DNA from: a virus
DNA length: 38,805 nucleotides
Reading direction: 5' to 3' (one strand)
UHGV virus genome: UHGV-0123934
Part shown: one piece after another, positions 1 to 38,805 of the stretch
Numbering within the stretch: the first letter of the stretch is position 1
Layout: every line of letters begins with the position of its first letter
Translations under genes and position numbers: made by a program
The notes under the pieces: model-generated
Database searches by the model: none
What the model was told of the DNA's origin: nothing
Seen by the model: the letters and a program-made list of their open reading frames with translations, nothing else

Positions 1-633
1 ATGCTGTCCATCGGATATTCGCAGATACTTATGAATCCGTTGATCGACACGCCTTTCATAAACTTATTATTTACGCTTCGTCCTTGTCGTCGAGAAGAAT
101 TGGAATCGGCCTACGACGATTTTCTCCGCACGGTCATCGAAGTCTGCGACAATACGGTCGATTATAAACTGCTTTTTCGGATCTTGACGCATACGCAAGT
201 ACGGTTAGAGATGTTGTATCCGTCGCGTACACGGGTTAAATCGAATGCTGGCGAGGTATCTGCTTCCCGTTATATCGCAGCCGCCAAACGAATCGTCGAA
301 TCGGAGTTGAGCCTTTTGAATGAACGGGTCGTGCATCCGTCGTTGTTTCAGCCGCCCCGTAAAAACGATATTCCGGATTTGTTTTGGAGTTCGGAGTTCA
401 CGAAGCGGGATTTGGTAGAGCTGCTCTCTGCTTTGGAGTATCTCGGTCCGATTTTGAATGCCGTTGGCAAATACGCTCCGTTTTCGGTGTTGGTGGCATT
501 CGCCGAAAAGACGCTCAATGTTTCCTTGCCGAATGCCTATAAAATCCGCGAGGAGGTGTTGAACCGCAAGACGAAGAGTACGGATTTCTTGGAACGGCTG
601 ATCGAGGCACTGATCGAGAAGAGTACGAAATGA
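1..633 (+). CDS. hypothetical protein (possibly 5' truncated at window edge)
   Basis: 210-aa ORF starting at position 1; protein-like composition, no motif I can name; co-oriented with downstream HTH and replication genes. Confidence 0.35.
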   Translation: MLSIGYSQILMNPLIDTPFINLLFTLRPCRREELESAYDDFLRTVIEVCDNTVDYKLLFRILTHTQVRLEMLYPSRTRVKSNAGEVSASRYIAAAKRIVESELSLLNERVVHPSLFQPPRKNDIPDLFWSSEFTKRDLVELLSALEYLGPILNAVGKYAPFSVLVAFAEKTLNVSLPNAYKIREEVLNRKTKSTDFLERLIEALIEKSTK

Positions 634-748
634 CATATTGAATAGCAGACGGATAGAAATATTTTTGCGGGTAGTAATGCGGGTACTGCCCGCATTTTAT
701 TTTTCGACTATTCGGAACTTTGTCCGCGGAAATCGAAACAGAACGATT

Positions 749-1069
749 ATGAAATTAGACGCTATCATCGAAGATATGCAGGGATGCATCTTCTCGCTGC
801 AACAGCGGGTCGAAGAGTTGAAGACGATGGACGACAAGTCGGCCGAAACGATTCTGATGACCCGTCAGGAGGCCGCCGATCTGATCGGCAAGTCGCTGCG
901 GCAACTGGATCGGGATTGCCGGCGATACGGCATCCGAAAGGTCCATGCCAACGGAGGGATCCGAATTCCCAAAATCGACCTGCTCGTGCATATGGGTCTG
1001 GTCGCACGACCGGCGGAGCCGCGCCAAAGCGAGTTGCAACGGGTATTGGGCAGATTCGGACGACGATGA
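749..1069 (+). CDS. helix-turn-helix DNA-binding protein (excisionase/MerR-like)
   Basis: First in-frame ATG at 749 of ORF 638..1069; HTH-like segment TRQEAADLIGKSLRQLDRDCRRYGIRKV; stop overlaps next start (ATGA at 1066-1069). Confidence 0.5.
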   Translation: MKLDAIIEDMQGCIFSLQQRVEELKTMDDKSAETILMTRQEAADLIGKSLRQLDRDCRRYGIRKVHANGGIRIPKIDLLVHMGLVARPAEPRQSELQRVLGRFGRR

Positions 1070-1875
1070 ACTACCTCGCGGAGATAAAACTTTTCAACGA
1101 GTGGCTCGAAACCGAACAACTGCCGTCCAATGCCATCGTGTTGTGGTACGCCTTAATGTTCACGGCGAACCGCTGCGGCTGGCGCGACGAATTCGCGGTA
1201 TCGTTCTCCGTATTGCAGAGCCGCACGAAACTCGACCGATCGACCGTCTGGCGGATGCGTAAGGTTTTGGCGGATAGAGGTATTATCTCCGTGGAGGAAC
1301 GAGGCGGCAATCGGAGCGCGCTTTATCGGCTGCATTCGTTCGAGCGGATGTTTGCGTCGCAACGTACTACGCTGACTGCAACGCAATACGACACGAATCC
1401 GTCCGAAGCGTTGCAAGGCGCGATGCTGTCTGCAACCGTTCATAGACTGAACAGAGATTCTTATGAAAAAGAAAAAACAAGCAAAAAAGAAAAAGGGGGT
1501 TCGGCGGGCGAAGAGAGAAAAAGTTGCGCGAAAAAGAGAGAAATGCCGCGTCTGAACCAGGCGCAGTTCCTCTCGGCGCTCGATCCGGCGTGGCGGGAAC
1601 CGATGACCGTATGGCTGGAGTACAAGCGTTCCCGTCGCGAGAGTTACCGCAGCGAGTCGGGCGCGAGAAAATGTCTGTCGCTGCTGCGCAACCTCTCGGG
1701 CGAGGATCCGACGGTTGCCGTTGCCATCATCGACCGCAGCATCGCCAACAATTGGGCAGGACTGTTCCCGTTGCCGCCGACCCGATCTGCGAGAGGACAA
1801 TATCCCGGACAGATCATCCATCCCGTGACCGACGAACGTACCCGACGGTTATTGGAAAAACTCGACCGCAAATGA
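1066..1875 (+). CDS. putative phage replication initiator/organiser (winged-helix DNA-binding)
   Basis: ATG at 1066 inside ORF 784..1875 (the upstream part overlaps the HTH gene in another frame); wHTH-like RTKLDRSTVWRMRKVLADRGIISVEE; K/E-rich linker; sits directly upstream of the DnaC-like ATPase. Confidence 0.4.
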   Translation: MNYLAEIKLFNEWLETEQLPSNAIVLWYALMFTANRCGWRDEFAVSFSVLQSRTKLDRSTVWRMRKVLADRGIISVEERGGNRSALYRLHSFERMFASQRTTLTATQYDTNPSEALQGAMLSATVHRLNRDSYEKEKTSKKEKGGSAGEERKSCAKKREMPRLNQAQFLSALDPAWREPMTVWLEYKRSRRESYRSESGARKCLSLLRNLSGEDPTVAVAIIDRSIANNWAGLFPLPPTRSARGQYPGQIIHPVTDERTRRLLEKLDRK

Positions 1876-1876
1876 A

Positions 1877-2581
1877 ATGTGGGACAATGACCTCTTTGCG
1901 CAAATACCGACGAAACTATTTTCACACGACAAAACGACACACCGTATGAACCGAATCGCATCGCTTATCGACCGCATGGTTGCAGACAAACGCCTTGTCG
2001 TCCGTTCGCCGCACGACCTCTCGTGGGGCGACAGGGACTATTGCGAGGGTCTGTTCTGCGAAATCTTCCGGAGGTTCGATACTTCGATTGTACGCTACCG
2101 CCACCTGCCCGAGTATGCCGGGATCATCGACTGGATGACCTCGACCGAAGGGCGCGGACTGCTGCTCTACGGCGATTGCGGACGCGGTAAGAGCATCATC
2201 CTCACGGGCGTCGTTCCTGTGCTGCTGGCGATGAAGGAGCGGATGACGGTCGCCATTCACGCCGACGAACTCTCCAAGCCTTACGACCTCGCCCTGCGGA
2301 CTGCCGGATACGATGTGCATACGACGAATCTCGACTACCTGACCCGCACGGCTTATCCCATTATCGACGAGTTGGGCGTCGAGCCGCTCGTAAACGACTA
2401 TGGCGAGAAGTACGAGGGCTTCAACCGCGTCATCAACGCGGCCGAACGCTATCTGCGGCCATTGTTCATCTCTACGAACCTTACGCGCGAACAACTGCTC
2501 GGCCGCTATGGAGAGCGGACTTTCGACCGATTGACGCGCTTGTGCCGTCCGGTGAAGTTCGAGGGCGAGAGCCTGCGCTGA
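1877..2581 (+). CDS. DnaC/IstB-like AAA+ ATPase (helicase loader-like replication protein)
   Basis: Walker A LLYGDCGRGKS and Walker B IIDELG in 234-aa ORF. Confidence 0.6.
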   Translation: MWDNDLFAQIPTKLFSHDKTTHRMNRIASLIDRMVADKRLVVRSPHDLSWGDRDYCEGLFCEIFRRFDTSIVRYRHLPEYAGIIDWMTSTEGRGLLLYGDCGRGKSIILTGVVPVLLAMKERMTVAIHADELSKPYDLALRTAGYDVHTTNLDYLTRTAYPIIDELGVEPLVNDYGEKYEGFNRVINAAERYLRPLFISTNLTREQLLGRYGERTFDRLTRLCRPVKFEGESLR

Positions 2582-2768
2582 CATAAGAAGTTGTTTAACG
2601 CTTTTTACAAATCAATCTTATGGCTCTTTTTGGTCTATTTATCCGCTTTTGCTCGTCAAATGGGAGCCGCCATTCTCCTCACAAAACCGAATAAATATTC
2701 TCAAAAAATAACTAATAATCTTCATTCGCAAAAAGCATTGAACAACTTCTAAAAAAACAGAATACGAT

Positions 2769-3044
2769 ATGAAACTGCAACGAATCATTCATCATTTGGA
2801 AGACGGCCGCCGCAAGTATGTGACCCATAACGGCGAGATGGAGAAATGGACGGAGGTCGAGATCGAGAACCTTCGCCGGAATACGGAACAGTACGGTCCG
2901 GCAGCCTATACCGCCGACTTCGCCAAGTACGGCATCTCCGCTCGCGAGCTTCGCGAACGCTATCCCGAGGCGAAGATCATCCGCATCGTCGGCTTCGAGA
3001 CCGAGGACCACGACCTGCCGTTGAACCCCGAAATCATCTTTTGA
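2769..3044 (+). CDS. hypothetical protein
   Basis: 91-aa ORF with ATG start after an AT-rich intergenic region; no recognisable motif. Confidence 0.4.
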   Translation: MKLQRIIHHLEDGRRKYVTHNGEMEKWTEVEIENLRRNTEQYGPAAYTADFAKYGISARELRERYPEAKIIRIVGFETEDHDLPLNPEIIF

Positions 3045-3210
3045 GAACTCGTGTCGGATTTGTCAACGAATTTATTCGATAGAGATTTTGCTATTATTTC
3101 TCGTTGGAGAATGCGAAGAATAGCGGTTCCTATTCGACAAATTCGACGACGTGAAATAATAGTAAAAGAATAACGAAGAAAGAGATTTATAAATTCGATA
3201 CGAGTTCAAT

Positions 3211-3510
3211 ATGCCGCATCTCAAACGCACTGTACGCCGTCCGTGGCTGCCGGAGCATAAGCCGCAATCGGGACGCCGCCACGCCAACACGGAGTTCTAC
3301 CGGTCTGCCGCATGGCGGAAACTGCGCCTCGTCAAGTTGGAGCAGCAGCCTCTGTGCGAGGAGTGCCTGAAACACGACCGGCATACTCCGGCGCAGATGG
3401 TCGACCACATCGTCCCGATCAATCGGGGCGGGGCGCCGCTCGACTTGCAGAACCTGCAATCCCTCTGCAACTCCTGCCACAACCGCAAGAGCGCTCGGGA
3501 GCGAAGATAA
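3211..3510 (+). CDS. HNH endonuclease (phage packaging-associated type)
   Basis: CEEC...HTPAQMVDHIVPINRGG...NLQSLCNSCHNRK: Cys pairs plus catalytic His/Asn spacing typical of HNH; about 99 aa as in terminase-associated HNH proteins. Confidence 0.85.
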   Translation: MPHLKRTVRRPWLPEHKPQSGRRHANTEFYRSAAWRKLRLVKLEQQPLCEECLKHDRHTPAQMVDHIVPINRGGAPLDLQNLQSLCNSCHNRKSARERR

Positions 3511-3643
3511 CACGATGTCGAACCTCTAAAACGAATGCCTATGATTTAATCGGAACCGGATGGAGCGGATGCGTGGTTTGTAATCAGTCCAAGGGCAATG
3601 TCGGCACCCGTTCCATCCCTTTTTCGAGTAGGCACGAACCGAA

Positions 3644-4579
3644 ATGCGAACGACCCTTAACCTGAATGAAATCATCTCCGAATGGATTTCGGAGTGCGAC
3701 ATACTCCCCGCCACCAAACGGGACTACCGGCGCAAGGTCGCGCTGTGGTTCCGATGGCTGTCGGCGCATGATGTCGATACCCGTTCGCCGGAGCGTCGAC
3801 ACGTCTTGGAGTACAAACAGCAGTTGCAAGCCGAAGGCAAGAGCGTCTATACGGTGAACAGCCTCGTTACGATCCTCAAACTGTTTTACGGCTTCTGCGA
3901 GCGACAGGGCTACTACGGCAATATCGCTGCCGGGATCCGCAGCAGCAAACGCCATACGGAGTACAGCAAACTGCCGCTGACGGCGGAGCAGGCGTTCCGG
4001 CTGTTGGTCAGCATCGATCCCTCGACCGCCATCGGGCGCCGCGACCGACTGATGATTTCGCTGATGCTCTTCAACGGGCTTCGCACCTGCGAGGCGGAGC
4101 GTATCGACATCGGCGACTTCGCCGAGCGCGAGGGGCAACCGATCCTCCGCATTCAGCGCAAGGGACGCACGGACAAGAACGAGATCGTCGTGCTGCATCC
4201 CGACACGGTCGCGTGGCTGGAGGAGTATATCGCCGGCAGGGACTTCGACAGCGACACTCCGCTCTTCGTATCCCACAAGGCGCAATGCGACAACCGGCTC
4301 GTGCGGCAGACGATCGGGCGGATCATCAAACAACGCCTTGCCCGTATCGGCATCTCGCATCCGAAGATCTCGGCGCATTCGCTGCGGCACACGTTCGGGG
4401 CGCTGATGGTCGAAGAGGGGATAGACATCGAGACGATCAAGGATATGATGGGGCACTCCGATACGAAGACCACGCGCATCTATATCGAAATGGCGCAGCA
4501 GCGACGACTGCTCCATCACTCGCCGTCGATGACCATAGGCGATGCGATACTGAAAAACGGCGATAAACCGAAACGATGA
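3644..4579 (+). CDS. tyrosine site-specific recombinase (XerC/XerD-like integrase)
   Basis: C-terminal catalytic signature HSLRHTFGALMVEEGIDIETIKDMMGHSDTKTTRIYIE (H-x-x-R ... Y), upstream Arg in LFNGLRTCE, SAM-like N-terminal domain. Confidence 0.85.
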   Translation: MRTTLNLNEIISEWISECDILPATKRDYRRKVALWFRWLSAHDVDTRSPERRHVLEYKQQLQAEGKSVYTVNSLVTILKLFYGFCERQGYYGNIAAGIRSSKRHTEYSKLPLTAEQAFRLLVSIDPSTAIGRRDRLMISLMLFNGLRTCEAERIDIGDFAEREGQPILRIQRKGRTDKNEIVVLHPDTVAWLEEYIAGRDFDSDTPLFVSHKAQCDNRLVRQTIGRIIKQRLARIGISHPKISAHSLRHTFGALMVEEGIDIETIKDMMGHSDTKTTRIYIEMAQQRRLLHHSPSMTIGDAILKNGDKPKR

Positions 4580-4846
4580 TTGAAGTACAGTGAATTAATG
4601 AATTACGCTATATGTTTAACGGACAAAACATTGCGATTTTTCGTAACTCGCTGAAACCCGACAGTGGGTATCAAAGAGTTGCGTGATCGAGGTACGCTCC
4701 CGACCGAAGACGGGGAGGGGTCGAAAATCCTTCGTGCCCTGCGGAAAGCAATCGCGCCCCAAGTCTTCTGTACGCGCGTGCAGAATCGAGGGAAACGGAA
4801 AATCCGTATTGCGAGAATAAAATGCTCTTTGAAATATCGAACGGAA

Positions 4847-5734
4847 TCAATACTCGATTTTGAAATAGTCGAGTACTGCCTTGTAGTTGTCTTGCGCCGT
4901 CAGGCAGGTGTCTGTCAGATACTCCCGAACTTCCGACCAGCGTTGCAGACCGCGATAGTAGAACATCTTCAGGTCGTCGGTGATGATGAACGGTACGATG
5001 CCGTTTGCCAGACACTCCTTGAACATCACGAGCCGCCCGACACGTCCGTTGCCGTCCTGAAATGGATGGATCGCCTCGAAGCGCTGGTGCAAATCGAGGA
5101 TATCCTCCAACGATTTCTGCCGCTTGGCATTGTATTCGGCAAGCAACGCTTTCATCTCCCGACCTACGTTCTCGGGCGCGGTCGTTTCATGGCCGCCTAC
5201 TTCGTTGGGCAGGCGTTTGTAGGTGCCGACGGCAAACCACTCCTTGCGGCTGTCCGATGTTCCCGACTTGAGTAGGGCGTGCAGCTCCTTGATAAGCGAC
5301 TCGGTCAGCCGCTCCTCGGCACGGTCGATAACGAGGTCGATACAGCGGAAGTGGTTCGTCGTTTCGATAATGTCATCTACACGGACGCTTTCGCCCTCGA
5401 TGCCGACGGTGTTCGTCTCGAAGATATAACGCGTCTGGTCGTGCGTCAGTCGGCTGCCTTCAATGTGGTTGGAGTTATAGGTCAGATCGATCTGCGTCTT
5501 GTGGTAAATGCCGCCTTTGAGCTGCATTCCCTTTTGTTCGCGCAGGGCAGCGAGCAACGGCGACAGTTTCGAACGGCGGCGTTTGCGTGCGGGCAAAGCG
5601 GCATCGGCGGGAATGTTCCATGTTTTTCCCGTGAGGAATGCGCCCTCGATTTTACCTTCGGCGCAATAGTTACGCGCCGTGCGCTCCGAAATGCCGTATT
5701 TCTCGGCGAATGCGACTACTGAAATATATTCCAT
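4847..5734 (-). CDS. Fic family protein (Fic/Doc AMPylation-type toxin) with N-terminal HTH
   Basis: Canonical Fic motif HPFQDGNGRVGR; candidate inhibitory-helix motifs SNHIEG and TVGIEG; N-terminal HTH-like FAEKYGISERTARNYCAEGKI. Confidence 0.9.
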   Translation of the reverse strand: MEYISVVAFAEKYGISERTARNYCAEGKIEGAFLTGKTWNIPADAALPARKRRRSKLSPLLAALREQKGMQLKGGIYHKTQIDLTYNSNHIEGSRLTHDQTRYIFETNTVGIEGESVRVDDIIETTNHFRCIDLVIDRAEERLTESLIKELHALLKSGTSDSRKEWFAVGTYKRLPNEVGGHETTAPENVGREMKALLAEYNAKRQKSLEDILDLHQRFEAIHPFQDGNGRVGRLVMFKECLANGIVPFIITDDLKMFYYRGLQRWSEVREYLTDTCLTAQDNYKAVLDYFKIEY

Positions 5735-5845
5735 AAACTCCGTCTATCGGCAAGTATGATTCCGATTTCGATGCCAAAGATAATAATATTTGCCGGTATC
5801 GGCAAATTATAAATAGAACTTTTATTAGATAATAAATGTGCTGAA

Positions 5846-6325
5846 ATGACGAAAGGTCGTAAGAAATTGCCGGATGAATTGAAATCCCTGCGCGGAACGG
5901 ACCAGCCGTGCCGCATGGCCGGCAACGCTGCTTCGACGGGAACCGCCGTCGCGGCATTGCCGCGCTCCGGACTGAAAGGTACAGCGAAGAAGGTGTTCGA
6001 GGTCGTGGCGACGGAGCTGATCCACAAATGCCTGTTGGATGTCGTCGGGGTGGATCTGGTAGTCGCCTATGCTCGCGAGATGGGGTTGTACCACGATATG
6101 ATGCGCGAAACCGAAAAAGAGGGATACACCATCGAAGTGATGACGAAACACGGTACAACGACGGTCGTCAACCCCAAACGCAAAGTCGCCGAATCAGCAC
6201 TCGCCAATGCCAAGGCGTTGGCTGCCGAGTTCGGGTTGACGCCTGCCAGTCGCAGCCGCGTGGCGGCTTTGCTTTCGGATAATACCCCGAAAGACGACTT
6301 CGCCGAGTTCGAGGAGATAAAATAG
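5846..6325 (+). CDS. terS: phage terminase small subunit (P27-family-like)
   Basis: 159-aa protein immediately upstream of the large terminase; conserved-looking stretches AKKVFEVVATEL and GLTPASRSRV. Confidence 0.75.
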   Translation: MTKGRKKLPDELKSLRGTDQPCRMAGNAASTGTAVAALPRSGLKGTAKKVFEVVATELIHKCLLDVVGVDLVVAYAREMGLYHDMMRETEKEGYTIEVMTKHGTTTVVNPKRKVAESALANAKALAAEFGLTPASRSRVAALLSDNTPKDDFAEFEEIK

Positions 6326-6335
6326 TTATCGCAAT

Positions 6336-8003
6336 ATGGCTGCCGTTAAGAAATATCCCGCCGAACTTTATGCCGAGCAGGTGCGCTCCGGCGAGATTCT
6401 CGTCTGCGAGTATGTCCGACTCGCTGTCAGACGCTACTACACCGACCTCGACCGTGCGCTCGACAAGGGATGGTATTTCGATAAGAAAGCCGCTCTGCGT
6501 GCGATCCACTTCATCGAAAAACTCAAACATACCAAAGGCGAGTGGGCGGGACAGCGGTTCCGACTGGAGCCGTGGCAGCAGTTCGTGCTGTGGAATATCT
6601 TCGGGTGGAAGAATGCCGACGGCTCGCGCCGCTTCCGATACGCTTATATCGAGATCGCCCGCAAGAACGGCAAGACTGCGTTGTCCGCCGGTGTCGGGTT
6701 GTATATGCTCTTCGCCGACGGCGAGAGCCGCCCGGAGGTTTACTCGGCCGCGACGGTCAAGGATCAGGCGAAGATATGCTTTTCGGATGCTGTGGAGATC
6801 GTCAAGGCGACCGATCTGAAAAACTACCTCACGCCATACCGAAACTCGATCGTCTATGAACTCAAAGGCGGTACGATGAAACCTCTCTCGTCGGATTACG
6901 GCACGCACGACGGTCTGAATCCGAGTTGCGGCATCATCGACGAGTTTCACGCCCATAAGGACAGCGGAATGTTCGACGTCATCAAGTCGGCTTTCGGTGC
7001 ACGGCGGCAGCCGCTCATGTTCATCATCACGACAGCCGGTTTCAACAAGTCGGGAGCCTGCTATGCCTATCGGGAAAATGTCATCAAAGTGCTGCGCGGC
7101 GTGAACGAGGACGATTCATTGTTCGGCATCATCTACACGCTCGACGATAAGTCGGAGTGGGACGACCCGAAGATGTGGATCAAGGCCAATCCCAACCTCG
7201 GCGTGAGTTTGAGTGCCGACTACCTCGCCGACCAAGTGAAGGACGCCAAGAACCGCCCCGAAGCCGTCCGCAACGTGATGACGAAGAACGTCGATCTATG
7301 GGTCGATGCCGGACGGACGTGGATTTTGGACGATGTATGGATGAAGTGCATCGGTACGATCGATCCCGCCGACCTGAAAGGCTGCGCCTGCTGGGGCGGT
7401 TTGGACCTCTCGAACGTGTCGGATATTACGGCTTACGTGCTGCTCTTCCACGAGAACGACCGTTTCCAGTTGCTGCCGCACTTTTGGGTTCCCGAAGAGA
7501 AGATGCTGGAGAAGATCCGCAAAGAGAATATCAACTACGACAAGTGGGTGGCGGAGGGCTATGTAACCGTTACGCCGGGCAATGTCATCGATTACGACTT
7601 CGTCAAGGCGGATATCCTGCGCATCGTGGCCGATTACGACCTGCGGACATCGGCTTACGACCGTTGGAACTCTTCGCAGACGATCATCGACTTGCAGAAC
7701 GAGGGGATGGAGTGCAACCCCTTCGGACAGGGCTATGGCTCGATGTCGGCGCCGACCAAGGAGTTCGAGAAACTGGTGCTGACCGGGAAGATCGAGCACT
7801 TCGGCAATCCGGTCCTGCGGTGGATGCTCGCATCGACGCTCGTCAAGACCGATCCTGCGGGCAATATCAAACCCGATAAGGAGAAATCGACGCAGAAGAT
7901 CGACGGCATCGTAGCCTCGATCATGGCACTCGGAGAGTGGATGACCGCACAGGCCGACGACGAGAGCAACCCGTATGAAAACAGAGGATTATTGACTTTA
8001 TAA
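6336..8003 (+). CDS. terL: phage terminase large subunit
   Basis: 555-aa protein with ATPase-like IEIARKNGKTALSAG and nuclease-domain acidic residues; position between TerS and portal. Confidence 0.9.
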   Translation: MAAVKKYPAELYAEQVRSGEILVCEYVRLAVRRYYTDLDRALDKGWYFDKKAALRAIHFIEKLKHTKGEWAGQRFRLEPWQQFVLWNIFGWKNADGSRRFRYAYIEIARKNGKTALSAGVGLYMLFADGESRPEVYSAATVKDQAKICFSDAVEIVKATDLKNYLTPYRNSIVYELKGGTMKPLSSDYGTHDGLNPSCGIIDEFHAHKDSGMFDVIKSAFGARRQPLMFIITTAGFNKSGACYAYRENVIKVLRGVNEDDSLFGIIYTLDDKSEWDDPKMWIKANPNLGVSLSADYLADQVKDAKNRPEAVRNVMTKNVDLWVDAGRTWILDDVWMKCIGTIDPADLKGCACWGGLDLSNVSDITAYVLLFHENDRFQLLPHFWVPEEKMLEKIRKENINYDKWVAEGYVTVTPGNVIDYDFVKADILRIVADYDLRTSAYDRWNSSQTIIDLQNEGMECNPFGQGYGSMSAPTKEFEKLVLTGKIEHFGNPVLRWMLASTLVKTDPAGNIKPDKEKSTQKIDGIVASIMALGEWMTAQADDESNPYENRGLLTL

Positions 8004-8015
8004 CACGATACGATT

Positions 8016-8318
8016 ATGAGCAGCAGAAAAATGAACCGAAAACAATACAAGCGTTATCACTCGCCGGTCATCGCCGCCGAGCGCGAGAAAGTCGAAGCGG
8101 AACTGTCGGCGATGAATCCGCTCGAACCCGAAGTGCGGCATTTCCTCTCATTCGAGGGCTTCGCGGAACTATATCTCCGTATGCGTGACCTCTATCCGAC
8201 GCAGTTGGAGGCTTACGAGCGGTTGGAGGATTTCTACATCACCATCACCGGCAAGCGCAGATACTCCGAATTCAGTTCATTCAGGAGGGTGTTGAATAGA
8301 ACGAGAAATATACGTTGA
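8016..8318 (+). CDS. hypothetical protein
   Basis: 100-aa ORF directly after terL, still GC-rich backbone; no motif. Confidence 0.4.
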   Translation: MSSRKMNRKQYKRYHSPVIAAEREKVEAELSAMNPLEPEVRHFLSFEGFAELYLRMRDLYPTQLEAYERLEDFYITITGKRRYSEFSSFRRVLNRTRNIR

Positions 8319-8479
8319 TATATTACATTGGTTATCAATATGAAAACGGAGTGCGATTAACTTTCTATTAAAAAATATGTAAAAAATTATGTAGAGAACA
8401 AAAATTTACTTACCTTTGCAAAAGAAACCCACGAGTGCGAGTCGTGGGCAATGTAAAAACATATAAATACGTTTTTCTA

Positions 8480-9112
8480 ATGAAAAACTTTACAAAAGTA
8501 AGTTTATTTTCGGATTCTACAAATTCCGAGGAACAAAAAATCTATGAGTCGATGACTCGATTCGTAAGTAAAGAACTTTATTTGCTTCCTCAAATGATTG
8601 GGGATGCTTATTCTGAAACTAATGACGAATTGGGGATTCTTCCACCTCACGCAAGAAGGCGGAATAGCCGACCTGTTCGAGTAAATGAAAAGATAGCCCA
8701 GAAATGTGCTGAAATCTACCCCGAATATTTCAGAGAAGTTTCGAGTGGTAAATTTATGCTTTATGTACCGGGATTCGCTCAATTTCACATTGTGAAAACG
8801 AATAGGGGCAAATTGCCTCCCAGACGTACTCGACAAGCTCAAAATGAGGTATATCAACAGAACCTACCATTCAAAGGTTGCCCAATTTTGCATATCGGTC
8901 ATGATCATCAATATGGTCATACAAGTGTAACCTTAATGTTATATGATGCAGGACAATGCGTGTGGAGTTGTTCTTTCAGTGATATTTTGTACATCCAAAA
9001 CTCTACAGCGGAACAGACTATTTCATTGACGCAAACATATAATGATTCTAAGGAGGTTTTTGCCAAGCCAAAAGCCAATGCTCGAAAGAAGGTGACAGTA
9101 GAGGCTATTTGA
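8480..9112 (+). CDS. hypothetical protein (AT-rich island cargo; candidate effector partner of the HTH-ImmA gene)
   Basis: First ATG (8480) of ORF 8435..9112; AT-rich codon usage unlike neighbours; preceded by TAccTTTG -7-like motif (8411-8418) and a 7-bp-stem hairpin (8428-8448); 31 nt upstream of HTH-ImmA gene on same strand. Confidence 0.5.
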   Translation: MKNFTKVSLFSDSTNSEEQKIYESMTRFVSKELYLLPQMIGDAYSETNDELGILPPHARRRNSRPVRVNEKIAQKCAEIYPEYFREVSSGKFMLYVPGFAQFHIVKTNRGKLPPRRTRQAQNEVYQQNLPFKGCPILHIGHDHQYGHTSVTLMLYDAGQCVWSCSFSDILYIQNSTAEQTISLTQTYNDSKEVFAKPKANARKKVTVEAI

Positions 9113-9143
9113 TGCGGACAATTTGTGAGAGCTTAAATGATAT

Positions 9144-10250
9144 ATGAATGTTAATAACAAAATGATCACTATCGCACGAGAAGTGCGAGGAATGACTCAG
9201 ATGCAATTATCTGCGTCTATACCTAAACTATCTCAAGGAAATCTCTCAAAAATGGAAAAAGGGATTATTGGGGTTACGGAGGAAGTTATTGAGAAAATAG
9301 CCTCTGCCCTCAATTTTCCCGTTTCGTTCTTTTATGAAGAATATACATTCCCTCCATTTAGCAATGTATATTACCGAAAGCTCATTACGGCTTCTGTCAA
9401 AAAGATGTCTCAATTGGAGGCTATCTTTAAAACAACTATGTTTGTTGTAGACAACTTGTTGGAGTCTATTGATATCCCAGAATATACCATCCCAGAGTTG
9501 GATGTTGAGAATGAATTTGCAAAAACGAATACAAACAAGACAACCCAGCGAGTTGAAGATATTGCTCGAAGAGTTCGTTTTGTATTGGGCATTCCAGATG
9601 GACCAATAACAGATATTTCGGATATTCTTGAAAAAAATGGTATTATCATTATTGAAATAAATACTGATATGGCAAAATTTTCAGGAATGTCTGCCCAAAC
9701 TCAGAATGGGGCAAAAATAATTTTCTTAAACGGAAATATGTCCAATGATCGTAAGCGATTTACCATTGCTCACGAATTAGGACATATTGTCATGCATATT
9801 CCTTTCATTGCAATATCTGAAGATAGAGATTTGGAGAATGAAGCGAATGTTTTTGCAGGCGAATTTTTAATGCCTTATAAGGATTTTCGTAAAGATGTCT
9901 CTCAATATTTATCATACAACCATTTGGATATGTTGAAGGCATATTGGAGAGCATCGAAACAGGCGATTATTCGAAAGGCATATCAAGATCAAATTATTTC
10001 TGCACAGAAATACCAATCTTTGATGGTACAAATGAGTATGAATGGGGAAAGAAAATGCGAACGCATAATTGTTGATTTCCCTGATCCTAAATTATTAAAA
10101 AAAATAATAGATGTTTTTTACGATGATTTAGGTTATACTCAAGATGACCTTACGCAAGCTATTAGTGTAAATCTTAATAGTTTGCCTTTAATGATTAATA
10201 AAAGACCTAATATGATTTTATTGAGGTCCAAGACCAGAATACAATTATAG
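9144..10250 (+). CDS. XRE-family HTH fused to ImmA/IrrE-type zinc metallopeptidase (COG2856-like)
   Basis: N-terminal HTH (MITIAREVRGMTQMQLSASIPKLSQGNLSKMEKG) and HEXXH motif in FTIAHELGHIVMH followed by E at ENEANVFAGEFLMP. Confidence 0.8.
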   Translation: MNVNNKMITIAREVRGMTQMQLSASIPKLSQGNLSKMEKGIIGVTEEVIEKIASALNFPVSFFYEEYTFPPFSNVYYRKLITASVKKMSQLEAIFKTTMFVVDNLLESIDIPEYTIPELDVENEFAKTNTNKTTQRVEDIARRVRFVLGIPDGPITDISDILEKNGIIIIEINTDMAKFSGMSAQTQNGAKIIFLNGNMSNDRKRFTIAHELGHIVMHIPFIAISEDRDLENEANVFAGEFLMPYKDFRKDVSQYLSYNHLDMLKAYWRASKQAIIRKAYQDQIISAQKYQSLMVQMSMNGERKCERIIVDFPDPKLLKKIIDVFYDDLGYTQDDLTQAISVNLNSLPLMINKRPNMILLRSKTRIQL

Positions 10251-10311
10251 TAGGGACAATATCCATTTAATATTCTTTCCACTTCATTAAGTTTGCCGCA
10301 AAGCAAGTTTG

Positions 10312-11529
10312 ATGAAGTGGTTCCCATTTTTGCATAGAGGCGAGCGGCGCGATATTTCATCGGCCGAGTTCGAGGCTGCGGTGAATAAAGTCATTACCGC
10401 CGACACGGTCGCCGATGCCACGCGCCAGCCGTATATCACTGAGGAGGGCGCACTGAACCTTACAGCGGTTTGGGCTTGCGTGCGAATCCTCTCCGAGACG
10501 GTCGGAACGCTCCCTTTGCACCTCTATCGCCGTACTGCTCGCGGTCGAGAGCGACAGTACGACCATCTTTGCCACCGACTCGTGCAGGCTCCCAACTCCT
10601 ATTCCACACGTTTCGACCTGATGCACCATCTGATGGTCTCATGCGCTCTGTGGGGCAACGGCTATGTCCGCATTTTTCGGGACAAACGCTATCGTCCCGT
10701 TCGGCTGAAGTTCATCCATCCTGCCCGTATCGAGCCGCTCCTTACCGACAACGACGAACTCTTCTACCGATCGGACACGGGCGAACTGCTCCCGAACGAA
10801 GACGTCATCCACTTGCGCGGACTCTCGACCAATGGCTATAAGGGCAAAAGTCCGATCGCCGTCCATCGCGACAACCTCGCACTCTCCGTCTCTGCGCAAC
10901 TCTACGGTAAACGCTTCTTCGATCAGGGCGGCAATATGTCGGGCGTCTTCAAATATCCCTCGACGCTCAAGCCCGAAGCCTACCAGCGGCTCAAGAAAGA
11001 CCTCATCGCCCAATCGGTCGGTTTGCACAACGCTCACGTCCCGCTGCTGTTGGAGGGCGGTATGACCTACGAACGCATCTCCATTCCTCCTGAAGATGCG
11101 CAGTTCATCGCTACGCGCAAGTTCCAAAAGACCGAGATCGCCACCATCTACGGCATTCCGCCGCATATGATCGCCGATTTGGAACGTGCCACGAACAACA
11201 ACATCGAGCATCAGGGAATGGAGTTCGTGCAGTATTGCCTGATGCCGTACCTCGTCCGCATCGAGGAGGAGTTCAACCGCAAATTGCTACGCGAGGAGGA
11301 GTTCGGGGAGTATTACTTCCTCTTCGGTCTGAACGGACTGCTGCGCGGCGATGCCAAGACCCGCTCGGAATACTACAAGAATATGAATATCGTCGGCGCG
11401 ATGTCTGCCAACGAGATCCGCTCCCTCGAAGATATGAACTCCTACGATGGCGGCGACGAATACTTCGTACAAATGAACATGCAGCCGGTAACGACTGCCG
11501 TAAAACCTGAAACGAATGGAACCGAATAA
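10312..11529 (+). CDS. phage portal protein (HK97 family)
   Basis: About 405-aa protein between terminase and prohead protease with portal-like core (GNGYVRIF, SPIAVHRDNLALSV, IYGIPPHMI); ATG at 10312 follows the TTG used by the ORF track. Confidence 0.85.
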   Translation: MKWFPFLHRGERRDISSAEFEAAVNKVITADTVADATRQPYITEEGALNLTAVWACVRILSETVGTLPLHLYRRTARGRERQYDHLCHRLVQAPNSYSTRFDLMHHLMVSCALWGNGYVRIFRDKRYRPVRLKFIHPARIEPLLTDNDELFYRSDTGELLPNEDVIHLRGLSTNGYKGKSPIAVHRDNLALSVSAQLYGKRFFDQGGNMSGVFKYPSTLKPEAYQRLKKDLIAQSVGLHNAHVPLLLEGGMTYERISIPPEDAQFIATRKFQKTEIATIYGIPPHMIADLERATNNNIEHQGMEFVQYCLMPYLVRIEEEFNRKLLREEEFGEYYFLFGLNGLLRGDAKTRSEYYKNMNIVGAMSANEIRSLEDMNSYDGGDEYFVQMNMQPVTTAVKPETNGTE

Positions 11530-12157
11530 TGAAATAGAGATCCGGAGCCTTATCGGCGATCTGCATATCGAGAGCCGCGAGGAGGGAATCGTCAGTCGGA
11601 CGATCGTCGGCTATGCCGCGAAATTCGAGAGTTGGAGCGCCCCTATTATGGGGTGGTTCCGGGAGAAGATCGCGCGGGGCGCATTCGACGGGTGCGACCT
11701 GTCGGACGTCATCATGTGTTTCAACCATAACACCGATTCGATCCTCGCCCGCACGACAAGCGGGACGCTGCGATTGGAGGTGGACGACGTCGGTCTGCGC
11801 TTCGCGTTCGAGGCTCCGAATACGACTTCGGGGAGCGATATGCTGGAGTTGGTACGCCGGGGCGACGTCTCGAAATGTTCGTTTCGCTTCGGCGTCGAGC
11901 AGGACGAGTGGCAGTATGCCGACGAGCAGAACGGTCTCGCGATGGACGAGCGGACGATACTCCGGTTCTCGCGTGTGGTAGATGTGTCGCTCGTGGTATT
12001 TCCTGCCTATCCCGAAACCGAAGCCTCGGTGCGGTATCTCGAAGAGCGGAAAGCCGAGTGGTTATCATCAAATAAAACGGAAGCATCGAATCATTCTTAT
12101 AAAATAAAATCTCGAAACCGTTTGTGTGATTTTCTTAAAGTTGCAAATAGGCACTAA
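11516..12157 (+). CDS. HK97-family prohead protease; C-terminal about 30 codons AT-rich, possibly altered by the adjacent island
   Basis: VGYAAKFES, REKIARGAF, CFNHN, KCSFRFG motifs; start overlaps portal stop. Confidence 0.8.
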   Translation: MEPNNEIEIRSLIGDLHIESREEGIVSRTIVGYAAKFESWSAPIMGWFREKIARGAFDGCDLSDVIMCFNHNTDSILARTTSGTLRLEVDDVGLRFAFEAPNTTSGSDMLELVRRGDVSKCSFRFGVEQDEWQYADEQNGLAMDERTILRFSRVVDVSLVVFPAYPETEASVRYLEERKAEWLSSNKTEASNHSYKIKSRNRLCDFLKVANRH

Positions 12158-12176
12158 CCGAAATTTCCATATCTTT

Positions 12177-12206
12177 GTAACAGCCGATGATTTCATCGGC
12201 TGTTAC
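12177..12206 (+). other. perfect 14-bp inverted repeat gtaacagccgatga-tt-tcatcggctgttac (terminator or operator)
   Basis: Read directly from the sequence; lies between the prohead protease stop and the first R-M island gene. Confidence 0.5.
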
Positions 12207-12236
12207 TTGTTATACAAATTAAGTAAATAAAGCATA

Positions 12237-12815
12237 ATGAAACTACGAATTCCAAACTCGGAAGTTCAAGAACTTCTAACCGACAAGTCTTTTGAGTATC
12301 CTAAATACGCGACTCAAATTATGAACTTGGCGAATCAAAATGCACAAGGTACTCGTCCGAATATTGTAGGTCAAATGAGCGACCTGATTCAAGAATTCGG
12401 AGCGGGATCGATGATTGAATGGGATGCTTGGTATAAGAACGGTCACCCGGAAGCGATTAAGACTGCAACCGAACGAGTATATCGGATGATTGAATTATTT
12501 AAAGAGAGTATTCAGACCATCGATAAGGATATGGTCCGAAAATGGATCGAAGAGCTTGTTGTTGTCAAAACTTATTGCGGATTAAAATTCCAAGAGGCCA
12601 TTCTCCGTAAAATTGCAGAAGAAAAGCAGTCGGACTACAGATTGGCGACCCCAGAAGAAGAAGCACAAGGTATAGATGGATTCATTGGAAATTCCCCGGT
12701 TAGTATCAAGCCGATCACGTATCGGATTATGAATGAACTACCGGAGCACATCGATGTGCCGATTATTTACTATGACAAGAAGAAATCAGAAATAGTGGTT
12801 GAATATAATTTTTGA
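12237..12815 (+). CDS. putative type II restriction endonuclease (or REase subunit)
   Basis: 192-aa AT-rich ORF convergent with the DNA methyltransferase in the same island; call rests on gene context only. Confidence 0.35.
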   Translation: MKLRIPNSEVQELLTDKSFEYPKYATQIMNLANQNAQGTRPNIVGQMSDLIQEFGAGSMIEWDAWYKNGHPEAIKTATERVYRMIELFKESIQTIDKDMVRKWIEELVVVKTYCGLKFQEAILRKIAEEKQSDYRLATPEEEAQGIDGFIGNSPVSIKPITYRIMNELPEHIDVPIIYYDKKKSEIVVEYNF

Positions 12816-12819
12816 TATT

Positions 12820-13440
12820 ATGCCATATACTGGAGGACCATTGAATACATTAAATGGGAAAATGGGTATTTCTGCTCCGGAGAATAGTGTACCTGTTATG
12901 AAATTAATTCGCATACATCATCCTAAAAGTAAAGAGGAATTAGTCGAATTAATAAAATGGCATTCTGAAAACAAGTGTGAATGCGGTATTATTAGTAGAG
13001 GAACGGTTGAACAATTTGGGAAAAATTTATATGAAGCTCAAAAAGCATTTTGGGGAGAATATAAATTTTCATTAGCAATATGCATCCAATGGGAATATGA
13101 TTTATTTGTTTTACAATCATTAAAAGGTTCTTTGGTTGAAGATGCTGCTATTAGGACTTTAGAGACCCAATTAGAGCCTGAATATGCTTTTTTAGAAGCA
13201 ACCGGTTATATGGATGAAGAATTGCGAATTGATATTATTTGCAAATATAACAATAGCATTATTGCCGGCATTCAGGTCAAACCTTTAACATTTTTAATGA
13301 TGAGACGAGAAATTATTACTTATAATGCTATGGCTAATCAAAAATGGGATAAACCTGTATATTATTTATATTATGACGAAAATGAAAATTTCGTAAATAT
13401 TGAAGAAGTAAAGTCTCATTTAAAATCATCGATTCTTTAA
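12820..13440 (+). CDS. hypothetical protein, R-M island (possible second REase subunit or specificity factor)
   Basis: ATG at 12820, 5 nt after the upstream stop; AT-rich; stop overlaps the MTase stop (convergent). Confidence 0.35.
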   Translation: MPYTGGPLNTLNGKMGISAPENSVPVMKLIRIHHPKSKEELVELIKWHSENKCECGIISRGTVEQFGKNLYEAQKAFWGEYKFSLAICIQWEYDLFVLQSLKGSLVEDAAIRTLETQLEPEYAFLEATGYMDEELRIDIICKYNNSIIAGIQVKPLTFLMMRREIITYNAMANQKWDKPVYYLYYDENENFVNIEEVKSHLKSSIL

Positions 13441-14582
13441 AATGTTAATGCAATCTGCGTTCGGGAAGGAATAGAAATAATACGCTTTCTATTCCCTACT
13501 TTTATTTCAGCAGTGACCGGAATAGTGTCCGCATATTCAGCAGTAATCATGTGATTGTTCCCTCTTATTGCAGATAAATAGACGAACCGCATATCTGTTT
13601 CTTGTGAAGTCATGACCGGCATCTGGAGATGCTCGTTGAAATGTTTGATCTCTTTATTTTGCGTTCGTTGCGAAACGAATTCTTTATGTGCTGCTATTCG
13701 ATTAGCAATAACTTCGTTCATTTGGTCAACCGATGATGAATGAATATTATCGGCTATAATATCTATAAACTTATCATCAATTTCATAACCAATACTATTG
13801 CGATTGCTCATGATAGATGCAATCGTAGTTGTACCGGTTCCTAAAAAAGGATCCATTACCGTATCTCCTTGCAACGAATACATATTGATTAGACGGTATG
13901 GAACTTCCAATGGATAGGCTGCACTCCTGTCTCGACTTTCTGCTGATATTTTTTGTTTGGTACCTTTTATATTGTCCCACAAATCGGAAAACCACACATT
14001 GCGTTCCTCCCAAAAGAACGAACTCTCACGGCGTTTCTGTTTGTCTATTGCAGATTTGAATTCGCGTTTACCTCCTTTGCGAAAAATCAAAATCCATTCG
14101 TGTTCCAATGTTACATATGCTCCTGCAGGAAGCATTCCGGACCCCATAAATTTATTTGGAGCATTCGTTTGCTTCCTCCAAATAATGTTTGGAAGATTTA
14201 CATACCCGTGAGCGGTGAAATAGTTAATTATACGGGAATGATTGGAGTATAAAGCAAAATTGCCATTGAATGTTCGCGTCGCATCACCGACATTGATACA
14301 GACGATTCCACCCGGGACAAGGACACGTGTCACCTCATCCCATACTTTATCCAGCTCTTGATGCATTAATTCAAAAGCCGCATCCGGCTGGTTTTCATCA
14401 AGGGCATTTGCAATACAAGGATTTTGTTTGCTTAATATCTCATCCCACATTTGAATCATGGGATATGGCGGAGATGTAACGACTAACTCGACCGAGTTGT
14501 CATTAATTTCTTTCATCTGTTGGGCAGCCCCAGTATATATGCTATGCGTTGTCTTCATAATTTCAAAGCAAAGATAATTCAT
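13437..14582 (-). CDS. DNA methyltransferase, beta-class amino-MTase (N4-cytosine or N6-adenine)
   Basis: Motif IV TSPPY near the N-terminus and motif I DPFLGTGTT further C-terminal (IV before I = beta class). Confidence 0.85.
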   Translation of the reverse strand: MNYLCFEIMKTTHSIYTGAAQQMKEINDNSVELVVTSPPYPMIQMWDEILSKQNPCIANALDENQPDAAFELMHQELDKVWDEVTRVLVPGGIVCINVGDATRTFNGNFALYSNHSRIINYFTAHGYVNLPNIIWRKQTNAPNKFMGSGMLPAGAYVTLEHEWILIFRKGGKREFKSAIDKQKRRESSFFWEERNVWFSDLWDNIKGTKQKISAESRDRSAAYPLEVPYRLINMYSLQGDTVMDPFLGTGTTTIASIMSNRNSIGYEIDDKFIDIIADNIHSSSVDQMNEVIANRIAAHKEFVSQRTQNKEIKHFNEHLQMPVMTSQETDMRFVYLSAIRGNNHMITAEYADTIPVTAEIKVGNRKRIISIPSRTQIALTF

Positions 14583-14694
14583 TTCCTCCTATAATCCTCC
14601 ATTATTCAACTTTATTCTAAAATTGCGACAAAGTTTCCTTTTAGAGGCTGTTCGGTGGATTAAGTTTGCTCCCGAAGAATCAATAACGAGATTT

Positions 14695-15894
14695 ATGAGC
14701 AAACTGAAAACCCTTAAAGAGAGCCGTGCTGCCGTGTTCGCAAAGATCGACGAGTTGCGTACCGCGACCGACGGTCGCGAGATGACCTCCGAGGAGCAGG
14801 AGAGGTGGAACACGCTGCTTGCGGAGTACGAGCAGGCCGACCGAGCTGTCGAAGCCGAGGAGCGCTACGTCGATATCGAGCGCCGGCAAGCCGAGCAGCA
14901 GTATGTTCGACAGACTTCCGGCGAGCAGCCCGACGAACGTCGTGCCGAGGAGTACCGCACCGCTTTCCGCGACTACCTGCTGCGCGGCGCAGCGGATATT
15001 TCGCCCGAGCACCGGACACTCTTCGAGCAGCGCGCCGGCATCACGGGTTTGTCGGGCGGCGTGATCGTCCCTTCGTCGCTGGCCGACAGCATCGAGGTTG
15101 CGCTGAAAGCCTACGGCGGGATGTTCGAGGCGGGTTCCATTCTCACCACGAGTAAGGGCGGCGACCTGATTATGCCGACGGTAAACGATACCGATGCGAG
15201 GGCTACGGTCGTTGCCGAATACCAGCAGTCGACCAAGTCCGCACCGTCGTTCGGCTCCGAAACGCTCAAAGCCTATACCTACCGCACGCCCATCGTTCCC
15301 GTGTCGTTGGAGCTGTTGCAGGACTCGGCATTCGACCTCGAATCGCTGCTCTCGGGTCTGCTGGCCGAGTCGTTCGGACGGGGCATCAACTACGACCTTA
15401 CGCGCGGCGACGGCAAGGGCAAACCCAAGGGCATCGTCGAGTGGGCGCACGCCTGTGCTACTAACCCCTCTGCTGCAGGCATCTCGCTCGATGCTCTGAT
15501 CGAGCTCGTCAAGGGCGTGGATTCCTCCTATGCCCGACACGGGCGGTTCATGTTCAACCGCAATACGCTCTACTCGCTCGTCAAGATCAAGGATACGACG
15601 GGACGCTACATCTGGCAGGAGGGTGCGAAGGACGGCACGCCGCCGACCTTGTTCGGCAAGGCGTATATCCTGAACGACGACCTCGACGATGCCGCAGCGG
15701 GCAAGACTTCGGTGTTGTTCGGCGACTTCTCGAAGTTCAAGATCCGTATGGTCCGATCGTTCCGCGTGATCCGCCTGAACGAGCTGCTCGCCGAGTACCT
15801 TTCGATCGGGCTGTTCGGCTTCGCCCGCACGGACGGCATCCTGTTGGACGCCGGTACGCACCCCGTCCATAAGTTGGTGCATAAATCGGCGTAG
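14695..15894 (+). CDS. phage major capsid protein (HK97 family) with N-terminal coiled-coil delta domain
   Basis: ATG 14695 inside ORF 14623..15894; charged coiled-coil N-terminus then capsid-like core; position after prohead protease. Confidence 0.85.
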   Translation: MSKLKTLKESRAAVFAKIDELRTATDGREMTSEEQERWNTLLAEYEQADRAVEAEERYVDIERRQAEQQYVRQTSGEQPDERRAEEYRTAFRDYLLRGAADISPEHRTLFEQRAGITGLSGGVIVPSSLADSIEVALKAYGGMFEAGSILTTSKGGDLIMPTVNDTDARATVVAEYQQSTKSAPSFGSETLKAYTYRTPIVPVSLELLQDSAFDLESLLSGLLAESFGRGINYDLTRGDGKGKPKGIVEWAHACATNPSAAGISLDALIELVKGVDSSYARHGRFMFNRNTLYSLVKIKDTTGRYIWQEGAKDGTPPTLFGKAYILNDDLDDAAAGKTSVLFGDFSKFKIRMVRSFRVIRLNELLAEYLSIGLFGFARTDGILLDAGTHPVHKLVHKSA

Positions 15895-15897
15895 GGT

Positions 15898-16434
15898 ATG
15901 ACGGTAATCGAGATGCGGGAGCCGCCGATCGCGTTGGAACTCGCCAAGCAGCACCTGCGGGTAGGCAGCGCCACCCATGACGATACTTTGATCGCTGCGA
16001 AACTCGACATGGCCGTTGCCGTGGCGGAGGATATGACAGGACGGACCATTCGGGAGAAGAGGGTACGGTTCGACGTATCGATCCCCTCCGACGCTCCCAT
16101 CGTCCGCCTGCCCGTCCCTACGACGCGCATCGAGCGGCTCTCCGTCTCTCGAACCATCGTTCCCGAATCCGACTACACGCTTTTGGAAGACGACTACGAC
16201 CCGATGCTGATTGCTGAGCCGCAGTACGGCGGACAGACTGCGACGGTTACGGCCGTCGTCGGCTACGATCGCGATAATATACCTCCGGCAATCAAGGCGG
16301 CTATTCTCTTGATCTTGGGTACGCTCTACGACAACGAATCGGACAATCTGGTCGGCCGCTCCGTCTCGGAGCTGTCGCTCACGGCCGAAAAACTCCTGCT
16401 TCCGTGGCGGGTAACTCCTTACGGCGATGTTTGA
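15898..16434 (+). CDS. head-tail connector (gp6-like DNA packaging) protein
   Basis: Start ELAKQHLRV...TGRTI typical of gp6-like connectors; directly after the capsid gene. Confidence 0.7.
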   Translation: MTVIEMREPPIALELAKQHLRVGSATHDDTLIAAKLDMAVAVAEDMTGRTIREKRVRFDVSIPSDAPIVRLPVPTTRIERLSVSRTIVPESDYTLLEDDYDPMLIAEPQYGGQTATVTAVVGYDRDNIPPAIKAAILLILGTLYDNESDNLVGRSVSELSLTAEKLLLPWRVTPYGDV

Positions 16435-16744
16435 CACGCGCATCGAAATCCTCGACTACACCGAGGAGCGGGATGAGTACAACGACCTCACGAAATCGCT
16501 CCGGCGCGTCGCCGTCTGCTACGCCCAGCGTACCGAGAACGGCGGTCGGGAAAACCTCTACGCCGGACGCATCGTCCACGAGAACGAAACGGTCTATACG
16601 ATCCGTTGGCAATCCGACCTGCGCCCCGATATGGTCGTTCGCGACGAGGGGTATCTGCGGAAGATAACTTCGATCCACGAGGAGGGACGCCGCTGGCGCC
16701 TGCACCTCAAATGCCGGAAGAGCGATGCTGACGATCGAGGTTGA
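16427..16744 (+). CDS. phage head closure / head-tail adaptor protein
   Basis: 105-aa protein overlapping the connector stop; size and position typical of SPP1 gp16-like head closure proteins. Confidence 0.65.
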   Translation: MFDTRIEILDYTEERDEYNDLTKSLRRVAVCYAQRTENGGRENLYAGRIVHENETVYTIRWQSDLRPDMVVRDEGYLRKITSIHEEGRRWRLHLKCRKSDADDRG

Positions 16745-17249
16745 AGGTTATGCCGAAGCCAAACGGATTCTGGACGAGCTGCCGAACACGATGCAGAAAC
16801 GGATGCTGCTTGCAGCTCTGCGCGCCTCGGCCAAACCGATGTTGCAATCGGCACGGAGCAAAGTTCCCGTCCGCACGGGCAAACTGAAGAAGCAGTTGCG
16901 CACGGTTCGCTACAAGGACCGCAACGCTTCGAAGTCGGAGGTGGCCATCGCCGTGAAGCCGGTCTTCGAACGCACGAAGAAGAAAGGCACCGTGAACGAA
17001 TACTACGGCAAGTTCATCCACGAGGGGACTGCCGATCCTCGCACTTCGAAAAAGGGCAGGCTGCTGGTCTTCGACGATGTGCAGGGTAAAAAGGTCTTCG
17101 TCCATAGCGTAAAGGGCATCCGGCCGACGCCTTATTTGGAGCAGGCTTATACGGAGAACTCCGAGCGTACGGTCGCACTTTTCGGCGACGAGTTGGCTGC
17201 TGCGGTCGAGAAGTTCGTGAATAAAAACTTCAAACCGGTATCGAAATGA
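16725..17249 (+). CDS. HK97 gp10-like phage protein
   Basis: PVRTGKLKKQL motif, size and synteny. Confidence 0.6.
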   Translation: MLTIEVEGYAEAKRILDELPNTMQKRMLLAALRASAKPMLQSARSKVPVRTGKLKKQLRTVRYKDRNASKSEVAIAVKPVFERTKKKGTVNEYYGKFIHEGTADPRTSKKGRLLVFDDVQGKKVFVHSVKGIRPTPYLEQAYTENSERTVALFGDELAAAVEKFVNKNFKPVSK

Positions 17250-17602
17250 TGGATTTCAAGAAACATCTGATCGCGCTTTTGGAGCGTGAGATTCCAGAAT
17301 TGGCGGATAAGATTCAAGCCGGTGCGGTCGATGCCCGGACGCCTGCGCCTTTCGCCGCGTTCTCCGTACCGGAAGAGACGCCCGTAAGGACGCTACACGG
17401 CATCGTCGGCTATCGGACGATGTTCGAGGTAGCGGTCTATGACAGCAGGTTCTCCGGTGCGGAACGCCTCAAGCATCGGGTGATCGCCGCCTTGGAGGGT
17501 GCGGAGTTCGACGGCAAGCGCAGCCGCTTCGTCTCCTCGGCGGCGGAATACTATGCAGACTACGACGTGCACGGTGCGACGATGACATTCAGAATTGTTT
17601 AA
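17246..17602 (+). CDS. putative tail completion/terminator protein
   Basis: 118-aa ORF overlapping upstream stop (ATGA), last gene of the head-tail joining block; no motif. Confidence 0.4.
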   Translation: MMDFKKHLIALLEREIPELADKIQAGAVDARTPAPFAAFSVPEETPVRTLHGIVGYRTMFEVAVYDSRFSGAERLKHRVIAALEGAEFDGKRSRFVSSAAEYYADYDVHGATMTFRIV

Positions 17603-18242
17603 CCCAATCCGTAAAATCGAGTTTTATGAGTTGCCAGATTTTATTTTCAAGACAAACAGGGTCGGGATCACCATCCGCTCTCGTAAAATCGGTCAATCCC
17701 GCAAGGCATTCTTCGCGCGATGCTCCGTAGGGATATCGTGCTGCGTATAAAGCGAGCAGCTGCTCGATAGAATAGGCATTATGAAGAAGATGCAAATCCC
17801 AAAAGTCCTTTTTACGGCCGCCGCGGGCGATAACATCCATCTTCATCGCAACGATGTCGTCTACGGACGCCATACGGATCGTATCGTGCTGCTCTGCCGG
17901 GCGGATGAAGTCATCCGTATAGAACAGGTCGAGTTTTACGGACTTTTCCCGGTTCTGTCCGATGATATATGAGGCCCCGAAGCCGACGATTTCTCCGCAA
18001 TCACCCTGACAATAAGGAAACTCTTTGCGCAGAATATCCTGCAATTTATGGAAATCCAAAGATCTATACTCGGCATCGGTAAATAGATCTATATCGTCGG
18101 ACATACGATGTCCATAGCGCAAACTGAGCGAGGTGCCGCCGACAAGGCGGAACGGGGCGAATGCTTCGAGAGTCATCAGATGTTCGAGTGACGACCGCAG
18201 AATGGGTTTGACAGTATGGTATTGCAACGCTTTATGCTTCAT
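17589..18242 (-). CDS. nucleotidyltransferase, AbiEii/AbiGii toxin-like (DUF1814-like)
   Basis: N-terminal FRLVGGTSLSLRYGHRMSDDIDLF (GGT...S.DIDL polymerase-beta-like NTase signature); start overlaps upstream partner. Confidence 0.75.
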   Translation of the reverse strand: MKHKALQYHTVKPILRSSLEHLMTLEAFAPFRLVGGTSLSLRYGHRMSDDIDLFTDAEYRSLDFHKLQDILRKEFPYCQGDCGEIVGFGASYIIGQNREKSVKLDLFYTDDFIRPAEQHDTIRMASVDDIVAMKMDVIARGGRKKDFWDLHLLHNAYSIEQLLALYAARYPYGASREECLAGLTDFTRADGDPDPVCLENKIWQLIKLDFTDWVKQF

Positions 18243-18753
18243 AATCGAGATATTGCTTCAGGTTCTTTTTGATAACCGATGAGAATGGAGATGACGGCGA
18301 TAATCCGATCTTGCTTAAAATGGTTTCTCGACCATAAAAACGGATGGTTTCGATGATCTCTTCTTCATTGCCTCGCTCCATTACGCGATTGATAACGTAA
18401 CTGCTATGGGCATCCCAATTGATATTGTCGAACGATGTGTCCCAAAACAGGGAAGGTCGGTATTTTTCGAGATCCGGATGGTGAGCGGACGAAAGTTTTC
18501 GCTTCTCCTGCACAATGTCGTAGTGAACCTGCAGGGTCATGAGTATGCCTTCCTCTAATGCGAGCGCATGTTCGATTCGCAACGACAGCGGAATATTCAT
18601 CGACCTGCGGCCGCGAATAATGGCGCTTATGGTTTGGGGGTGCTCACCGATAGATTTAGCGAACCGACCGCTTTTCAGGTTTCGATTATTCAGCTCGCGT
18701 TGTAAGAAGAGTCCCGGATGTACTCCTTTCAGTATGTCGATTAAATTGTTCAT
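18232..18753 (-). CDS. HigA-like HTH antitoxin/regulator with C-terminal extension
   Basis: VHPGLFLQREL ... ISAIIRGRRSMNIPLSLRIEHALALEEGILMTLQVHYDI resembles the HigA/VapI antidote HTH; 11-nt overlap with the NTase gene; ATG at 18753 (track start 18762 is TTG). Confidence 0.6.
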   Translation of the reverse strand: MNNLIDILKGVHPGLFLQRELNNRNLKSGRFAKSIGEHPQTISAIIRGRRSMNIPLSLRIEHALALEEGILMTLQVHYDIVQEKRKLSSAHHPDLEKYRPSLFWDTSFDNINWDAHSSYVINRVMERGNEEEIIETIRFYGRETILSKIGLSPSSPFSSVIKKNLKQYLDYEA

Positions 18754-18817
18754 ACAACGCAAAAGTAAACATATTTGTTTATTTTAACAAATTTTATGCC
18801 GAAATATTTTTACGCTT

Positions 18818-19258
18818 ATGCCTGAAACTTACGGAAACAAACAGGTCGTCCAAGGCGAGGACATCATCCTCTTGGTGGACGATAAGACGACGCTCCACGC
18901 CACGACGCACACGCTGAAGGTGGATTTGGAGATGAAAGAACTGCGCACGAAAGATACTGACGGCAAAGAGAAGTGGCCGGGCGATGTTTCGTGGTCGGTG
19001 GACGGCGACGGACTGGTGGTCATCGACGATTCGATCGAGAACAGCCATACCGCCGAGGAAGTCCTCGACTTGGTGCTTCAAAAGAAACTCGTCGAGGTGG
19101 TCGTCAAATCGCCGCTCACGGGACTCGCGAAGATGTACACGGGCAAAGCCTACATCACGACATTCTCGCTCTCGACGCCTGCGGGCGATAACGCTTCTTA
19201 CAGTTATTCGCTTACCGGCAGCGGCAACCTGACACCTGTAGACAAACCTAAATCCTGA
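18818..19258 (+). CDS. phage major tail protein (TP901-1/phi13-like)
   Basis: C-terminal YTGKAYITTFSLSTPAGDNASYSYSLTGSGNL typical of siphovirus major tail proteins. Confidence 0.8.
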   Translation: MPETYGNKQVVQGEDIILLVDDKTTLHATTHTLKVDLEMKELRTKDTDGKEKWPGDVSWSVDGDGLVVIDDSIENSHTAEEVLDLVLQKKLVEVVVKSPLTGLAKMYTGKAYITTFSLSTPAGDNASYSYSLTGSGNLTPVDKPKS

Positions 19259-19263
19259 CCGCA

Positions 19264-19623
19264 ATGAAAGAGATCATCATTCAAGGTACGCCGCGTCCGA
19301 TCCATTTCGGACTGCGCGCCATCGACGAGTTCGTCAAGCAGCGCGGTGCGGAGTTCGGGCAGACGGTCGCTTCGACCGACGCTCTCGGATCGCTGGACAG
19401 CATCGTTGCGCTGACCGCTACGGGTCTCAACGAGGGCGCACGGCGTGCCGACAGCGACCGTCGCTACACCGAAGACGAGGTGTGGGACATCTTCGACGAG
19501 GAGCCGTCGCTCATCCTCGCTGTCTCGGAACTCTTCGTTGAGAGCATCGCGCCGCTGACGGATAAGTTGGGCGACCTCTCAAAAAACGGGAAACGCCCGA
19601 CGACGGGGAGCCGCAAGCGGTAA
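19264..19623 (+). CDS. tail assembly chaperone (gpG-like)
   Basis: 119-aa acidic protein right after the major tail gene; slippery heptamer near its 3' end. Confidence 0.6.
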   Translation: MKEIIIQGTPRPIHFGLRAIDEFVKQRGAEFGQTVASTDALGSLDSIVALTATGLNEGARRADSDRRYTEDEVWDIFDEEPSLILAVSELFVESIAPLTDKLGDLSKNGKRPTTGSRKR

Positions 19624-19946
19624 CCTACGAGCGGTGGTTCGCCATCGCCGTCGGGCAGATGGGACTGGCACCCGAAGCCTTCGAACGCCTGACGCCCGCC
19701 GAGTTCATCTATGCGTGGCTCGGCTGGGCGAAACGCGAGGAAGACCGGCAGCGGCAGGCATGGGAGCGCGAACGGTGGGCGGTATGGGTTACGACTTGCA
19801 TCCAGCTTGACCGCAAAGACCGCCGACCGATGACCGAGATGTTCCCGCTGCCGTGGGAGGAACCGACGGCTCCCGCAAAGCAAGAACCGACCATGCAGGA
19901 ACGCATGGAACGAATCGAAGAAATGAAACGATGTATCCGAAAATAA
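19264..19946 (+). CDS. tail assembly chaperone G-T fusion via predicted -1 programmed ribosomal frameshift
   Basis: A_AAA_AAC heptamer at 19581-19587 in the gpG frame; the -1 frame is open from the slip site through ORF 19659..19946 (KKRETPDDGEPQAVTYERWFAIAVGQMGLAPEAFERL...). Confidence 0.55.
19581..19587 (+). other. -1 slippery heptanucleotide A_AAA_AAC
   Basis: Codons tca aaa aac in the gpG frame; manual frame tracing shows no stop in the -1 frame downstream. Confidence 0.55.
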
Positions 19947-20440
19947 CCTTGATTATCCTGACGATCGCAGCCAGCGGCTGCTCTCCGCTCCGAAGCACGC
20001 GATCCGAGCGGCACGAAACGCTTGCCATCTCCGACTCGACTGTTACGGAACTGGTCCGGCAGGAGTTCGGGCGGCAGATCGGAACGCTCCGCCGAACCGT
20101 CGTGGAGTTTTATCCGCCGACGGAATATCCGGAACCGAGCGACGATCGATTCCCGAATCCGATCGATACGCTCCGTGCCGTTCTTTCGCCTCCGAAAATT
20201 CCGGCGGCGAGCGCTTCCCGACAGCCGGTCAAACGCATCTCCTATACCGAGGTATCGATGCAGAATGACCGAACTATCCTTATCGACAGCATTTCGCATA
20301 GCCGCATCAACACGGCAGCCCGCAACGACGTGCAGGAGCAGACCGACGAGCAACCATCCTCCGGTGTCGCGTGGCTCAAATGGGCGACGGCGCTCGTCGC
20401 ACTGACGCTTCTGCTGCTCTTATTCCTCAAACTCCGATAA
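19931..20440 (+). CDS. putative lipoprotein with C-terminal membrane anchor
   Basis: ATG 19931 inside ORF 19853..20440; signal peptide with lipobox LTIAASGC; C-terminal hydrophobic helix WATALVALTLLLLLFL. Confidence 0.5.
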   Translation: MYPKITLIILTIAASGCSPLRSTRSERHETLAISDSTVTELVRQEFGRQIGTLRRTVVEFYPPTEYPEPSDDRFPNPIDTLRAVLSPPKIPAASASRQPVKRISYTEVSMQNDRTILIDSISHSRINTAARNDVQEQTDEQPSSGVAWLKWATALVALTLLLLLFLKLR

Positions 20441-20450
20441 CCGAACCCAT

Positions 20451-21233
20451 ATGGCAAGATTGAAAACTCCGATTTCATACTATGGCGGCAAGCAGATGCT
20501 TTTGAAGCATATCCTGCCGCTGATTCCCGAACATACGCTCTACACGGAAGCCTTCTGCGGCGGCTGCGCCGTGCTGTTCGCCAAGCCGCCCGCGCAGTGC
20601 GAAGTCATCAACGACACGAACACCGAATTGGTGAACTTCTACCGCGTGGCGCAGACCCAGTATGCGGCACTCAAGGCGATGATCGACGCGACGCTCCACA
20701 GCCGCGAGATACACGCGCACGCACGGCATATCAACGAGCATCCGTCGTTCTTCACGCCCGTCGAGCGGGCTTGGGCTGTATGGGTCTGCACGAAGTTGGG
20801 CTTCGCCTCGATGATCGACGGAACGTTCGGCTACGACCGCAGCGGTACGACGACGCTGAAACTCCGCAATGCGAAAGAGGCCTTCACCGAGGAGTTGTGC
20901 GGACGCCTCGGCCGCGTTACGGTCGAGTGCGAGGACGGCATCGATGTCATCCGCCGCTACGACTGTCCCGAGGCGTTCCACTTCGTCGATCCGCCCTATG
21001 TCGGCAGCGACTGCGGACACTACAACGGTACGTTCGACGAGGAGGATTTTTCGAGGCTGCTCGACACGCTCGCAACGGTCGAAGGGAAGTTCATGCTCAC
21101 GATGTTTCCGCACGAGAAGATCGAACGCCTCGCCGCCCGGCACGGCTGGACGATCCATCGGCTCGACCGCACCATCACCGCCTCGAAAGTTTCCCGCCGC
21201 CGGCAGGAGGAGTGGATTACGACGAACTACTGA
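20451..21233 (+). CDS. dam: DNA adenine methyltransferase (Dam-like, alpha class)
   Basis: N-terminal ISYYGGKQMLLKHILPLIP...EAFCGGCAVLF and motif IV FVDPPY. Confidence 0.85.
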   Translation: MARLKTPISYYGGKQMLLKHILPLIPEHTLYTEAFCGGCAVLFAKPPAQCEVINDTNTELVNFYRVAQTQYAALKAMIDATLHSREIHAHARHINEHPSFFTPVERAWAVWVCTKLGFASMIDGTFGYDRSGTTTLKLRNAKEAFTEELCGRLGRVTVECEDGIDVIRRYDCPEAFHFVDPPYVGSDCGHYNGTFDEEDFSRLLDTLATVEGKFMLTMFPHEKIERLAARHGWTIHRLDRTITASKVSRRRQEEWITTNY

Positions 21234-21240
21234 TACCGAC

Positions 21241-22017
21241 GTGGGTACATTCGCTTACGATAACCCCGCTTACATCGCTTCGTGCTCGTTCGGCAAGGAT
21301 TCGATCGCTACGATCCTCCTTGCCCTCGAATATGGCGAGCCGCTCGATGCCGCTGTCTTTTCGGAGGTGATGTTCGACCATCGGCGCAATATCAGCGGCG
21401 AGATGCCCGAACACATCGAGTGGATCTATTCGACGGCGATTCCGCGTCTTGCCGCCTTGGGCGTACGGGTCGATGTCGTCCGTTCGGAGAAAGACTATCT
21501 TACGTTATTCCATACGGTCATAGGGAGCAGTACGCATAAGGGTATGCTGCGCGGCTGGCTCATCGGCGGCAAGTGCTGCGCCAATCGCGACCTCAAAATC
21601 CGGCCTATACATCGCTATTATGCCCGTTATCGAGAGCAAGGCATCGTGCAGTACGTCGGCATCGCGGCCGACGAACCGAGACGCCTCGCGCGGATGCAGG
21701 ACAAAGGGTATAACCGTAAAACGAGTCTGCTCGCCAAGTACGGGTACACCGAGGCGGACGCCCGACGCAAGTGCGAAGAATACGGTCTGCTGTCGCCTCT
21801 CTACCGCACCTCGCATCGGGGCGGTTGCTGGTTCTGCCCCAACTGTCGCATTCCGGTCTTCGCCGAACTGCGCCGCCGCCATCCTGAATTGTGGCGTGAA
21901 CTGCAACTGCTTTCGAAGGTCGGAAATAAGTCCTCCGAAGGTTTCAAATACGGGCTGACTTTCGAGGAGGTCGAGCGGCGGATGGATCTCTTCGAACACT
22001 CACCGACGCCATTCTAA
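21241..22017 (+). CDS. PP-loop ATPase, PAPS reductase/QueC-like family protein
   Basis: PP-loop SFGKDS near the N-terminus, C-terminal Cys cluster GGCWFCPNC; start uncertain (GTG 21241 is the first start after the dam stop). Confidence 0.65.
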   Translation: MGTFAYDNPAYIASCSFGKDSIATILLALEYGEPLDAAVFSEVMFDHRRNISGEMPEHIEWIYSTAIPRLAALGVRVDVVRSEKDYLTLFHTVIGSSTHKGMLRGWLIGGKCCANRDLKIRPIHRYYARYREQGIVQYVGIAADEPRRLARMQDKGYNRKTSLLAKYGYTEADARRKCEEYGLLSPLYRTSHRGGCWFCPNCRIPVFAELRRRHPELWRELQLLSKVGNKSSEGFKYGLTFEEVERRMDLFEHSPTPF

Positions 22018-22020
22018 ACA

Positions 22021-22105
22021 ACTGAAAATAAATACGATAATAGTCGCCGAATAACTTGCGTGTTCCGAATAACGATGTTATGTTTGTCATGCAATAAACA
22101 ACTAA
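22021..22105 (+). promoter_or_regulatory. Promoter/leader repeat copy 1 (-33 TTG 22056-22058, -7 TAtgTTTG 22079-22086)
   Basis: Conserved about 85-bp element also at 22497, 23311, 23957 and 24588; motif spacing 20 nt fits the Bacteroidota sigma promoter pattern. Confidence 0.6.
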
Positions 22106-22118
22106 AATAGAGCGAATT

Positions 22119-22422
22119 ATGAAAAAGACAGTCATCGTGAAAGGCGAGCGTCGCAAGGTAGAATTCGAGTATCGAGTAATCGATAAATTGGTTAGTTGCC
22201 AAAAAGCAAACGATGGGATAAGCAGGGGGATGGCTTCCGGTCGAAACCTATTACCACGAAGCCGTTGCCATTATCGACGGTGTAGAATATCCGAGCGTTC
22301 GACGCTGGCATACCAATGGCGGCAGGTATTCGGAACAGTTCTTTTACAACGGACATTTCTATGATTCGTATAAGAAAATGATCGAGCGCATTCTCGAATC
22401 GGCAGACGAAAGTAACTCTTGA
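22119..22422 (+). pseudogene. small gene apparently frameshifted at a G5 run (or a sequencing indel)
   Basis: Frame 0 ORF 22119..22364 loses protein-like character after the G5 run at 22225-22229; the +1 frame continues as a convincing sequence (WLPVETYYHEAVAIIDGVEYPSVRRWHTNGGRYSEQFFYNGHFYDSYKKMIERILESADESNS) to a stop at 22420-22422. Confidence 0.45.
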
Positions 22423-22444
22423 ACCTCGATGGAAGCAGATGGAA

Positions 22445-22475
22445 AAACAGGCTCCGTACGGAGCCTGTTTCGATC
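22445..22475 (+). terminator. putative intrinsic terminator
   Basis: Perfect 10-bp stem aacaggctcc/ggagcctgtt with gtac loop, followed by tttcg. Confidence 0.5.
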
Positions 22476-22496
22476 TTTCGCTGTAAGCGTAAATAA

Positions 22497-22580
22497 CTGA
22501 AAATAAATATGATAATAGTTACCGGATAACTTGTGTGTTCCGAATAACGATGTTATGTTTGCAGTACGATAAACAACTGA
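22497..22580 (+). promoter_or_regulatory. Promoter/leader repeat copy 2 (-7 TAtgTTTG 22554-22561)
   Basis: Near-identical to copy 1. Confidence 0.6.
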
Positions 22581-22606
22581 ATAATAGACGATTAAAACAC
22601 CCGAAC

Positions 22607-23029
22607 ATGACAAGTGCACAGGCAAAACAGATCGCATCGAACTATATGCGGCAGCAGAGCGATTATGTATTTTCGGCGGTAACGGTTAAAAGCCTCGCTC
22701 CGGCGAACGGACCAGTCAAGGTGTGGCTCACCACCGAAGACGACTACGGGGACGAACTGATCGTCGAGGTCGAGATGGACCCGCAGTCGAATGAGATCCG
22801 CTGGAAGAAGATCTGCAACACGGGACGCCTATCCGAATATCTGAAGCCGGCTACTCGGATCGATAAACTTTCGGCGGGGCAGCGCTTCCGGCTGCAAGGC
22901 GACTGCGTGGTTTACGAGTTCGTGGACAATGTAAAGGACCGCAGCAATATTCCCTATATCATCCGACGGGCAGACCGATCCGGTTGCGTATCGAGAGTCG
23001 GATGGCAGGAAGTTTTTCCTATCGAGTAA
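22607..23029 (+). CDS. hypothetical small protein
   Basis: ATG 22607 downstream of promoter copy 2 (ORF track start 22535 lies inside the promoter repeat). Confidence 0.5.
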   Translation: MTSAQAKQIASNYMRQQSDYVFSAVTVKSLAPANGPVKVWLTTEDDYGDELIVEVEMDPQSNEIRWKKICNTGRLSEYLKPATRIDKLSAGQRFRLQGDCVVYEFVDNVKDRSNIPYIIRRADRSGCVSRVGWQEVFPIE

Positions 23030-23081
23030 CCGATAACCGCGCACCTTGCCGAAAGGCAGGTGCGCATAAAACGATACGACG

Positions 23082-23312
23082 ATGAAACTCCGCCGAACGA
23101 AAACCGGAACTTACACGATTGCTGGTATTACCGCAACTCAATATCGCACCCTTGCGGCAGTGCTTATGACCGCCGATGAGCGTTGCTTCGACGAACAGGA
23201 CGAGGACGGCAACTATTACAGCAACGACGATTTCGTCTGCTCGCTCGATGGCGATGAACGGGTGGCTTTGCGACAGGTGTGCGACGCACTTCGGCAACGT
23301 GTAAAATATTGA
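23082..23312 (+). CDS. hypothetical small acidic protein
   Basis: 76-aa ORF; preceded by hairpin with GAAA loop (23037-23065). Confidence 0.4.
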   Translation: MKLRRTKTGTYTIAGITATQYRTLAAVLMTADERCFDEQDEDGNYYSNDDFVCSLDGDERVALRQVCDALRQRVKY

Positions 23313-23390
23313 AAATAAATGCGATAATAATTAATGGAAAACTTGCGTGTCCCGAATTATGATGCCATCTTTGCAGTGCAATAAACAACT
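23311..23390 (+). promoter_or_regulatory. Promoter/leader repeat copy 3 (degenerate -7)
   Basis: Shares aacttgcgtgt and gcagtgcaataaacaact cores with the other copies. Confidence 0.5.
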
Positions 23391-23405
23391 AATATAGAGC
23401 GCATT

Positions 23406-23738
23406 ATGAGTACAAGAGCAAGAATCGGCGTAAGACTTCCCGACGGAAAAATCAAAAGCATTCATATATGGCGGGACGGACATCCCGATACGTTGGGCGA
23501 AACATTGTCAGCGCACTACAACACATTGGAAACGGCAATGGCACTGGTCGAACGAGGCAACATAATCGATGTGGAAGCACGTCTCGAAGAGTGCCGGTTC
23601 GAGAAATCGAATGAACGGTACGATACCGAGCCTCGGATTTATGAATCGGTTGCCGCCTATGAACGAGAAATCGAGGAGGATATATGTTACAAATATCTCT
23701 ATCGGGACGGCAAGTGGGAATACCGGGCGGTCGATTAG
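23406..23738 (+). CDS. hypothetical small protein
   Basis: 110-aa ORF with ATG start downstream of promoter copy 3. Confidence 0.5.
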   Translation: MSTRARIGVRLPDGKIKSIHIWRDGHPDTLGETLSAHYNTLETAMALVERGNIIDVEARLEECRFEKSNERYDTEPRIYESVAAYEREIEEDICYKYLYRDGKWEYRAVD

Positions 23739-23772
23739 TAACCGACTTCCGATCGTAAGGAGCGAATGCTCC

Positions 23773-23802
23773 GAGCCTCCGACGGGAGGCTTTCTCTCGT
23801 TT
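23773..23802 (+). terminator. putative intrinsic terminator
   Basis: Stem agcctcc/ggaggct, loop gacg, then T-rich ttctctcgttt. Confidence 0.5.
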
Positions 23803-23821
23803 CATTCAGTTGTTTATTGCG

Positions 23822-23856
23822 ACCGGAGCCGTGCATCGTGTACGACTCCGGTTTTC
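23822..23856 (+). terminator. putative intrinsic terminator preceded by inverted leader motif cagttgtttattgc (23807-23820)
   Basis: Stem accggag/ctccggt followed by tttt; paralogous to the element at 25080-25133. Confidence 0.5.
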
Positions 23857-23956
23857 GTTCAAAGGCGGGACATTGTTTCTGCAACGGATCTTCGGCAGCA
23901 TGTATATTTACCATATGGGACATGCTTGATAAATAGTTGATATTCTTTGAATTAAG

Positions 23957-24014
23957 TTGCCGATAAACTTGCGCGTTCCGAATAATGATGTTATGTTTGC
24001 AGTGCAATAAACAA
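23957..24014 (+). promoter_or_regulatory. Promoter/leader repeat copy 4 (-7 TAtgTTTG 23992-23999)
   Basis: Core gccgataaacttgcgcgttccgaataatgatgttatgtttgcagtgcaataaacaa. Confidence 0.6.
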
Positions 24015-24044
24015 TTGAACTACAATCTATTAAACGACTCGATT

Positions 24045-24263
24045 ATGAATACTGCGAATCGAAAAAGAACGGAAATCGACGCCGAACTCGACCGGTTGGA
24101 GGTCGAATTCGAGAAGAACCGCAAGGAGATGCAACGCCTTGCCGACGAAAACAGACGTGCCGGCAACCGCTACGGCGAATTATCGAATGCGAATCACGAC
24201 ATCAACAACCGGATCCTCACATTGCTCGCTGAGCGTTGGGAATCGGAAGAGACGGCTGATTGA
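24045..24263 (+). CDS. hypothetical small coiled-coil protein
   Basis: ATG 24045 downstream of promoter copy 4. Confidence 0.45.
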   Translation: MNTANRKRTEIDAELDRLEVEFEKNRKEMQRLADENRRAGNRYGELSNANHDINNRILTLLAERWESEETAD

Positions 24264-24338
24264 CGAAACGAGAGACGACCCCGCCGAGAAATCTTCCTCG
24301 GCGGGGTTAAGACCCGAAACCGGAAAACACATAAAGAG

Positions 24339-24536
24339 ATGAAAACGATGAATGCAAATGCAACGGTAGGCGACAAGATTCGCATTATCCATCTTCGCGA
24401 CGAGGACAGCCGTTACGACGGCAAGGTGGGAACGATCGAGTTCATCGACTCGCTCGGGCAATTGCACGGTACATGGGGCGGGTTGGCAGTCATTCCCGAA
24501 GTCGATCGGTTCGTAATTATCGAGAAAGCGGAATAA
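24339..24536 (+). CDS. hypothetical small protein
   Basis: 65-aa ORF; preceded by 10-bp perfect stem hairpin 24279-24306 (no U tract). Confidence 0.4.
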   Translation: MKTMNANATVGDKIRIIHLRDEDSRYDGKVGTIEFIDSLGQLHGTWGGLAVIPEVDRFVIIEKAE

Positions 24537-24587
24537 TCGCCTGCAACGATAATGCTCGGTTCCGTCATCTTTTCTGAACGTCTAATT

Positions 24588-24672
24588 TACTGAAAATAAA
24601 TACGATAATAGCCGCCGAACAACTTGCATGTTCCGAATAACGATGTTATGTTTGCAGTACGATAAACAACTA
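24588..24672 (+). promoter_or_regulatory. Promoter/leader repeat copy 5 (-7 TAtgTTTG 24647-24654)
   Basis: Near-identical to copies 1 and 2. Confidence 0.6.
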
Positions 24673-24687
24673 AAAAAAGAGCGAATT

Positions 24688-24975
24688 ATGAGAACGAACA
24701 TCGACCGGTTTTTAGAGAGATTCCCGAAGAATGCCACGGATTGGGCGCAGGCGACGGACGAGGTGCACGATATGGCTCGCAAGGCTCGCGAATTGTTGGA
24801 AGAGTACGAAGGCGTAATCGTCGAACCGGTAAATTTCCAGGCTATCGAGACCCCGGCCGAGTGGAATACCGAAGGTCGCGAGTTCATCCTGACGAATTTC
24901 GATCGCATGGCGGATAGAACCAAAGAGCGCTTCTACGACTACTTCCGCGAGTGGTTCGAAGGCGAAGAGGAATAG
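24688..24975 (+). CDS. hypothetical small acidic protein
   Basis: ATG 24688 downstream of promoter copy 5. Confidence 0.5.
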   Translation: MRTNIDRFLERFPKNATDWAQATDEVHDMARKARELLEEYEGVIVEPVNFQAIETPAEWNTEGREFILTNFDRMADRTKERFYDYFREWFEGEEE

Positions 24976-25094
24976 ACCGACGCACGGATGCTCCTCGTTC
25001 AAGCTGCGGGGAGCATCCGTCCTAACCCCGGAGCAGGGTTGCACACGTCTCTTTCGATAGGAAATCTATCGTGCTCCATCAGTTGTTTATTGCA

Positions 25095-25133
25095 GCCGGA
25101 GCCGCATTATGTGCGGCTCCGGTATTTTATTTT
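25095..25133 (+). terminator. intrinsic terminator preceded by inverted leader motif cagttgtttattgca (25080-25094)
   Basis: Perfect 11-bp stem ccggagccgca/tgcggctccgg, 5-nt loop, then attttatttt. Confidence 0.7.
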
Positions 25134-25175
25134 GTATGTAAATAATGATTAAATTTGTAACGAAAACAGAATACG

Positions 25176-26216
25176 ATGAAAGCCTATACCTATATCGAAC
25201 ACGGGCGGTTCGAGCTGCTCGACAAGCCGGAACCCGCCTTGCAGGACCCTCGCGACGCCATCGTGCGCGTGACGCTCGCGAGCATTTGTACCAGCGACCT
25301 GCATATCAAGCACGGCAGCGTACCCCGCGCCATTGAGGGCATCACCGTCGGCCACGAGATGGTCGGCATCGTCGAGGAGGTCGGGTCGGAGGTGCGCAGC
25401 GTAAAGGTCGGCGACCGCGTGACGGTCAACGTCGAGACCTTCTGCGGCGAATGCTTCTTCTGCAAGCGCGGCTACGTGAACAACTGCACCGATCCCGACG
25501 GAGGCTGGGCACTTGGCTGCCGCATCGACGGCGGGCAGGCGGAGTATGTCCGCGTGCCGCATGCCGATCAAGGGTTGAACCGCATTCCCGATACGGTGAG
25601 CGACGAGCAGGCATTGTTCGTGGGCGATATTCTGGCTACAGGTTATTGGGCGGCGAAGATTTCGGAGATTGCGCCCGACGACACGGTCCTGATTATCGGT
25701 GCCGGACCGACGGGTATCTGCACGCTGCTTTGCGCAAGATTGAAGCGCCCGAAGCGAATCATCGTCTGCGAAAAATCGCCCGAACGGCGGCGATTCGTGC
25801 GGGAACACTATCCCGAGGTGCTGACGGTCGCACCGGAGGAGTGTCGCGAGGCGGTTTATGCGAACAGCGACCGTGGTGGCGCCGACGTCGTGCTGGAGGT
25901 GGCCGGTGCGGAGGATACGTTTCGCCTGGCGTGGGAGTGCGCCCGCTCCAATGCGACGGTTGTTATTGTTGCGCTCTACGACCGGCCGCAGATGTTGCCG
26001 CTGCCCGACATGTACGGCAAGAACCTCACCTTCAAGACGGGCGGCGTAGATGGCTGCGACTGCGCCGAGATACTCCGGCTGATCGAGGCGGGCGAGATTG
26101 ACACCACGCCGCTCATCACGCACTGTTATCCGCTCGGCCGCATCGCCGAGGCATACGACCTCTTCGAAAACCGCCGCGACGGAGCGATCAAGGTGGCTAT
26201 CGATTGTACCGAATAG
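25176..26216 (+). CDS. zinc-dependent alcohol dehydrogenase family protein (MDR superfamily)
   Basis: Catalytic-zinc signature GHEMVGIVEEVG, structural-zinc Cys cluster CGECFFCKRGYVNNC, Rossmann motif LIIGAGPTG. Confidence 0.85.
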   Translation: MKAYTYIEHGRFELLDKPEPALQDPRDAIVRVTLASICTSDLHIKHGSVPRAIEGITVGHEMVGIVEEVGSEVRSVKVGDRVTVNVETFCGECFFCKRGYVNNCTDPDGGWALGCRIDGGQAEYVRVPHADQGLNRIPDTVSDEQALFVGDILATGYWAAKISEIAPDDTVLIIGAGPTGICTLLCARLKRPKRIIVCEKSPERRRFVREHYPEVLTVAPEECREAVYANSDRGGADVVLEVAGAEDTFRLAWECARSNATVVIVALYDRPQMLPLPDMYGKNLTFKTGGVDGCDCAEILRLIEAGEIDTTPLITHCYPLGRIAEAYDLFENRRDGAIKVAIDCTE

Positions 26217-26241
26217 AGGTATGTATCCGCGCGATAATATT

Positions 26242-26943
26242 TCACGTCAGCGTCCACCCCTTGTCTGTTGCGATCGCTTTTTGGATAGCATTCAGTTTCG
26301 CGAGGTTCTTCGCTCCGATATTGCAGGTCTTGCCATTGCCGGTATCGGATAGCGCGTTCAACAGGAATACCAAACTCTCTACCATGAGTTTCGGACAGCC
26401 GTTCACGGCGATGTCTACATTGACGGGGCCGTCGATGATTACCGTTTCGAGTGCGGAGCAGGAGACGAACGTCGTGTCGATCTTCGATGTTACCTTGCTG
26501 AAGTCAAGTCTTCCGCCGATTTTACGCAGGCTCTTGCAGCCGTGGAACATCTCCGAAGCGGAAGTAATGCGCGAGGTGTCCAGTCCGCCGATCTCCTGCA
26601 AGTTCGTACAACCGTAGAAAGCATACATCATATTCGCGACGTTCGAGGTGTCGAGCGTCGGCACACGCTCCAGCGCCGTACAGCCGTAGCACATCTGATA
26701 CATCGAATCGAACGACGCTGTGTCGAGTGCCGGAAATACCGACATCGTCGTATTGCCCCGAAAGAGCTGGTAGCCGTTGCGGATCTGATTCATTCCGCTG
26801 GTGCTGTCCACCAATGCGACTTTATCGACGAGCGATACCAACGTCTCTTCGTCGGTTATCGCCACGCCTTTGTCGCGTAGCGCCCCGGCAAGGTGCTGCC
26901 GCAGCGCATCGAGCCGCAAAACGAGTGAAGTAAAGTCTGCCAT
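26242..26943 (-). CDS. BspA-type leucine-rich repeat protein (putative tail-associated adhesin/receptor-binding component)
   Basis: Tandem repeats of the F.GC..L..I...DTS....M..F.GC type (MCYGCTALERVPTLDTSNVANMMYAFYGCTNLQEIGGLDTSRITSASEMFHGCKSLRKIG). Confidence 0.65.
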   Translation of the reverse strand: MADFTSLVLRLDALRQHLAGALRDKGVAITDEETLVSLVDKVALVDSTSGMNQIRNGYQLFRGNTTMSVFPALDTASFDSMYQMCYGCTALERVPTLDTSNVANMMYAFYGCTNLQEIGGLDTSRITSASEMFHGCKSLRKIGGRLDFSKVTSKIDTTFVSCSALETVIIDGPVNVDIAVNGCPKLMVESLVFLLNALSDTGNGKTCNIGAKNLAKLNAIQKAIATDKGWTLT

Positions 26944-26946
26944 ACG

Positions 26947-27180
26947 CTATCCGATAATATGGTTCAGTGCCTCCTCGATGCCCGTCAGTCCGAGCGAAGC
27001 GGTCATCGCATCGACCAACGTCGCATAAGTTACGGCAGCACCCGTACCGTTGCGGTCGATTTCGATAAGGTCGGTGGCTGCCAAAGTCGTCACCTTCGGG
27101 AGTTGAGAGAGCGTGATCGTATCGGTATCCGATCCGGTTGCAAGCCGTCCTATAATCGCCCCTGTTTGTTCTGTTGCCAT
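26947..27180 (-). CDS. hypothetical small protein (tail fibre module)
   Basis: 77-aa ORF tightly packed between the tail fibre and LRR genes. Confidence 0.4.
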   Translation of the reverse strand: MATEQTGAIIGRLATGSDTDTITLSQLPKVTTLAATDLIEIDRNGTGAAVTYATLVDAMTASLGLTGIEEALNHIIG

Positions 27181-27184
27181 AATT

Positions 27185-29323
27185 CTATTCTTCGTAAATC
27201 TTGAATTCGGACATCATCTGATAAGTTACGTGCCACATGCATTTGGCGGAGGAATAGGGCGACGGCACAGCCAACAGTTGCAGTAGTCCTCCGTAGGTCT
27301 CGATGCGAGGAACCGGCAGATAGCCCATTCCGTAGGCATCTTTCTTCAGTGTCGTCACGATGCCCGACTGCGTGTCGTCCGCCGCAAGTACCAGACTGGG
27401 CGACGAACGGGTGCGGATCGGACAGTCGTAGAGGTTCACCACGCTGCCGATATATTCGGCCGATGTCGGCAGGTTAAGCCAAATGAGGTAAGTGCCGAAA
27501 TCCGCGCCGTTGGCGATCAGGTTGAAGTTGCGGTTCAATGTATACTTGCGGGTCGAGGCGTTGTAGTCCGTGCCTTCGTCCGTGAAGTATTTGAACTGCA
27601 CCTTCGAATATCCGCTGAAGATACCGCTCGCCATTTCGACATGTCCGTCTTCGTAGATGCGTGTGGCAGCCGTCGCAGCATTCTCGATACCGTCCGCGCC
27701 GGCGAAGAACATCAACTTGCCGTGCTTCGACGTCGGAGCGCCTTTCAATGCGCAGCCAGCCATACCCGCTACGACCTTCTTGTCCGTATCATCCTTTACG
27801 CCGACGAACCCTGACAGCACCACACCGCTTCCGGCATCGATCTCCGTCGAGATATCCTGAAAGTTCTCGCGCAGATACTCCAGATCGCTGTTGTCGCTTT
27901 TCGCCGCTTCGTCCAAGAGCGCTCCGATCGTCCGGCGGGCCGTGTAGTAAGCCTCGATGTCGGCGAAATCATCCTCGACCGGAATGAACTCCGGTTCCGG
28001 CTGCGTATATTTCCCGATGGCGGCGACGGCCCGCTGATAGGCATCTTCGTAGGGTGTCCACTCATCGGCGAGCAACCGAACGGCGCGCCGCTTGCCGTGC
28101 ACCATAAGTATTTTCCCGTTCGCGCTGCGATAACGAAACACAGAGAGCAGCCGCAGGGCATTGGCGCGGAGTTGTTCGTATTCGGTTCGGATATCCTGCA
28201 AGCGCTCTTTCAGGAACGACTTCTCCACAGGAGAGACGTACTCATCGGAGTTGATACGACCGAGCGTCTCCAACGTCGAGGAGATCGTCTGCATCAACTC
28301 GTCGAAATCCGTTCCGGCATCGGGCTTCGCGGGATCGATGCGACCGAAGCGTAAGATCCCGTTGCGGAAACTTACGCCATAACCCGTCGTACGGTTGAAG
28401 AGCTGCATATCGCCCGTCGCGGAGTCGAACCACGAGTCGCCCGACCTGTCCGAGAGGAAGCCCGAGAGGTAGATGTTTTTCAAATAGGCCGAATAACCGG
28501 TCATATCCAGACCGTGCGCCTTGAGATTCGAAAGGTCGCCGAACTGCGCTGCGATATTCTCCGTGCGGATCGTCCAGTCGTCCATACCCGTGAGAAACCG
28601 CAGGTAGGTGCGGGTTTCGTAGCGGGAGGTCCGGCGCTCCTTGTCGGTCGTATTGCCGAATGCCACGAACTGCATCGCCGCCTGCGGGTGATAGGGATAA
28701 CCCTCGCGCAATTCGTACCGCCATTCGGCGTAGGTATCGCGGTCGAGGCACTCGGTAAGCCGGAAGTAGCAGGTTGTGAAGCCGGCATAGGTGCGGTTGC
28801 CGAACGAGTCGTCCGAATCGACGGTATTGCCGCTCGATGCGTCCATTGCCGAGTTCAGAAAGATGCCGATACAGAGATCGTTCTCGCGTAGGGTGCTTGT
28901 TTCGCCCTCCTCCAACTTGACGACCAGCATCCGGTTCTCCGGCGAGACGAGCTCGACGATGCCGCCGCCCGGAGCGGACCACCGATCGCCGACGACCGTT
29001 TCGATGCGGTTGTAGCGATATTCGGGGACCTCCAGGAACTCCTCCAAATGAAGCCGCCGCAGGTACGTATCGCCCATAACCGATAAGTCGCCCGAGATCG
29101 TACCGCCTTTCTTGTCCAACTTCTTGTCGAGTTCGCCCGACAGTCCCGTGATGTCGGAGACGGCGTGCGTATGCTTCTTCGGAGCCATTACGCTTTTGAT
29201 CTCCTTACCGGAAACCTTCATCGATGCGGCGGCTGTCGGGACGTCGACGATGAACTCGAATGCGTCGAACTCCGCCAATTGTCCCGAAGCGCTCGCGAGG
29301 TCTTTGATGCGAACTTCGTCCAT
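27185..29323 (-). CDS. phage tail fibre / receptor-binding protein
   Basis: ATG at 29323 (ORF track extends to 29503); N-terminal KKHTHAVSDITGLSGELDKKLDKKGGTISGDLSV-type fibre segment. Confidence 0.55.
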   Translation of the reverse strand: MDEVRIKDLASASGQLAEFDAFEFIVDVPTAAASMKVSGKEIKSVMAPKKHTHAVSDITGLSGELDKKLDKKGGTISGDLSVMGDTYLRRLHLEEFLEVPEYRYNRIETVVGDRWSAPGGGIVELVSPENRMLVVKLEEGETSTLRENDLCIGIFLNSAMDASSGNTVDSDDSFGNRTYAGFTTCYFRLTECLDRDTYAEWRYELREGYPYHPQAAMQFVAFGNTTDKERRTSRYETRTYLRFLTGMDDWTIRTENIAAQFGDLSNLKAHGLDMTGYSAYLKNIYLSGFLSDRSGDSWFDSATGDMQLFNRTTGYGVSFRNGILRFGRIDPAKPDAGTDFDELMQTISSTLETLGRINSDEYVSPVEKSFLKERLQDIRTEYEQLRANALRLLSVFRYRSANGKILMVHGKRRAVRLLADEWTPYEDAYQRAVAAIGKYTQPEPEFIPVEDDFADIEAYYTARRTIGALLDEAAKSDNSDLEYLRENFQDISTEIDAGSGVVLSGFVGVKDDTDKKVVAGMAGCALKGAPTSKHGKLMFFAGADGIENAATAATRIYEDGHVEMASGIFSGYSKVQFKYFTDEGTDYNASTRKYTLNRNFNLIANGADFGTYLIWLNLPTSAEYIGSVVNLYDCPIRTRSSPSLVLAADDTQSGIVTTLKKDAYGMGYLPVPRIETYGGLLQLLAVPSPYSSAKCMWHVTYQMMSEFKIYEE

Positions 29324-29671
29324 AACGACGTGAAAATAACGCTTCGCCGAACCTTTTTCGGGATACAAAGTCCCTAATTCCGAAGAATGCCTTATCTTTG
29401 TAATTGCATTCCGCTCTGTCGGGATGCGACATATTATTCGACTTAACCTCGGAAAAAACTGGTAATTTTTTAGCAAATGGTTAAGCACTCCGTATCCTCG
29501 CATCGAACGGCTCCTGCCGTAAGGTTCGGGATATGGTCATATCCCTGCTTTACGGCGTGGGCTATACGTGCTTATCATTTGCAGGTATACCAGTACCTTT
29601 CCGAGATAGGCGGCAGTAGGCCCACGTTCTTTTTTGTCCGGCGGACAGACGCGATCCTATCTGCCATTTCG

Positions 29672-30181
29672 ATGATTATGAAAGCAACGAATCGAATACC
29701 GGATCGCCGTGTCGTGCGACCGTTGACCGCACGGATATTGCGGTCGTTTCTGGTGGCGTCGGAACGCTCGCATCACCATATTTATGCGCTGTGGGAACAC
29801 GCATCGATCCTGTCATTTGCGATAAAGAATGCAGACGGCGAATATTTGTCTTTGCGAGAGTTTTTCAGCAAGGGCGATGCGGTTGCGCCCGACGATCCGC
29901 TCATCGTCATCTTCCACGAAATGCATATCGAAACCGTGGAAGAATTGACCGCTGAATATATCGAACGCATTTATGAATCGTTTCTCTACCATCATTGCGA
30001 GATGGAATTGCGCCGCAACGCCCCGCTCCGTTTGACTCCGGAATCGATACGACGATACGGCTTGACCGAGGCGGATGCTGTCCTTGTCGGCGAGCATCTC
30101 GAAGTCCTGAACGAGATGATCCGTCGGAAACTCCAGCGGCAATACGACGAACTCAAAGCCTTGGATTGCATTCGGAAGTAG
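29672..30181 (+). CDS. hypothetical protein
   Basis: ATG 29672 inside ORF 29477..30181; GC-rich, divergent from the tail fibre gene, upstream of the SIR2-NTPase gene. Confidence 0.4.
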   Translation: MIMKATNRIPDRRVVRPLTARILRSFLVASERSHHHIYALWEHASILSFAIKNADGEYLSLREFFSKGDAVAPDDPLIVIFHEMHIETVEELTAEYIERIYESFLYHHCEMELRRNAPLRLTPESIRRYGLTEADAVLVGEHLEVLNEMIRRKLQRQYDELKALDCIRK

Positions 30182-30255
30182 TATTTTAAGTACTATCATA
30201 AGTTTTATGGAGTAGATTCTCATTCTTTTTTGCTGGAAATTGCGAAATAAAGAAG

Positions 30256-30279
30256 ATTTTGCTATTTTTATAGCAAAAT
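30256..30279 (+). promoter_or_regulatory. perfect 10-bp inverted repeat attttgctat-tttt-atagcaaaat, operator-like, 8 nt upstream of the SIR2-NTPase start
   Basis: Read directly from the sequence. Confidence 0.5.
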
Positions 30280-30287
30280 AATATAAT

Positions 30288-32780
30288 ATGGACGCTAAGA
30301 TTGAAAAACTTAAATTCAGCCTGCGACACAATAATCCTAATTTATTTGTTGGTGCAGGGTTTTCGTTAGGTGCTACTCTGCAAAATAATGCACCGATTCC
30401 AAGTGGAGCGACATTAAAAGATGGCATTATTACAAATATCCTTAAATACCCGAAATCCAGCCCGGAATATAATGAACTTTCCATATTACCATTGTGTAAA
30501 GTTTGTACTATTACAGTCGCAGAAAAAGGTCGTGAAGAACTTTATTCTTATTTACAGTCCATATATCAAAATGTGCAACCAGCCGAATTCCATAAATCAT
30601 ATATTAAATATCCTTGGCATAACATATATTCGACCAATATCGATGATGTAATTGAAAATGCTTGTGCAATTGAGAATGTGCCTATTATTATATATAATGA
30701 GCCACATAACCCTAAACCAAAACAAGATAAAAGTCTTGTATTATATAAATTGCATGGCTGTGTTAATAACATGGACGCAGGCGTTATTTTTGATGAGGAA
30801 GAATATATCGATTCTATTTTAGATAGAACTGACCATAGATTTGGTAATTTATCTATTGAATTTCAAACAAAAGATTTTGTTTTCGTTGGATCTGATTTTG
30901 ATGATTTTAACATTAATTATTATTTAAGTTTATACTCAGCAAATGGTACAGATTCAGGCCGAGGAAATTTGTTTTTTATTAATCCAAAGCCATCATATGC
31001 TTTTAAGAGTAGGATAAAGCAGGTTGGAGGAATTTTGATAGAATTCAATGCGAAGCAATTTGCAGAATTGATTGATTCCATAAGATTTGATTTAGAGACA
31101 ATAAACGAAACCAAACTGTCGTATGATGGTTATGTGCGTGTCAAACAATTAAAAGACAATTTGTCGTCAAATCATTACGATTCGGATTTATATCTTGGAG
31201 CGCGTCCGAAATGGACAGATATTTTTTACGATTGGGATATTATTTTATCGCCCGCAATTAAGACATTCATTTCTACATTGGATGATTTTGAAATCGATGA
31301 TAAGAATACTTTGGTTTATGCTATACACGGGCGAGGATATTCCGGGAAGTCTGTACTAATAAAAAGACTTGCTAACATTCTCATTGATGCAAATTATGAA
31401 ATCATTTCATTTGAAGGAAAAAATTTCAACTCCAATAGATTCTTACATTATATAAATAAATCACAATATCACAAGTTTGCATTAATTGTTGATGATGCCA
31501 GTTATTTATATAGCCAGTTTGAATATTTGTGCAAGAAAGTATCTGGAAAAATTAAACTGTGTATTATATCGGCTTCAAGAATATTTCTTCATAACAAGCG
31601 AAAATATAGTCTTGTAAATATAAATAGCGTAGAATACGAGATGACAATAACTATAGATGAAGCTATTGCATCTGATATTATTAACAAATTAAACCAAAGA
31701 GGCTATTTAGGACGTATTCTTCGTTCCTGCCCAGATAAAGATTCTCAAATTCAATTCGCAAAAAATAATACGGATATAGCATCTGCTATTTTTGCTATTA
31801 CATATGGGAAAGATTTCCAACGCCGTTTTGCTGCAGATGTCAATAATATTATCAAAGATGGCAATTATAGAGATCCGCTAATCAAATTGGCAATTTTTCA
31901 GAAAATGCAATTAGCATATTGCCCTCGAGAGTTATTCGTTAGATTATATGGAAAGCGAATTATAGGGATATTGCAACGTATGGAGAATATTTTAAGAGAT
32001 GCGCATTCTCCACGCCTTGAGCTAAAAAATGATTTTATTGGAGATATTATCCTTAAAAATTCAACATCTGTAGAAATAATAAATAGTTTGAAAGAGCTAT
32101 TGGTATATATTTCATCAATGGTTGAAAACACCTCCAATTCTTACTGGAATGAGATTCAGTCTATATTAATGAGAGATAAGTTAGTTCGTGATGTCTTAAA
32201 TATAAAACCTTCTGATTTTAAGCAAATGCTATATGAAATAAGAGAATATTATTATGACAATTACAACTATTGGCTTCAATTAGGAATTGCGGAGCAATTG
32301 GCAGGAGATTATGATAAGGCGTTAATTCATTTTAGCCAAGCACAAATATACGGCCCCAAATCCTATATGGTAAAAAACGCAATTGGTCGCAATTATATAT
32401 TTCAGGCAATTAAAGAATTGGATAATGATATTGCTATAAAATTATTTAATGAAGGGAAATGTATTTTATTTGAATTAATTAAAAATAGAGAAGAATATCA
32501 AGCGAAAGCATATTCAACGCATACATATATTGCTGGATTGATAAGGTTTTATAAACGAAAGCACAATTTGAAAATTTCCTCAAAAGAAGCTAAAGAAGCA
32601 CAGTCTCTTATCAATACAATACGCATAAAATATAAAGGAGATCCAATATTTGAAAATTTAAACTCGACTTTCACTAAATTTATTTTACAACATTCTTCGA
32701 ATATGACATTAAATTTACAAGAGTTACAAATGTCATATAGAAATTGTGTAGATGAAGTGGAATTCATAGATATGGATTAG
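30288..32780 (+). CDS. SIR2-like domain protein fused to P-loop NTPase and helical repeat domain (SIR2-STAND / Avs5-like candidate antiphage protein)
   Basis: SIR2-family motifs LFVGAGFSLGA, IYSTNIDDVIE, LYKLHGCV, FVFVGSDFDDF; Walker A IHGRGYSGKS and Walker B FALIVDDA; C-terminal about 450 aa helical/TPR-like; strongly AT-rich. Confidence 0.75.
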   Translation: MDAKIEKLKFSLRHNNPNLFVGAGFSLGATLQNNAPIPSGATLKDGIITNILKYPKSSPEYNELSILPLCKVCTITVAEKGREELYSYLQSIYQNVQPAEFHKSYIKYPWHNIYSTNIDDVIENACAIENVPIIIYNEPHNPKPKQDKSLVLYKLHGCVNNMDAGVIFDEEEYIDSILDRTDHRFGNLSIEFQTKDFVFVGSDFDDFNINYYLSLYSANGTDSGRGNLFFINPKPSYAFKSRIKQVGGILIEFNAKQFAELIDSIRFDLETINETKLSYDGYVRVKQLKDNLSSNHYDSDLYLGARPKWTDIFYDWDIILSPAIKTFISTLDDFEIDDKNTLVYAIHGRGYSGKSVLIKRLANILIDANYEIISFEGKNFNSNRFLHYINKSQYHKFALIVDDASYLYSQFEYLCKKVSGKIKLCIISASRIFLHNKRKYSLVNINSVEYEMTITIDEAIASDIINKLNQRGYLGRILRSCPDKDSQIQFAKNNTDIASAIFAITYGKDFQRRFAADVNNIIKDGNYRDPLIKLAIFQKMQLAYCPRELFVRLYGKRIIGILQRMENILRDAHSPRLELKNDFIGDIILKNSTSVEIINSLKELLVYISSMVENTSNSYWNEIQSILMRDKLVRDVLNIKPSDFKQMLYEIREYYYDNYNYWLQLGIAEQLAGDYDKALIHFSQAQIYGPKSYMVKNAIGRNYIFQAIKELDNDIAIKLFNEGKCILFELIKNREEYQAKAYSTHTYIAGLIRFYKRKHNLKISSKEAKEAQSLINTIRIKYKGDPIFENLNSTFTKFILQHSSNMTLNLQELQMSYRNCVDEVEFIDMD

Positions 32781-35137
32781 AACCCACCCAACACCTCCGA
32801 CTTGAAGTTCTCTTTTCCGAGAACATACACCAAATCCCGACCCTTGGCAGTCAATTGACCGCCGAGGGTTATTCGTAGGTTCTGCGTGCTGCCGCTCATC
32901 GGAAGCATCGCCTGCAACTTCGACAGCGGCGCGATGACTTCGGGATCCGTACCGGCATTGGGATTGTCGCCGACCATCGCATAGGTAGGACCGTATGCCA
33001 GACCGCCGTTGGCCAATGCCGGCACGCTCTTTTCCGCATTCTTGTTGATGAGCGCCGTCATCACGGCTGCCGCCGCGACCATCGCAGCACCGATGGCGAT
33101 CGCCGCCCATGGGTTCGCGAGGACGGATTTCAACGCCGACTTGAAGGCGATGATCATCACGCCGAACTCGATGAGTTGCGAGCCGATATTTTTCAGAAAA
33201 GAGGCGAACTGCGTCAGGATCGCTTTCATCAGCCCTCCGAATCCCAAATCGCCGGCAATGATCTGCCCGATAGCCTCCGCCGCTGCGACGATGCTGTCGG
33301 CCATAAACTTCGACACCTGCTGATCGAAGCGCGTCATCACCTCCGCAATCGTGGCGTGGACATGCTCCAATGCCGCCGAGAACGACCAGCCTTTCGCCGT
33401 CAGTGCCGTCGTGTAGTTCTCGACGGTCGAGACCGTATCGGCGACGTGCTCCTGCAAGTATGCGCTGTTGTCGTCCGCCCAGCCGTATAACCCTTCGCGT
33501 ACCGCACCGAATATCGCCTGCATCTGCTGCGCGTATTGCGATGTTACGGGTTTCAGATCGCCCATTTTGAGTTTCGGCGCCGGCAGTTCCAACTCGAAGC
33601 CCTCGGGCAGAATGCCGTTCATCTTGACGACGGGTTTCAGGTCTTCGGGCTTGATATTCTTGATCCGCTCCAACTCTTTTTGCAGCTTCTCGATCTCGGC
33701 GTTCGCCGCAGCGATATCTTCGACAGTCGATTCGGGCAGTAGTTTCTTCTTTTCGAGGGCCTCGATCCGCGCCTGCAATTTACCGATGATGCCCGTGCTT
33801 TGTTCCGTCTGCGCGTTGGTTCCGGCGATGGACTTCATCAGCTCCTCGGTCTGCTTGCGAGCCTCGTCCGTTACCTTGTCCAGTTCGGCCTGCGCCTCGG
33901 CCGCCTTCTTCTCCGTTTCGCGTTTCTTTTCGATGGCTGCCGTCAGCAGGTCGTACTCCTTGCGCAAGGGTGCGAGTTTCGATTCGTCGGGTACTTTCTG
34001 CAAGGTAAAACCGGCGACCAATCCCCCGAAATTCGGAACCATCCGCGTCTTGGTCGTCGTGGCGATGATCTCTTTCTGCTCGGCGATATTTTCCTGCAAC
34101 TTGCGTTCGAGCTCGTCGAGCGATTCGGTCTCTGCCATCTCGTCGATCATCTTCTGCTTTTGGATGCGGGCATAGGCAAACGCCGCACCGAGCGCGAGGA
34201 TCGCCGCCATAATCAACCCGACAGGCGAGAGCAATGCCGTAAATCCTGCCGCCAGCATCGGCAGCACCTTGATCACGGCGCCGATTCCGAGCGAAAGGGG
34301 ACCGACCGCTGCGACCAGCCCCGCCACGACGACGATCGTCTGCATCATCGCCGGCGACATCGATTGCAACATCTGCACGACCGTCGAGAGCGCACCCGCC
34401 ACTTTCATCGCGAAAGGCATGATGGCCGCACCGATCTGTTCCAAGAAGTCGCCCCATGCGTTCTTGAGCTGCTGCACGGCTCCGAGTCCCGTTCGTGCGG
34501 CGGCTTCGGCCTGCCCGCCGAACTTGCGCTCCAACTCGTCGAGGATCATCGCCTGCGCTCTGGCTATGTCGCCCGTCTCGGCGAGTTTCTTGATCACCTC
34601 CGCCTGCTCCTTGGAGAAGGCTATGCCGGCACGCGACAGCGACGAGAGCTTCGTCGCGGGATCGGAGAGCGCCTTGCCCAACTGCAACGACGCCGCACCC
34701 AAATCCATCTCCAACGCCGTGGCGAGGTCCAATGCCAACGCCTGCGTGCGCTTGAAGTTCTCGCCTGTGATATTGGTAAAAGCCAACAGGCGGGCGGTGG
34801 ATTTGTCGAGAATCGTCTCGTCGCCGAAAAGCGTTTTGCTCTGCAACTCCGAAGCGTAGTCGGCCAGCTGCCGGAAGTTGTAACCGACAGCCCGATTCGT
34901 AACCTTGAGCGCCTGCTGCACCTTCGCCTCGGCTTTGGCCTGCACGTCGGCCAAGTGCAGCGACACGCCGCCCAATGCCGCAAGGGGCGCGGTGAGCTTC
35001 AGCGAGAGCGACTTGCCGACGGAGGTCAACTTCTTTTCGAGCGAGCCGAGACCTTTCTCGACCTGCTGCGCCTTCTGCTGGAACTCATACGAGTCGGCTC
35101 CGATCTTGATAAGCAGATCGGCGATTCTTCGGGACAT
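32777..35137 (-). CDS. phage tail tape measure protein (TP901-family-like)
   Basis: 786-aa protein with coiled-coil segments, central hydrophobic helices (IVVVAGLVAAVGPLSLGIGAV, GLIMAAILALGAAFAYA) and a TP901-type N-terminal core. Confidence 0.85.
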   Translation of the reverse strand: MSRRIADLLIKIGADSYEFQQKAQQVEKGLGSLEKKLTSVGKSLSLKLTAPLAALGGVSLHLADVQAKAEAKVQQALKVTNRAVGYNFRQLADYASELQSKTLFGDETILDKSTARLLAFTNITGENFKRTQALALDLATALEMDLGAASLQLGKALSDPATKLSSLSRAGIAFSKEQAEVIKKLAETGDIARAQAMILDELERKFGGQAEAAARTGLGAVQQLKNAWGDFLEQIGAAIMPFAMKVAGALSTVVQMLQSMSPAMMQTIVVVAGLVAAVGPLSLGIGAVIKVLPMLAAGFTALLSPVGLIMAAILALGAAFAYARIQKQKMIDEMAETESLDELERKLQENIAEQKEIIATTTKTRMVPNFGGLVAGFTLQKVPDESKLAPLRKEYDLLTAAIEKKRETEKKAAEAQAELDKVTDEARKQTEELMKSIAGTNAQTEQSTGIIGKLQARIEALEKKKLLPESTVEDIAAANAEIEKLQKELERIKNIKPEDLKPVVKMNGILPEGFELELPAPKLKMGDLKPVTSQYAQQMQAIFGAVREGLYGWADDNSAYLQEHVADTVSTVENYTTALTAKGWSFSAALEHVHATIAEVMTRFDQQVSKFMADSIVAAAEAIGQIIAGDLGFGGLMKAILTQFASFLKNIGSQLIEFGVMIIAFKSALKSVLANPWAAIAIGAAMVAAAAVMTALINKNAEKSVPALANGGLAYGPTYAMVGDNPNAGTDPEVIAPLSKLQAMLPMSGSTQNLRITLGGQLTAKGRDLVYVLGKENFKSEVLGGF

Positions 35138-35143
35138 AGCGGT

Positions 35144-35551
35144 TTAGGGTTTGTGTTGCAGATAGAGCATCCAGCCGGCCTCGACATCCGATAGTACCGC
35201 CGACCGCCCGTTTTCCACACGCGATATAGCCGCCACGATGGGGATCATCGTTTCGCCCTCCTGCGTATCTACCGGCTCGTCGGCGCCGATGCCCGACCAC
35301 TCGGCCACGCAACGGATATAGTTCTCGGTATGGTTCTCGACGGGCGGAGCGTAGCGCGAGATCATCTGCCGGATTGTCCGGTAACCCTTGCGGGAGTAGG
35401 AGTCCAGCAGCACGAACATCGCGCGGTAGCCCCACGCCATCGTCTCGAATTGCTTGAATGCCGTATCGCGCGAGGGCGCAACTTCGCCCAGATACTTCGT
35501 CGCCGACCGGCGGATATTGCCGGGATTACGATTGCTCAGTCCTCTGCTCAT
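35144..35551 (-). CDS. hypothetical protein (NPGNIR motif; possible lysis or virion protein)
   Basis: ATG at 35551 (upstream part of ORF 35144..35755 is low-complexity S/R-rich and overlaps the neighbouring gene). Confidence 0.4.
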   Translation of the reverse strand: MSRGLSNRNPGNIRRSATKYLGEVAPSRDTAFKQFETMAWGYRAMFVLLDSYSRKGYRTIRQMISRYAPPVENHTENYIRCVAEWSGIGADEPVDTQEGETMIPIVAAISRVENGRSAVLSDVEAGWMLYLQHKP

Positions 35552-35555
35552 TGCT

Positions 35556-35930
35556 TTATGATTTTCGGTTATTCTCGTCGTTCTCTTTGCGCTTGCGCTC
35601 CAACTCGGCTCTTTTGAGCAAGACCGGGCAATGTTCGGGCGGCGTTTCGCACTTGTAGGCCTGTCGGATGACGATGCGGCTGCGATCGATTTCCACGTCC
35701 TTGTGCTCGATGATGATTTCGAGTTTGCCGACCTTCTCTTCGAGTTTCTCCACACGCCCGTCCAGCCGCGTGATCTGCTCGGACTGGATCGCTACGACTT
35801 TCTCCGTGTTCGCTAATTCGGCGGAGTCGGCGGCCGCGTTCTCCTTGCGTTTCTTCGCGTTGAAAAAGAGAATCGTTCCCGCCAGACCGCTGGCGAGAAT
35901 GAAGTTCAGAATGATGGATAGTGTTTCCAT
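35556..35930 (-). CDS. membrane-anchored coiled-coil protein (holin/spanin-like candidate)
   Basis: N-terminal hydrophobic helix LSIILNFILASGLAGTILFF followed by a charged coiled coil. Confidence 0.45.
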   Translation of the reverse strand: METLSIILNFILASGLAGTILFFNAKKRKENAAADSAELANTEKVVAIQSEQITRLDGRVEKLEEKVGKLEIIIEHKDVEIDRSRIVIRQAYKCETPPEHCPVLLKRAELERKRKENDENNRKS

Positions 35931-35940
35931 AGTATTGCAC

Positions 35941-38805
35941 TTATTCAGGAATGAATTTGTAAATCGCCCGTTCGCGCACGATATAGAGGTCGCCGTAGAT
36001 GAAGAATAATCCCATGATGTTCTCGCCCCAGCCGGCGACGTTCCGGACGTCGGTCGTCGTGTCGTCGCGGAAGTTCCGGATGAAGATACCGTCGTCGTAG
36101 GAGTGCACGACCTCGCTCATCGTATGGTCGGCATGATCCGCCCAGCGTCCCAACCGCCGGAGCAGCGTCCGCTCGGTAATTGAATCCCGCCGGTAGAACC
36201 ACAGCATATCGTCGGCGTTGATGCCGATATAGTTGTCGGAGATGGTGACGATCTGCTCGCCCGCAGCGAATTGCAGCATCTTGCAGGGCTGGTGGAACCG
36301 TTTGTCGTGCAAATAGGCGCCCTGCGAGGTATTCACGACGATCGTATTTTCCGTGCGCCGCAGGGCGAGGATCGCACCCGACATCGGCGTACCCTCGTAG
36401 GCATATCCCCGTCCGCGATAGCCGGTCGAGGCGTCGGGCGAAACGTACTTGCACTCCGGGCGCGAGAGGTAACGATAGGTACGATAGTTCGGATCCTCGT
36501 CCTCTGCCGTGCGGGCGCTGCGTCCGCCGGCATTGCCGCCCCGCGGACCGATATACTGCCGGTAAGATTTCAGGATATGGATATACCCGTCCATGTAGGT
36601 CGCGACGTTGCGGTACTCCTCCGGCGGGACGTATATCCGTTCGACCGTGCCGCGATAGTCGAGGTAGCGGACCTCTTTCCCGTCCACCGCAACGAACCCC
36701 TCGTCCGCTTCGTACATCTCGAAGGACGTCGTGCTGCGATAGATCTCCCGCACCTGCCGCGTAGCGGTATCGAAGGCATAGACCGTCTTTTTATCGGCGG
36801 ACTGGAGCAGCAGTCGGTTCAGGCAGCGGATCGCCTTGCCGACCGTGAAGGAGAGCGTCGCGACCGCTATGCAGTCGTCGCCCTTCGGCGGCTTCTCCGT
36901 CGCGAGCAGATGCGGCATCTCCGTGAGTTCGCTGTTATAGGAGTCGTCGAGGGCATTCAGTTCGATGGAGTTCAGATAATAAGCGGCGTTCAGGAACTTG
37001 TCGTCCCGAACCACCGTATTCATATCGATATGCTGCCCCGTGAAGATCTCGCCCGTGATACGGCGGCTCGGCAGCTGCTTGTACCGCAATGCTCCCTGTA
37101 CGATATGGCCGACGAGCGTGTCGTAGTCGTTCCGATCTTTCGTATGCCAGATGCGCGTGGGATTGCCGGCGGCATCGAGGTAGTAGAGCGCATAGAGCAG
37201 CCGGTCGTTCGGAATGGCGGGAATATCGCTCACGGGCAACGTTACGGACATATCGACGTTGTTCGCGGGATCGACGAGCGACTCGTAGCGCAAACCCTTG
37301 TCGTAGCTGTCGCCCGCATCGATCGAGAGCGTCATCTTGCGGAATGCGGCGCTCTCCTGATAGCCCGAGGTGCGGCCGCTCGGGTTGCCGAAGCGGTCGG
37401 TATAGGTCGTGATCTTGCCTATGAGCGTCTGCCGGATGAAGAACCGCCACTCGCCGTCGCAGGGGATGCCGTCGATCTCGATCTTCATATTCTGCTCGTT
37501 GCCGGTCTTGACCGTACTCGCGATCTCCCCGTCGGAGGACTGCACCCACGAGCCGCTCTCGGTGAGGCTGTATGTCGCCTTCTCGCCGACGATGCGGACG
37601 CCGTAATGCACCGCGACATCGACGCTCTCGTTCGGGCGGTAAACGCCCAATCCCCATTCCCGATGGAAGGTCTGCAACCCGAACTCCCATACGAGCGGGA
37701 AGTTGCACTGCTCGACGGAGAAGCCCCGAGTTACGACCTCCGCACCCCGATAGGCATCTTCGCCGCTGAAATAGAGTTCCTCCCCGCTCTTCACGGAGAC
37801 GAAGCCGTGCGGATCCGTCCAAGCGTCGGGATCGTAGAACCCGATGCGGGCGATCAGGTTGTCGAGGCTCTTGTTCTTTACATCGACCGAGACCTTGCGC
37901 AGCGCAGGGACGATGTCGAGCGTCGAACTTCCCTCGATGTGCAGGTCGCCCGTCCACATACCGTCGATGCGCTCGCGGGCCGCCGACGTGACGACCTGCG
38001 CACCGGTATGGATCACGAGCCGCAGTCCGCTGCCCGTAACGATCCTCCCGACGGGATGCTCCGTGCCGACGCGGTAGAAATTCACGGGACGGGCAGTTCG
38101 GTAGAGCGACACGGCGCGGCGGATATGCAGGGCGCCGTTCGACTGGAAGATCTGTCCGGCGAACGGACGCAGACACAGTTCGAGGATGTCGCGATAGGTA
38201 GGCTCCTCGTAGACGTAATAGAGCCGTTCGAGGTCGATATAGGTTTGACGGAGCGGAGAGGCGTTCTCGTCCATACCCTCGGCATACAGGTCCATCCAGT
38301 CCGCCGTATCGAGATCCAACTCCAACAGGTCGATGCAGGAGGAGAGCAGTTCCCACAGCGACCGTCTGCCCGCGATACCGATATGTACGAGGTCGCGGAA
38401 CGGAATGCTCGACAAGAGGTTGAAGCCGTCCACGGCCTTGATCGTGACGGTATAAGGCGGAGCCGTGAAGTTCTCGGAGTAGAGATCGGAGGTGACGTAG
38501 CCCCGCCAGTAGAGCTGCCGATTGCGGAAGATCGAGACACGAAAATAACGGGGATCGGAGGTGAACAGAGCCAGGTAATGGAAATTCTCCTTGCAGAGGA
38601 TGTTGATGGTCGCCTCCGAAGCCTTGACCGGCACGTAGAACTCGTCGCCCCGTTTCTCCCACGTGATCTGCAACGGCGTACCGCCGTCGAAGGCCATCTC
38701 CTCCGACGGACCTGCGTACCCCCGCTCCGAAATCTCCACGCGCCACAAGACGCCCTTGTACTTAGAGCGAAGTTCAGCGTAATATTTCAGACCAAAAATC
38801 GCCAC
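35941..38805 (-). CDS. large phage structural protein (over 950 aa), N-terminus may lie beyond the window edge
   Basis: Long ORF with diverse, aromatic-rich composition, unlike the Arg/Gly/Pro-rich alternative frame; upstream of the tape measure in the same orientation. Confidence 0.5.
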   Translation of the reverse strand: MAIFGLKYYAELRSKYKGVLWRVEISERGYAGPSEEMAFDGGTPLQITWEKRGDEFYVPVKASEATINILCKENFHYLALFTSDPRYFRVSIFRNRQLYWRGYVTSDLYSENFTAPPYTVTIKAVDGFNLLSSIPFRDLVHIGIAGRRSLWELLSSCIDLLELDLDTADWMDLYAEGMDENASPLRQTYIDLERLYYVYEEPTYRDILELCLRPFAGQIFQSNGALHIRRAVSLYRTARPVNFYRVGTEHPVGRIVTGSGLRLVIHTGAQVVTSAARERIDGMWTGDLHIEGSSTLDIVPALRKVSVDVKNKSLDNLIARIGFYDPDAWTDPHGFVSVKSGEELYFSGEDAYRGAEVVTRGFSVEQCNFPLVWEFGLQTFHREWGLGVYRPNESVDVAVHYGVRIVGEKATYSLTESGSWVQSSDGEIASTVKTGNEQNMKIEIDGIPCDGEWRFFIRQTLIGKITTYTDRFGNPSGRTSGYQESAAFRKMTLSIDAGDSYDKGLRYESLVDPANNVDMSVTLPVSDIPAIPNDRLLYALYYLDAAGNPTRIWHTKDRNDYDTLVGHIVQGALRYKQLPSRRITGEIFTGQHIDMNTVVRDDKFLNAAYYLNSIELNALDDSYNSELTEMPHLLATEKPPKGDDCIAVATLSFTVGKAIRCLNRLLLQSADKKTVYAFDTATRQVREIYRSTTSFEMYEADEGFVAVDGKEVRYLDYRGTVERIYVPPEEYRNVATYMDGYIHILKSYRQYIGPRGGNAGGRSARTAEDEDPNYRTYRYLSRPECKYVSPDASTGYRGRGYAYEGTPMSGAILALRRTENTIVVNTSQGAYLHDKRFHQPCKMLQFAAGEQIVTISDNYIGINADDMLWFYRRDSITERTLLRRLGRWADHADHTMSEVVHSYDDGIFIRNFRDDTTTDVRNVAGWGENIMGLFFIYGDLYIVRERAIYKFIPE

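Follow-up and report, generated by a model that had tools for sequence, protein, structure and literature searches.

Results

The sequence analysed here, the whole 38,805-nt stretch of UHGV-0123934 (hereafter the window), covers the middle ~38.8 kb of an Alistipes/Rikenellaceae prophage of ~46.7 kb, which is inserted at the 3' end of a tRNA-Asp gene. At the locus of interest, the gene for a terminase-associated type HNH endonuclease (3211-3510, plus strand; Pfam HNH, 6.6e-15; PHROG HNH endonuclease, 5e-28) is followed on the same strand by the gene for a 311-aa tyrosine recombinase, Int311 (3644-4579; Pfam Phage_integrase, E=6.8e-28, and Phage_int_SAM_1, E=1.2e-06; PHROG integrase), and then by a non-coding gap of 268 bp (4580-4846). 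The gap holds an imperfect 18-6-18 palindrome (4642-4683), first found as I4 in relative L118, and a conserved ~80-nt non-coding element (4711-4791, plus strand) recognised by alignment of empty gaps and by nhmmer. A single-gene insertion, the Fic cassette (4792-5844, minus strand), was delimited by the empty allele of relative L109 and by other cargo at the same point in relatives; it codes for a 295-aa Fic protein (4847-5734, minus strand; Pfam Fic, E=3.2e-18, with further matches in PADLOC and the PDB) and has a 20-bp palindrome, ATTTGCCGGTATCGGCAAAT, upstream of this gene at 5788-5807. The small terminase subunit TerS, of the P27/Terminase_4 family (5846-6325, plus strand; Pfam Terminase_4, 2e-17), and TerL (6336-8003), with its ATPase and nuclease domains, complete the locus. 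The original prediction of a recombinase gene and a convergent Fic gene between HNH and TerS was thus borne out, with both open reading frames found where it had placed them and with profile matches that go well beyond chance. At the far left, an RteC-like regulator (31-633, plus strand; PF09357 RteC) is the first gene after a variable left cargo arm; the ATG at window position 1 is part of the acetyltransferase gene that lies upstream, within its 3' end.

Of 93 related Alistipes/Rikenellaceae phage loci, 92 have the order HNH-recombinase-TerS, and the fuller order DnaC-orf-HNH-Int311-(cargo slot)-TerS-TerL likewise holds in 92, down to 51% Int311 identity. In many relatives the HNH gene abuts or overlaps the Int311 gene, and in at least 10 of them, such as L067, L076, L124 and L066, the spacing between the two is 0-20 nt. 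The recombinase had been taken to separate genes that normally adjoin, and a conserved HNH-integrase-terminase order in relatives, together with att sites far from the gene, had been named as the observations that would refute the proposal; our results bear out both and show that this arrangement is indeed the native order of the clade and, for the most part, an ordinary locus. Literature searches did not find a recombinase described between HNH and terminase genes, and a megablast search of 25 kb against the INPHARED phages gave no match.

The complete prophage runs from attL through the cargo arm, the RteC-like regulator, RepO/DnaC replication genes, HNH, Int311, the conserved non-coding region and the cargo slot to the TerS-TerL-portal-head-tail genes, ORF6N, another recombinase (Int437) and attR at tRNA-Asp. 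Int437 has 437 aa, contains Arm-DNA-bind_5, SAM_5 and Phage_integrase domains and adjoins tRNA-Asp just beyond the right end of the window. The 15-nt core GCGGTGCGTAGGGGA, from the 3' end of tRNA-Asp, is found again in a partial copy of the tRNA that lies 5.64 kb beyond the left end of the window. The two att sites come from separate contigs (L168 and L161); both contigs encode proteins identical to those of the window, and no one molecule spans the two sites. Relatives with a ~50%-identical integrase allele are found at tRNA-Lys, so that allele and target change together; at the tRNA-Lys end of this other prophage form no repeat was found in the available left flanks, which are probably too short. 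We infer from these observations that Int437 performs integration and excision. The proposal that the 311-aa recombinase is the lysogeny integrase does not hold in view of this separate enzyme at tRNA-Asp and the 15-nt repeat at the far end, and the comparison with the prophage ends that had been suggested as a check places the att core repeats far from Int311, at 9.3 kb and 36.5 kb. Moreover, the order HNH-Int311-(Fic)-TerS is unbroken in integrated prophages on chromosomal contigs of 0.15-3.3 Mb (the smallest being 156 kb), and because Int311 and TerS are uninterrupted there, the gap at 4580-4846 is not attP. Of the two roles proposed for it, attP or recombination site, only the second is left, as a candidate Int311 site.

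Other candidate boundaries and recombination sites were rejected. Window position ~28 is not the left end of the prophage, attL being 5.64 kb further left than the window; the sequence to the left of about this position differs between two groups of relatives, which marks the variable cargo arm, and no 9-mer common to this region and the Int437/tRNA side was found. The 12-mer GCGATTGCGATG was discarded as an att core, as it lies within the native acetyltransferase coding sequence, and five 104-nt repeats proved to be repeated promoters.

As judged from its sequence, Int311 is an Xer/Cre-like "simple" tyrosine recombinase, composed of a SAM-like core-binding domain and a catalytic domain without an arm-binding domain. 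Its best PDB match is XerD (1a0p, 1.7e-22), followed by XerA (4a8e, 7.9e-22), and Cre is absent from its PDB sequence matches at E<=1e-3. The domain search that was to decide between integrase and Xer/invertase classes upheld the predicted Xer-like affinity but assigned Int311 to no named class: scores against NCBIfam were 138.4 bits for XerA (cut-off 220), 137 for XerD (329.6) and 113.8 for XerC (335), all far under the equivalog cut-offs, and the integron-integrase and invertase cut-offs were missed as well. Int311 does have the R-K-H-R-H/W-Y catalytic domain of a lysogeny integrase (PF00589, 6.8e-28), but it does not lie beside att and is not the att-associated integrase. The 66 orthologues compared, at an average identity of 64%, all retain R147, K173, H245, R248, H271 and Y280, and dN/dS values of 0.05-0.19 reflect purifying selection. 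The six invariant catalytic residues, including the tyrosine nucleophile, together with the low dN/dS indicate that catalysis has been kept up, and Int311 appears to be catalytically intact and functional. At least 591 homologues were found at E<=1e-10, and strains of Alistipes onderdonkii and A. indistinctus as well as MGBC isolates are among the carriers of orthologues.

Two conserved features stand out in the non-coding DNA between Int311 and TerS. The palindrome at 4642-4683 reads CGTAACTCGCTGAAACCC GACAGT GGGTATCAAAGAGTTGCG, and its arms belong to a clade-wide motif, AACTCTTTGATA / TATCAAAGAGTT, a 12-mer that most relatives have without mismatch, even at Int311 identities of 51-59%. The two 12-mers are laid out as (+)N12(-) in the group of the window versus (-)N33(+) in other subgroups. 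We regard the palindrome as a candidate for binding by Int311 or by TerS (cosB-like). A conserved dif-like 11-6-11 site was not found, the imperfect 18-6-18 palindrome being restricted to the subgroup of the window, and no lox-like 13-8-13 site is conserved clade-wide. The ~80-nt element gave 111 nhmmer matches, of which 78 are unique, with one per phage and always on the plus strand; the match of the window itself covers 4711-4789 (E=2.8e-20), and within the element, 4766-4785 form a near-palindrome, TTCTGTACGCGCGTGCAGAA. Where relatives have nothing in the slot, the element stops 11-27 nt before the TerS ATG. We see in it a candidate for a late promoter, a control region or cos. A structured RNA was rejected, since neither covariation nor an Rfam family was found, and no cos position was seen as a common contig start point.

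The Fic insertion is clean, measures ~1.05 kb and contains a single gene; it lies after the 80-nt element and before the start codon of TerS. In the empty allele of L109, the sequence corresponding to window position 4791 meets 5845 via just 19 nt. Fic occurs in 12 of 77 distinct Int311-TerS intergenic regions, as a cleanly inserted accessory gene, which agrees with its proposed status as a moron. The alternative proposal, that recombinase and Fic form one integrative cassette, fails because nearly all relatives have the recombinase without Fic. The slot is empty in some relatives, and in others it is occupied by a single gene of a different kind: a DUF4143 ATPase (PDC-S01), a YhcG nuclease (PDC-S02), an ATPase_2 protein or a YoeB-like toxin. 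The position just upstream of TerS is a hotspot of swappable candidate anti-phage genes, of which Fic is one. Four further defence-type cargo islands are found elsewhere in the prophage, three of them clearly low in GC.

Some of these cassettes share a flanking sequence. Those carrying ATPase_2, YhcG and the Fic of relative L030 are bounded by 19-49-nt inverted repeats with the core TCTTTGA(A/T)ATAT, which resembles the motif AACTCTTTGATA; the core is present once in the window, at 4826-4837, at the edge of the Fic cassette. In a scan of IMG/VR, the exact repeat was found in this clade only. The slot of L118 holds two cassettes in tandem, together with 52 nt duplicated from a TerS 5' end and a degenerate version of the 80-nt element; this TerS fragment and degenerate element indicate unequal or homologous exchange between phages.

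The active-site motif of the Fic protein, HPFQDGNGRVGR, lies at residues 223-234 and fits the pattern HxFx(D/E)GNGRxxR. Two candidate inhibitory motifs had been named, and only one of them stands: SNHIEG (residues 88-93) aligns with SNKIEG of Clostridioides difficile Fic (CdFic, 4x2e) and is invariant in orthologues, whereas TVGIEG (109-114) is not conserved and reads TIGVAD in L030. The closest solved relative is CdFic itself (4.7e-29), and BtFic (3cuc) is also matched (1.7e-14). The (S/T)xxxE(G/N) helix motif thus lies in the same chain and N-terminal to the Fic core, as in class II proteins, and the protein reads as a class II (autoinhibited) AMP-transferase. A class I Fic/Doc toxin-antitoxin pair was rejected, since the inhibitory motif is in the same chain and there is one plausible gene in 4792-5844, the other open reading frames of at least 50 aa in the cassette being antisense or out-of-frame overlaps of Fic. 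The N-terminal HTH that had been proposed is present as an HTH_17 match, though a weak one (E=0.0023; 18.6 bits, under the 27-bit cut-off). In Fic cassettes of 77% identity, TTGCCGATACCGGCAA takes the place of the palindrome at 5788-5807, so that the palindrome is kept while its centre changes. This palindrome is a possible operator for the Fic HTH, a reading that would imply autoregulation.

In PADLOC, the Fic protein has a match to PDC-S04 (5.3e-112) that covers positions 5-239 of a 244-position profile, and one to SoFic (7.4e-22) over part of the protein only; its score against the NCBIfam SoFic equivalog is 28.6 bits, far under the cut-off of 550.

Discussion

Our results show that Int311 is a second, conserved recombinase of this phage and not the enzyme for its chromosomal insertion; with copies in 92 of the 93 loci, it belongs to the core genes of the clade. 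Taken together, we consider it probable that the prophage layout, Int311 as a second core recombinase, Fic as cargo of the slot, and the readings of Int437 and Fic given here are all correct. Int437 resembles the IntDOT/NBU-type integrases of Bacteroidetes in its Arm-DNA-bind_5, SAM_5 and catalytic domains, its tRNA-adjacent position and its 15-nt core, and Int311 differs from this type in having no arm-binding domain and similarity in the catalytic domain only. The best sequence relatives of Int311 are XerC, XerD and XerA, with which it shares the SAM-like plus catalytic architecture; unlike them, it is not a chromosomal housekeeping gene but belongs to the core of a phage, with packaging genes as its neighbours, and it scores far under their equivalog cut-offs.

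Cre/loxP of P1 is the known case of a phage-encoded, non-integrative simple tyrosine recombinase, acting in cyclisation and dimer resolution of phage DNA. The cre gene lies near the packaging start of P1, a phage with a plasmid prophage, pac headful packaging and terminal redundancy. Like Cre, Int311 is phage-borne, has two domains and no arm-binding domain, is separate from the integration function and is encoded near the packaging region; unlike Cre, it belongs to a phage that inserts at a tRNA gene, packages with an HNH/P27-type (cos-like) terminase and lacks a clade-wide 13-8-13 site.

Int311 would most likely act on phage DNA and not on the host chromosome, at a simple site in the conserved Int311-TerS region, for which the AACTCTTTGATA dyad at 4642-4683 is the candidate. 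Its job there might be to interconvert or resolve multimeric replicative forms at cos packaging, in a Cre/loxP- or Xer/dif-like manner. We put forward such an action on phage DNA near cos only tentatively. The packaging of rolling-circle concatemers by a cos phage does not obviously need a resolvase, and the geometry of the dyad varies among subgroups, so that a regulator site or a TerS (cosB-like) site fits at least equally well. Widening the proposal to an enzyme that is clade-wide, probably late-expressed and tied to the packaging region, and that either makes and resolves multimers in a Cre-like way beside cos or services the defence-cassette slot, leaves it just as tentative. In its Cre-like version, it would mean that a theta-replicating temperate phage could feed its cos terminase, and in either version Int311 would have a tyrosine recombinase role not described for integrating cos-type phages.

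Four other functions of Int311 were weighed against this multimer role. In the first, Int311 would have no recombination activity and would serve as a DNA-binding regulator or packaging accessory at cos or a late promoter, or would be a selfish passenger. Its co-location and frequent translational coupling with HNH, next to the conserved region upstream of TerS, and a motif geometry like that of regulator or cosB-type sites would suit such a function, but the six catalytic residues that are invariant in 66 orthologues and the low dN/dS make it unlikely.

Slightly less likely still is an integron-like cassette recombinase that makes or services the adjacent slot by swapping single-gene cassettes. 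The slot does lie directly downstream of Int311, with alternative single-gene cassettes and the tandem pair of L118, and the inverted repeats around three cassettes have a core like AACTCTTTGATA that is also found at the Fic cassette edge. However, the four other cargo hotspots of the same phage have no recombinase, most cargo enters after the 80-nt element and not at the motif, and the exact cassette repeat is confined to the clade in IMG/VR. The direct-orientation array of attC-type sites is not seen either: the cassette flanks are inverted, which is unfit for excision as circles, and the L118 tandem, with its TerS fragment, points to unequal or homologous exchange. The match to the integron-integrase model TIGR02249 reached 59 bits against a cut-off of 265 and covers residues 219-293 only.

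A DNA invertase, which had also been suggested, is improbable. Here, Int311 would invert either the tail module or, in the manner of the fim switch and Bacteroides Tsr systems, a promoter-bearing stretch ahead of TerS. The succession of a recombinase gene, a short conserved intergenic region and an operon recalls the fimE-fimS-fimA layout, and the 12.6-kb tail module (26240-38805), inverted in the window relative to most relatives, is found in both orientations among phages whose TerL are 95-97% identical. Nevertheless, the 80-nt element is on the plus strand in 111 of 111 matches, a count that, coming from assemblies, gives the majority orientation only and would not show rare flipping, and the gap is not bordered by inverted repeats. 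The breakpoints of the tail module coincide exactly with its first start and last stop codon and show neither inverted repeats nor shared motifs; their flanks are unrelated and differ between the forms, with ADH and ORF6N in one form only. Scores against invertase models were 34-37 bits, with cut-offs of 221-222.

A lysogeny integrase, or an alternative second one, with the downstream gap as its attP is the least probable of all, for although Int311 is a tyrosine recombinase labelled integrase by PHROG, has conserved non-coding DNA directly downstream and lies at a break in synteny ~70 nt before its stop codon in one relative, L043/L205, next to another integrase, it has no arm-binding domain, Int311-TerS is unbroken in prophages integrated in large chromosomal contigs, the prophage ends with their tRNA-Asp core are far away beside the arm-binding Int437, and the L205 break is inside coding sequence, beside the GGTTACG repeats of the other integrase and with unrelated DNA upstream.

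Like the moron hotspots of P2/P4-type phages, the Fic slot has a fixed place in a temperate phage and a varying content, with defence-type genes alternating in it. SoFic-type proteins are reported to provide defence through AMPylation-based abortive infection (PMC12249575), and PDC systems, including PDC-S04, have been reported as candidate defence systems (bioRxiv 10.1101/2024.01.29.577857). The Fic protein of the window differs from SoFic in that it is a distant match, has an N-terminal HTH and has C. difficile Fic as its closest solved relative. Release of the inhibitory helix would allow it to AMPylate a target, and autorepression through the HTH at the 5788-5807 palindrome is probable. 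We propose Fic as a candidate prophage-borne abortive-infection or defence gene.

The phage family described here is common among Alistipes/Rikenellaceae of the human and animal gut, and a tail protein identical to that of the window is indexed in 205 blocks of an assembly collection. Since the true integrase and the att sites are elsewhere, the automated label of "integrase" or "XerD" on Int311 could mislead calls of prophage boundaries or lifestyle. The defence-gene hotspot at a fixed position directly upstream of TerS is a clean natural example of its kind, and the alternation of Fic (PDC-S04), PDC-S01, PDC-S02 and others in this slot supports these candidate systems. Finally, a strictly conserved second recombinase beside the packaging site, apparently intact in its catalytic residues, presents a tractable question for the biology of Bacteroidales phages.

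Gene order and conservation of Int311

The HNH endonuclease gene (3211-3510, + strand), the gene for the 311-aa tyrosine recombinase Int311 (3644-4579, + strand), the convergent gene for a 295-aa Fic protein (4847-5734, - strand; Fic domain, 3.2e-18) and the P27-type small terminase gene TerS (5846-6325, + strand) lie where the original prediction had placed them, with the large terminase gene TerL at 6336-8003 (+ strand). Related loci were fetched from IMG/VR and GTDB species genomes with TerL and Int311 as queries and then searched by tblastn with the window's proteins, and the order DnaC-orf-HNH-Int311-(variable slot)-TerS-TerL-orf-(variable slot)-portal recurs across them. Among the loci with TerL identity of at least 75% and sufficient upstream sequence (n = 93, counted as loci, some contigs having been fetched twice), Int311 is upstream of TerS on the same strand in 92, 87 of which show HNH-Int311-TerS, and the order is kept down to 51% Int311 identity. 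It had been suggested that Int311 and the Fic gene form an unusual wedge between HNH and terminase, but the proposed comparison with relatives found HNH-integrase-terminase conserved, and HNH-Int311-TerS is the native order of the clade. In more distant phages (TerL 43-49%) HNH adjoins the terminase without Int311. Since the order is kept in the clade and Int311 is absent from these phages, Int311 was gained at the base of the clade and retained since. The stop codon of HNH is 0-20 nt from the start of Int311 in at least 10 relatives, a spacing that suggests co-expression of the two genes.

The sole clade member without Int311 is IMGVR_UViG_3300021254_003159 (fetched as L043 and L205; L205:12078-14200), where clade homology starts ~70 nt ahead of the expected Int311 stop. 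The DNA upstream of the synteny break is unrelated for at least 14 kb and encodes a 452-aa integrase and a 348-aa Fic protein, with GGTTACG arm-like repeats; the break may reflect insertion of a further integrative element into the phage, or may be a junction left by recombination.

According to record titles the host is Alistipes/Rikenellaceae, and PHROG and Pfam scans placed on the + strand, in order, an RteC-like regulator, a RepO-like initiator, a DnaC-like loader, HNH and Int311, then TerS, TerL, portal, prohead protease, major capsid and major tail, followed by a DNA methyltransferase, a PAPS-reductase-like gene, five small genes and an alcohol dehydrogenase; next comes the - strand tail module, with the tape measure, a structural protein of 954 aa and two further proteins (772 and 233 aa). 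The ATG at position 1 is probably not the true start of the RteC-like gene: an acetyltransferase ORF upstream of it in relatives stops at a TGA corresponding to 32-34, and sequence common to all relatives starts at about position 28, just ahead of an ATG at 31. At 22006-24677 a 104-nt direct repeat occurs five times (copies 62-85% identical to the reference copy), each copy terminating at the ATG of a small gene; because it contains a Bacteroidetes-type TAtgTTTG -7 box we read it as a repeated promoter and leader, whole units of which are lost or shuffled between relatives.

Int311 is a simple two-domain recombinase, in which an N-terminal SAM-like core-binding domain (PF02899, 1.2e-06) precedes the catalytic domain (PF00589, 6.8e-28). 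Its description as XerC/D-like stands as far as its nearest relatives go, the best PDB matches being XerD (1a0p, 1.7e-22), archaeal XerA, XerH and IntI4, but not as family membership: NCBIfam scores were far under the cut-offs for XerD (137 vs 329.6 bits), IntI (59 vs 265) and invertase (37 vs 222), which puts Int311 outside the Xer, integron-integrase and invertase families. At E<=1e-10 a protein search returned at least 591 homologues; the top 120 all reach at least 52% identity and are labelled only 'tyrosine-type recombinase/integrase' or 'XerD'. All 66 distinct orthologues (mean 64% identity to the window protein) share R147, K173, H245, R248, H271 and, as nucleophile, Y280, and pairwise dN/dS against the window is 0.05-0.19, which together mark Int311 as maintained and catalytically competent.

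Conserved features downstream of Int311

Intergenic regions between Int311 and TerS were aligned from relatives in which the slot, the variable cargo position upstream of TerS, is empty (50 of 77 distinct regions are <=450 nt). A ~80-nt element (4711-4791, + strand) has the invariant blocks GGGG, TTCCTTC, AATCGC and CGTGCA and a near-palindrome, TTCTGTACGCGCGTGCAGAA, at 4766-4785, and in the basal, empty state ends 11-27 nt ahead of the TerS start codon. Its profile gave 111 matches (78 unique), in single copy per phage and every time on the + strand; neither RNA covariation nor an Rfam family match was found for the element, and it is therefore regarded as a DNA-level signal. A 12-mer, AACTCTTTGATA, with an inverted partner lies 50-120 nt past the Int311 stop and is perfect in most relatives, even at an Int311 identity of only 51-59%; its layout is (-)N33(+) in most of them and an 18-6-18 imperfect palindrome (4642-4683) in the window's subgroup. 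Judged from sequence, these features would be compatible with protein-binding repeats in a region that serves as late promoter, control region or cos, and TerS or Int311 could be the binder. In lambda, the terminase small subunit binds cosB, which offers a parallel for TerS.

We propose, tentatively, that the substrate of Int311 may be phage DNA and its target a simple site within the conserved stretch that follows the gene, and that around the time of HNH and terminase action it would resolve or form multimers of the replicating genome in a Cre/loxP- or Xer/dif-like manner. This step is possible, though we would not call it probable. That Int311 is instead a non-catalytic regulator or accessory protein seems unlikely, given the invariance of all six catalytic residues, Y280 included, across the 66 orthologues.

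The cargo slot and the Fic gene

In L109, the nearest of the relatives whose slot is empty, the equivalents of window positions 4791 and 5845 are separated by 19 nt. Fic therefore represents a cleanly inserted single-gene cassette of 1.05 kb, placed after the ~80-nt element and before the TerS ATG. Other relatives carry in the slot a DUF4143 AAA ATPase (PADLOC PDC-S01, 2.7e-94), a YhcG/DUF1016 PD-(D/E)xK nuclease (PDC-S02, 3.5e-142), a 374-aa ATPase_2 protein, a YoeB-like toxin, unknown genes, or Fic and ATPase_2 in tandem. The Fic gene is thus a moron, as one of the options first raised had it, and exchangeable cargo matching a defence candidate.

The Fic protein matches the entire PDC-S04 profile (5.3e-112) and, more weakly, SoFic (7.4e-22). 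PDC systems were predicted by 'guilt by embedding' and count as untested candidates (bioRxiv 10.1101/2024.01.29.577857), and SoFic is reported to work through abortive infection based on AMPylation (PMC12249575). The motifs quoted for the protein are all present (HPFQDGNGRVGR, residues 223-234; SNHIEG, 88-93; TVGIEG, 109-114). Of the two candidate inhibitory motifs, SNHIEG aligns with the intramolecular inhibitory motif of C. difficile Fic (4x2e, 4.7e-29), which along with B. thetaiotaomicron Fic (3cuc) is the nearest solved structure, whereas TVGIEG is not conserved. By this alignment the protein is a class II autoinhibited Fic rather than half of a toxin-antitoxin pair, and no antitoxin gene is present beside it. 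The predicted N-terminal HTH was recovered as a weak HTH_17 match that stays under the cut-off (18.6 bits). A 20-bp palindrome upstream of the gene (5788-5807), retained with an altered centre in cassettes of 77% identity, suggests that Fic may be autoregulated through the HTH at this site.

Handling of slot cassettes by Int311 in an integron-like manner is quite unlikely. Some cassettes are flanked by inverted repeats of 19-49 nt whose core, TCTTTGA(A/T)ATAT, resembles the conserved 12-mer and has a single occurrence in the window (4826-4837), where the Fic cassette has its edge. However, these flanks are inverted and not direct, the exact repeat is confined to this clade in IMG/VR, and the phage's other four hotspots have no recombinase. 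The tandem of L118 also argues for another route: a stretch of 52 nt copied from the 5' end of a foreign TerS, accompanied by a degenerate version of the ~80-nt element, records the gain of a cassette through unequal exchange between two phages. The TerS copy there is 81% identical and lies between the cassettes, Fic first and ATPase_2 second (L118:8060-8156).

Four islands of defence-type genes, three of them clearly GC-low, interrupt the late genes: 8016-10280, with a 225-aa ORF and an HTH-IrrE/M78 protein (9144-10250; PADLOC RmrA, 6e-58); 12059-14621, between prohead protease and major capsid, with two MjaI-like restriction endonucleases and an N6/N4 methylase (12237-14582); 17603-18815, with an AbiEii-like protein and a 176-aa partner (pair at 17589-18762); and 30288-32780, inside the tail module, with a SIR2-STAND (nSTAND5) protein.

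Inversion of the tail module

An invertase role for Int311, one of the options first raised, is very unlikely: nothing in the 268-bp gap downstream of the gene occurs in both orientations, and no inverted repeats flank it. The whole tail module (26240-38805, - strand), with the 954-aa protein and the 233-aa DUF285 protein at its two ends and the tape measure between them, has the opposite orientation in most relatives: there it lies on the + strand directly after window position 25122 and ends at an integrase and tRNA-Lys. Both orientations occur among phages with TerL 95-97% identical to the window's (L176, L177, L181 and L201 compared with L161-L165, L175 and L188), and the alcohol dehydrogenase (25176-26216) and an ORF6N protein are restricted to the window's form. 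The breakpoints coincide exactly with the start codon of the first gene and the stop codon of the last, with unrelated flanks, and no shared or inverted repeats were found at them. We treat this rearrangement as a separate matter.

Prophage ends and the probable lysogeny integrase

The right end was located on contigs that encode exactly the 954-aa protein found at the end of the window. Just past 38805, five contigs carry the ORF6N protein, a 437-aa integrase (Int437; Arm-DNA-bind_5, SAM_5 and Phage_integrase domains), an intact tRNA-Asp and host genes (RsmD-like methyltransferase, PIF1 helicase, MutS), with Int437 and the tRNA ~2.3 kb right of the window end (L161:7639-7713 / 8017-9330). The left end was located on L168, a contig encoding the window's exact DnaC protein: 5.64 kb left of position 1 stands native tRNA-Asp downstream sequence, then no more than the final ~16 nt of the tRNA (GGCGGTGCGTAGGGGA, L168:64-79), beyond which the sequence diverges into element DNA; ARAGORN called no tRNA at this site. 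The 15-nt core at the left end, GCGGTGCGTAGGGGA, equals the 3' end of the intact tRNA beside Int437, so that, with copies at both ends, the prophage measures ~46.7 kb, attL and attR being read on two separate contigs that each encode proteins identical to the window's rather than on one molecule. The att-core search proposed for the prophage ends thus found its repeat far from Int311, at ~9.3 kb and ~36.5 kb. Insertion is at the 3' end of the tRNA-Asp gene, with Int437 on that side of the prophage, and Int437 would perform the integration there. Relatives with a ~50%-identical allele of the large integrase adjoin tRNA-Lys instead, and such joint change of allele and tRNA would be the behaviour expected of a functional integrase and its target.

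That Int311 is the lysogeny integrase, as first proposed, or an alternative one is extremely unlikely, given the separate Int437 beside tRNA-Asp and the distance of the att sites. The gap is likewise not attP, because attP there would split HNH-Int311-(cargo)-TerS on integration, and this stretch is unbroken in integrated copies on large chromosomal contigs (L095, 3.3 Mb; L121, 1.03 Mb; L126, 282 kb; L109, 156 kb).

The left 5.6 kb is a cargo arm that carries an ArsR-type HTH, DsbD_2, thioredoxin, two ArsP permeases and a hexapeptide acetyltransferase, in place of which other relatives have flavodoxin, AraC, CMD and hydrolase genes. On L121, from a Bacteroidales isolate, a prophage remnant (L121:11889-12699) is deleted from just past the small ORF downstream of TerL up to tRNA-Asp, with the left arm, Int311 and Fic included, remaining. 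Left of the RteC-like gene in a tRNA-Lys form (L018:1-2961) are a reverse transcriptase (RVT_1, 4e-14) and a 522-aa multi-HTH protein, which may be retron, DGR or Abi-type cargo.

Conclusions

Prophage defence hotspots and Fic defence candidates are already known kinds, and the locus is mostly ordinary and largely explained. Our literature search found no account of a recombinase between HNH and terminase, and the role of Int311 in this position is undescribed in the literature searched. Of modest interest is Int311, the conserved second recombinase that lies next to the packaging genes.

Follow-up and report, generated by a model that had tools for sequence, protein, structure and literature searches.

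RosmerTA (RmrT/RmrA) anti-phage toxin–antitoxin systems (Millman et al. 2022; Ernits et al. 2023, PMC10440598) pair diverse toxins with the RmrA antitoxin, and in 58% of them the toxin gene comes first (PMC10440598; 10.1101/2022.05.11.491447). The RosmerTA system of Gordonia phage Kita is phage-borne and defends against phages (PMC10440598). In Streptococcus pneumoniae, the toxin of the RipAB pair (Spr1630/Spr1629) is encoded in the same operon as the antitoxin that antagonises it (10.1101/2025.09.02.673660). Two further signal-responsive switches, ImmR/ImmA of ICEBs1 and CapH/CapP of CBASS, also combine an M78/ImmA-type metallopeptidase with an XRE HTH; in these, HTH and protease are encoded separately, and cleavage of the repressor by the protease de-represses neighbouring genes (an integrase or the CBASS operon). 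As for the genomic sites that such systems may occupy, Rousset et al. (2022) are said to have described P2/P4-type defence hotspots of temperate phages and satellites.

We analysed a stretch of 38,805 nt from virus genome UHGV-0123934 (the window). A low-GC two-gene island between the terL-adjacent gene and the portal gene had been proposed in the first-pass annotation; all of its described features are present, at the coordinates given or within ∼20 nt of them. We conclude that it is a Rosmer-type cassette with a new partner family, situated in a defence-cargo hotspot. It is probably a self-contained, horizontally mobile two-gene toxin–antitoxin cassette of the RosmerTA type that serves an Alistipes prophage-like element as defence cargo. 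The island and its surroundings are as follows.

5846–6325: terS, left flank
6336–8003: terL, left flank, with TerL_ATPase and TerL_nuclease domains
8016–8318, + strand: small phage core ORF of 100 aa after terL; left border, outside the cargo
8299–10252, no strand assigned: cargo cassette (the low-GC island), between the small terL-adjacent ORF and the conserved portal-promoter segment
10255–10320, + strand: conserved phage segment forming the right border, conserved in sister phages with unrelated cargo
10255–10263, + strand: GACAATATC, part of the right-border segment
10279–10296 and 10303–10320, + strand: 18-nt inverted repeat spanning the portal start codon
10288–10295, + strand: portal −7 box TAAGTTTG, part of the right-border segment
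10309–11529: portal gene, right flank (PF04860, E=4e-103)

The GC content is 0.351 over 8299–10252, compared with 0.559 in the left flank (5846–8298) and 0.550 in the right flank (10253–12157). Comparison with sister phages refined the true cargo borders to ∼8298 on the left, within the last codons of the small ORF, and to ∼10252 on the right, directly past the stop codon of gene B (see below). Sister phages with different cargo part from the window sequence exactly at these borders (8299/10252), and the cassette is collinear with two relatives that bear the same cargo (L001 and L014). Within the small ORF the breakpoint falls after ...GGGTGTTGAATAG, the last ∼7 codons coming from the cargo; the ORF is kept in relatives regardless of cargo, with identity of 95–100% in the closest sisters and 38–64% in phages with an empty slot. 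The inverted repeat at the right border shows compensatory changes among sister phages, and the hairpin predicted from it has a dG of −22 kcal/mol (z = −6.6).

The cassette encodes two proteins, A and B, whose order and spacing of 31 nt agree with the earlier description of a 210-aa gene upstream of an HTH–peptidase gene.

8480–9112, + strand: gene A, 210 aa, basic (pI 9.1), candidate toxin/effector in the RmrT position
9056–9073, + strand: short motif VFAKPK (aa 193–198 of A), in an otherwise low-confidence C-terminal tail
9144–10250, + strand: gene B, 368 aa, RmrA-type antitoxin with XRE HTH, M78/ImmA Zn-peptidase and C-terminal domain
9174–9329, + strand: XRE HTH of B (HTH_3, aa 11–62; Pfam 1.5e-5)
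9648–9977, + strand: Peptidase_M78 (M78/ImmA) of B (aa 169–278; Pfam 2e-21)
9771–9785, + strand: HELGH of B (aa 210–214)

The ORF of gene A opens with GTG at 8435; the plausible start is the ATG at 8480, which gives the 210-aa product. For gene B, the fusion of an XRE HTH to an ImmA/IrrE-type peptidase with a HELGH motif, first read from the letters of the sequence, is borne out by the two Pfam domains. HELGH is intact and ENEAN is found at aa 231, the active-site HEXXH...E thus being complete; the 7-pair A–B alignment shows no variation at its positions H450, E451 and H454. The same fusion had been placed among antitoxin-like HTH–ImmA proteins (COG2856-HTH) without RosmerTA being named; PADLOC identifies B as a full-length RmrA, with 14 RmrA models matching and the best of them (E=6.3e-58) covering aa 2–344 of 368. 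Among PHROGs, B matches phrog_2439 (2.7e-80), a family annotated as ‘transcriptional regulator’. The NCBIfam model NF052239 (antitox_spr1629) matches aa 7–350 with 128.4 bits (E=3.5e-37); as the cutoff is 335 bits, B is related to the spr1629/RipB family and is not an equivalog. The peptidase part also matches PADLOC capP (E=2e-25, aa 135–280).

The locus thus resembles RosmerTA in several respects: a two-gene operon with the toxin position first, an antitoxin that joins an XRE HTH to an ImmA/M78 zinc peptidase, a partner with no recognisable domain, and carriage by phages as well as other mobile elements. It differs in its partner, since A lies outside all catalogued RmrT models, has by structure prediction a soluble alpha/beta core that may be restriction-endonuclease-like, and bears a conserved C-terminal KPK motif. 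No membrane segment is predicted in A, in contrast to Kita RmrT. At the 17 loci where both genes are readable, the partner co-diverges with this RmrA subfamily, and none of them showed the exchange of partners that is typical of the ImmA/Rosmer network node. With RipAB/spr1629 the cassette shares the HTH plus ImmA-like architecture of B; however, RipA targets the DnaN sliding clamp and is ClpX-dependent, whereas A is not similar to RipA and no clamp-binding motif was recognised in it. In contrast to ImmR/ImmA and CapH/CapP, B combines HTH and peptidase in a single ORF, and A is the sole co-transcribed gene; neither the ORF list nor PADLOC revealed a separate small HTH gene, or a CBASS or other effector operon, in the island.

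Protein A had been said to match nothing. For four family libraries this stands: no family match was found in Pfam, PADLOC (RmrT models included), PHROGs or NCBIfam. Scans of all 13 close members of the A family, down to E = 10, and of all 30 members of the superfamily, down to E = 1, returned single-member noise hits only, and PADLOC gave no match with A, 12 close homologues (E up to 10) or three remote members (E up to 1). Since A matches no RmrT model, automated tools would not label the locus as Rosmer. A profile search of PDB sequences with A found none at E up to 10, a BFVD structure search yielded one marginal hit only, and GenBank phage records held no relative of A, merely short terL/portal matches of 66–71% identity. 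Put so flatly, the statement nevertheless goes too far: the family to which A belongs is sizeable, if highly diverged, and there is a weak signal of a restriction-endonuclease-like fold. Judged by sequence comparison, A is no orphan but one of an uncatalogued, rapidly evolving family of proteins of ∼200 aa.

The two genes are strictly coupled. In every locus with sufficient sequence to check, an A-family gene lies directly upstream of the HTH–M78 gene. The first-pass annotation had listed a lack of co-occurrence elsewhere among the observations that would count against its reading; the two genes co-occur in all other checkable contexts. The contexts comprise three related phage lineages, a Mu-like prophage and sites after prophage lysis genes, as well as integrase-adjacent islands, loci beside Fic or HicA, and a position between hsdM and hsdS. 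The adjacency is strict across at least 10 unrelated genomic contexts, even where identity of A falls to 16–25%, and it recurs in the L103 cassette; the gene order is the same in the 12 measured cassettes, with gaps of 3–67 nt. When genes upstream of distant B homologues were scored against an A profile built without them, five out of five reached 123–187 bits (shuffled controls, ≤8 bits). The divergence of A tracks that of B (Spearman 0.79 over 66 pairs), with A the less conserved protein in 100% of the pairs. The A–B pairing is strict, and the cassette is horizontally mobile.

The leader upstream of gene A contains three further elements. Two of them, a −7-like motif and a 5′ hairpin, had been noticed earlier, and reading of the sequence and an inverted-repeat search located both.

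8376–8393, + strand: two direct TATGTA boxes (8376–8381 and 8388–8393), a direct repeat upstream of the −7 box
8411–8418, + strand: predicted −7 promoter box of the Bacteroidota type, TAccTTTG, from sequence
8428–8448, + strand: leader hairpin/palindrome CCCACGA-N7-TCGTGGG, between the −7 box and the start of gene A

In the alignment of seven cassette copies the TTTG core of the −7 box is invariant, and so are the TATGTA boxes, although the encoded proteins are just 47–74% identical. Four of the five remote cassettes have one or two TATGTA boxes (none in L098). In the seven copies, 92% of cells of the hairpin 8428–8448 are paired, against 25–41% with the partners slid, and there is one compensatory pair; z-scores of the RNA fold range from −2.4 to −3.4. 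A GC-cored hairpin between an A-run and a T-run is found at the same position in 12/12 cassettes, each time with a −7-type box 5–13 nt upstream; in the remote cassettes the stem sequences differ. The −7 box, the TATGTA boxes and the hairpin travel with the cassette. Because remote cassettes hold a hairpin at the same place with unrelated stems, the palindrome is less likely to be a sequence-specific operator; the TATGTA boxes are the better candidate for an operator bound by the HTH of gene B.

The terminase–portal junction, suspected to be a cargo site by analogy with other phages, proved directly to be a hotspot in this phage lineage. Among 79 related phages, the gap between terL and portal ranges from 358 to 3694 nt. 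In sister phages the slot is occupied by Gabija (GajA/GajB, E=1e-157 and 4e-133), by a type II MTase+REase+Vsr set, by a retron-type RT_VI, or by candidate genes like PDC-M43A/B or PDC-M63B; in some it is essentially empty. Unannotated cargo ORFs are also present in the slot. The prohead protease and major capsid genes flank a further variable slot. The closest sisters (portal 97–99% identical) bear other cargo, hence A is not a conserved structural protein of the lineage; a structural or morphogenesis role was rejected because A is absent from these phages and present in non-phage islands. The junction is similar to P2/P4-type hotspots in being a fixed slot between conserved core genes that holds mutually exclusive defence systems in near-identical phages. 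It differs from them in its host lineage, Alistipes (Bacteroidota), in its location inside the packaging/head operon, from the small terL-adjacent gene to portal, and in its right edge, which is formed by the conserved portal promoter/hairpin segment. We found no description of this hotspot in the literature, and no account of the Rosmer mechanism beyond the papers cited.

A defence role for the cassette is suggested by the slot that it shares with Gabija, restriction–modification, retron RT and PDC genes of sister phages. Several non-phage copies adjoin integrases, however, and this also fits a function in stabilising or regulating mobile elements. The cassette would then chiefly serve addiction or stabilisation, or would be a regulatory switch of the ImmR/ImmA kind, in which B is a repressor with a built-in protease for genes of the element and A is a co-regulator or post-segregational killer. 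Such a role agrees with at least five independent contexts outside phages in which the cassette adjoins a tyrosine integrase and forms the margin of an integrative element (L005–L008, L011, L097, L101), with the cleavage of HTH repressors by ImmA-type proteases that controls integrase expression (PMC10440598), and with the pneumococcal Rosmer-family pair RipAB, which works in competence signalling and not in defence (10.1101/2025.09.02.673660). In the window, though, the integrase is 3.7 kb away from the cassette, which sits inside the late packaging/head operon in a slot holding bona fide defence systems in sisters; copies elsewhere occupy typical sites of defence or moron genes, either between hsdM and hsdS or behind the lysis genes of prophages; moreover, stabilisation and defence are not mutually exclusive in TA modules. 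We consider it rather unlikely that the main function is other than anti-phage. Far less probable still is the combination of an ordinary phage transcription regulator with an unrelated moron gene, their adjacency being functionally meaningless. The PHROGs label of the B family, simply ‘transcriptional regulator’, and the lack of a detectable domain in A would suit this combination, but strict adjacency over so many unrelated contexts at such low identity of A, the conserved leader common to both genes and their co-divergence all speak against it.

How A itself would act can be considered from its predicted fold and its conserved residues. Structure prediction gives a soluble alpha/beta core with a weak signal of resemblance to restriction endonucleases, and A could be an active DNA or RNA nuclease toxin of the PD-(D/E)XK type. 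In the 30-member superfamily alignment K106 alone is near-invariant (29/30); E70 and E86 are present in 23/30 and 18/30 members, and no acidic residue stands two positions before K106, so that a conserved catalytic D...(D/E)xK is not seen. With E70 and E86 not conserved in the broader alignment, canonical nuclease catalysis was downgraded, and we regard an active nuclease of this type as doubtful. Conservation is marked in the C-terminal tail, where pLDDT is below 70: within the close family V193, F194, A195, P197 and K198 do not vary, and across the superfamily all 30/30 members have V or A at position 195, 23/30 have P197 and 27/30 have K198, the motif being written [VL]x[VA]KPK. A bolder proposal, which we put forward as a long shot, is that proteins of the A family form a novel class of Rosmer effectors, in which the [VL]x[VA]KPK motif of the disordered tail is a handle for control by the RmrA peptidase (it would either dock there as a pseudo-substrate or be cleaved), while the terminator-like hairpin conserved in the leader would add a second, transcriptional safety layer. 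If true, this would be the first concrete, testable mechanism of toxin hold and release by HTH–ImmA fusion antitoxins.

For the preferred reading, an anti-phage cassette of the RosmerTA type, we infer from the location of the cassette and its family membership that A is toxic, that B neutralises it and that the pair protects against phages. The XRE HTH of B would autoregulate the cassette promoter, probably via the conserved TATGTA boxes near the −7 box, while B would neutralise A with the M78 zinc-peptidase domain as the switch. In the lysogen, B would hold A in check until another phage infects or the element is lost, whereupon B would be inactivated or depleted. A, once freed, may arrest the cell, with nucleic acid as its most plausible target; abortive infection or stabilisation of the element would result.

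RosmerTA systems are widespread, and the questions they raise are how the HTH–peptidase antitoxin senses infection and how it restrains varied toxins. The cassette offers a compact case for both, with a coupled and co-diverging partner, a confident predicted fold, a mutable tail motif, and a conserved leader with a candidate operator. In this family of gut Alistipes phages, near-identical members differ only in the immune system that occupies the hotspot, which is part of their head-morphogenesis operon. The hotspot is useful for mining new Bacteroidota defence genes, its unannotated cargo ORFs included, and it is relevant to the influence of prophages on phage resistance in the gut.

ORF and domain scans showed that the window holds a phage-like element, whose main genes are listed below.

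3644-4579, integrase
4847-5734, minus strand, Fic gene (Pfam Fic, 3e-18; PADLOC candidate system PDC-S04, 5e-112)
5846-6325, terS
6336-8003, terL
8016-8318, small ORF between terL and the island
8480-9112, gene A
9144-10250, gene B, co-oriented with A
10309-11529, portal, after the island
11516-12157, prohead protease
12200-14600, second low-GC block, between prohead protease and major capsid genes
12237-12815, MjaI-like restriction endonuclease, paralogue 1 (Pfam RE_MjaI, 4e-65)
12799-13440, MjaI-like restriction endonuclease, paralogue 2 (weak match)
13437-14582, minus strand, convergent N4/N6 DNA methyltransferase (PADLOC MTase_II, 3e-149)
14623-15894, major capsid protein
Downstream of the capsid gene, adaptor, head-closure and neck genes and the major tail protein (18818-19258)

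The island (8299-10252) has a GC content of 0.351, against 0.559 and 0.550 in its flanks, and contains the two genes, as the first-pass annotation had described. The ORF of gene A opens at GTG 8435; the ATG at 8480 yields the 210-aa product. Gene B (368 aa) begins 31 nt past the stop of A and is indeed a fusion of HTH and ImmA/IrrE-type domains (HTH_3, aa 11-62; Peptidase_M78/IrrE, aa 169-278) with peptidase motifs HELGH (aa 210-214) and ENEAN (aa 231).

RmrA is the antitoxin of the RosmerTA system. Fourteen PADLOC RmrA models match B across essentially its whole length (best E = 6.3e-58, aa 2-344). B is also related to the spr1629 antitoxin family of NCBIfam, at 128 bits versus a cutoff of 335 bits. 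RmrA pairs with different RmrT toxins, and 58% of pairs in the RmrA network node are toxin-first (PMC10440598). E. coli gains protection from two BASEL phages through the RmrTA pair of Gordonia phage Kita (PMC10440598). RipAB, a pneumococcal member, targets the sliding clamp (10.1101/2025.09.02.673660). The A-B cassette resembles Rosmer in its antitoxin, architecture and carriage by mobile elements; it differs in that A has no match among the catalogued RmrT families.

Gene A had been described as matching nothing recognizable. This holds for Pfam, PADLOC (RmrT models included), PHROGs and NCBIfam; moreover, no consistent Pfam match was seen across 30 aligned family members and no PADLOC match for any of 16 members scanned. 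Still, A has relatives. No more than 12 clusters of homologues (46-100% identity), none of them annotated, came out of a word-indexed search through 5.8 billion proteins; when 1.84 billion representatives were searched exhaustively with a profile, 20 proteins reached an E value of at most 1e-3, each 200-221 aa in length except one 57-aa fragment. An identical copy is present in an uncultured Alistipes sp. MAG, on a 282-kb contig; close homologues occur in only two of 100,044 species-representative genomes, both Alistipes. In the reverse approach, we started from five B homologues with just 38-45% identity and read the gene upstream of each: all five encode 203-250-aa proteins, and a profile of the A family from which these were left out gives them 123-187 bits (at most 8 bits for 1000 shuffled controls). 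A is therefore a member of a sizeable but very fast-evolving family.

The AlphaFold2 model of A (27 aligned sequences) has pLDDT 83.4 and pTM 0.72. In the predicted core (aa 20-170, mostly above 90 pLDDT), three helices are followed by a three-stranded sheet, one helix, a three-stranded meander and a last helix; this core gives a consistent but weak signal of a restriction-endonuclease-like fold. In the 30-member alignment G140 and T/S117 are kept in all members and K106, P114, Q126 and W162 in 29 each; E70 (23/30) and E86 (18/30) are not conserved, and a (D/E)xK triplet is absent. Canonical catalysis is thus not supported by this alignment, and we regard nuclease chemistry as a weak lead that is rather unlikely to hold. 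Although the C-terminal tail is modelled with low confidence, it carries a family-wide motif, VFAKPK (aa 193-198; K198 in 27 of 30 members, P197 in 23), a candidate docking or cleavage site.

Co-occurrence of the two genes elsewhere proved to be the rule: in each locus that extends far enough downstream of its A-family gene, an HTH-M78 gene comes next, after 3-67 nt. The contexts vary. The cassette occupies the same terL-portal junction in two further lineages of the phage family (loci L001-L004 and L014/L035); elsewhere it lies in integrase-adjacent islands near RteC/HTH_17-type mobile-element genes, adjoining a Fic gene or HicA, beside a sigma factor and FtsK on a chromosome, in a Mu-like prophage, directly 3′ of prophage holin/endolysin genes, or, in L103 (2501-4233), separates hsdM from hsdS in a type I RM system, with a TraG/T4SS coupling-protein gene alongside. 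The A-family protein of the latter cassette is 18% identical to that of the window. Identities of A and B correlate over 66 cassette pairs (Spearman 0.79), with B the more conserved in all 66; between the window and L001 they are 59% for A and 80% for B (88-89% for terL and portal). The fastest-evolving gene of the cassette is thus the one in the effector position. Constant adjacency in varied contexts and correlated identities show that the cassette is one functional unit, moving horizontally.

The predicted leader elements, a −7-like motif (TAccTTTG, 8411-8418) and a 5′ hairpin (CCCACGA-N7-TCGTGGG, 8428-8448), were both present. In an alignment of seven cassette copies the TATGTA direct repeats (8376-8381 and 8388-8393) are invariant, and the TTTG core of the −7 box and the hairpin are also conserved; the hairpin is paired at 92% over these copies versus 25-41% with partners slid, with one compensatory pair. 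All 12 cassettes examined share a layout of −7 box, 5-13 nt, GC-cored hairpin, 17-39 nt and ATG, with an A-run, and usually a T-run too, flanking the hairpin. Five of them are remote cassettes (A 16-25% identical to that of the window) with stem sequences unrelated to one another; TATGTA boxes recur in four and are absent from the fifth (L098). The boxes are a putative operator of B's HTH, and the hairpin may be a structural leader acting as mRNA 5′-end stabilizer, attenuator or read-through insulator.

With the portal as probe we collected 79 related phage loci, where the distance from terL end to portal start ranges from 358-432 nt (small ORF alone) to 3694 nt. Phages with portals 97-99% identical to that of the window have neither A nor B and carry other cargo between the same borders, which bears out the proposed cargo hotspot. 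The cargo includes Gabija GajA and GajB (L020; E = 1.6e-157 and 4.1e-133), a C5-MTase with type II REase and Vsr (L019/L027/L028), a retron-type RT_VI (L017, L036), PDC-M43A and B (L018), a PDC-M63B-like pair (L015/L023/L030/L083) and unannotated ORFs; in L033/L034 (about 90% identical) the slot is almost empty. Slot ORFs without PADLOC match (L015 4445-4828/L030 3279-3719, L040 5241-5924, L062 4295-5764, L071 658-1974 and L076 4894-5691) are, given their neighbours in the slot, candidate undescribed defence genes. The left breakpoint lies within the last codons of the small ORF, and the right one just upstream of a conserved segment in which GACAnnGTC and the portal −7 box TAAGTTTG are accompanied by an 18-nt inverted repeat spanning the start codon of portal; sister phages keep this segment, with compensatory changes, irrespective of cargo. 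The repeat (10279-10320; dG −22 kcal/mol, z −6.6) encloses the −7 box and start codon. It is also found upstream of portal in L014-L040, with GACAnnGTC ∼25 nt upstream of it. Possible roles of the repeat are to regulate translation of the portal gene from read-through transcripts, to terminate transcription of the cargo, or to insulate it.

A second variable slot separates the protease and capsid genes, with a length of 2 to 4587 nt in related phages; it holds a type II RM system in the window (Pfam/PADLOC), an 8xMP membrane protein in L001 and nothing in L014. The Fic gene between integrase and terS has normal GC and is likely another defence or toxin cargo gene; a Fic gene also lies 3′ of the cassette in L009. 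A stretch of lower GC (17589-18762, ∼46-48%) that separates the neck genes from the major tail protein gene carries two reverse-strand genes (217 and 176 aa, the latter matching phrog_1381, 'plasmid antitoxin with HTH domain') and may represent a third moron slot. From the major tail protein on (18818-26216) no ORF exceeds 382 aa, so none is of tape-measure size, and no baseplate or fibre genes were identified among the scanned ORFs. Since the integrase, too, lies immediately upstream of terS, this may be a truncated prophage, or else a satellite or GTA-like element that encodes a capsid but no tail. In this region a DNA methyltransferase (20451-21233) overlaps a PAPS-reductase-like ORF (20869-22017) in another frame, followed by a host-like zinc alcohol dehydrogenase (25176-26216). 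Beyond the phage genes lies a third low-GC island (30288-32780, ∼31% GC). Its 830-aa product has SIR2_2 and novel STAND NTPase domains, weak TPR-like matches and a match to PADLOC ThsA STALD models (4e-15), and is apparently a single-gene SIR2-STAND defence protein of the host chromosome.

Taken as a whole, the island is probably a toxin-antitoxin/defence cassette of the RosmerTA type, with a partner family not yet catalogued, carried at a defence hotspot of a prophage. The main alternative, a primarily element-stabilizing or regulatory role, is suggested by the integrases that often adjoin the cassette outside phages, and is compatible with defence. The Rosmer concept is already established; what this case adds that is useful and can be tested is a partner family that strictly co-diverges, the motif in its tail and the conserved leader, together with a clean cargo-swapping slot in gut Alistipes phages.

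Follow-up and report, generated by a model that had tools for sequence, protein, structure and literature searches.

What does an AT-rich block between two head genes of a gut prophage encode, and what is it for? In the window (the whole stretch of 38,805 nucleotides analysed, from UHGV virus genome UHGV-0123934), the GC content drops from 0.60 to 0.30–0.42 from about 12000 to 14600, which confirms the AT-rich block reported in an earlier note made from the sequence. The note interpreted this block as a Type II restriction-modification (R-M) island separating the gene of the prohead protease from that of the major capsid protein. This interpretation is supported by the profile matches for each gene and by the nuclease residues, and all the elements described there were found in place or very nearly so.

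Structure and boundaries of the cassette

The carrier is a temperate HK97-like prophage of Alistipes, and the cassette, 12060–14623, is situated between its HK97-type prohead protease and major capsid genes. It is 2.56 kb long and has a GC content of 0.37, compared with 0.57–0.60 in the flanks. Both junctions were placed using relatives with an empty site. The left one falls within the protease gene at about 12060, following the codons of ...RKAEWL; the right one, at about 14623, immediately precedes the conserved GCGACAAAGTTTC. This sequence opens the conserved capsid-gene control region (GCGACAAAGTTTC ... TAAGTTTG, plus strand, 14625–14668), which delimits the insertion site on the right: in every relative, whether or not it has cargo, GCGACAAAGTTTC and TAAGTTTG are located about 70 and about 30 nt 5' of the capsid ATG. 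The right flank is the HK97-family capsid gene itself (plus strand, 14695–15894; 399 aa, PF05065, E=6e-52), whose start was corrected to the ATG at 14695 instead of the TTG at 14623 that opens the ORF. The portal gene is preceded by a similar element, GGACAAT...TTAAGTTTGC.

The cassette is a complete, intact Type II R-M unit, with the methyltransferase gene M on the minus strand convergent with two nuclease genes, R1 and R2, on the plus strand. Type II systems are recognised by a methyltransferase with AdoMet-binding and catalytic motifs adjoining separate endonuclease genes, as M, with its SPPY and FxGxG-type motifs, adjoins R1 and R2. The three genes contain no stops or frameshifts; their dN values are 0.10–0.27 with dS saturated, and they are under purifying selection. 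Proteins identical to those of the cassette are encoded on 130–210 contigs. A megablast comparison of the locus with genomes of cultured phages gave no match, and Rfam gave no significant match in 11500–15000.

The protease–capsid junction and the protease tail

With the capsid protein, we retrieved 52 related loci. The gap between the protease and capsid genes, considered in about 40 relatives, varies from 3 to 4586 nt, and the cargo forms 12 clusters, including three R-M types, AbiE, NERD and PDC-S31. The junction may be empty (84 nt) or may carry a PstI-like or an XhoI-like R-M system, AbiE, NERD, a C5-methyltransferase (+Vsr) or DUF2971. The protease–capsid junction is a cargo-exchange hotspot, rich in defence genes.

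The left boundary of the exchange lies within the gene of the HK97-type prohead serine protease (plus strand, 11516–12157; 213 aa, PF04586, E=3e-40, TIGR01543). The codons from about 182 onward (12060–12157) form an AT-rich tail that travels with the cassette: the GC content of the last 99 nt of the gene is 0.30, and in empty-site relatives it is 0.56–0.59. The allele of the tail, R[LF]C[DE]FL[KR][VI]xN, is found only in other carriers of the MjaI-type R-M cassette, even where the protease is just 74% identical, and alignment of the protease C-termini demonstrates its absence from island-free relatives. The tail retains the C-terminal motif S/R-x-R-L-x-x-x-L-[KR], common to all relatives including the empty-site ones; hence the native tail has been exchanged for a homologous working version rather than lost, and the AT-rich tail, judging by its distribution, belongs to the cassette. 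This refines the suggestion of the earlier note that the insertion had replaced the native C-terminus. The candidate explanation that the insertion had destroyed the C-terminus was rejected on the same grounds, the retention of the family-wide terminal motif. The protease-tail coding sequence has an apparent similarity to the region 5' of a non-phage cassette (L070), too weak to interpret.

The nucleases

R1 (plus strand, 12237–12815; 192 aa) matches the MjaI-family Type II restriction endonuclease profile PF09568 over its entire length (model positions 1–164 of 164) with 219.1 bits, and is a canonical member of the family. R2 (plus strand, 12820–13440; 206 aa), whose ORF opens with a TTG at 12799 (213 aa), starts 4 nt past the R1 stop. 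It scores 22.5 bits (E=1e-4) against the gathering threshold of 22.7 bits. Nearly all of the 120 R2 homologues among the matches listed carry a precomputed PF09568 match, some are named MjaI family restriction endonuclease by NCBI, and the GenBank label of both nucleases is 'MjaI restriction endonuclease'. The hhalign comparison of R2 with the R1 profile covers the catalytic core only (E=0.009, probability 4.7%); the identity, about 22%, is likewise confined to the core. By these comparisons R2 would be a divergent MjaI-family PD-(D/E)XK nuclease, a distant paralogue with its own subfamily of about 450 members.

In alignments of 60 and 62 sequences, the catalytic D...(S/Q)xK is invariant, and the residues of R1 (D147/S156-x-K158) and R2 (D138/Q152-x-K154) align, as expected for PD-(D/E)XK enzymes. 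Hence the two small ORFs both have nuclease features. The earlier note had named as refuting findings small ORFs devoid of such features, or a protease C-terminus and palindrome conserved in island-free relatives; neither was observed. Their N-terminal halves are unrelated, and that of R2 contains invariant H33, H48, C53 and C55, which suggests that R1 and R2 have different DNA- or metal-binding modules. Sequence searches of PDB with R1 and R2 produced no relatives, and NCBIfam no informative match for either.

Relatives of the cassette

The R1-R2-M unit recurs in the chromosomes of Bacteroidota, usually together with a C-protein gene, and the prophage copy has none: neither the ORF list nor the profile search reveals an HTH ORF or a C gene within 12060–14623. 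The chromosomal copies (C-R1-R2-M cassettes of loci L055, L056, L071–L087) have the same R1-R2-<M synteny, 55–70% protein identity and an HTH_3 C gene. Overall, the R1-R2-<M arrangement is seen in 21 of the 54 evaluable R2 loci, and the cassette settings include phages, an integrase/Rep element (L070) and chromosomes. Nor does the prophage copy have another obvious delay mechanism, which is unusual for a mobile R-M system. In some relatives a 114–124-aa protein, denoted here W, replaces R2 or accompanies it; it has no Pfam match, and PHROGs assigns it to phrog_2113 alone, a family whose function is unassigned in PHROGs.

One enzyme or two

The two small ORFs had been proposed to be the endonuclease or its subunits. 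That both are nucleases is borne out by the catalytic residues and family matches; as to subunits, autonomy of R1 and R2 is at least as likely on the genomic evidence, because each type occurs elsewhere without the other. R2 is found with M but without R1 in three loci (L062, L077, L106), and R1 without R2 in many viral contigs (R1 and M) and in L034/L023/L011 (R1, W and M). The R1-type homologues are about 6.6 times as numerous as the R2-type ones. In close relatives with R1 97–98% identical, an unrelated 124-aa gene is cleanly in place of R2.

The alternative is that R1 and R2 together make up a single heteromeric endonuclease like BbvCI, Bpu10I and BslI, neither subunit being active alone here. 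The genes are adjacent, in the same orientation and 4 nt apart, and the pair is kept as a unit in the 21 loci mentioned above. R1, R2 and M have co-diverged in L055, L056, L060 and L061 (identity 55–67%, 66–69% and 61–63%, respectively). Both proteins retain the catalytic residues, and the unrelated N-terminal halves, with the invariant histidines and cysteines of R2, would also suit a heteromer. However, heterodimeric Type IIT enzymes need both subunits, and those with asymmetric sites require two methyltransferases or a fusion, while the cassette has a single one. The literature searched yielded no two-subunit BfaI- or MjaI-type enzyme. Given the single methyltransferase and the independent occurrence of the two types, we consider a heteromer somewhat unlikely and prefer two autonomous nucleases.

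The methyltransferase and its probable target

M (minus strand, 13437–14558; 373 aa) is a beta-class DNA methyltransferase of the SPPY (N4-cytosine) type (PF01555, E=1e-38; PADLOC MTase_II, 3e-149). Motif IV, TSPPY, is at residues 36–40, and motif I, DPFLGTGTT, follows about 200 residues later, which is the beta-class order. Thus, the minus-strand beta-class amino-methyltransferase of the earlier note is upheld. The 3' end of M overlaps the R2 stop by 4 nt. The ORF extends to an ATG at 14582 (13437–14582, 381 aa); the most likely start is the ATG at 14558, which is chosen by the gene callers and in the homologues, and a TAnnTTTG box (14569–14576) is situated inside the longer ORF. The PDB relatives of M include TTHA0409 and N4-cytosine methyltransferases.

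The methyltransferases of the MjaI, MthZI and BfaI systems, which recognise CTAG, belong to the beta-class m4C enzymes and have SPPY (PMC2615612, PMC11033074, PMC5867850); the beta-class order and SPPY are described for all characterised CTAG m4C enzymes (PMC5867850). M is likened to M.MjaI, M.MthZI and M.BfaI through this published description of the group, whose motif order and SPPY it matches. From family membership, the specificity of the cassette is probably CTAG with m4C modification.

The specificity of a restriction enzyme can shift within one family. Recognition of a site other than CTAG, or a specificity of R2 unlike that of R1, or both, would fit the low, core-limited identity and the different N-terminal domain of R2, its pairing with C5 methyltransferases at some loci (L121, L129) and the fact that about 40% of the R2 loci have no beta-class methyltransferase nearby. 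We find this unlikely. R1 fits the MjaI model end to end with 219 bits, M has the SPPY beta-class architecture of the characterised CTAG m4C enzymes, and one methyltransferase must protect against both nucleases. Further, no other 4-bp palindrome is as depleted in the window as CTAG, and of the 4mC motifs reported for gut phages CTAG is one of the most frequent (PMC10711547).

Avoidance of CTAG and the proposed function

No CTAG is observed in the window, the expected number being 31.5. Other carriers of the island have three against 78 expected. However, this depletion was rejected as a sign that the island has shaped the genome, as island-free relatives (observed/expected: 0/56, 0/36, 0/29 and 11/83) and the host part of the window (0 vs 8.6 expected) are equally depleted. 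The whole phage family avoids CTAG, CTGCAG and CTCGAG, that is, the sites expected for the R-M types of the hotspot. Since sibling phages have almost no CTAG sites, the system would provide little protection against them.

We consider it probable that 12060–14623 works as a self-contained 'moron' cassette, a Type IIP R-M system of the MjaI family. In the lysogen, M, whose own promoter near 14570 would drive leftward transcription, would turn the C of CTAG into N4-methylcytosine on both host and prophage DNA. R1 and R2, served by a rightward promoter at about 12170, would cut unmethylated CTAG in incoming foreign DNA, R2 being a second, autonomous nuclease covered by the methylation by M. Thus the lysogen, and hence the prophage, would be shielded from superinfection. 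The hairpin at 12177–12206 would halt read-through from the protease gene, and transcription would resume for the capsid gene at a conserved promoter of its own; such an interruption may be the reason why the junction tolerates insertions and became a hotspot. The cassette would move among related phages through homologous recombination in the flanks, and as the left crossover would be in the protease gene, it would bring its own protease C-terminal tail. With no CTAG at all, the phage would be immune to CTAG enzymes, methylated or not, and this immunity may make the C protein of the chromosomal copies dispensable here.

Instead of defence against phages, the cassette might serve mainly for addiction, stabilising the prophage by post-segregational killing or spreading selfishly. 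Type II R-M systems are known to act as selfish addiction modules (Kobayashi 2001, cited in PMC11033074), the sibling phages have purged CTAG, making the system ineffective against them, and the cassette is highly mobile, being found in phages, in the integrase/Rep element and in chromosomes. On the other hand, CTAG is missing from the host DNA in the window as well, and with few targets in the chromosome post-segregational killing would be less effective; the remaining cargo of the hotspot is for defence or abortive infection (AbiE, NERD, other R-M systems, PDC-S31), which argues for a defence role. Addiction as the main role is therefore improbable in our opinion, although the two roles are not mutually exclusive, and defence remains the preferred function.

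Candidate promoters and the palindrome

Two boxes, both TATCTTTG, match the Bacteroidetes −7 consensus TAnnTTTG: one at 12170–12177 (plus strand), a candidate promoter of the R1-R2 operon, the other at 14569–14576 (minus strand), a candidate −7 box of the M promoter upstream of the ATG at 14558. The window contains 26 matches to this consensus against 14.2 expected, and none of 100 shuffles reaches 26. The 12170–12177 box is conserved in all carriers of the MjaI-type cassette and in the non-phage cassette of L068/L070. The sigma-70 scan, a model inappropriate for a Bacteroidota host, found 12 promoters against 10.1 expected and was uninformative.

The perfect inverted repeat at 12177–12206 (14-bp arms 12177–12190 and 12193–12206) forms, on the plus strand, a 13-bp stem with a 4-nt loop. 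Its folding energy is about −22.6 to −23.4 kcal/mol (z = −5.2), a stability that none of 200 shuffles attains. In six sequences, all 78 of the 78 cells are paired, two pairs having compensatory double changes, and the outer pairs in L009/L011 are G-U, valid only in plus-strand RNA. The T-tract is weak. The palindrome is present only where the cassette is, being absent from island-free relatives as well as from the chromosomal cassettes with a C gene and from the promoter-bearing non-phage cassette L068/L070. Because pairing is kept by compensatory changes, the palindrome is most likely a transcript hairpin, a terminator or insulator against protease read-through, rather than a C-box. From the consensus matches and the conserved hairpin we infer both promoter use and terminator function.

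The earlier note had offered a terminator or a controller-type operator; the repeat is real and the former role fits it better. A controller operator as the main explanation was rejected, as the cassette has no C gene, the palindrome is missing from the C-bearing relatives and the covariation follows the pattern of an RNA. More generally, binding of a protein (a controller encoded elsewhere, or M) over the R1 transcription start might be suspected, since the first base of the palindrome is also the last of the −7 box, a position at which an operator would prevent initiation, the outer half-sites GTAACAGCCG/CGGCTGTTAC are conserved in sequence in all carriers and the cassette has no other visible control element; but the same observations, together with the typical terminator length and stability of the stem, the compensatory changes of its inner part and the outer G-U pairs, make this unlikely, and a hairpin is preferred.

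Significance of the locus

Taken alone, the cassette is an ordinary system of an already annotated kind, and its value lies in the context. It marks a cargo-exchange site in the head-assembly genes of a prophage family of Alistipes that is widespread in the human gut. As the siblings carry at least three R-M types plus defence genes and the family avoids CTAG, CTGCAG and CTCGAG, the locus offers a small natural setting in which to study the arms race among related gut prophages. If the CTAG specificity is true, R1 and R2 are further isoschizomers of BfaI and MjaI. For restriction enzymology, the repeated association of R1 and R2 with a single methyltransferase poses a question that is simple and can be tested. 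A bolder proposal, to which we give little credence, is that R1-R2 is an undescribed two-nuclease CTAG restriction (a heteromer or divided labour) under a single m4C methyltransferase, the middle slot (R2, W of phrog_2113, or both) and the C gene being swappable accessories, and that each cassette of the hotspot brings a capsid-targeting protease tail of its own, whereby defence cargo would be traded together with a signal for head assembly. Divided labour might consist, for instance, in a difference of substrates or in resistance to anti-restriction proteins.

Comparison with known systems

The closest parallel is provided by the Type IIP systems MjaI, MthZI and BfaI. R1 fits the family model at full length, M has the same beta-class motif order and SPPY, the gene sizes are similar, and the endonuclease is of the PD-(D/E)XK type, as predicted for MjaI (PMC2441816, PMC3424549). 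The cassette differs in being borne by a prophage in a gut Bacteroidota host and in having a second, paralogous nuclease, R2, between R1 and M, an arrangement for which no description was found in the literature searched. With the Type IIT enzymes BbvCI, Bpu10I and BslI it shares two adjacent, differing nuclease genes, each with a catalytic site; however, in these enzymes neither subunit is dispensable and the asymmetric sites call for two methyltransferases or a fusion, whereas the cassette has one methyltransferase and each nuclease type occurs alone elsewhere.

The R1-R2-<M order and convergence are common to the prophage copy and the chromosomal C-R1-R2-M cassettes of Bacteroidota, which belong to the C-controlled systems along with PvuII and Esp1396I. 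Unlike them, the prophage copy has neither a C gene nor a C-box, and has a −7 box followed by a hairpin instead.

As a hotspot, the junction resembles the morons of HK97/HK022, the P2/P4 hotspots (Rousset et al. 2022, PMC9122126) and the methyltransferase swaps in Bacteroides prophages (Tisza et al. 2023, PMC10333322), where, likewise, alternative and mostly defence cargo is found at a fixed position between core genes. Here too the cargo has an atypical GC content, and it may have its own promoter and terminator, candidates for which are the TAnnTTTG boxes and the hairpin. In contrast to these known cases, the hotspot of the Alistipes prophages is inside the head-assembly block, between protease and capsid, and its left boundary is within the protease coding sequence, so that each type of cargo comes with its own allele of the protease tail.

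The protease-capsid island

The window holds a prophage together with adjacent host DNA, and the host is taken to be Alistipes because in public records the neighbouring proteins and the capsid cluster carry the names Alistipes dispar or Alistipes sp. The prophage head module comprises the large terminase (6336–8003), the portal (10309–11529), the S78 prohead protease (11516–12157) and the HK97-type major capsid gene (14695–15894, from its ATG). The earlier note had placed a restriction-modification (R-M) island between the last two, and this is borne out: in the protease-capsid interval the GC content drops from about 0.60 to 0.30–0.42, an inverted repeat with perfect 14-nt arms occupies 12177–12206, and the AT-rich block contains three genes, all intact. 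These are R1 (12237–12815, plus strand, 192 aa) and R2 (12820–13440, plus strand, 206 aa, in an ORF that opens at TTG 12799), encoding nucleases, and the convergent methyltransferase gene M (13437–14558, minus strand, 373 aa, in an ORF that extends to 14582). The cassette is of the Type II R-M class. For R1, R2 and M, dN is 0.10–0.27 with saturated synonymous sites, and dN/dS, where computable, is 0.04–0.16; the substitution pattern indicates that all three are under purifying selection. Identical copies are found on 130–210 metagenomic contigs.

The M protein matches PF01555 (E=1e-38) and the PADLOC Type II methyltransferase model (3e-149). Its motifs come in the beta-class order, with TSPPY (motif IV) on the N-terminal side of DPFLGTGTT (motif I). 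The SPPY variant is the one reported for N4-cytosine methyltransferases, among them M.MjaI, M.MthZI and M.BfaI, which act on CTAG (PMC5867850; PMC11033074). In gut phages, CTAG ranks with the most frequent 4mC motifs (PMC10711547). R1 belongs to the MjaI endonuclease family (PF09568), whose model it matches from end to end at 219 bits, and a word-indexed search detects approximately 2977 homologues of it. MjaI has been shown by experiment to be active on CTAG (PMC2615612), and the enzyme is predicted to be of the PD-(D/E)XK type (PMC2441816, PMC3424549). The sequence specificity and methylation type of the cassette would be those of the MjaI enzymes.

R2 alone scores 22.5 bits against PF09568, the Pfam cut-off being 22.7. 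While this score is borderline, the homologues, the fold and the catalytic motif support assignment to the MjaI family. The R2 subfamily comprises approximately 451 proteins of about 203 aa (word-indexed search), nearly all with PF09568, and some homologues are named 'MjaI family restriction endonuclease' by NCBI. When a 60-sequence R1 alignment was compared with a 62-sequence R2 alignment, profile against profile, the match was limited to the C-terminal catalytic core, where R1 E105/E106...D147...S156-x-K158 are equivalent to R2 E92/D94...D138...Q152-x-K154, all invariant or nearly so in these alignments. The N-terminal halves are unrelated. That of R2 contains H33, H48, C53 and C55 (window ~12916–12984), invariant in 62/62 aligned family proteins and without an equivalent in R1; by their conservation, they may form a metal site. 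Both nucleases of the window are already in public records under the name 'MjaI restriction endonuclease [Caudoviricetes sp.]'.

One nuclease or two

The order R1-R2-M, with M convergent, is kept at 55–70% identity in Bacteroidota chromosomes (e.g. a 3.7-Mb contig, Mucilaginibacter angelicae), where a 69–72-aa HTH_3 controller gene (the C gene) stands in front. With a small set of tblastn queries, we surveyed the architecture of 54 metagenomic loci that are centred on R2 and have sufficiently long flanks; partners that have diverged far may escape such a census, which would inflate the number of 'solitary' R2 loci. The full arrangement is present in 21/54, at least eight of these with the C gene, and R2 with M only in two (L077, L106), as also in the Saprospiraceae locus L062. 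Neither R1 nor an M-family methyltransferase was seen near R2 in 22/54; in some of the 22 (L121, L129) the partner of R2 is a C5 methyltransferase. R1 with M only occurs on many viral contigs.

The tight R1-R2 spacing and the co-divergence of the two genes would suit an obligate heteromer of R1 and R2, but either type can be found alone next to a methyltransferase of this family, and we consider this reading the less likely one. The distribution of the genes leads us to favour two autonomous nucleases under one methylation.

R2 is also replaceable. In phages closely related to that of the window, with R1 97–98% identical, the place of R2 is taken by W, an unrelated protein of 124 aa (L034 6322–6696, L023 2785–3159), with breakpoints exactly at the R1 and M stops. 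A further sub-lineage shows the same alternative between L009 and L011 (W at L011 6389–6733), while in L070, an integrase/AlpA/Rep element with R1-R2-W-M, W (4616–4969) stands beside R2. In these four loci W is 114–124 aa long; it is assigned to phrog_2113 and has no match in Pfam. W may serve the R-M system as an alternative regulator.

As for the solitary R2-type nucleases (L088–L138, L057–L059), often neither R1 nor a beta-class methyltransferase lies within 4 kb. At L057–L059 (5001–5609) the gene is directly 3' of an OLD-TOPRIM ATPase and a UvrD helicase (Gabija-like), and at L117 it adjoins a T4-type baseplate gene.

The hairpin and candidate promoters

The inverted repeat forms a hairpin of -23.4 kcal/mol (z = -5.2), and none of 200 shuffles was equally stable. 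It is located at the same place in every phage carrying the MjaI-type R-M, with pairing in 100% of 78 cells across six sequences. In two of the stem pairs both bases have changed in a compensatory way (A-U to U-A, U-A to C-G), although this covariation is essentially one lineage event. In L009 and L011 two outer stem pairs are G-U, so that pairing is possible only in the plus-strand RNA. The palindrome was looked for in island-free relatives and is absent there, in line with the earlier note. The non-phage cassette of L068/L070 lacks it too, though the preceding CCATATCTTTGT is kept there.

The Bacteroidetes -7 promoter consensus is TAnnTTTG. It is fitted by TATCTTTG at 12170–12177, just before the hairpin. 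The window contains 26 such boxes against 14.2 expected (0/100 shuffles reached 26), among them boxes upstream of the R1, M, capsid, portal, Fic and AbiE genes. We infer promoter use and termination at the cassette from these elements: transcription of R1-R2 would start at the box at the hairpin foot, and the hairpin would stop read-through from the protease gene. Thus, of the two roles suggested earlier for the palindrome, that of a terminator is retained, whereas that of a controller operator is unlikely, as the hairpin is missing from the chromosomal cassettes with the C gene.

The junctions and the protease tail

Using the capsid protein, 52 related viral loci were retrieved, and both protease and capsid were located in about 40. 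At the right junction, GCGACAA(A/T)GTTTC and TA[AT]GTTTG are found about 70 and 30 nt 5' of the capsid ATG in all relatives, with cargo or none. In the window they lie at 14625–14637 and 14661–14668, and the cargo ends at about 14623, immediately 5' of the former. In the empty-site phages (L010, L019, L031, L035, L036) the distance from the protease stop to the capsid ATG is 84 nt. At the left junction the proteases agree through ...RK(A/Q)E(W/Y)L, about codon 182 (nt 12060), and diverge afterwards.

The GC content of the protease tail is 0.30 in the window against 0.56–0.59 in the empty-site phages. Only MjaI-type carriers share the ending ...RLCDFLKVANRH; they include L009, L011 and L037, in which the protease as a whole is only 74–75% identical. 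At that, the terminal motif S/R-x-R-L-x-x-x-L-[KR] is kept in all tails. The C-terminal tail of the HK97 protease, according to Duda and Hendrix, reportedly directs the protease into the prohead, and by analogy the motif is probably a capsid-targeting signal. Since the tail allele is limited to MjaI-type carriers and the terminal motif is kept, the cassette has put a homologous, AT-rich tail in place of the native one. Hence the earlier suggestion that the insertion replaced the protease C-terminus holds as an exchange, but not as a loss.

The cargo hotspot and other variable sites

The protease-capsid junction is a hotspot of defence cargo. Related loci carry there the same MjaI-type R-M (L001, L009, L037), its R1-W-M variant (L011, L023, L034), BsuBI/PstI-type (L004–6, L029, L032) or XhoI-type (L003, L030, L033) R-M, AbiEii/AbiEi (L002, L007, L008), a NERD nuclease (L012), a C5 methyltransferase alone (L020) or with Vsr and an unknown gene (L024), a DUF2971/PDC-S31 protein (L039), or small ORFs (L014/15, L018/42). 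L037 combines R-M, AbiE-like and NERD cargo, and the empty-site phages have none. A defence phenotype of the cassette is predicted.

The TerL-portal interval is probably another cargo hotspot, as the gap varies among relatives, from 0.36 to 3.5 kb. In the window it contains a second AT-rich island (8411–10300, GC 0.36), preceded by a TAnnTTTG box at 8411, with an ORF of unknown function (8435–9112, 225 aa) and a gene for an HTH and M78 peptidase protein (9144–10250, PADLOC RmrA match 6e-58); by this match, it resembles RosmerTA. Between it and the portal gene, just 5' of the latter, is a GGACAAT...TTAAGTTTGC element (10255–10297). The same architecture, G(C/G)GACAA(A/T)..., about 25 nt, then TTAAGTTTGC, is seen at 14625–14668 before the capsid gene, where it is kept in all relatives; it may represent a late promoter of the phage, preceded by an activator site.

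An AbiEii/AbiEi-like toxin-antitoxin pair (17589–18762, minus strand), with a minus-strand TAnnTTTG box at 18760–18767, lies between the head-tail joining and major tail genes. The pair is missing from L054, a prophage nearly identical in other respects, and hence this insertion point is a third variable site. A Fic-domain gene (4847–5734, minus strand) on the opposite strand between the integrase/HNH region and the small terminase is likely another moron, since it has its own minus-strand TAnnTTTG box (5775–5782) just upstream.

Site avoidance

The 38.8 kb of the window contain no CTAG at all, with 31.5 expected under the maximal-order Markov model. The observed and expected numbers are 0 and 56 in PstI-type carriers, 0 and 36 in XhoI-type carriers, 0 and 29 in AbiE carriers, 11 and 83 in empty-site phages, and 0 and 8.6 in the host part of the window. 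As CTAG is equally rare in relatives and in host DNA, its avoidance is lineage-wide and does not speak for this island in particular. CTGCAG (4 against 16.2 expected in the window) and CTCGAG (1 against 22.6) are strongly depleted both here and in all relatives (L001–L042), and GGCC, CATG and AGCT are depleted 2–3 fold. The three R-M cargo types of the hotspot would be expected to target CTAG, CTGCAG and CTCGAG, and the depletion of these sites would fit either an arms race between sibling prophages or R-M pressure across the host. GATC is not depleted (211 against 232 expected), which fits the presence of a D12-class (Dam-like) adenine methyltransferase gene in the prophage tail region (20451–21233, plus strand; PF02086 in L053/L054).

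With such avoidance the phage would have an intrinsic immunity to enzymes that cut CTAG, and its host would offer few targets; the C gene may therefore be dispensable in the phage-borne copy.

Comparison with known systems

C-controlled R-M systems have a C gene and a C-box, whereas neither was found in the window cassette. By definition, R1 and R2 do not qualify as a heterodimeric Type IIT enzyme. Genes of the MjaI family as such are already annotated in cultured cyanophages. Less ordinary are the position of the hotspot within the head-assembly block, the link between protease tails and cargo type, and the recurrent two-nuclease cassette with swappable R2, W and C modules, of which we found no description in the literature searched. 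The hotspot itself is of the same kind as the defence hotspots of P2 and P4 (PMC9122126), and its cargo pattern fits the modular methyltransferase swaps among Bacteroides prophages (PMC10333322).

Follow-up and report, generated by a model that had tools for sequence, protein, structure and literature searches.

A HigA-like HTH-DUF6922 gene coupled to an AbiEii/DUF1814 nucleotidyltransferase gene: a probable toxin-antitoxin moron in a temperate Alistipes siphovirus

Nucleotidyltransferase (NTase) toxins of the DUF1814 family, AbiEii and the MenT proteins among them, are a current focus of toxin-antitoxin (TA) research. The mechanism proposed to unify them, in which unrelated antitoxins force the toxin to phosphorylate itself at an active-site Ser/Thr, so far rests on two antitoxin folds. 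The "type IV" label of AbiE is under revision to type VII, which stands for antitoxin-induced auto-phosphorylation of the toxin (bioRxiv 10.64898/2026.01.19.700257). The phospho-acceptor positions are T39 in MenT1, S78 in MenT3 and T65 in AbiEii (PMC11375011; bioRxiv 10.64898/2026.01.19.700257). Overexpression of MenT2 has no detectable effect, so DUF1814 proteins are not all toxic (PMC10435456). The pair of genes described here, which is common across Bacteroidota and has no prior study, couples an NTase of this family with a protein that joins a HigA-type HTH to the uncharacterised Pfam family DUF6922.

The pair was found in the UHGV virus genome UHGV-0123934; the window referred to below is the whole 38,805-nt stretch of DNA that was analysed. 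Both ORFs of the pair are intact and lie on the minus strand. The first (18232-18753) encodes a protein of 173 aa from its ATG, the putative antitoxin and autorepressor, in which an N-terminal HigA-type HTH (18487-18753, approximately residues 1-89) is followed by a C-terminal DUF6922 part (18235-18486, approximately residues 90-173). The second (17589-18242) encodes an NTase of 217 aa from the DUF1814/AbiEii/MenT family, the putative toxin. Over 11 nt of the minus strand (18232-18242, ATGAAGCATAA), the end of the HTH-DUF6922 reading frame overlaps the beginning of that of the NTase, implying a single transcript and coupled translation of the two products. The original prediction had described such an overlapping two-gene operon, and the arrangement proved to be conserved, with stop/start overlaps of -4, -11 and -17 dominating among homologous pairs. 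An alternative TTG start would lengthen the HTH gene to 18232-18762 (176 aa). Public gene calls use the ATG, which is also the likely start because the TTG falls within the -7 box of the promoter.

By profile, motifs and fold, the product of the second gene is a member of the AbiEii/DUF1814 family, as first proposed. It matches Pfam PF08843 (AbiEii) with an E-value of 4.2e-19 (69.9 bits; cutoff 22.5), as well as 15 PADLOC AbiEii models with E-values down to 5e-8. Its key residues, G35-G36-T37, R46-x-S48-x-D50-x-D52, K103-x-D105, K134 and R143-K-K145-D146-x-x-D149, are invariant or nearly so among 103 distinct homologues of 33-99% identity. Motifs I-IV, defined according to Dy et al. (2014) as hG[GS]...DhD, the motif II Arg, the motif III Lys and +DxxD of motif IV, are all kept (G35/G36; R46/D50-I-D52; K134; K145-D146-F-W-D149), with a motif I/II G-to-D spacing of 13 residues versus 15 in AbiEii. 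Ser48 (R46-M-S48-D-D50), found in 103/103 homologues, aligns with MenT3 S78, MenT1 T39 and AbiEii T65 and is a putative phospho-acceptor, situated two residues before the first catalytic Asp.

The AF2 model of the NTase, which is of moderate confidence (pLDDT 72.7), has JHP933 (E 1e-6), MenT1 (E 5e-5) and MenT4 (E 6e-4) as its best Foldseek matches, with TM scores of about 0.5. Similarly, the family profile finds JHP933 (E 9e-8) and MenT1 (E 7e-5). The NTase fold on which the original prediction had staked itself is thus present in the model, as a bi-lobed pol-beta-like NTase most similar to solved DUF1814 proteins. Since a single-sequence phmmer search against the PDB was negative and neither NCBIfam nor PHROGs gave a match, the tie to solved relatives comes only from the family profile and the fold search. 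ANT(2'')-Ia and LnuA also appear among the fold matches (E 2.6e-4 to 0.07), which, with the precedent of non-toxic MenT2 (PMC10435456), would speak for a locus that holds no TA pair at all. The NTase would then be a non-toxic modifier, either of a small molecule or antibiotic, like ANT(2'') or Lnu, or of phage or host nucleic acid, and the HTH-DUF6922 protein its repressor. Such an arrangement is unlikely, however: whether by profile, sequence or fold, every best match is a DUF1814 toxin or toxin-like protein, and neither the phospho-acceptor Ser nor motif IV (+DxxD), which is specific to DUF1814, varies among the homologues.

The first gene product had been described as a HigA-like HTH protein with a C-terminal extension. 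Its residues 1-90 adopt a HigA fold, the HTH region being 33% identical to P. vulgaris HigA and superposing on HigA HTH folds at 1.3-1.5 A over 75 residues; it is by these measures a HigA-type HTH, with a TIGR02607 score slightly under the cutoff. The extension, of about 85 aa, is Pfam DUF6922 (PF21956; E 3.2e-21, 75 bits, cutoff 27), the match spanning residues 102-149 in the 176-aa TTG-start translation. This half of the protein is all-helical, and members of the family share its FWDT, R..ERGN and FYG residues. The motifs quoted at the outset, HPG...ISAIIRGRRS for the HTH protein and FRLVGGTSLSLRYGHRMSDDIDLF for the NTase, are both found in the translations. No HigB-like ORF lies within 17200-19300, where the NTase gene is the only co-oriented neighbour of the HTH-DUF6922 gene.

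Searches for relatives of DUF6922 turned up no solved or characterised homologue. A likeness to N-terminal segments of casein kinase II alpha, at E about 1e-3 with a single sequence, fell to E 0.05-1.4 with the family profile, and a likeness to Pumilio repeats stood at E >= 0.015 with that profile; both are put down to chance. Short entries of 60-145 aa from a deep search with DUF6922 only had suggested a standalone protein, but these are truncated gene calls: in the DNA of 80 metagenome loci of that subfamily, the ORFs are 170-190 aa long, begin with a divergent HTH-like N-terminus and have an NTase downstream. Those 80 loci give no solid evidence that DUF6922 occurs alone. Linkage to the NTase, together with an analogy to two-domain antitoxins, suggests that DUF6922 is most likely the toxin-neutralising half of the protein, although it could equally be a dimerisation domain.

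The HMM search that the original prediction had called for returned both AbiEii and DUF6922 above their Pfam gathering scores and at levels well outside what chance would give, and in neither Pfam nor PADLOC did the HTH-DUF6922 protein match an AbiEi family, even with the limit relaxed to E<=1. This bears on whether the locus is a canonical AbiE system (AbiEi/AbiEii) whose upstream gene is a diverged AbiEi, as the AbiEii-family toxin, the two-gene operon led by the regulator and the inverted repeat of the promoter region might suggest. The missing match extends to COG5340, the DNA-binding domain is an Xre/HigA-type HTH and not a winged HTH, and the all-helical DUF6922 is unlike the C-terminal domain of AbiEi. 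Moreover, the NTase is some 70 residues short of AbiEii and, with its spacing of 13 and not 15, resembles the short MenT1/JHP933 forms. A canonical AbiE system is very unlikely and already contradicted, because the AbiEi-type antitoxin that defines it is missing. The non-canonical antitoxin and variant architecture that had been suspected therefore hold, and the variant proved to be Bacteroidota-wide.

The pair is preceded by a Bacteroidetes-type promoter, TTTG-N20-TACTTTTG (18760-18791, minus strand), that matches the consensus taken from the literature. Its -33 element lies at 18788-18791 and its -7 box at 18760-18767, ending 6 nt from the ATG. The full consensus has three matches in the window, that of the cassette included, where about 0.35 is expected. 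As first delimited, the locus ran to 18790 and thereby covered the promoter, to within one nucleotide of its limit at 18791. In most homologous loci the -7 box is found at -12 to -14. It is overlapped by a perfect 16-bp palindrome (TAAACATATTTGTTTA; 18766-18781) of the form TAAACA-N4-TGTTTA, with 6-bp arms and a 4-bp spacer, which is the sole match to this pattern in the window (0.05 expected). Of 75 distinct upstream regions, 67 keep the core AAACA-N4-TGTTT, most often at -25 relative to the ATG, while the rest of the same loci has 13 matches in 867 kb. Owing to this conservation, the palindrome is the probable operator of the HigA-type HTH. A previous candidate, ATTTGTT-N6-AACAAAT, was replaced by TAAACA-N4-TGTTTA, the one actually conserved. 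A scan for sigma-70 promoters and intrinsic terminators was uninformative; the host belongs to the Bacteroidota.

The two genes keep company well beyond this phage. The NTase gene lies directly downstream of HTH-DUF6922 in 66/75 assessable species-genome loci and in at least 62/73 metagenome loci, so that the gene order is kept in about 88% of the assessable Bacteroidota genome and metagenome loci. From the other side, HTH-DUF6922 is upstream in 10/10 NTase-first viral loci and in 9/9 of the places listed that were reached from six NTase proteins. The variant architecture is thus a conserved pairing across Bacteroidota and not a one-off. A DUF2971 gene, considered as a third member of the cassette since it follows the NTase in loci L004 and L199, is present in only 4/202 loci and is not core.

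The exceptions to this linkage are one-sided. HTH-DUF6922 genes also stand without an NTase, or beside frameshifted or truncated NTases, and no NTase without an HTH-DUF6922 gene was seen in the sampled NTase-first loci, as would be the case were the NTase the harmful partner. The coupled, regulator-first genes, orphan regulators and decayed NTases suit TA genetics, as the settings in defence islands and moron hotspots do, and all of these count against a mere modifier with its repressor. The same loci bear on a reversal of roles. HEPN/MNT modules use their nucleotidyltransferase as antitoxin (PMC7641770), and DUF6922 has no known function; the NTase might by this precedent be an antitoxin that modifies a toxic DUF6922 protein. 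However, about 30 loci have an intact HTH-DUF6922 gene that stands alone or beside a frameshifted NTase, and a toxic product would be lethal there. In addition, DUF6922 lacks the Rx4-6H HEPN motif, and the fusion of an autorepressor HTH into the first gene is the pattern of an antitoxin. A reversal is the least probable of the readings considered, and the NTase is retained as the putative toxin.

The carrier is a temperate siphovirus of gut Alistipes, in which the pair forms an inserted cassette of about 1.21 kb (17603-18812), delimited by alignment to phages with an empty site and by a drop in GC. Upstream are genes for the portal, protease, capsid, head-tail adaptors and a gp17-like tail-completion protein (17246-17602, plus strand), and downstream is the major tail protein gene (18818-19258). 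The cassette runs backwards between the last two, which agrees with the placement first reported, between head-tail joining and major tail genes. Likewise, the lower-GC patch noted there is real: GC is 46.4% in the cassette versus 59.4% and 59.2% in the flanks, and GC3 is 0.53 versus 0.71-0.78 in neighbouring phage genes. The junctions are precise, since homology is lost where the 118-aa gene reaches its stop codon and returns 5 nt ahead of the major-tail ATG, the cassette standing in place of a spacer of about 15 bp in related phages. The same junction is empty in 15 related phages and holds a Fic-like gene in two others. A second hotspot, at the protease/capsid junction, carries either R-M systems or, in two sister phages, a divergent copy of the pair. 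With its own predicted promoter, the cassette is a horizontally acquired moron, and the suggestion of a phage-carried moron is upheld by the empty sites, the exact junctions and the GC drop. At the far end, the NTase gene and the tail-completion gene converge and overlap by 14 nt at their 3' ends (17589-17602), which leaves no space for a terminator.

Because the major tail gene is not followed by a tape-measure gene, a satellite or cf-PICI was suspected as the carrier. It was rejected because a tape-measure gene is present in the window at 32777-35137 (minus strand), along with other virion and replication genes. Among deposited phage genomes, blastn with 14600-22000 returned no relative, the one match being to 150 bp of a methylase.

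Outside phages, copies of the pair adjoin McrBC, Dcm, GmrSD and SMC-like genes, and the two genes move together among the prophage hotspots and chromosomal defence islands of Bacteroidota. These settings matter for what the module does. It may serve prophage addiction, stabilising the lysogen by post-segregational killing, and not defence against other phages. In favour of addiction are the location inside a mobile element, the label "plasmid maintenance system antidote" that one HTH-DUF6922 partner bears in public databases, and the failure of S. agalactiae AbiE to protect E. coli from any of 32 coliphages (bioRxiv 10.64898/2026.01.19.700257). Against it stand the chromosomal defence islands just mentioned and the other defence cargo of the same phage genome, an R-M system and a SIR2-STAND protein. 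In addition, L. lactis AbiE, SanaTA and RlegTA, all of them DUF1814 systems, do restrict phages. Addiction in place of defence is a possible reading but not the favoured one. The two roles are not mutually exclusive.

Taken together, the cassette is best read, with a probability of roughly 70%, as a self-contained, horizontally acquired two-gene TA moron of a temperate Alistipes siphovirus. The functional steps are modelled on the characterised relatives MenT1/3/4 and S. agalactiae AbiEii, and toxicity, neutralisation, rescue and an abortive-infection phenotype of the pair are inferred from these. Free NTase would transfer nucleotides onto the 3'-CCA ends of tRNAs, blocking aminoacylation and arresting growth. 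A dimer of the HTH-DUF6922 protein would bind TAAACA-N4-TGTTTA and repress its own operon, and the same protein would neutralise the NTase by direct binding, most likely through its DUF6922 half and possibly by triggering auto-phosphorylation of Ser48. In the lysogen, the cassette would be expressed from the prophage. Upon superinfection or prophage loss, the supply of antitoxin would fail and the toxin would halt translation, the outcome being abortive-infection-type defence, prophage addiction, or both. As the cassette is antisense, has no terminator and lies inside the late structural operon, it is a possibility that late read-through silences it or unbalances toxin and antitoxin, linking the toxin to the lytic switch of the phage.

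A further and more tentative proposal is that HTH-DUF6922 represents a third, structurally unrelated antitoxin class for MenT/AbiEii-type NTases, after the AbiEi/MenA3 type and MenA1, which would neutralise its toxin through DUF6922 by Ser48 auto-phosphorylation or by a new mechanism. If so, the pair would make up a family that spans Bacteroidota, occurs in hundreds of species and abounds in the Alistipes prophages of the human gut; present defence finders, which require AbiEi, would miss it, and DUF6922 would gain a function. Such tools would not call a complete AbiE here, because the partner matched no AbiEi model in PADLOC. Prevalent prophages of gut Alistipes and Bacteroidales carry the pair, as do defence islands, and the defence repertoires of gut Bacteroidota may therefore be under-counted. 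An abundant and easily cloned third partner, HigA-HTH plus DUF6922, would offer a direct test of how general the proposed mechanism is. Finally, the locus documents swappable cargo hotspots within the head-tail operon of a Bacteroidota phage lineage.

Among known systems, AbiE of L. lactis and S. agalactiae shares several features: the toxin is a DUF1814 NTase that has motifs I-IV and, two positions ahead of its first catalytic Asp, a Ser/Thr phospho-acceptor; the regulator gene comes first in a bicistronic operon; an inverted repeat overlaps the promoter; and mobile elements carry the system. However, AbiEi combines a winged HTH with a COG5340 C-terminal domain, where the present partner has a HigA/Xre-type HTH and DUF6922. 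AbiEii is about 290 aa long, some 70 residues more than the 217-aa NTase, and the AbiE operator consists of two 23-bp inverted repeats, whereas the putative operator here is one 16-bp palindrome. Since HTH-DUF6922 is no AbiEi protein, the locus is not a canonical AbiE system, and the pair is a distinct, conserved variant beside it.

MenAT1 of M. tuberculosis (MenA1/MenT1, Rv0078B/Rv0078A) supplies the closest functionally characterised toxin, MenT1 (profile E 7e-5), which matches the NTase in fold (TM 0.5-0.6) and in shortness (both about 190-220 aa) at a sequence identity of about 18%. There too, a DUF1814 toxin is paired with an antitoxin unrelated to AbiEi. MenA1, however, is a helical peptide of 68 aa that lacks a DNA-binding domain, whereas the present partner has 173 aa and two domains, one of them an HTH. 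The best structural and profile match is JHP933 of H. pylori, an HP0986-like putative NTase (PDB 4o8s/4ok0) of similar size that carries the R-F-S-x-D-L-D and K-x-R-D-x-x-D-L motifs. It is about 18% identical and is known only from its structure, the sources consulted giving it no established partner or toxin activity.

HigA of the HigBA systems (Proteus vulgaris, Coxiella, E. coli and Pseudomonas GraA) shares the HTH fold of the N-terminal 90 or so residues and the predicted role of an operator-binding autorepressor. HigBA differs in its HigB/RelE-type toxin, which has no counterpart next to this gene, and in lacking the additional C-terminal DUF6922. Temperate phages and satellites have defence hotspots in which morons occupy fixed junctions, those of P2/P4 type being an example. 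The present locus is alike in that one fixed intergenic junction of a conserved structural operon is where different relatives carry different cargo. Unlike P2/P4-type hotspots, its slots fall within the head-tail operon of a siphovirus of Bacteroidota, with cargo that runs antisense to late transcription.

The predicted toxin and antitoxin genes are two intact overlapping open reading frames on the minus strand, as originally predicted: a 217-aa nucleotidyltransferase (NTase) gene at 17589-18242 and, upstream of it, an HTH-DUF6922 gene at 18232-18753 (ATG start, 173 aa, as in public gene calls) or 18232-18762 (TTG start, 176 aa). The two share 11 nt, ATGAAGCATAA. The cassette has a GC content of 46.4%, whereas its two 3-kb flanks reach 59.4% and 59.2%, and its GC3 is 0.53 against 0.71-0.78 in adjoining phage genes, bearing out the lower-GC patch first noticed. 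Neighbors named from PHROGs and Pfam place the cassette, again as proposed, between head-tail joining and major tail genes: plus-strand portal (10309), protease (11516), major capsid (14623), three adaptor/closure/neck proteins (15898, 16427 and 16725) and a 118-aa gp17-like tail-completion protein (17246-17602) precede it, and the plus-strand major tail protein (18818-19258) follows. Because integrase, TerS/TerL and replication genes are found elsewhere in the window, along with a tape-measure gene and further virion genes on the minus strand, its gene content looks like that of a complete temperate siphovirus-type genome. Its closest protein matches are Alistipes sequences.

The downstream protein is matched by Pfam AbiEii well over threshold (E = 4.2e-19) and by 15 PADLOC AbiEii models (best E = 5e-8). 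All four AbiEii motifs, whose mutation abolishes toxicity (Dy et al., 2014; PMC3985639), are present: G35-G36 (I), R46...D50-I-D52 (II), K134 (III) and K145-D146-F-W-D149 (IV). Among 103 distinct homologs from the fetched loci (33-99% identity to the window protein), G35, T37, H45, R46, S48, D52, K103, D105, K134, R143, K145, D146, W148 and D149 show no variation and 102 sequences retain D50, the conservation signature expected of an active enzyme. Two residues ahead of the first catalytic Asp, Ser48 takes the position of the phospho-acceptors MenT3 S78, MenT1 T39 and AbiEii T65 (PMC11375011; bioRxiv 10.64898/2026.01.19.700257), and the family profile pairs it with MenT1 T39. The best solved matches of the AlphaFold2 model (pLDDT 72.7, pTM 0.70) are DUF1814 proteins: JHP933 (E = 1e-6), the fungal protein 5uvd, MenT1 (E = 5e-5, TM 0.5-0.6) and MenT4 (E = 6e-4). 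Since the family profile also reaches JHP933 (E = 9e-8) and MenT1 (E = 7e-5), the absence of an NTase fold, a possibility weighed in the original prediction, is not borne out, and the AbiEii/DUF1814 assignment agrees across all these lines. Its length of 217 aa groups the protein with short MenT1/JHP933-like forms, whereas AbiEii is longer (~290 aa). Three loci (L141, L143 and L151, 3234-4133) encode NTases of this family with 299 aa, the usual ~220 aa being extended at the C-terminus by ~80.

The partner protein is HigA-like in its first half. Residues 1-90 match Proteus vulgaris HigA (4mcx) by sequence (E = 1.5e-8), TIGR02607 scores 44.6 bits, slightly below its 47.7 cutoff, and in the confident model (pLDDT 90.5) the HTH half superimposes on HigA antitoxins by Foldseek at 1.3-1.5 A over 75 columns with 33% identity. 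The C-terminal extension that had been noticed proved to be Pfam DUF6922 (~85 residues, E = 3.2e-21), all-helical in the predicted model. No structure search gave a match reaching past the HTH half, a DUF6922-only profile found nothing significant in the PDB, and the literature searched holds no mention of DUF6922. AbiEi/COG5340 families went unmatched in Pfam and PADLOC even at E<=1, in line with the variant architecture suggested earlier. Antitoxin partners that the literature read describes for DUF1814 toxins are COG5340 (AbiEi, MenA3 and MenA4), COG4861, the 68-aa MenA1 and SanaA. Public databases name the window's two proteins separately, as 'AbiEii/AbiGii toxin family protein' (WP_195579412.1) and 'transcriptional regulator / HigA family antidote' (WP_229104290.1).

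The pairing is widespread and strongly linked. Scanning species-representative genomes with an HTH-DUF6922 alignment yielded confirmed relatives in at least 478 of them. Of the 80 best loci, 79 belong to Bacteroidota (Bacteroidales, Chitinophagales, Cytophagales and Sphingobacteriales); the one outlier, a 5.4-kb contig in a 'Bacilli' MAG (L021, JAFVUY010000262.1), is nearly identical to the Bacteroidaceae loci L022 and L023 and is probably mis-binned. An NTase of the same family lies directly downstream in 66 of the 75 assessable loci (59 full-length, 7 partial or frameshifted) and is missing from nine. In an independent sample drawn from metagenomes, the NTase is present in at least 62 of 73 loci, or in 64 when L193 and L194, whose NTase match falls outside the distance filter, are counted. 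From the NTase side, HTH-DUF6922 is upstream in all ten viral-contig loci (50-99% identity) and in 9/9 places listed for six NTase proteins. Stop/start overlaps are most commonly 4, 11 or 17 nt, consistent with translational coupling. Some intact HTH-DUF6922 genes are solitary or have a decayed NTase next to them, while no NTase without its partner was seen in the loci examined. Such an asymmetry is expected of toxin-antitoxin genetics with the NTase as toxin, and counts against the reversed assignment, in which HTH-DUF6922 would be toxic and the NTase protective. Short DUF6922 proteins that a deep search listed as standalone proved, once their loci were inspected, to be products of truncated gene calls. 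Directly behind the NTase gene, at a distance of up to about 12 bp, four non-phage loci encode a ~365-aa DUF2971-like protein (L004 6666-7778, L199 4666-5766, L037 2877-3989 and L011 6168-7259); it could be an optional third component, and is absent from the window and the other ~198 loci.

The 64-bp divergent intergenic region 5′ of the operon (23% GC) offers candidate control elements. It holds a minus-strand TTTG-N20-TACTTTTG, ending 6 nt short of the ATG, that fits the published Bacteroidetes -33/-7 consensus (TTTG and TAnnTTTG). The full consensus occurs three times in the window against ~0.35 expected; another match lies just upstream of a Fic/DOC gene (5′ end at 5806), and the third, at 8523 on the minus strand, is not followed by any obvious ORF on that strand. 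A perfect palindrome, TAAACATATTTGTTTA (18766-18781), overlaps the operon's -7 box and is found once in the window against 0.05 expected. AAACA-N4-TGTTT recurs in 67 of 75 distinct upstream regions of loci with otherwise unrelated flanks, usually 25 nt upstream of the ATG, against a background of 13 matches in 867 kb of the remaining fetched sequence; the most divergent pairs (L090-L092) carry the variant GCAAACAAATTCGTTTGC. Promoter and palindrome move with the pair between loci. We infer that the palindrome is the putative operator of a dimeric HigA-type HTH, which would give negative autoregulation of the kind known from AbiE and HigBA. Since no plus-strand promoter consensus was found 5′ of the major tail gene and a terminator scan came up empty, late transcripts probably cross the cassette in antisense.

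Relatives of the major tail protein occur in 21 viral contigs, 20 of which span the junction with the tail-completion gene. Fifteen are empty, the 118-aa gene stopping ~20 bp ahead of the tail gene; two carry the pair (L098 and L100), two a 344-346-aa Fic-like protein (L106 and L114), and one (L103) has an empty slot and a divergent pair elsewhere. A third pair-bearing contig (L099) is cut within the HTH-DUF6922 gene. Aligned with empty sites, the cassette begins at the 118-aa gene's stop codon and ends 5 nt upstream of the tail ATG, so that ~1.21 kb (17603-18812) stands in place of a ~15-bp spacer. Empty sites, exact junctions and the GC drop together uphold its interpretation as a moron. Sister phages L090 and L092, whose structural proteins share 85-99% identity with those of the window, have an empty tail slot and a divergent pair (48% and 57% identity) between protease and capsid genes, a site occupied in the window by an MjaI-type R-M system; modules of this type were therefore gained at least twice, at different hotspots, in one phage lineage. 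In non-phage settings the pair adjoins McrBC and Dcm methylase (L004) or GmrSD and an SMC-like ATPase (L199); in L197 it adjoins a Dam/ThyA/reverse-transcriptase patch. The minus-strand Fic-like gene (L106 2783-3817; L114 2774-3814) encodes the motif QPFNDGNKRTAR, with Gln in place of the Fic catalytic His, and what looks like an N-terminal winged HTH. The related prophage L005 has the pair in the same slot as the window and, one gene on, a separate canonical HigB-like toxin/HTH_3 pair (7073-7710) between tail-completion and neck genes.

Other cargo is scattered through the window. The protease/capsid junction is a second cargo hotspot, a low-GC island (12237-14582, 30-43% GC) with MjaI-like restriction endonuclease ORFs (12237-12815 and 12799-13440) convergent with a minus-strand N6_N4 DNA methylase (13437-14582); sister prophages have BsuBI/PstI REase with an N6_Mtase/Eco57I gene (L001/L003) or MjaI (L002) there. 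The low-GC TerL/portal gap (8435-10250) encodes a 225-aa protein with no family match and a 368-aa HTH_3 and Peptidase_M78 (ImmA/IrrE-like) protein, a COG2856-Xre pair type reportedly proposed as toxin-antitoxin by Makarova and colleagues in 2013. The minus-strand Fic/DOC-family gene (4847-5734), between integrase and TerS, differs from the L106/L114 protein. Over 25176-38805 the genome layout is unusual, since the distal tail module, with virion proteins (27185-29503 and 35941-38805) and the minus-strand tape measure (32777-35137), is opposed in strand to the genes for head and tail tube. Directly beside the latter and antisense to it, an 830-aa SIR2-like and STAND NTPase gene (30288-32780, plus strand, 29-32% GC) looks like another defense moron. 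Between the two structural blocks lie genes for a Zn-dependent alcohol dehydrogenase (25176-26216) and for a DUF285/BspA-type LRR protein (26242-26943), the former a possible auxiliary metabolic gene. After the tail-chaperone-like genes, an ORF (19853-20440) with a lipoprotein-type signal (MYPKITLIILTIAASGC...) at an internal ATG, a hydrophobic segment at its end and no PHROGs match may encode a prophage surface or superinfection-exclusion lipoprotein. At 20451-21233 the window encodes a Dam-like D12 adenine methyltransferase and, after it, a PAPS-reductase-like protein (PHROG 424, within 20869-22017); sister prophages have an extra N6_N4 methylase at this site (L001 2040-2999).

The analysis establishes the cassette's gene structure, family membership, intact catalytic residues, conserved linkage, conserved promoter with palindrome and horizontal acquisition. 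We assign a probability of about 0.7 to its being a functional NTase toxin-antitoxin module. MenT1, MenT3 and MenT4 add nucleotides to tRNA 3′-CCA ends, blocking aminoacylation, and AbiEii has pyrimidine-specific NTase activity (PMC10435456; bioRxiv 10.64898/2026.01.19.700257); the free NTase would, on the MenT model, do likewise to tRNA. As in characterized relatives, HTH-DUF6922 would repress its own operon at the palindrome and neutralize the NTase through binding, which may drive auto-phosphorylation of Ser48. Induced toxin auto-phosphorylation is now proposed to unify the unrelated MenA and AbiEi antitoxins, and HTH-DUF6922 offers a third antitoxin fold for testing that model. More tentatively, DUF6922 might be the toxin-contacting domain, and a lysogen might gain abortive-infection-type defense, prophage addiction or both. 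The pairing suggests a function for DUF6922, and the module points to under-calling in gut Bacteroidota phages.

Since each gene was already automatically annotated and DUF1814 toxins are known to have diverse partners, this is not a new kind of system. The module would presumably work much as AbiE and MenAT do. However, the cassette lacks an AbiEi antitoxin, one of the features that define AbiE, and is therefore not filed as canonical AbiE; nor is it a HigBA module, because HigB is absent. The best label is a DUF1814/MenT-type toxin module whose antitoxin belongs to a new class.

Follow-up and report, generated by a model that had tools for sequence, protein, structure and literature searches.

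The gene normally expected next after the G and T tail assembly chaperones of a phage is that of the tape measure protein. In the virus genome UHGV-0123934, the whole stretch of 38,805 nt analysed here and referred to as the window, this slot is occupied by a gene whose predicted product carries a lipobox and a C-terminal membrane helix, and the tape measure gene is located elsewhere (Table 1). This raises the question of what a lipoprotein gene is doing within a tail module. The initial annotation had described the gene in these terms, and in this it holds up: the gene is real, it starts 16 nt before the end of the T ORF, both topology signals are present and it does sit where the tape measure gene would be. 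The function and the genome rearrangement that were also proposed have fared differently and are considered below. From the combined analysis of topology, conservation and gene context, the most likely product of the gene is a spanin-type lysis protein that has the topology of a unimolecular spanin (u-spanin).

Table 1. Coordinates of the lipoprotein gene, its parts and the tail and lysis genes of the window
Feature	Position	Strand	Basis
Major tail (tube) protein	18818..19258	+	PF06199 9.8e-16; phrog_1407 1.5e-23
Tail assembly chaperone G, 119 aa	19264..19623	+	Position, reading frames, slippery A_AAA_AAC 19581-19587
T part of GT chaperone, 95 aa, -1 frame of G	19659..19946	+	phrog_16333 7.2e-8; frame analysis
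Candidate u-spanin lipoprotein gene, 169 aa	19931..20440	+	ATG 19931 to TAA 20438-20440
Lipoprotein signal peptide (residues 1-16) and lipidated Cys17 (predicted)	19931..19981	+	Hydropathy, pattern, conservation
Variable Pro-rich linker, ~residues 62-97	20114..20221	+	Indels and low conservation restricted to this part (alignments A1/A2)
C-terminal transmembrane helix, ~residues 147-166, with K-L-R basic tail	20369..20437	+	Hydropathy, conservation, AF2
D12-class N6-adenine DNA methyltransferase	20451..21233	+	PF02086 1.2e-20; synteny
Tape measure protein (TMP), 786 aa	32777..35137	-	phrog_27166 2.5e-54 and 7 other TMP PHROGs; three internal hydrophobic segments
Lysozyme-like protein, 135 aa, endolysin candidate	35144..35551	-	phrog_873 'endolysin' 7e-40
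Transmembrane domain (TMD)/coiled-coil protein, 124 aa, holin candidate or i-spanin-like partner	35556..35930	-	Hydropathy

The predicted protein has an anchor signal at either end. Its N-terminus reads MYPKITLIILTIAASG-C17-SPL, in which a short basic n-region with K4 and a hydrophobic core of 10 residues lead into the lipobox A-S-G-C, with Ser, Pro and Leu at +2, +3 and +4; the signal peptide was called from pattern, hydropathy and conservation together. At the other end lies the strongly hydrophobic stretch W148-L166 (WLKWATALVALTLLLLLFL), with a Kyte-Doolittle maximum of 2.76 over 15 residues and K-L-R behind it. A role for this C-terminal helix as a sorting signal of the PEP-CTERM or GlyGly-CTERM kind was considered and rejected, as NCBIfam sorting-domain matches are absent at E <= 1. 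Between the lipobox Cys and the helix lies a middle, exported part of ~129 aa, which is free of Cys in the window protein and in which the Pro-rich linker separates two conserved segments predicted to be periplasmic, one at residues 18-61 (QTVVEFYPP motif) and the other at residues 98-135 (VKRIxYTE...DSISHSRINTAAR). The AF2 model, for which 68 aligned sequences were used, is poor (mean pLDDT 59, pTM 0.20); within it the helix at 144-168 has a pLDDT of 87-93 and the linker of ~50, and strands are tentatively placed at 52-60, 101-112 and 115-121 and further helices at 37-49, 77-84 and 123-132.

Homologues of the lipoprotein number 145-352 and all come from Alistipes/Bacteroidales genomes or gut metagenomes; the gene is a core gene of an uncultured Alistipes siphophage lineage. 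C17 is invariant in all 68 aligned sequences, as are P19 and L20; in the 131 full-length unique members the lipobox Cys is preceded by G, S or A without exception, and the residue at +2 is S in 110, A in 13, G in 7 and N in one. The C-terminal anchor is likewise maintained, with W148, L149 and W151 conserved and a positive net charge past the TMD core in 118/131 members. The gene is under purifying selection (dN/dS 0.21-0.35), and this, together with its conservation, rules out both a chance ORF in GC-rich DNA and a remnant of the tape measure gene; at 169 aa the protein is in any case too short for a tape measure protein and matches no TMP PHROG or Pfam family. It is also the fastest-diverging gene of the conserved block, with 32-40% identity as against 50-83% for its neighbours. 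No family match was returned from Pfam, PHROGs, NCBIfam or PADLOC, a tblastn search against 50,697 phage records gave no match, and blastn of the surrounding 7.5 kb against deposited phages matched a methyltransferase fragment only. Even the capsid protein is just 34% identical to its closest deposited relative, which leaves no named phage to compare with.

Unimolecular spanins, T1 gp11 among them, are defined by an architecture in which a lipobox is combined with a C-terminal TMD (PMC6139136), and a 2025 survey found that Bacteroidetes phages use unimolecular spanins only (PMC12596118). The likeness to T1 gp11 extends to the lipobox (LSGC in T1, ASGC here) with Ser at +2, to a Cys-free middle part, to one TMD at the C-terminus with basic residues after it and to small size (133 aa in T1, 169 aa here). 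The two proteins differ in that the periplasmic part is ~84 aa in T1 and ~129 aa with a Pro-rich linker here, in that gp11 is predicted to be mainly beta whilst the AF2 model here (pLDDT 59) is mixed alpha/beta, and in that the host of the window phage belongs to the Bacteroidota. The rule for the T1 gp11 family asks for periplasmic domains that are no less than 40% identical over no less than 40% of their length (PMC6139136). When alignment A2 of the lipoprotein was compared with gp11 by hhalign, only the 8 residues of the lipobox were aligned (probability 0.7%), and membership in that sequence family was rejected; the lipoprotein, if it is a spanin, would thus found a family of its own.

Several points count against a u-spanin and have to be set beside these likenesses. 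Sequence searches detect no similarity to T1 gp11 or to families of PHROG, Pfam and NCBIfam, and the modelled mixture of helix and strand, at the low pLDDT already given, does not look like the mostly beta structure predicted for gp11. Bacteroidota do not sort their lipoproteins by the same rules as E. coli, and no lipoprotein with two anchors is known to have been demonstrated in this phylum. The periplasmic part is free of Cys in 85/131 family members, and 46/131 have one (45) or two (one member), unlike the 58/58 surveyed u-spanins in which periplasmic Cys is absent (PMC6139136). Furthermore, u-spanin genes typically stand last in a lysis cassette together with holin and endolysin (PMC6139136), and the window gene lies 15 kb from the lysozyme gene and on the opposite strand; spanin genes can sit apart from those of holin and endolysin, as is the case for T4 PseT.3/PseT.2 (PMC6139136).

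The GC content of the lipoprotein gene, 0.584, is near that of the neighbouring phage genes, morons having 0.31-0.47; the + strand has no predicted terminator from 15545 to 23773, and upstream of the gene neither a sigma-70-type nor a Bacteroidetes-type promoter motif was found. As predicted from these signals the lipoprotein gene is embedded in the late structural transcription unit, and late expression would be anticipated. The T ORF just upstream has a faint match to the TIGR02216 rcc01693 family, and the in-frame X_XXY_YYZ heptamer of the G/T frameshift layout is kept in 46/49 distinct relatives. Amongst 114 loci retrieved via the tail tube protein, 103 have an ORF with a lipobox and a C-terminal TMD after G/T, most of the misses being an effect of the ORF filter; defence and moron islands, unlike the lipoprotein gene, differ between loci.

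It is this context that bears on the function first put forward in the initial annotation, superinfection exclusion by the blocking of receptors or DNA entry. The gene would in that case encode an envelope lipoprotein, expressed from the prophage, that blocks the receptor or DNA-entry channel for related phages. Known examples of this type are T5 Llp, phi80/N15 Cor and TP-J34 Ltp-type proteins; Llp and Cor are small lipoproteins of the outer membrane that lack a C-terminal TMD, block FhuA and are expressed early or from a prophage. The window protein resembles Llp and Cor in being phage-encoded with a lipoprotein signal peptide, and differs from them in its second anchor, its late structural operon, its status as a core gene and its link to lysozyme genes in relatives. 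In favour of exclusion, the lipoprotein is prophage-encoded, and its divergence, faster than that of the rest of its block, would fit a protein that interacts with host or phage, but rapid divergence is typical of spanins too (PMC6139136). The marks of a moron are absent, there being no predicted promoter or terminator of its own, a GC content like that of the phage core and a fixed position in essentially all relatives; the C-terminal TMD that known exclusion lipoproteins lack is conserved; matches in PADLOC, PHROG and Pfam are none; and in relatives a homologue is translationally coupled to the lysozyme gene. Exclusion is thus unsupported, being disfavoured rather than refuted, and it is a rather improbable explanation of the gene. 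The equation of a prophage lipoprotein with superinfection exclusion is a tempting misreading that can be corrected here; it made no use of the C-terminal TMD, the feature that, paired with a lipobox, is the definition of a unimolecular spanin.

The other candidate lysis genes of the window are found next to the tape measure gene. The 135-aa lysozyme matches PDB entries 7q47 'Endolysin' (1.8e-8) and 9vvp Gp29 (1.3e-15), and its homologues occur in lysis-cassette-like contexts. It is predicted to be soluble, with neither a TMD nor a SAR segment, and the lysis route of the phage would therefore be the classical multi-step one; this, together with the fact that no other ORF of the window has a credible lipobox, supports the u-spanin reading. 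In all relatives the lysozyme gene is immediately preceded by the gene for the TMD/coiled-coil protein, in which an N-terminal TMD is accompanied by a KKRK stretch, a coiled coil and a CxxxxxxC motif, and for which family searches gave no informative match.

The linkage of the lipoprotein to lysozyme is drawn from relatives, with a single contig, L167, standing for the close homologues and another, L251, for a remote homologue. In L167 the lipoprotein homologue (43% identity, E 6e-31) has a start that overlaps the stop codon of the lysozyme gene, and the cassette runs in the order TMD/coiled-coil gene, lysozyme, lipoprotein, with T and TMP in the canonical order; this arrangement, with a TMD protein first and the lipoprotein last, is like that of T1 genes 13-12-11 (holin, endolysin, u-spanin). 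A lysozyme-centred survey of 74 usable IMG/VR loci, from other gut-phage contigs, revealed in 30 of them an ORF with a lipobox and a C-terminal TMD whose start lies between -30 and +187 nt relative to the stop of the lysozyme gene, and these ORFs fall into 6 clusters that are unrelated in sequence. Among them, the L251 ORF is a remote member of the lipoprotein family (hmmsearch 6.8e-8) and has a homologue of the TMD/coiled-coil gene upstream. The recurrence of such ORFs after homologous lysozymes in six unrelated clusters favours a role in lysis for this topology class.

The same neighbourhood allows a different division of labour, in which the lipoprotein would be the outer-membrane subunit of a two-part spanin, with its own TMD as an accessory anchor and the 124-aa protein as its i-spanin-like partner. 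The job proposed for the window protein, to link inner and outer membrane across the periplasm and to destroy the outer membrane after peptidoglycan degradation, is also that of lambda Rz/Rz1 and T4 PseT.3/PseT.2. The 124-aa protein does have an i-spanin-like layout, combining an N-terminal TMD and a coiled coil with a pair of C-terminal Cys. A gene like that for the TMD/coiled-coil protein follows the lysozyme gene in L252 and L274, and its 3' half is overlapped there, in another frame, by a lipobox/TMD gene, an Rz/Rz1-like arrangement, and L249 and L262 have a separate small two-TMD ORF, holin-like, besides the TMD/coiled-coil protein. Its charge distribution, however, argues for the opposite topology, as the KKRK right after the TMD would leave the coiled coil in the cytoplasm by the positive-inside rule; a soluble lysozyme needs a holin, and the window's cassette contains no other TMD protein. 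Unlike in two-component spanins, both anchors are on a single polypeptide, which would make an i-spanin superfluous, and there is no separate o-spanin ORF in the window. A two-part spanin is for these reasons quite unlikely.

The position of the lipoprotein gene amongst tail genes is best understood from a contig in which it is not there. In IMGVR_UViG_2841319695_000004 (L142/L167) the T ORF is directly followed by TMP, as it also is in L111 and L113, and the lipoprotein homologue is located behind the lysozyme gene. The window has its tape measure gene on the strand opposite to the chaperones and 12.3 kb away from them, and two junctions differ from those of L142/L167, that between T and lipoprotein at 19931-19946 and that at 35137-35144, where the 3' end of the lysozyme gene abuts the start of TMP. 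This swapped pair is consistent with the pattern expected from an inversion, and the lipoprotein gene would come to lie after the chaperones because the lysis cassette and the T to TMP junction have recombined. The suggestion that the gene marks a rearrangement breakpoint is thus borne out as regards the swapped junctions, but not as something specific to this genome, the adjacency of T and lipoprotein being a fixed arrangement in ~110 related loci. A 13.7-kb inversion was also considered as a simple site-specific switch and this was ruled out, since no inverted repeats were found at its junctions, the junction sequences hold nothing but a terminator hairpin (25095-25123) and co-linear relatives are without the ADH and anti-repressor genes.

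In every one of these arrangements the downstream neighbour of the lipoprotein gene is the D12 methyltransferase gene; one or more PAPS-reductase-like genes are also found nearby. This constant neighbour, and the lack of homology to characterised proteins, would fit an envelope protein unrelated to lysis, either a host-envelope factor or a partner of the methyltransferase or PAPS-reductase-like protein, the link to lysozyme then being incidental. It is not obvious why a DNA methyltransferase in the cytoplasm would need a partner that spans the periplasm, and an incidental link sits badly with the six unrelated clusters of lipobox/TMD ORFs found after homologous lysozymes; this explanation is very unlikely.

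If the protein is a u-spanin its action can be outlined from the topology. The precursor would be exported by Sec and lipidated at Cys17, with the lipid-bearing end presumably sorted to the outer membrane; the C-terminal helix would be kept in the inner membrane with its KLR tail in the cytoplasm, and the ~129-aa middle part would pass through the peptidoglycan to bridge the periplasm. The lysozyme would get to the wall late in infection, probably through release by the adjacent single-TMD protein. Once the peptidoglycan is gone, the tethered lipoprotein may disrupt the outer membrane and so complete lysis, presumably by pulling together or fusing both membranes as has been proposed for T1 gp11.

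Hardly any annotation exists for the lysis genes of phages from gut Bacteroidales, and the present family is labelled "hypothetical" in Alistipes genomes. A u-spanin-type label would provide a usable annotation for widespread Alistipes prophages, covering at least 350 proteins and more than 100 contigs. The u-spanin concept itself is already established and what is new is an unannotated family of a known kind; given also the preference reported for unimolecular spanins in Bacteroidetes phages, the surprise to a specialist should be modest. Of wider consequence is that a lysis cassette can apparently be split through rearrangement of the structural module, and searches for spanins by neighbourhood would for that reason miss this gene.

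A bolder proposal combines several of these observations: the lipoprotein, as an outer-membrane subunit with its own inner-membrane anchor, and the TMD/coiled-coil protein would form a hybrid spanin intermediate between the two-component and unimolecular types, in a lysis cassette that large inversions would repeatedly have cut and rejoined with the tail module. The Rz/Rz1-like overlap in L252 and L274 is a hint in this direction. We consider it unlikely; were it true, genes for lysis and for the tail would be exchanging transcription units amongst prophages that are otherwise more than 93% identical. Finally, two further ORFs overlap the lipoprotein gene, one antisense at 19709-20353 (-) and one in the +1 frame at 20022-20405 (+), and both are taken to be spurious.

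The gene, reported in the initial annotation as encoding a lipoprotein with a C-terminal membrane helix, is a 169-aa ORF in which both features are present: at the N-terminus (MYPKITLIILTIAASG-C17) a basic n-region and a hydrophobic core lead up to a lipobox, and KLR comes after the hydrophobic helix at the C-terminus. A single-sequence search found 145 homologues and a profile search 352 (32-94% identity), every one of them in Alistipes/Bacteroidales or in gut metagenomes, with none in 50,697 deposited phage genomes and no match to the protein in Pfam, PHROG, NCBIfam or PADLOC. C17, P19 and L20 are invariant in the family alignment, the residue preceding the cysteine is G, S or A throughout (131 full-length unique members), dN/dS is 0.21-0.35 and this is the only credible lipobox ORF within the window; on these grounds a chance ORF was rejected. 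In the exported part (~129 aa here, 118-141 aa across the family) a variable Pro-rich linker joins two conserved segments, QTVVEFYPP and VKRIxYTE...DSISHSRINTAAR. An AF2 model of low confidence (pLDDT 59) has short helices and strands and a confident terminal helix without a globular fold, which would suit a protein stretched across the periplasm but is no proof of one.

Unimolecular spanins (u-spanins) are defined by an N-terminal outer-membrane lipoprotein signal and a single C-terminal TMD; their prototype, T1 gp11, complements a defect in lambda Rz/Rz1 (PMC6139136). T1 gp11 is a 133-aa protein in which a middle part free of Cys lies between an LSGC lipobox (Ser at +2) and a C-terminal TMD with basic residues behind it. 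The window lipoprotein shares this overall layout, although sequence homology was not detected, and membership in the T1 gp11 sequence family was rejected (hhalign probability 0.7%). A 2018 survey entered Bacteroides phage B124-14 as spanin-less; in a 2025 survey unimolecular spanins were the only type in Bacteroidetes phages (PMC12596118), and a u-spanin is therefore to be expected in an Alistipes phage. By topology and genomic association the lipoprotein would work like a u-spanin, a spanin-type role in lysis being in our judgement quite probable, and we rate it as a new sequence family within a known kind of protein, to which its displaced position adds a modestly interesting twist.

That position is the slot after the G/GT tail assembly chaperones, which is normally occupied by the tape measure gene. 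The lipoprotein start overlaps the preceding 95-aa ORF (T) by 16 nt. T lies in the -1 frame relative to the 119-aa ORF before it (G), this frame is open from a slippery A_AAA_AAC onward, and 46 of 49 distinct relative sequences likewise keep T in the -1 frame and an X_XXY_YYZ heptamer in frame (CCCAAAC, AAAAAAC, GGGAAAC or CCCAAAG at the same site). The two ORFs are therefore G/GT chaperones, with what reads from sequence as a canonical programmed -1 frameshift.

The strongest evidence on the role of the lipoprotein is comparative genomics. Among 114 usable loci fetched via the tail tube protein, and thus independently of the lipoprotein, 103 have, after G/T, an ORF of 155-194 aa that combines a lipobox with a C-terminal TMD, and most of the remainder are explained by filter misses (lipoboxes CPGC, FPGC and CSC) or by a frameshift in the copy. 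This makes the lipoprotein a core gene, amid defence islands that vary between loci. At three loci (L111, L113, L114) it is missing after T, and the tape measure gene comes next instead. The remainder of the contig was recovered for one of these (IMGVR_UViG_2841319695_000004, hereafter L142/L167), and a homologue (43% identity, E 6e-31) lies there on the opposite strand, its start overlapping the lysozyme stop, with a homologue of the 954-aa protein and a TMD/coiled-coil gene before the lysozyme and the D12 methyltransferase gene after the lipoprotein. TMD protein, lysozyme and lipoprotein/TMD there make up a compact cassette, matching the T1 order of holin, endolysin and u-spanin.

A survey centred on the lysozyme (74 usable IMG/VR loci, lysozymes 52-94% identical) found a lipobox and C-terminal-TMD ORF starting -30 to +187 nt from the lysozyme stop in 30 loci. 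By sequence these ORFs form six clusters unrelated to one another. The ORF at locus L251 is a remote member of the lipoprotein family (hmmsearch 6.8e-8) and has a TMD/coiled-coil homologue upstream. Since multi-TMD holin-like ORFs also precede many of the lysozymes, the lysozyme is a lysis-cassette endolysin; the window copy matches PDB 7q47 "Endolysin" and is predicted to be soluble, no SAR or TMD segment being found in it.

It had been proposed that the lipoprotein mediates superinfection exclusion. We regard this as unlikely rather than refuted: it found no specific support, and it is contradicted by the second anchor, by the core-gene status, by the linkage to the lysozyme gene and by the lack of moron features, the gene having a GC of 0.584, at the level of the phage core, against 0.31-0.47 for morons. 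Upstream of it, a search for promoter motifs of the sigma-70 and Bacteroidetes (TTTG...TAnnTTTG) types found none, and no plus-strand terminator-like site was found between 15545 and 23773. Given also the core GC and the overlap with T, the gene is thus predicted to be co-transcribed with the late structural genes, which fits a lysis protein and not an exclusion factor expressed in lysogeny.

A rival to be taken more seriously makes the 124-aa TMD/coiled-coil protein an i-spanin-like partner of the lipoprotein instead of the holin. Its layout is i-spanin-like; at L252 and L274 (3902-4610) a similar gene after the lysozyme is overlapped by a lipobox/TMD gene as in Rz/Rz1, and L249 and L262 have an extra small two-TMD holin-like ORF. 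Against this, a KKRK cluster after the TMD would place the coiled coil in the cytoplasm, and in the window cassette the protein is the only holin candidate. On either reading the part of the lipoprotein in lysis would be to help disrupt the outer membrane. The 124-aa protein, which also carries a CxxxxxxC motif, is 65-78% conserved, above most neighbouring genes.

The order in L142/L167 is G, T, tape measure and tail genes, with integrase, 954-aa gene, TMD protein, lysozyme, lipoprotein and methyltransferase read on the opposite strand. Inverting the segment from tape measure gene to lipoprotein gene would produce both window junctions, T|lipoprotein (19931-19946) and lysozyme|tape measure (35137-35144), and therefore the suggestion that a rearrangement breakpoint lies at the lipoprotein was right. 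We infer that the L142 arrangement is ancestral, from adjacencies rather than phylogeny, as it retains both canonical ones (chaperone to tape measure, endolysin to spanin), both junctions being documented by one contig.

In a second rearrangement, the region from ~25123 to the window end is oppositely oriented in relatives >93% identical at the nucleotide level (such as L025 and L028; compare also L188, L192 and L053-L061), making all late genes co-linear. The right junction lies ~35 nt past the window end. The tail/lysis module (954-aa gene to LRR gene) thus varies in orientation: the window and Alistipes genome contigs have it inverted, several IMG/VR contigs have it co-linear with the head genes, and the closest clade includes both states. 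The junctions showed no inverted repeats and are flanked by different cargo, either ADH and anti-repressor genes or a divergent integrase. A very strong intrinsic terminator, a hairpin with a 13-bp stem (9 GC pairs) and then ATTTTATTTT, coincides with the left junction; co-linear relatives keep the hairpin, but with its T-run replaced.

Features of the window in plus-strand order
Feature	Coordinates	Strand	Remarks
RteC-like gene	1-633	+	
Tyrosine recombinase (XerC/D-like)	3644-4579	+	upstream of TerS
TerS, TerL, portal, protease, capsid, connector genes		+	
Low-GC (0.31-0.47) cargo islands	8435-10250, 12237-14582, 17589-18762, 30288-32780		within structural operons
Major tail protein	18818-19258	+	
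G/GT region	19264-19946	+	
G (119 aa)	19264-19623	+	
Slippery heptamer	19581-19587	+	
T (95 aa)	19659-19946	+	
Lipoprotein	19931-20440	+	
D12 methyltransferase		+	begins 10 nt after lipoprotein gene
PAPS-reductase-like protein	21223-22017	+	phrog_424, 2.6e-31; PADLOC SspD, 1.2e-10; directly 3' of methyltransferase
Terminator hairpin	25095-25123	+	
Segment of second rearrangement	~25123-38805		
BspA-type LRR protein		-	after tape measure
772-aa tail protein		-	after tape measure
Tape measure	32777-35137	-	phrog_27166, 2.5e-54
Lysozyme-like protein (135 aa)	35144-35551	-	before tape measure
124-aa protein (N-terminal TMD, coiled coil)	35556-35930	-	before tape measure
954-aa protein		-	before tape measure; window ends at its GTG start

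The window covers most of an Alistipes prophage, an HK97-like siphophage, and homologues of its genes were found within Alistipes contigs of 0.2-1 Mb; a second integrase and an anti-repressor lie just past its right end, as seen in Alistipes contig L016 (4347-6261). Its structural modules are broken up by low-GC islands, a restriction-modification-like pair among them. An HTH/M78-peptidase pair separates TerL from portal, a methyltransferase with small ORFs protease from capsid, an AbiEii/antitoxin pair tail terminator from tube protein, and an 830-aa SIR2-STAND (ThsA-like) protein the tape measure from the 772-aa tail protein. The same sites in relatives hold other cargo (RE_MjaI, TIR, LRR-TIR, Fic). 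The D12 methyltransferase and PAPS-reductase-like genes may be a DNA-modification pair within the late operon.

Finally, at 20 of the 74 lysozyme-centred loci (e.g. L236, L254, L255, L262, L264, L279 and L288, from IMG/VR) the endolysin gene is followed by one for a protein of 155-195 aa that has a TMD at its N-terminus and whose Gly-rich C-terminus closes with an aromatic residue (e.g. ...GIGGFYRIW), a pattern resembling an outer-membrane beta-signal. These proteins may be a separate, 'reverse-anchored' class of envelope-spanning lysis proteins in gut Bacteroidales phages.

Follow-up and report, generated by a model that had tools for sequence, protein, structure and literature searches.

Orientation of a tail and lysis block in an Alistipes prophage and its relatives

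Tail genes of the prophage and described systems

In the canonical siphovirus tail module, as in lambda/HK97-like phages and Salinibacter phage M8CR30-2, the major tail protein (MTP) gene precedes the chaperone genes G/GT with their -1 slippery heptamer, and the tape measure protein (TMP) gene stands directly after the chaperones, followed by Dit/Tal, with distal fibre genes and a holin/lysin pair nearby. Mosaic shuffling of phage genomes is described by the Hendrix/Hatfull model as novel joints at gene boundaries and recombination exchanging modules. Invertible host-range segments, namely Mu G, P1 C, e14 P, p15B Min and the R64 shufflons, measure 1.8-4.2 kb; they have inverted crossover sites and an adjoining Gin/Cin/Rci, and fibre C-terminal exons are swapped behind a fixed promoter.

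The window analysed here, the whole 38,805-nt stretch of viral DNA (UHGV-0123934), is part of one att-bounded Alistipes prophage of ~46.7 kb, integrated at tRNA-Asp. An earlier note on this DNA had placed MTP and chaperones on the plus strand at 18.8-19.9 kb, and TMP, fibre and LRR genes on the minus strand; gene calls and strands are as it claimed. The plus strand carries the following features:

18818-19258, plus strand, major tail protein (MTP; phrog_1407, E 1.5e-23)
19264-19623, plus strand, chaperone G
19587/19659-19946, plus strand, chaperone T extension (phrog_16333 matches the second ORF, 19659-19946)
19931-25123, plus strand, accessory/early-type block, at the same position in both arrangements
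19931-20440, plus strand, lipoprotein
20451-21233, plus strand, Dam methylase
21241-22017, plus strand, PAPS-reductase-like protein
25124-26241, plus strand, filler of junction 1, in the inverted form only: AT-rich promoter region, ADH and a 25-nt spacer to the LRR stop codon
25176-26216, plus strand, Zn-dependent alcohol dehydrogenase (ADH; Pfam ADH_N, ADH_zinc_N)

Direct reading of the sequence shows a -1 slippery heptamer, A_AAA_AAC, in zero frame at 19581-19587; no stop codon interrupts the -1 frame between 19587 and the second chaperone ORF. MTP is followed by G/GT chaperones predicted to be made via a -1 frameshift, as in the canonical module. MTP keeps company with the head module in both arrangements and is conserved at 75-99% in relatives. 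The accessory block, which also holds several small genes, is closed by a strong terminator at 25095-25123; within it, five small genes each have, ahead of the start, a copy of a ~104-nt repeat that contains a Bacteroidota-type promoter.

On the minus strand, the tail and lysis genes are:

26242-26943, minus strand, LRR/DUF285 protein
26947-27180, minus strand, 77-aa ORF
27185-29317, minus strand, tail fibre (PDB tail-collar-fibre match, E 0.055)
32777-35137, minus strand, TMP, 786 aa (phrog_27166, E 2.5e-54)
35144-35551, minus strand, 135-aa peptidoglycan-hydrolase/endolysin-like protein (PDB 7q47 endolysin, E 2e-9)
35556-35930, minus strand, 124-aa transmembrane and coiled-coil, holin-like protein
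35941-38805, minus strand, 954-aa virion protein (954 hereafter), first gene of the block (phrog_30639, phrog_23570)

Together they form a 12.6-kb block from 954 to LRR (26.2-38.8 kb) in opposite orientation to the head/MTP/chaperone unit. The protein of >950 aa and two small genes which the earlier note had seen upstream of TMP on the minus strand are 954 and the holin-like and endolysin-like proteins; a phrog_873 match (E 1.7e-40) is recorded for the latter two as a pair (35144-35930), and the 124-aa protein is a putative holin. The fibre ORF is open to 29503. LRR, 77-aa ORF and fibre are collinear with one another in all relatives. The start codon of 954 is the last codon of the window, and beyond a promoter-like motif follow an ORF6N anti-repressor, then the integrase, then attR at tRNA-Asp.

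The TMP with its usual PHROG signature, the distal fibre genes and the nearby holin/lysin pair resemble the canonical module. Here, however, TMP does not directly follow the chaperones, with Dit/Tal after it, but is encoded on the other strand at a distance of 12.8 kb. The two are apart because ~5-6 kb of accessory genes intervene, a separation that is family-wide and found in every relative; in the window, the plus-strand non-structural stretch between chaperones and tail block measures ~6.3 kb through ADH. In collinear relatives, too, accessory genes together with 954, holin-like and lysin-like genes stand between chaperones and TMP. The N-terminal 250 aa of 954 match the gene after TMP in M8CR30-2 and, more loosely, Flavobacterium phage 11b. 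While that gene has the Dit position after TMP in M8CR30-2, its homologue and the lysis-like genes precede TMP in every relative, the collinear and the most divergent ones included. The window lineage differs further from the canonical module in having the whole TMP block on the other strand.

Two orientations and their junctions

The arrangement of relatives from IMG/VR, GTDB assemblies and a MAG was scored by tblastn synteny. Seven contigs have the collinear form, among them the most divergent relative and three that match the window at 94-96% nucleotide identity: IMG/VR contigs 3300029052_000259, 3300039336_000213, 3300029021_000226, 3300045988_183553, 3300023312_000366 and 3300029710_000317, and the Bacteroidales MAG contig SUYV01000006.1 (TMP 54% aa identity). 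The inverted form is present in the window and at least 15 other contigs, with TMP identities of 97%, 80% and 67%. Since all contigs examined with an identical TMP (24/24) show the inverted neighbourhood, and many independent IMG/VR and GTDB assemblies agree, this layout is not an assembly artefact.

The collinear contigs of the 97% group share 93-96% nucleotide identity with the window across head, MTP, accessory and tail block alike, with the tail block reversed. In this clade, collinear members form no subclade of their own in any segment, and pairwise distances are star-like (3-8%), which points to either a single old inversion with extensive recombination or more than one inversion. Integrase/att modules were swapped independently, the window lineage using tRNA-Asp and its 97% collinear relatives tRNA-Lys.

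Because near-identical relatives carry the block in the forward direction, we consider it likely that the layout reflects a fixed evolutionary inversion of a self-contained tail operon within one intact prophage, a case of ordinary phage mosaicism. Inversion plus insertions, one of the possibilities the earlier note had named, agrees with these relatives and with SIR2, ADH and ORF6N being lineage-specific additions. Its alternative of an atypical native organisation is borne out in part, for the placement of the accessory block and for 954, holin and lysin before TMP, which recur in every relative. Likewise, related phages with the same layout, which it would have taken as a sign of native order, do exist, the inverted form being stably inherited at 67-80% identity, but others are collinear.

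Homology between the two forms ends abruptly at the start codon of 954, at the stop codon of LRR and at the terminator (25095-25123), which is the fixed-side inversion junction. Identity is 90-100% per 100 nt (83% in one such interval) up to the block ends and falls to background within the next 100 nt; on the accessory side, homology to collinear relatives ends at ~25122. Between the two 97% forms, the 70-77 nt before 954 share no homology outside the promoter-like motif, so two clean breaks and a flip of today's sequences do not account for the change. ADH is lacking in collinear relatives and, wherever present, abuts the LRR stop codon, even in the divergent L076 (LRR protein 67%, fibre 70% identical).

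The breakpoints would have lain in intergenic DNA bounding the block, one after the terminator and one between block and integrase module, and the junctions may have been filled later, with ADH entering one and ORF6N the other. The phage family would maintain both orientations, with homologous recombination holding block and flanks ~95% identical between the forms. Two of the breakpoints proposed earlier hold, that at 26.2 kb and that beyond 38.8 kb, which lies ~70 nt past the window end. The third, at the lipoprotein gene (19.9 kb), does not, as the order MTP-G-GT-lipoprotein-Dam is kept in both arrangements; SIR2, also linked to a breakpoint, is cargo in a variable slot within the block.

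The sharp homology limits at start and stop codons and at the terminator, the cargo at the junctions and the independently swapped integrase/att modules are all as in Hendrix/Hatfull mosaic shuffling. The difference is that here a whole 12.6-kb tail/lysis operon changed orientation, not content, with both forms among ~95% identical phages. Current ideas on phage genome evolution are unchanged by this.

The polarity of the change could be the reverse, the inverted layout being ancestral or native and the collinear relatives derived, so that nothing was inverted in the history of the window lineage. The inverted form is the commoner one, occurring in the 97%, 80%, ~68% and 67% lineages, and its junction partners are conserved, with the integrase beside 954 and ADH beside LRR. 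We nevertheless think this improbable, for collinearity is seen in the 92% group and in L050, the most divergent relative (TMP 54%), and canonical Bacteroidota siphoviruses such as M8CR30-2 keep all their structural genes on one strand; that divergent relative and the analogy to canonical siphoviruses suggest that the collinear form is ancestral. Mosaicism makes rooting unreliable, and the choice therefore alters only the polarity, not the nature of the rearrangement.

A programmed invertible segment, acting as a phase-variation switch like Mu G or P1 C but for the whole tail operon and flipped by a phage recombinase (the XerC/D-like enzyme or the terminal integrase), would account for both orientations among ~95% identical phages and for the scattering of collinear members in the clade. 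Two tyrosine recombinases are encoded, the terminal integrase, whose gene adjoins one junction, and a XerC/D-like recombinase (3644-4579), with nothing tying either one to the block. The operator-like motif that precedes 954 and fibre shows partial palindromic symmetry. However, the inverted repeats which the earlier note had suggested looking for at its breakpoints were not found at the junctions of either the inverted form (L001 and the window) or the collinear one (L005, L007, L011); searches over block and flanks gave only chance-level pairs of at most 31 nt with ~71% match, none of them at the junctions. The junction sequences are wholly different between the forms, being common to independent assemblies of one arrangement, and none was found in contigs of the other type. 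Lack of repeats and private junctions make a programmed switch unlikely. Moreover, ADH and ORF6N are restricted to the inverted form, which persists with ADH in the relative L076, one orientation only was met in the 24 contigs with identical TMP, and Pfam scans of the window ORFs found no serine invertase/resolvase domain. We therefore regard such a switch as very improbable. Compared with the known invertible segments, the shared feature is a tail-fibre segment in two orientations among related phages, whereas in the prophage the entire operon would move together with its putative promoters.

Just as doubtful is an actively flippable or transposable cassette, moved by a phage tyrosine recombinase whose sites would be the GGGAC-N5-ATCCC partial palindromes in front of 954 and fibre. 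If true, it would mean that the tail-tip operon is re-oriented or exchanged between co-resident Alistipes phages, an operon-scale host-range switch, and would explain the interleaving of collinear and inverted members in the ~95% identical clade.

Integrity of the prophage

The 3' end of tRNA-Asp recurs as a 15-16-nt copy at L056:4344-4358, exactly where two host backgrounds split, and the opposite prophage end has tRNA-Asp and integrase, the second att copy being the tRNA adjoining the integrase. The relative contigs L056 and L057 are 99.9% identical inside the att repeats and unrelated outside, and L001 and L002 show the same pattern from position 3942. There is a single pair of direct att repeats with one integrase at the end, and the gene set is complete and non-redundant, with one copy each of O-like initiator, DnaC-like loader, HNH, terS, terL, portal, S78 protease, HK97-type MCP, connectors, MTP, G/GT, TMP, fibre and lysin. 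This is what a single integrated temperate prophage should have, and, jointly with the inversion, we consider the prophage likely to be one complete temperate element of siphovirus type.

That two prophage remnants were juxtaposed, with head/MTP on the plus strand and tail/integrase on the minus strand, as the earlier note had also considered, is hardly credible: the modules do converge, with a 6-kb non-structural block and a housekeeping-like ADH between them, the GC content is mosaic and truncated copies occur elsewhere, e.g. in Alistipes timonensis (L053) and in L046, but a single att pair encloses everything, host flanks diverge exactly at its repeats, TMP, MTP, portal, terL and MCP are each single, the same gene set occurs together in >20 independent contigs, collinear in some, and the plus-strand part has G/GT without TMP and the minus-strand part TMP without MTP, which makes them complementary, not redundant. 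For prophage annotation, a convergent head/tail layout should accordingly not be read as two remnants, and the inversion bears on synteny-based phage classification in Bacteroidota.

Late-promoter-like motifs and cargo

Upstream of the fibre gene, at a site also present in relatives, we found the following motif:

29331-29374, minus strand, late-promoter-like motif upstream of fibre: GGGACTTTGTATCCC, 21 nt, TATTTTCA

A second promoter-like copy, upstream of 954, lies 19-62 nt past the window end. The motif consists of an operator-like G(G/C/A)(G/A)AC-WWWGT-nTC followed after ~21 nt by a TAnnTTTG-like -7 box; the extended window contains four matches against 0 expected (200 shuffles). Each genome has 3-4 copies, and phages of both arrangement types share the motif ahead of MCP, MTP, 954 and fibre, which suggests family-specific late promoters. 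In one account of phage Mu (PMC4461284), several late promoters (Plys, PI, PP, Pmom) each need activator C. As far as that account goes, Mu is similar in having several late units, each behind a shared operator-like motif set at constant spacing before a weak -10/-7-type box. It differs in motif sequence and in host promoter type, which is Bacteroidota TAnnTTTG here, and the promoters of the prophage are candidates from sequence, testable in this uncultured Alistipes phage group.

The late genes may thus form several self-contained transcription units, each behind a late-promoter-like element, instead of a single long operon. One unit would be P954-954-holin-like-endolysin-like-TMP-[cargo slot]-Pfibre-fibre-77aa-LRR. 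With its own motifs, the block plausibly works in either orientation, and the orientation may carry no functional cost, since promoters would come with the block and tail proteins would assemble in trans. Both forms are presumably viable as phages. The family is a clean, well-sampled case of a temperate gut phage tolerating a full tail/tape-measure/lysis operon either way round, likely because its late genes fall into units that are each promoted independently.

Inside the block, the region 29672-32782 (GC 0.30-0.35) carries opposite-strand cargo:

29672-30181, plus strand, 169-aa ORF
30288-32780, plus strand, SIR2-STAND NTPase gene, 31% GC (Pfam SIR2_2, nSTAND_NTPase5)

The modular layout would tolerate such opposite-strand defence cargo (SIR2-STAND, AbiEii, R-M system), and the prophage illustrates where it can lodge within structural regions. 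The variable slot spans 30183-32782, and sibling phages hold 0.5-1.4 kb of other DNA there. In L013, the position of the SIR2-STAND gene is taken by a different opposite-strand ORF of 308 aa, the N-terminus of which may be TIR-like, judging by its appearance.

Gene layout and its two forms among relatives

The ORF listing and profile searches bore out the gene description in the earlier note, including its claim that the tail module is split and inverted relative to the head module.

Features upstream of the tail block
3211-3510: HNH endonuclease, between the replication and packaging modules
3644-4579: second tyrosine recombinase (XerC/D-like), in the same interval
4847-5734, minus: Fic-domain protein, in the same interval
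5846-8003, plus: terS and terL
10309-11529, plus: portal protein
plus: S78 protease
14623-15894, plus: HK97-type major capsid protein (MCP)
plus: connector proteins
18818-19258, plus: major tail protein, MTP (phrog_1407, E 1.5e-23)
19264-19623 and 19659-19946, plus: two small ORFs, G/GT chaperone pair
plus: accessory block (lipoprotein, Dam methylase, PAPS-reductase-like gene, several small genes)
25095-25123: strong terminator on the plus side, end of the accessory block
25176-26216, plus: Zn-dependent alcohol dehydrogenase (ADH)

The two chaperone ORFs are a textbook G/GT pair, with an A_AAA_AAC heptamer at 19581-19587 in the zero frame and the -1 frame open onward into the second ORF. The Fic gene supersedes two plus-strand ORFs (4664-5722) given by a naive ORF call. 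In the accessory block, five direct copies of an ~104-nt repeat (22006-24677, 62-85% identity) stand one ahead of each of five small genes, and every copy carries the canonical Bacteroidota promoter sequence TTG...TAnnTTTG and a common ribosome-site/ATG context.

Tail/lysis block, in transcription order
38805-35941, minus: 954-aa virion protein
minus: 124-aa transmembrane/coiled-coil protein
minus: 135-aa endolysin-like protein (PDB 7q47, E 2e-9)
35137-32777, minus: tape measure protein, TMP (phrog_27166, E 2.5e-54)
29317-27185, minus: fibre
minus: 77-aa ORF, between fibre and LRR
26943-26242, minus: LRR/DUF285 protein

A 169-aa ORF and a SIR2-STAND gene of 31% GC, both on the plus strand, interrupt this block. 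The 954-aa protein revealed no sequence match among solved structures; its N-terminal 250 aa are homologous to the gene directly 3' of the TMP in Salinibacter phage M8CR30-2, and a weaker match is to PHG11b_43 in Flavobacterium phage 11b, an ORF located a few genes 3' of an unannotated 612-aa ORF, possibly the TMP of that phage. In two contigs of the inverted type (L008:1-100 and L009:70-170), an insertion of ~75 nt sits after the first 11 nt of the 954-aa gene (GTGGCGATTTT), and the frame then resumes with an altered N-terminus.

Synteny was assessed by tblastn of all window proteins against the IMG/VR and GTDB loci recovered with TMP, MTP and ADH. The relatives were assigned to Alistipes (GTDB). 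Megablast of the 14.6-38.8 kb region against GenBank phages gave no match, hence there is no annotated close relative among them, and we found no description of the phage group or its promoter motif in the literature. Two arrangements were uncovered. The inverted layout of the window is shared by 15 contigs or more and, in addition, by each of the 24 contigs read that encode an identical TMP, whereas seven contigs are collinear. In the collinear form MTP, G, GT, lipoprotein, Dam, small genes, 954-aa gene, holin-like and lysin-like genes, TMP, fibre, 77-aa ORF and LRR follow each other on the same strand, and the run ends with a convergent integrase. Three collinear contigs are 93-96% identical to the window in head, tail-tube, accessory and tail-block DNA, which supports the inversion with insertions proposed in the earlier note; the collinear set also takes in the 92% group as well as SUYV01000006.1, the most divergent of the relatives found (TMP 54%). 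Inverted lineages fall at 97%, 80%, about 68% and 67% identity; also among them are Alistipes timonensis DSM 25383 (L053) and contig L046, whose copies have decayed. In L053 the inverted block is fused directly to a truncated portal gene and in L046 to a truncated terS gene, implying large deletions between the convergent modules.

An atypical native organisation, also considered in the earlier note, accounts for part of this layout. In every relative, collinear ones included, accessory genes keep the chaperones apart from the TMP, and the 954-aa, holin-like and lysin-like genes lie upstream of the TMP. Since the homologue of the 954-aa N-terminus follows the TMP in M8CR30-2 (with the weaker case of phage 11b), the family as a whole is rearranged in comparison with canonical Bacteroidota siphoviruses. 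Lineage-specific, on the other hand, are ADH, ORF6N, SIR2 and the inversion itself. Circular permutation cannot yield the two forms, as the orientation of the integrase relative to the head module is constant in both and only the block from the 954-aa gene to LRR is reversed.

Block junctions

Homology between the window and the 97% collinear phages stops at three points, namely past the terminator at 25095-25123, at the start codon of the 954-aa gene and at the LRR stop codon. Of the breakpoints proposed in the earlier note, those at 26.2 kb and just beyond 38.8 kb are real, while the lipoprotein at 19.9 kb and the SIR2 gene are not breakpoints. Identity per 100 nt stays at 90-100%, with the exception of one window at 83%, up to the breakpoints and reaches background level within 100 nt beyond; a gradient toward the block ends, as old junctions with gene flow might give, was not seen, the profile being flat before it collapses. 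In the inverted form, ADH sits at one junction and ORF6N at the opposite one; the collinear 97% form lacks both and uses a different integrase adjoining tRNA-Lys. An integrase of this tRNA-Lys-associated type also adjoins the start of the 954-aa gene in an inverted 80% relative.

A programmed switch of the whole operon, turning the block back and forth, would explain two orientations in close relatives; nothing positive spoke for it, and we consider it very improbable. Inverted repeats, which the earlier note proposed to look for at the breakpoints, were searched at the junctions in both arrangements and none flanked the block; a 7-nt AGGTATG match was the only shared core at the four junctions and was set aside as chance. 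Junction sequences are private, those of each form occurring in contigs of that form only. Even a relative with 67% identity in its LRR protein has ADH adjoining the LRR stop codon, and ADH abutting the start of the 954-aa gene, the product expected from an in-place flip, was absent from the IMG/VR contigs. Sharp private junctions, the lack of inverted repeats and the persistence of ADH next to LRR fit fixed rearrangements at module boundaries with mosaicism, rather than a site-specific switch. The most probable reading is that the tail/lysis operon, probably an autonomous unit, became fixed in the reversed orientation inside one intact prophage and that cargo was inserted as well, which makes the window a new example of the already known mosaicism of phage genomes.

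A single recent event, with the collinear 97% phages forming a clade, was rejected in view of star-like distances. Collinear members did not cluster within the 97% clade for any segment, which means that either two old scaffolds have become alike through recombination, or the flip arose more than once. ADH homologues (75-84% aa identity) were also found in further IMG/VR contigs (L066-L075) sharing no other gene with the phage; ADH either moves independently as cargo, or these contigs are host DNA caught in viral bins.

Ends of the prophage

By exact-protein look-ups the window was located on the 104-kb contig ERZ28575436 scaffold_144. To the right follow the ORF6N anti-repressor, a 437-aa tyrosine integrase, tRNA-Asp and then host genes. 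To the left, the prophage runs on for 5.65 kb as a cargo arm. On L056, a locus with this prophage arm and its flank, the arm (L056:4344-10000) comprises an ArsR-family HTH protein, DsbD-like and thioredoxin-like proteins, two ArsP-type permeases and a hexapeptide transferase (acetyltransferase); an RteC-like regulator opens the window just after this metal/redox-type cargo. The tRNA-Asp 3' end recurs as 15-16 nt at L056:4344-4358 and bounds the arm. Two host backgrounds are 99.9% identical inside this repeat point and unrelated outside it, and the right end behaves likewise. The element is att-bounded and ~46.7 kb long, and its replication genes (O-like initiator, DnaC-like loader) as well as its packaging, head and tail genes are each present once, which excludes the two juxtaposed prophage remnants offered as another reading in the earlier note.

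On L001, a locus with this prophage, the integrase is neighboured by two full tRNA-Asp(GTC) genes spaced 495 nt apart (L001:3400-4045). The stretch 3' of the first gene matches the host flank beyond the opposite prophage end at 90% identity, which points to a tandem tRNA locus or to the scar of an older insertion/excision.

Candidate late promoters and cargo islands

A conserved element, G(G/C/A)(G/A)AC-WWWGT-nTC followed after about 21 nt by a TAnnTTTG-like box, was found 25-30 nt ahead of the MCP, 954-aa and fibre start codons.

Promoter-like elements
about 10240-10290, plus: spacing variant, before the portal gene
14625-14668, plus: upstream of MCP
23867-23910, plus: upstream of the g34 region
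29331-29374, minus: upstream of fibre
L001:6271-6314: upstream of the 954-aa gene

There are three to four elements per genome, where composition-matched shuffles expect none, in collinear and inverted relatives alike; relatives without the AbiE insertion also carry one ahead of MTP. Read on the model of Mu with its multiple C-dependent late promoters, the element is a candidate late promoter of the phage that includes an activator site. As two of them (954-aa gene, fibre) lie inside the tail block, the block is probably transcriptionally autonomous and free in its orientation. With its own candidate late promoters, either orientation would be workable, and the same layout would also account for the cargo islands that are tolerated.

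Cargo islands
8435-10250: terL-portal slot, low GC; 225-aa ORF and HTH-M78 (ImmA/IrrE-like)
12237-14582: protease-MCP island, GC 34-40%; two MjaI-like restriction endonuclease ORFs (plus) and an N6/N4 DNA methylase (minus)
17589-18762, minus: AbiEii nucleotidyltransferase toxin and HTH/DUF6922 antitoxin-like gene, between the neck proteins and MTP
30183-32782: TMP-fibre slot, here with SIR2-STAND

The MjaI-like restriction-modification island is present in some relatives only, and the AbiEii pair is missing from many. In a sibling prophage (L058:18304-19730) the terL-portal slot holds a reverse transcriptase (RVT_1) and an HTH gene. The TMP-fibre slot contains 0.5-1.4 kb of other DNA in the 97% siblings and, in an 80% relative (L013:7420-8346), a different opposite-strand ORF of 308 aa, the N-terminus of which may be TIR-like.
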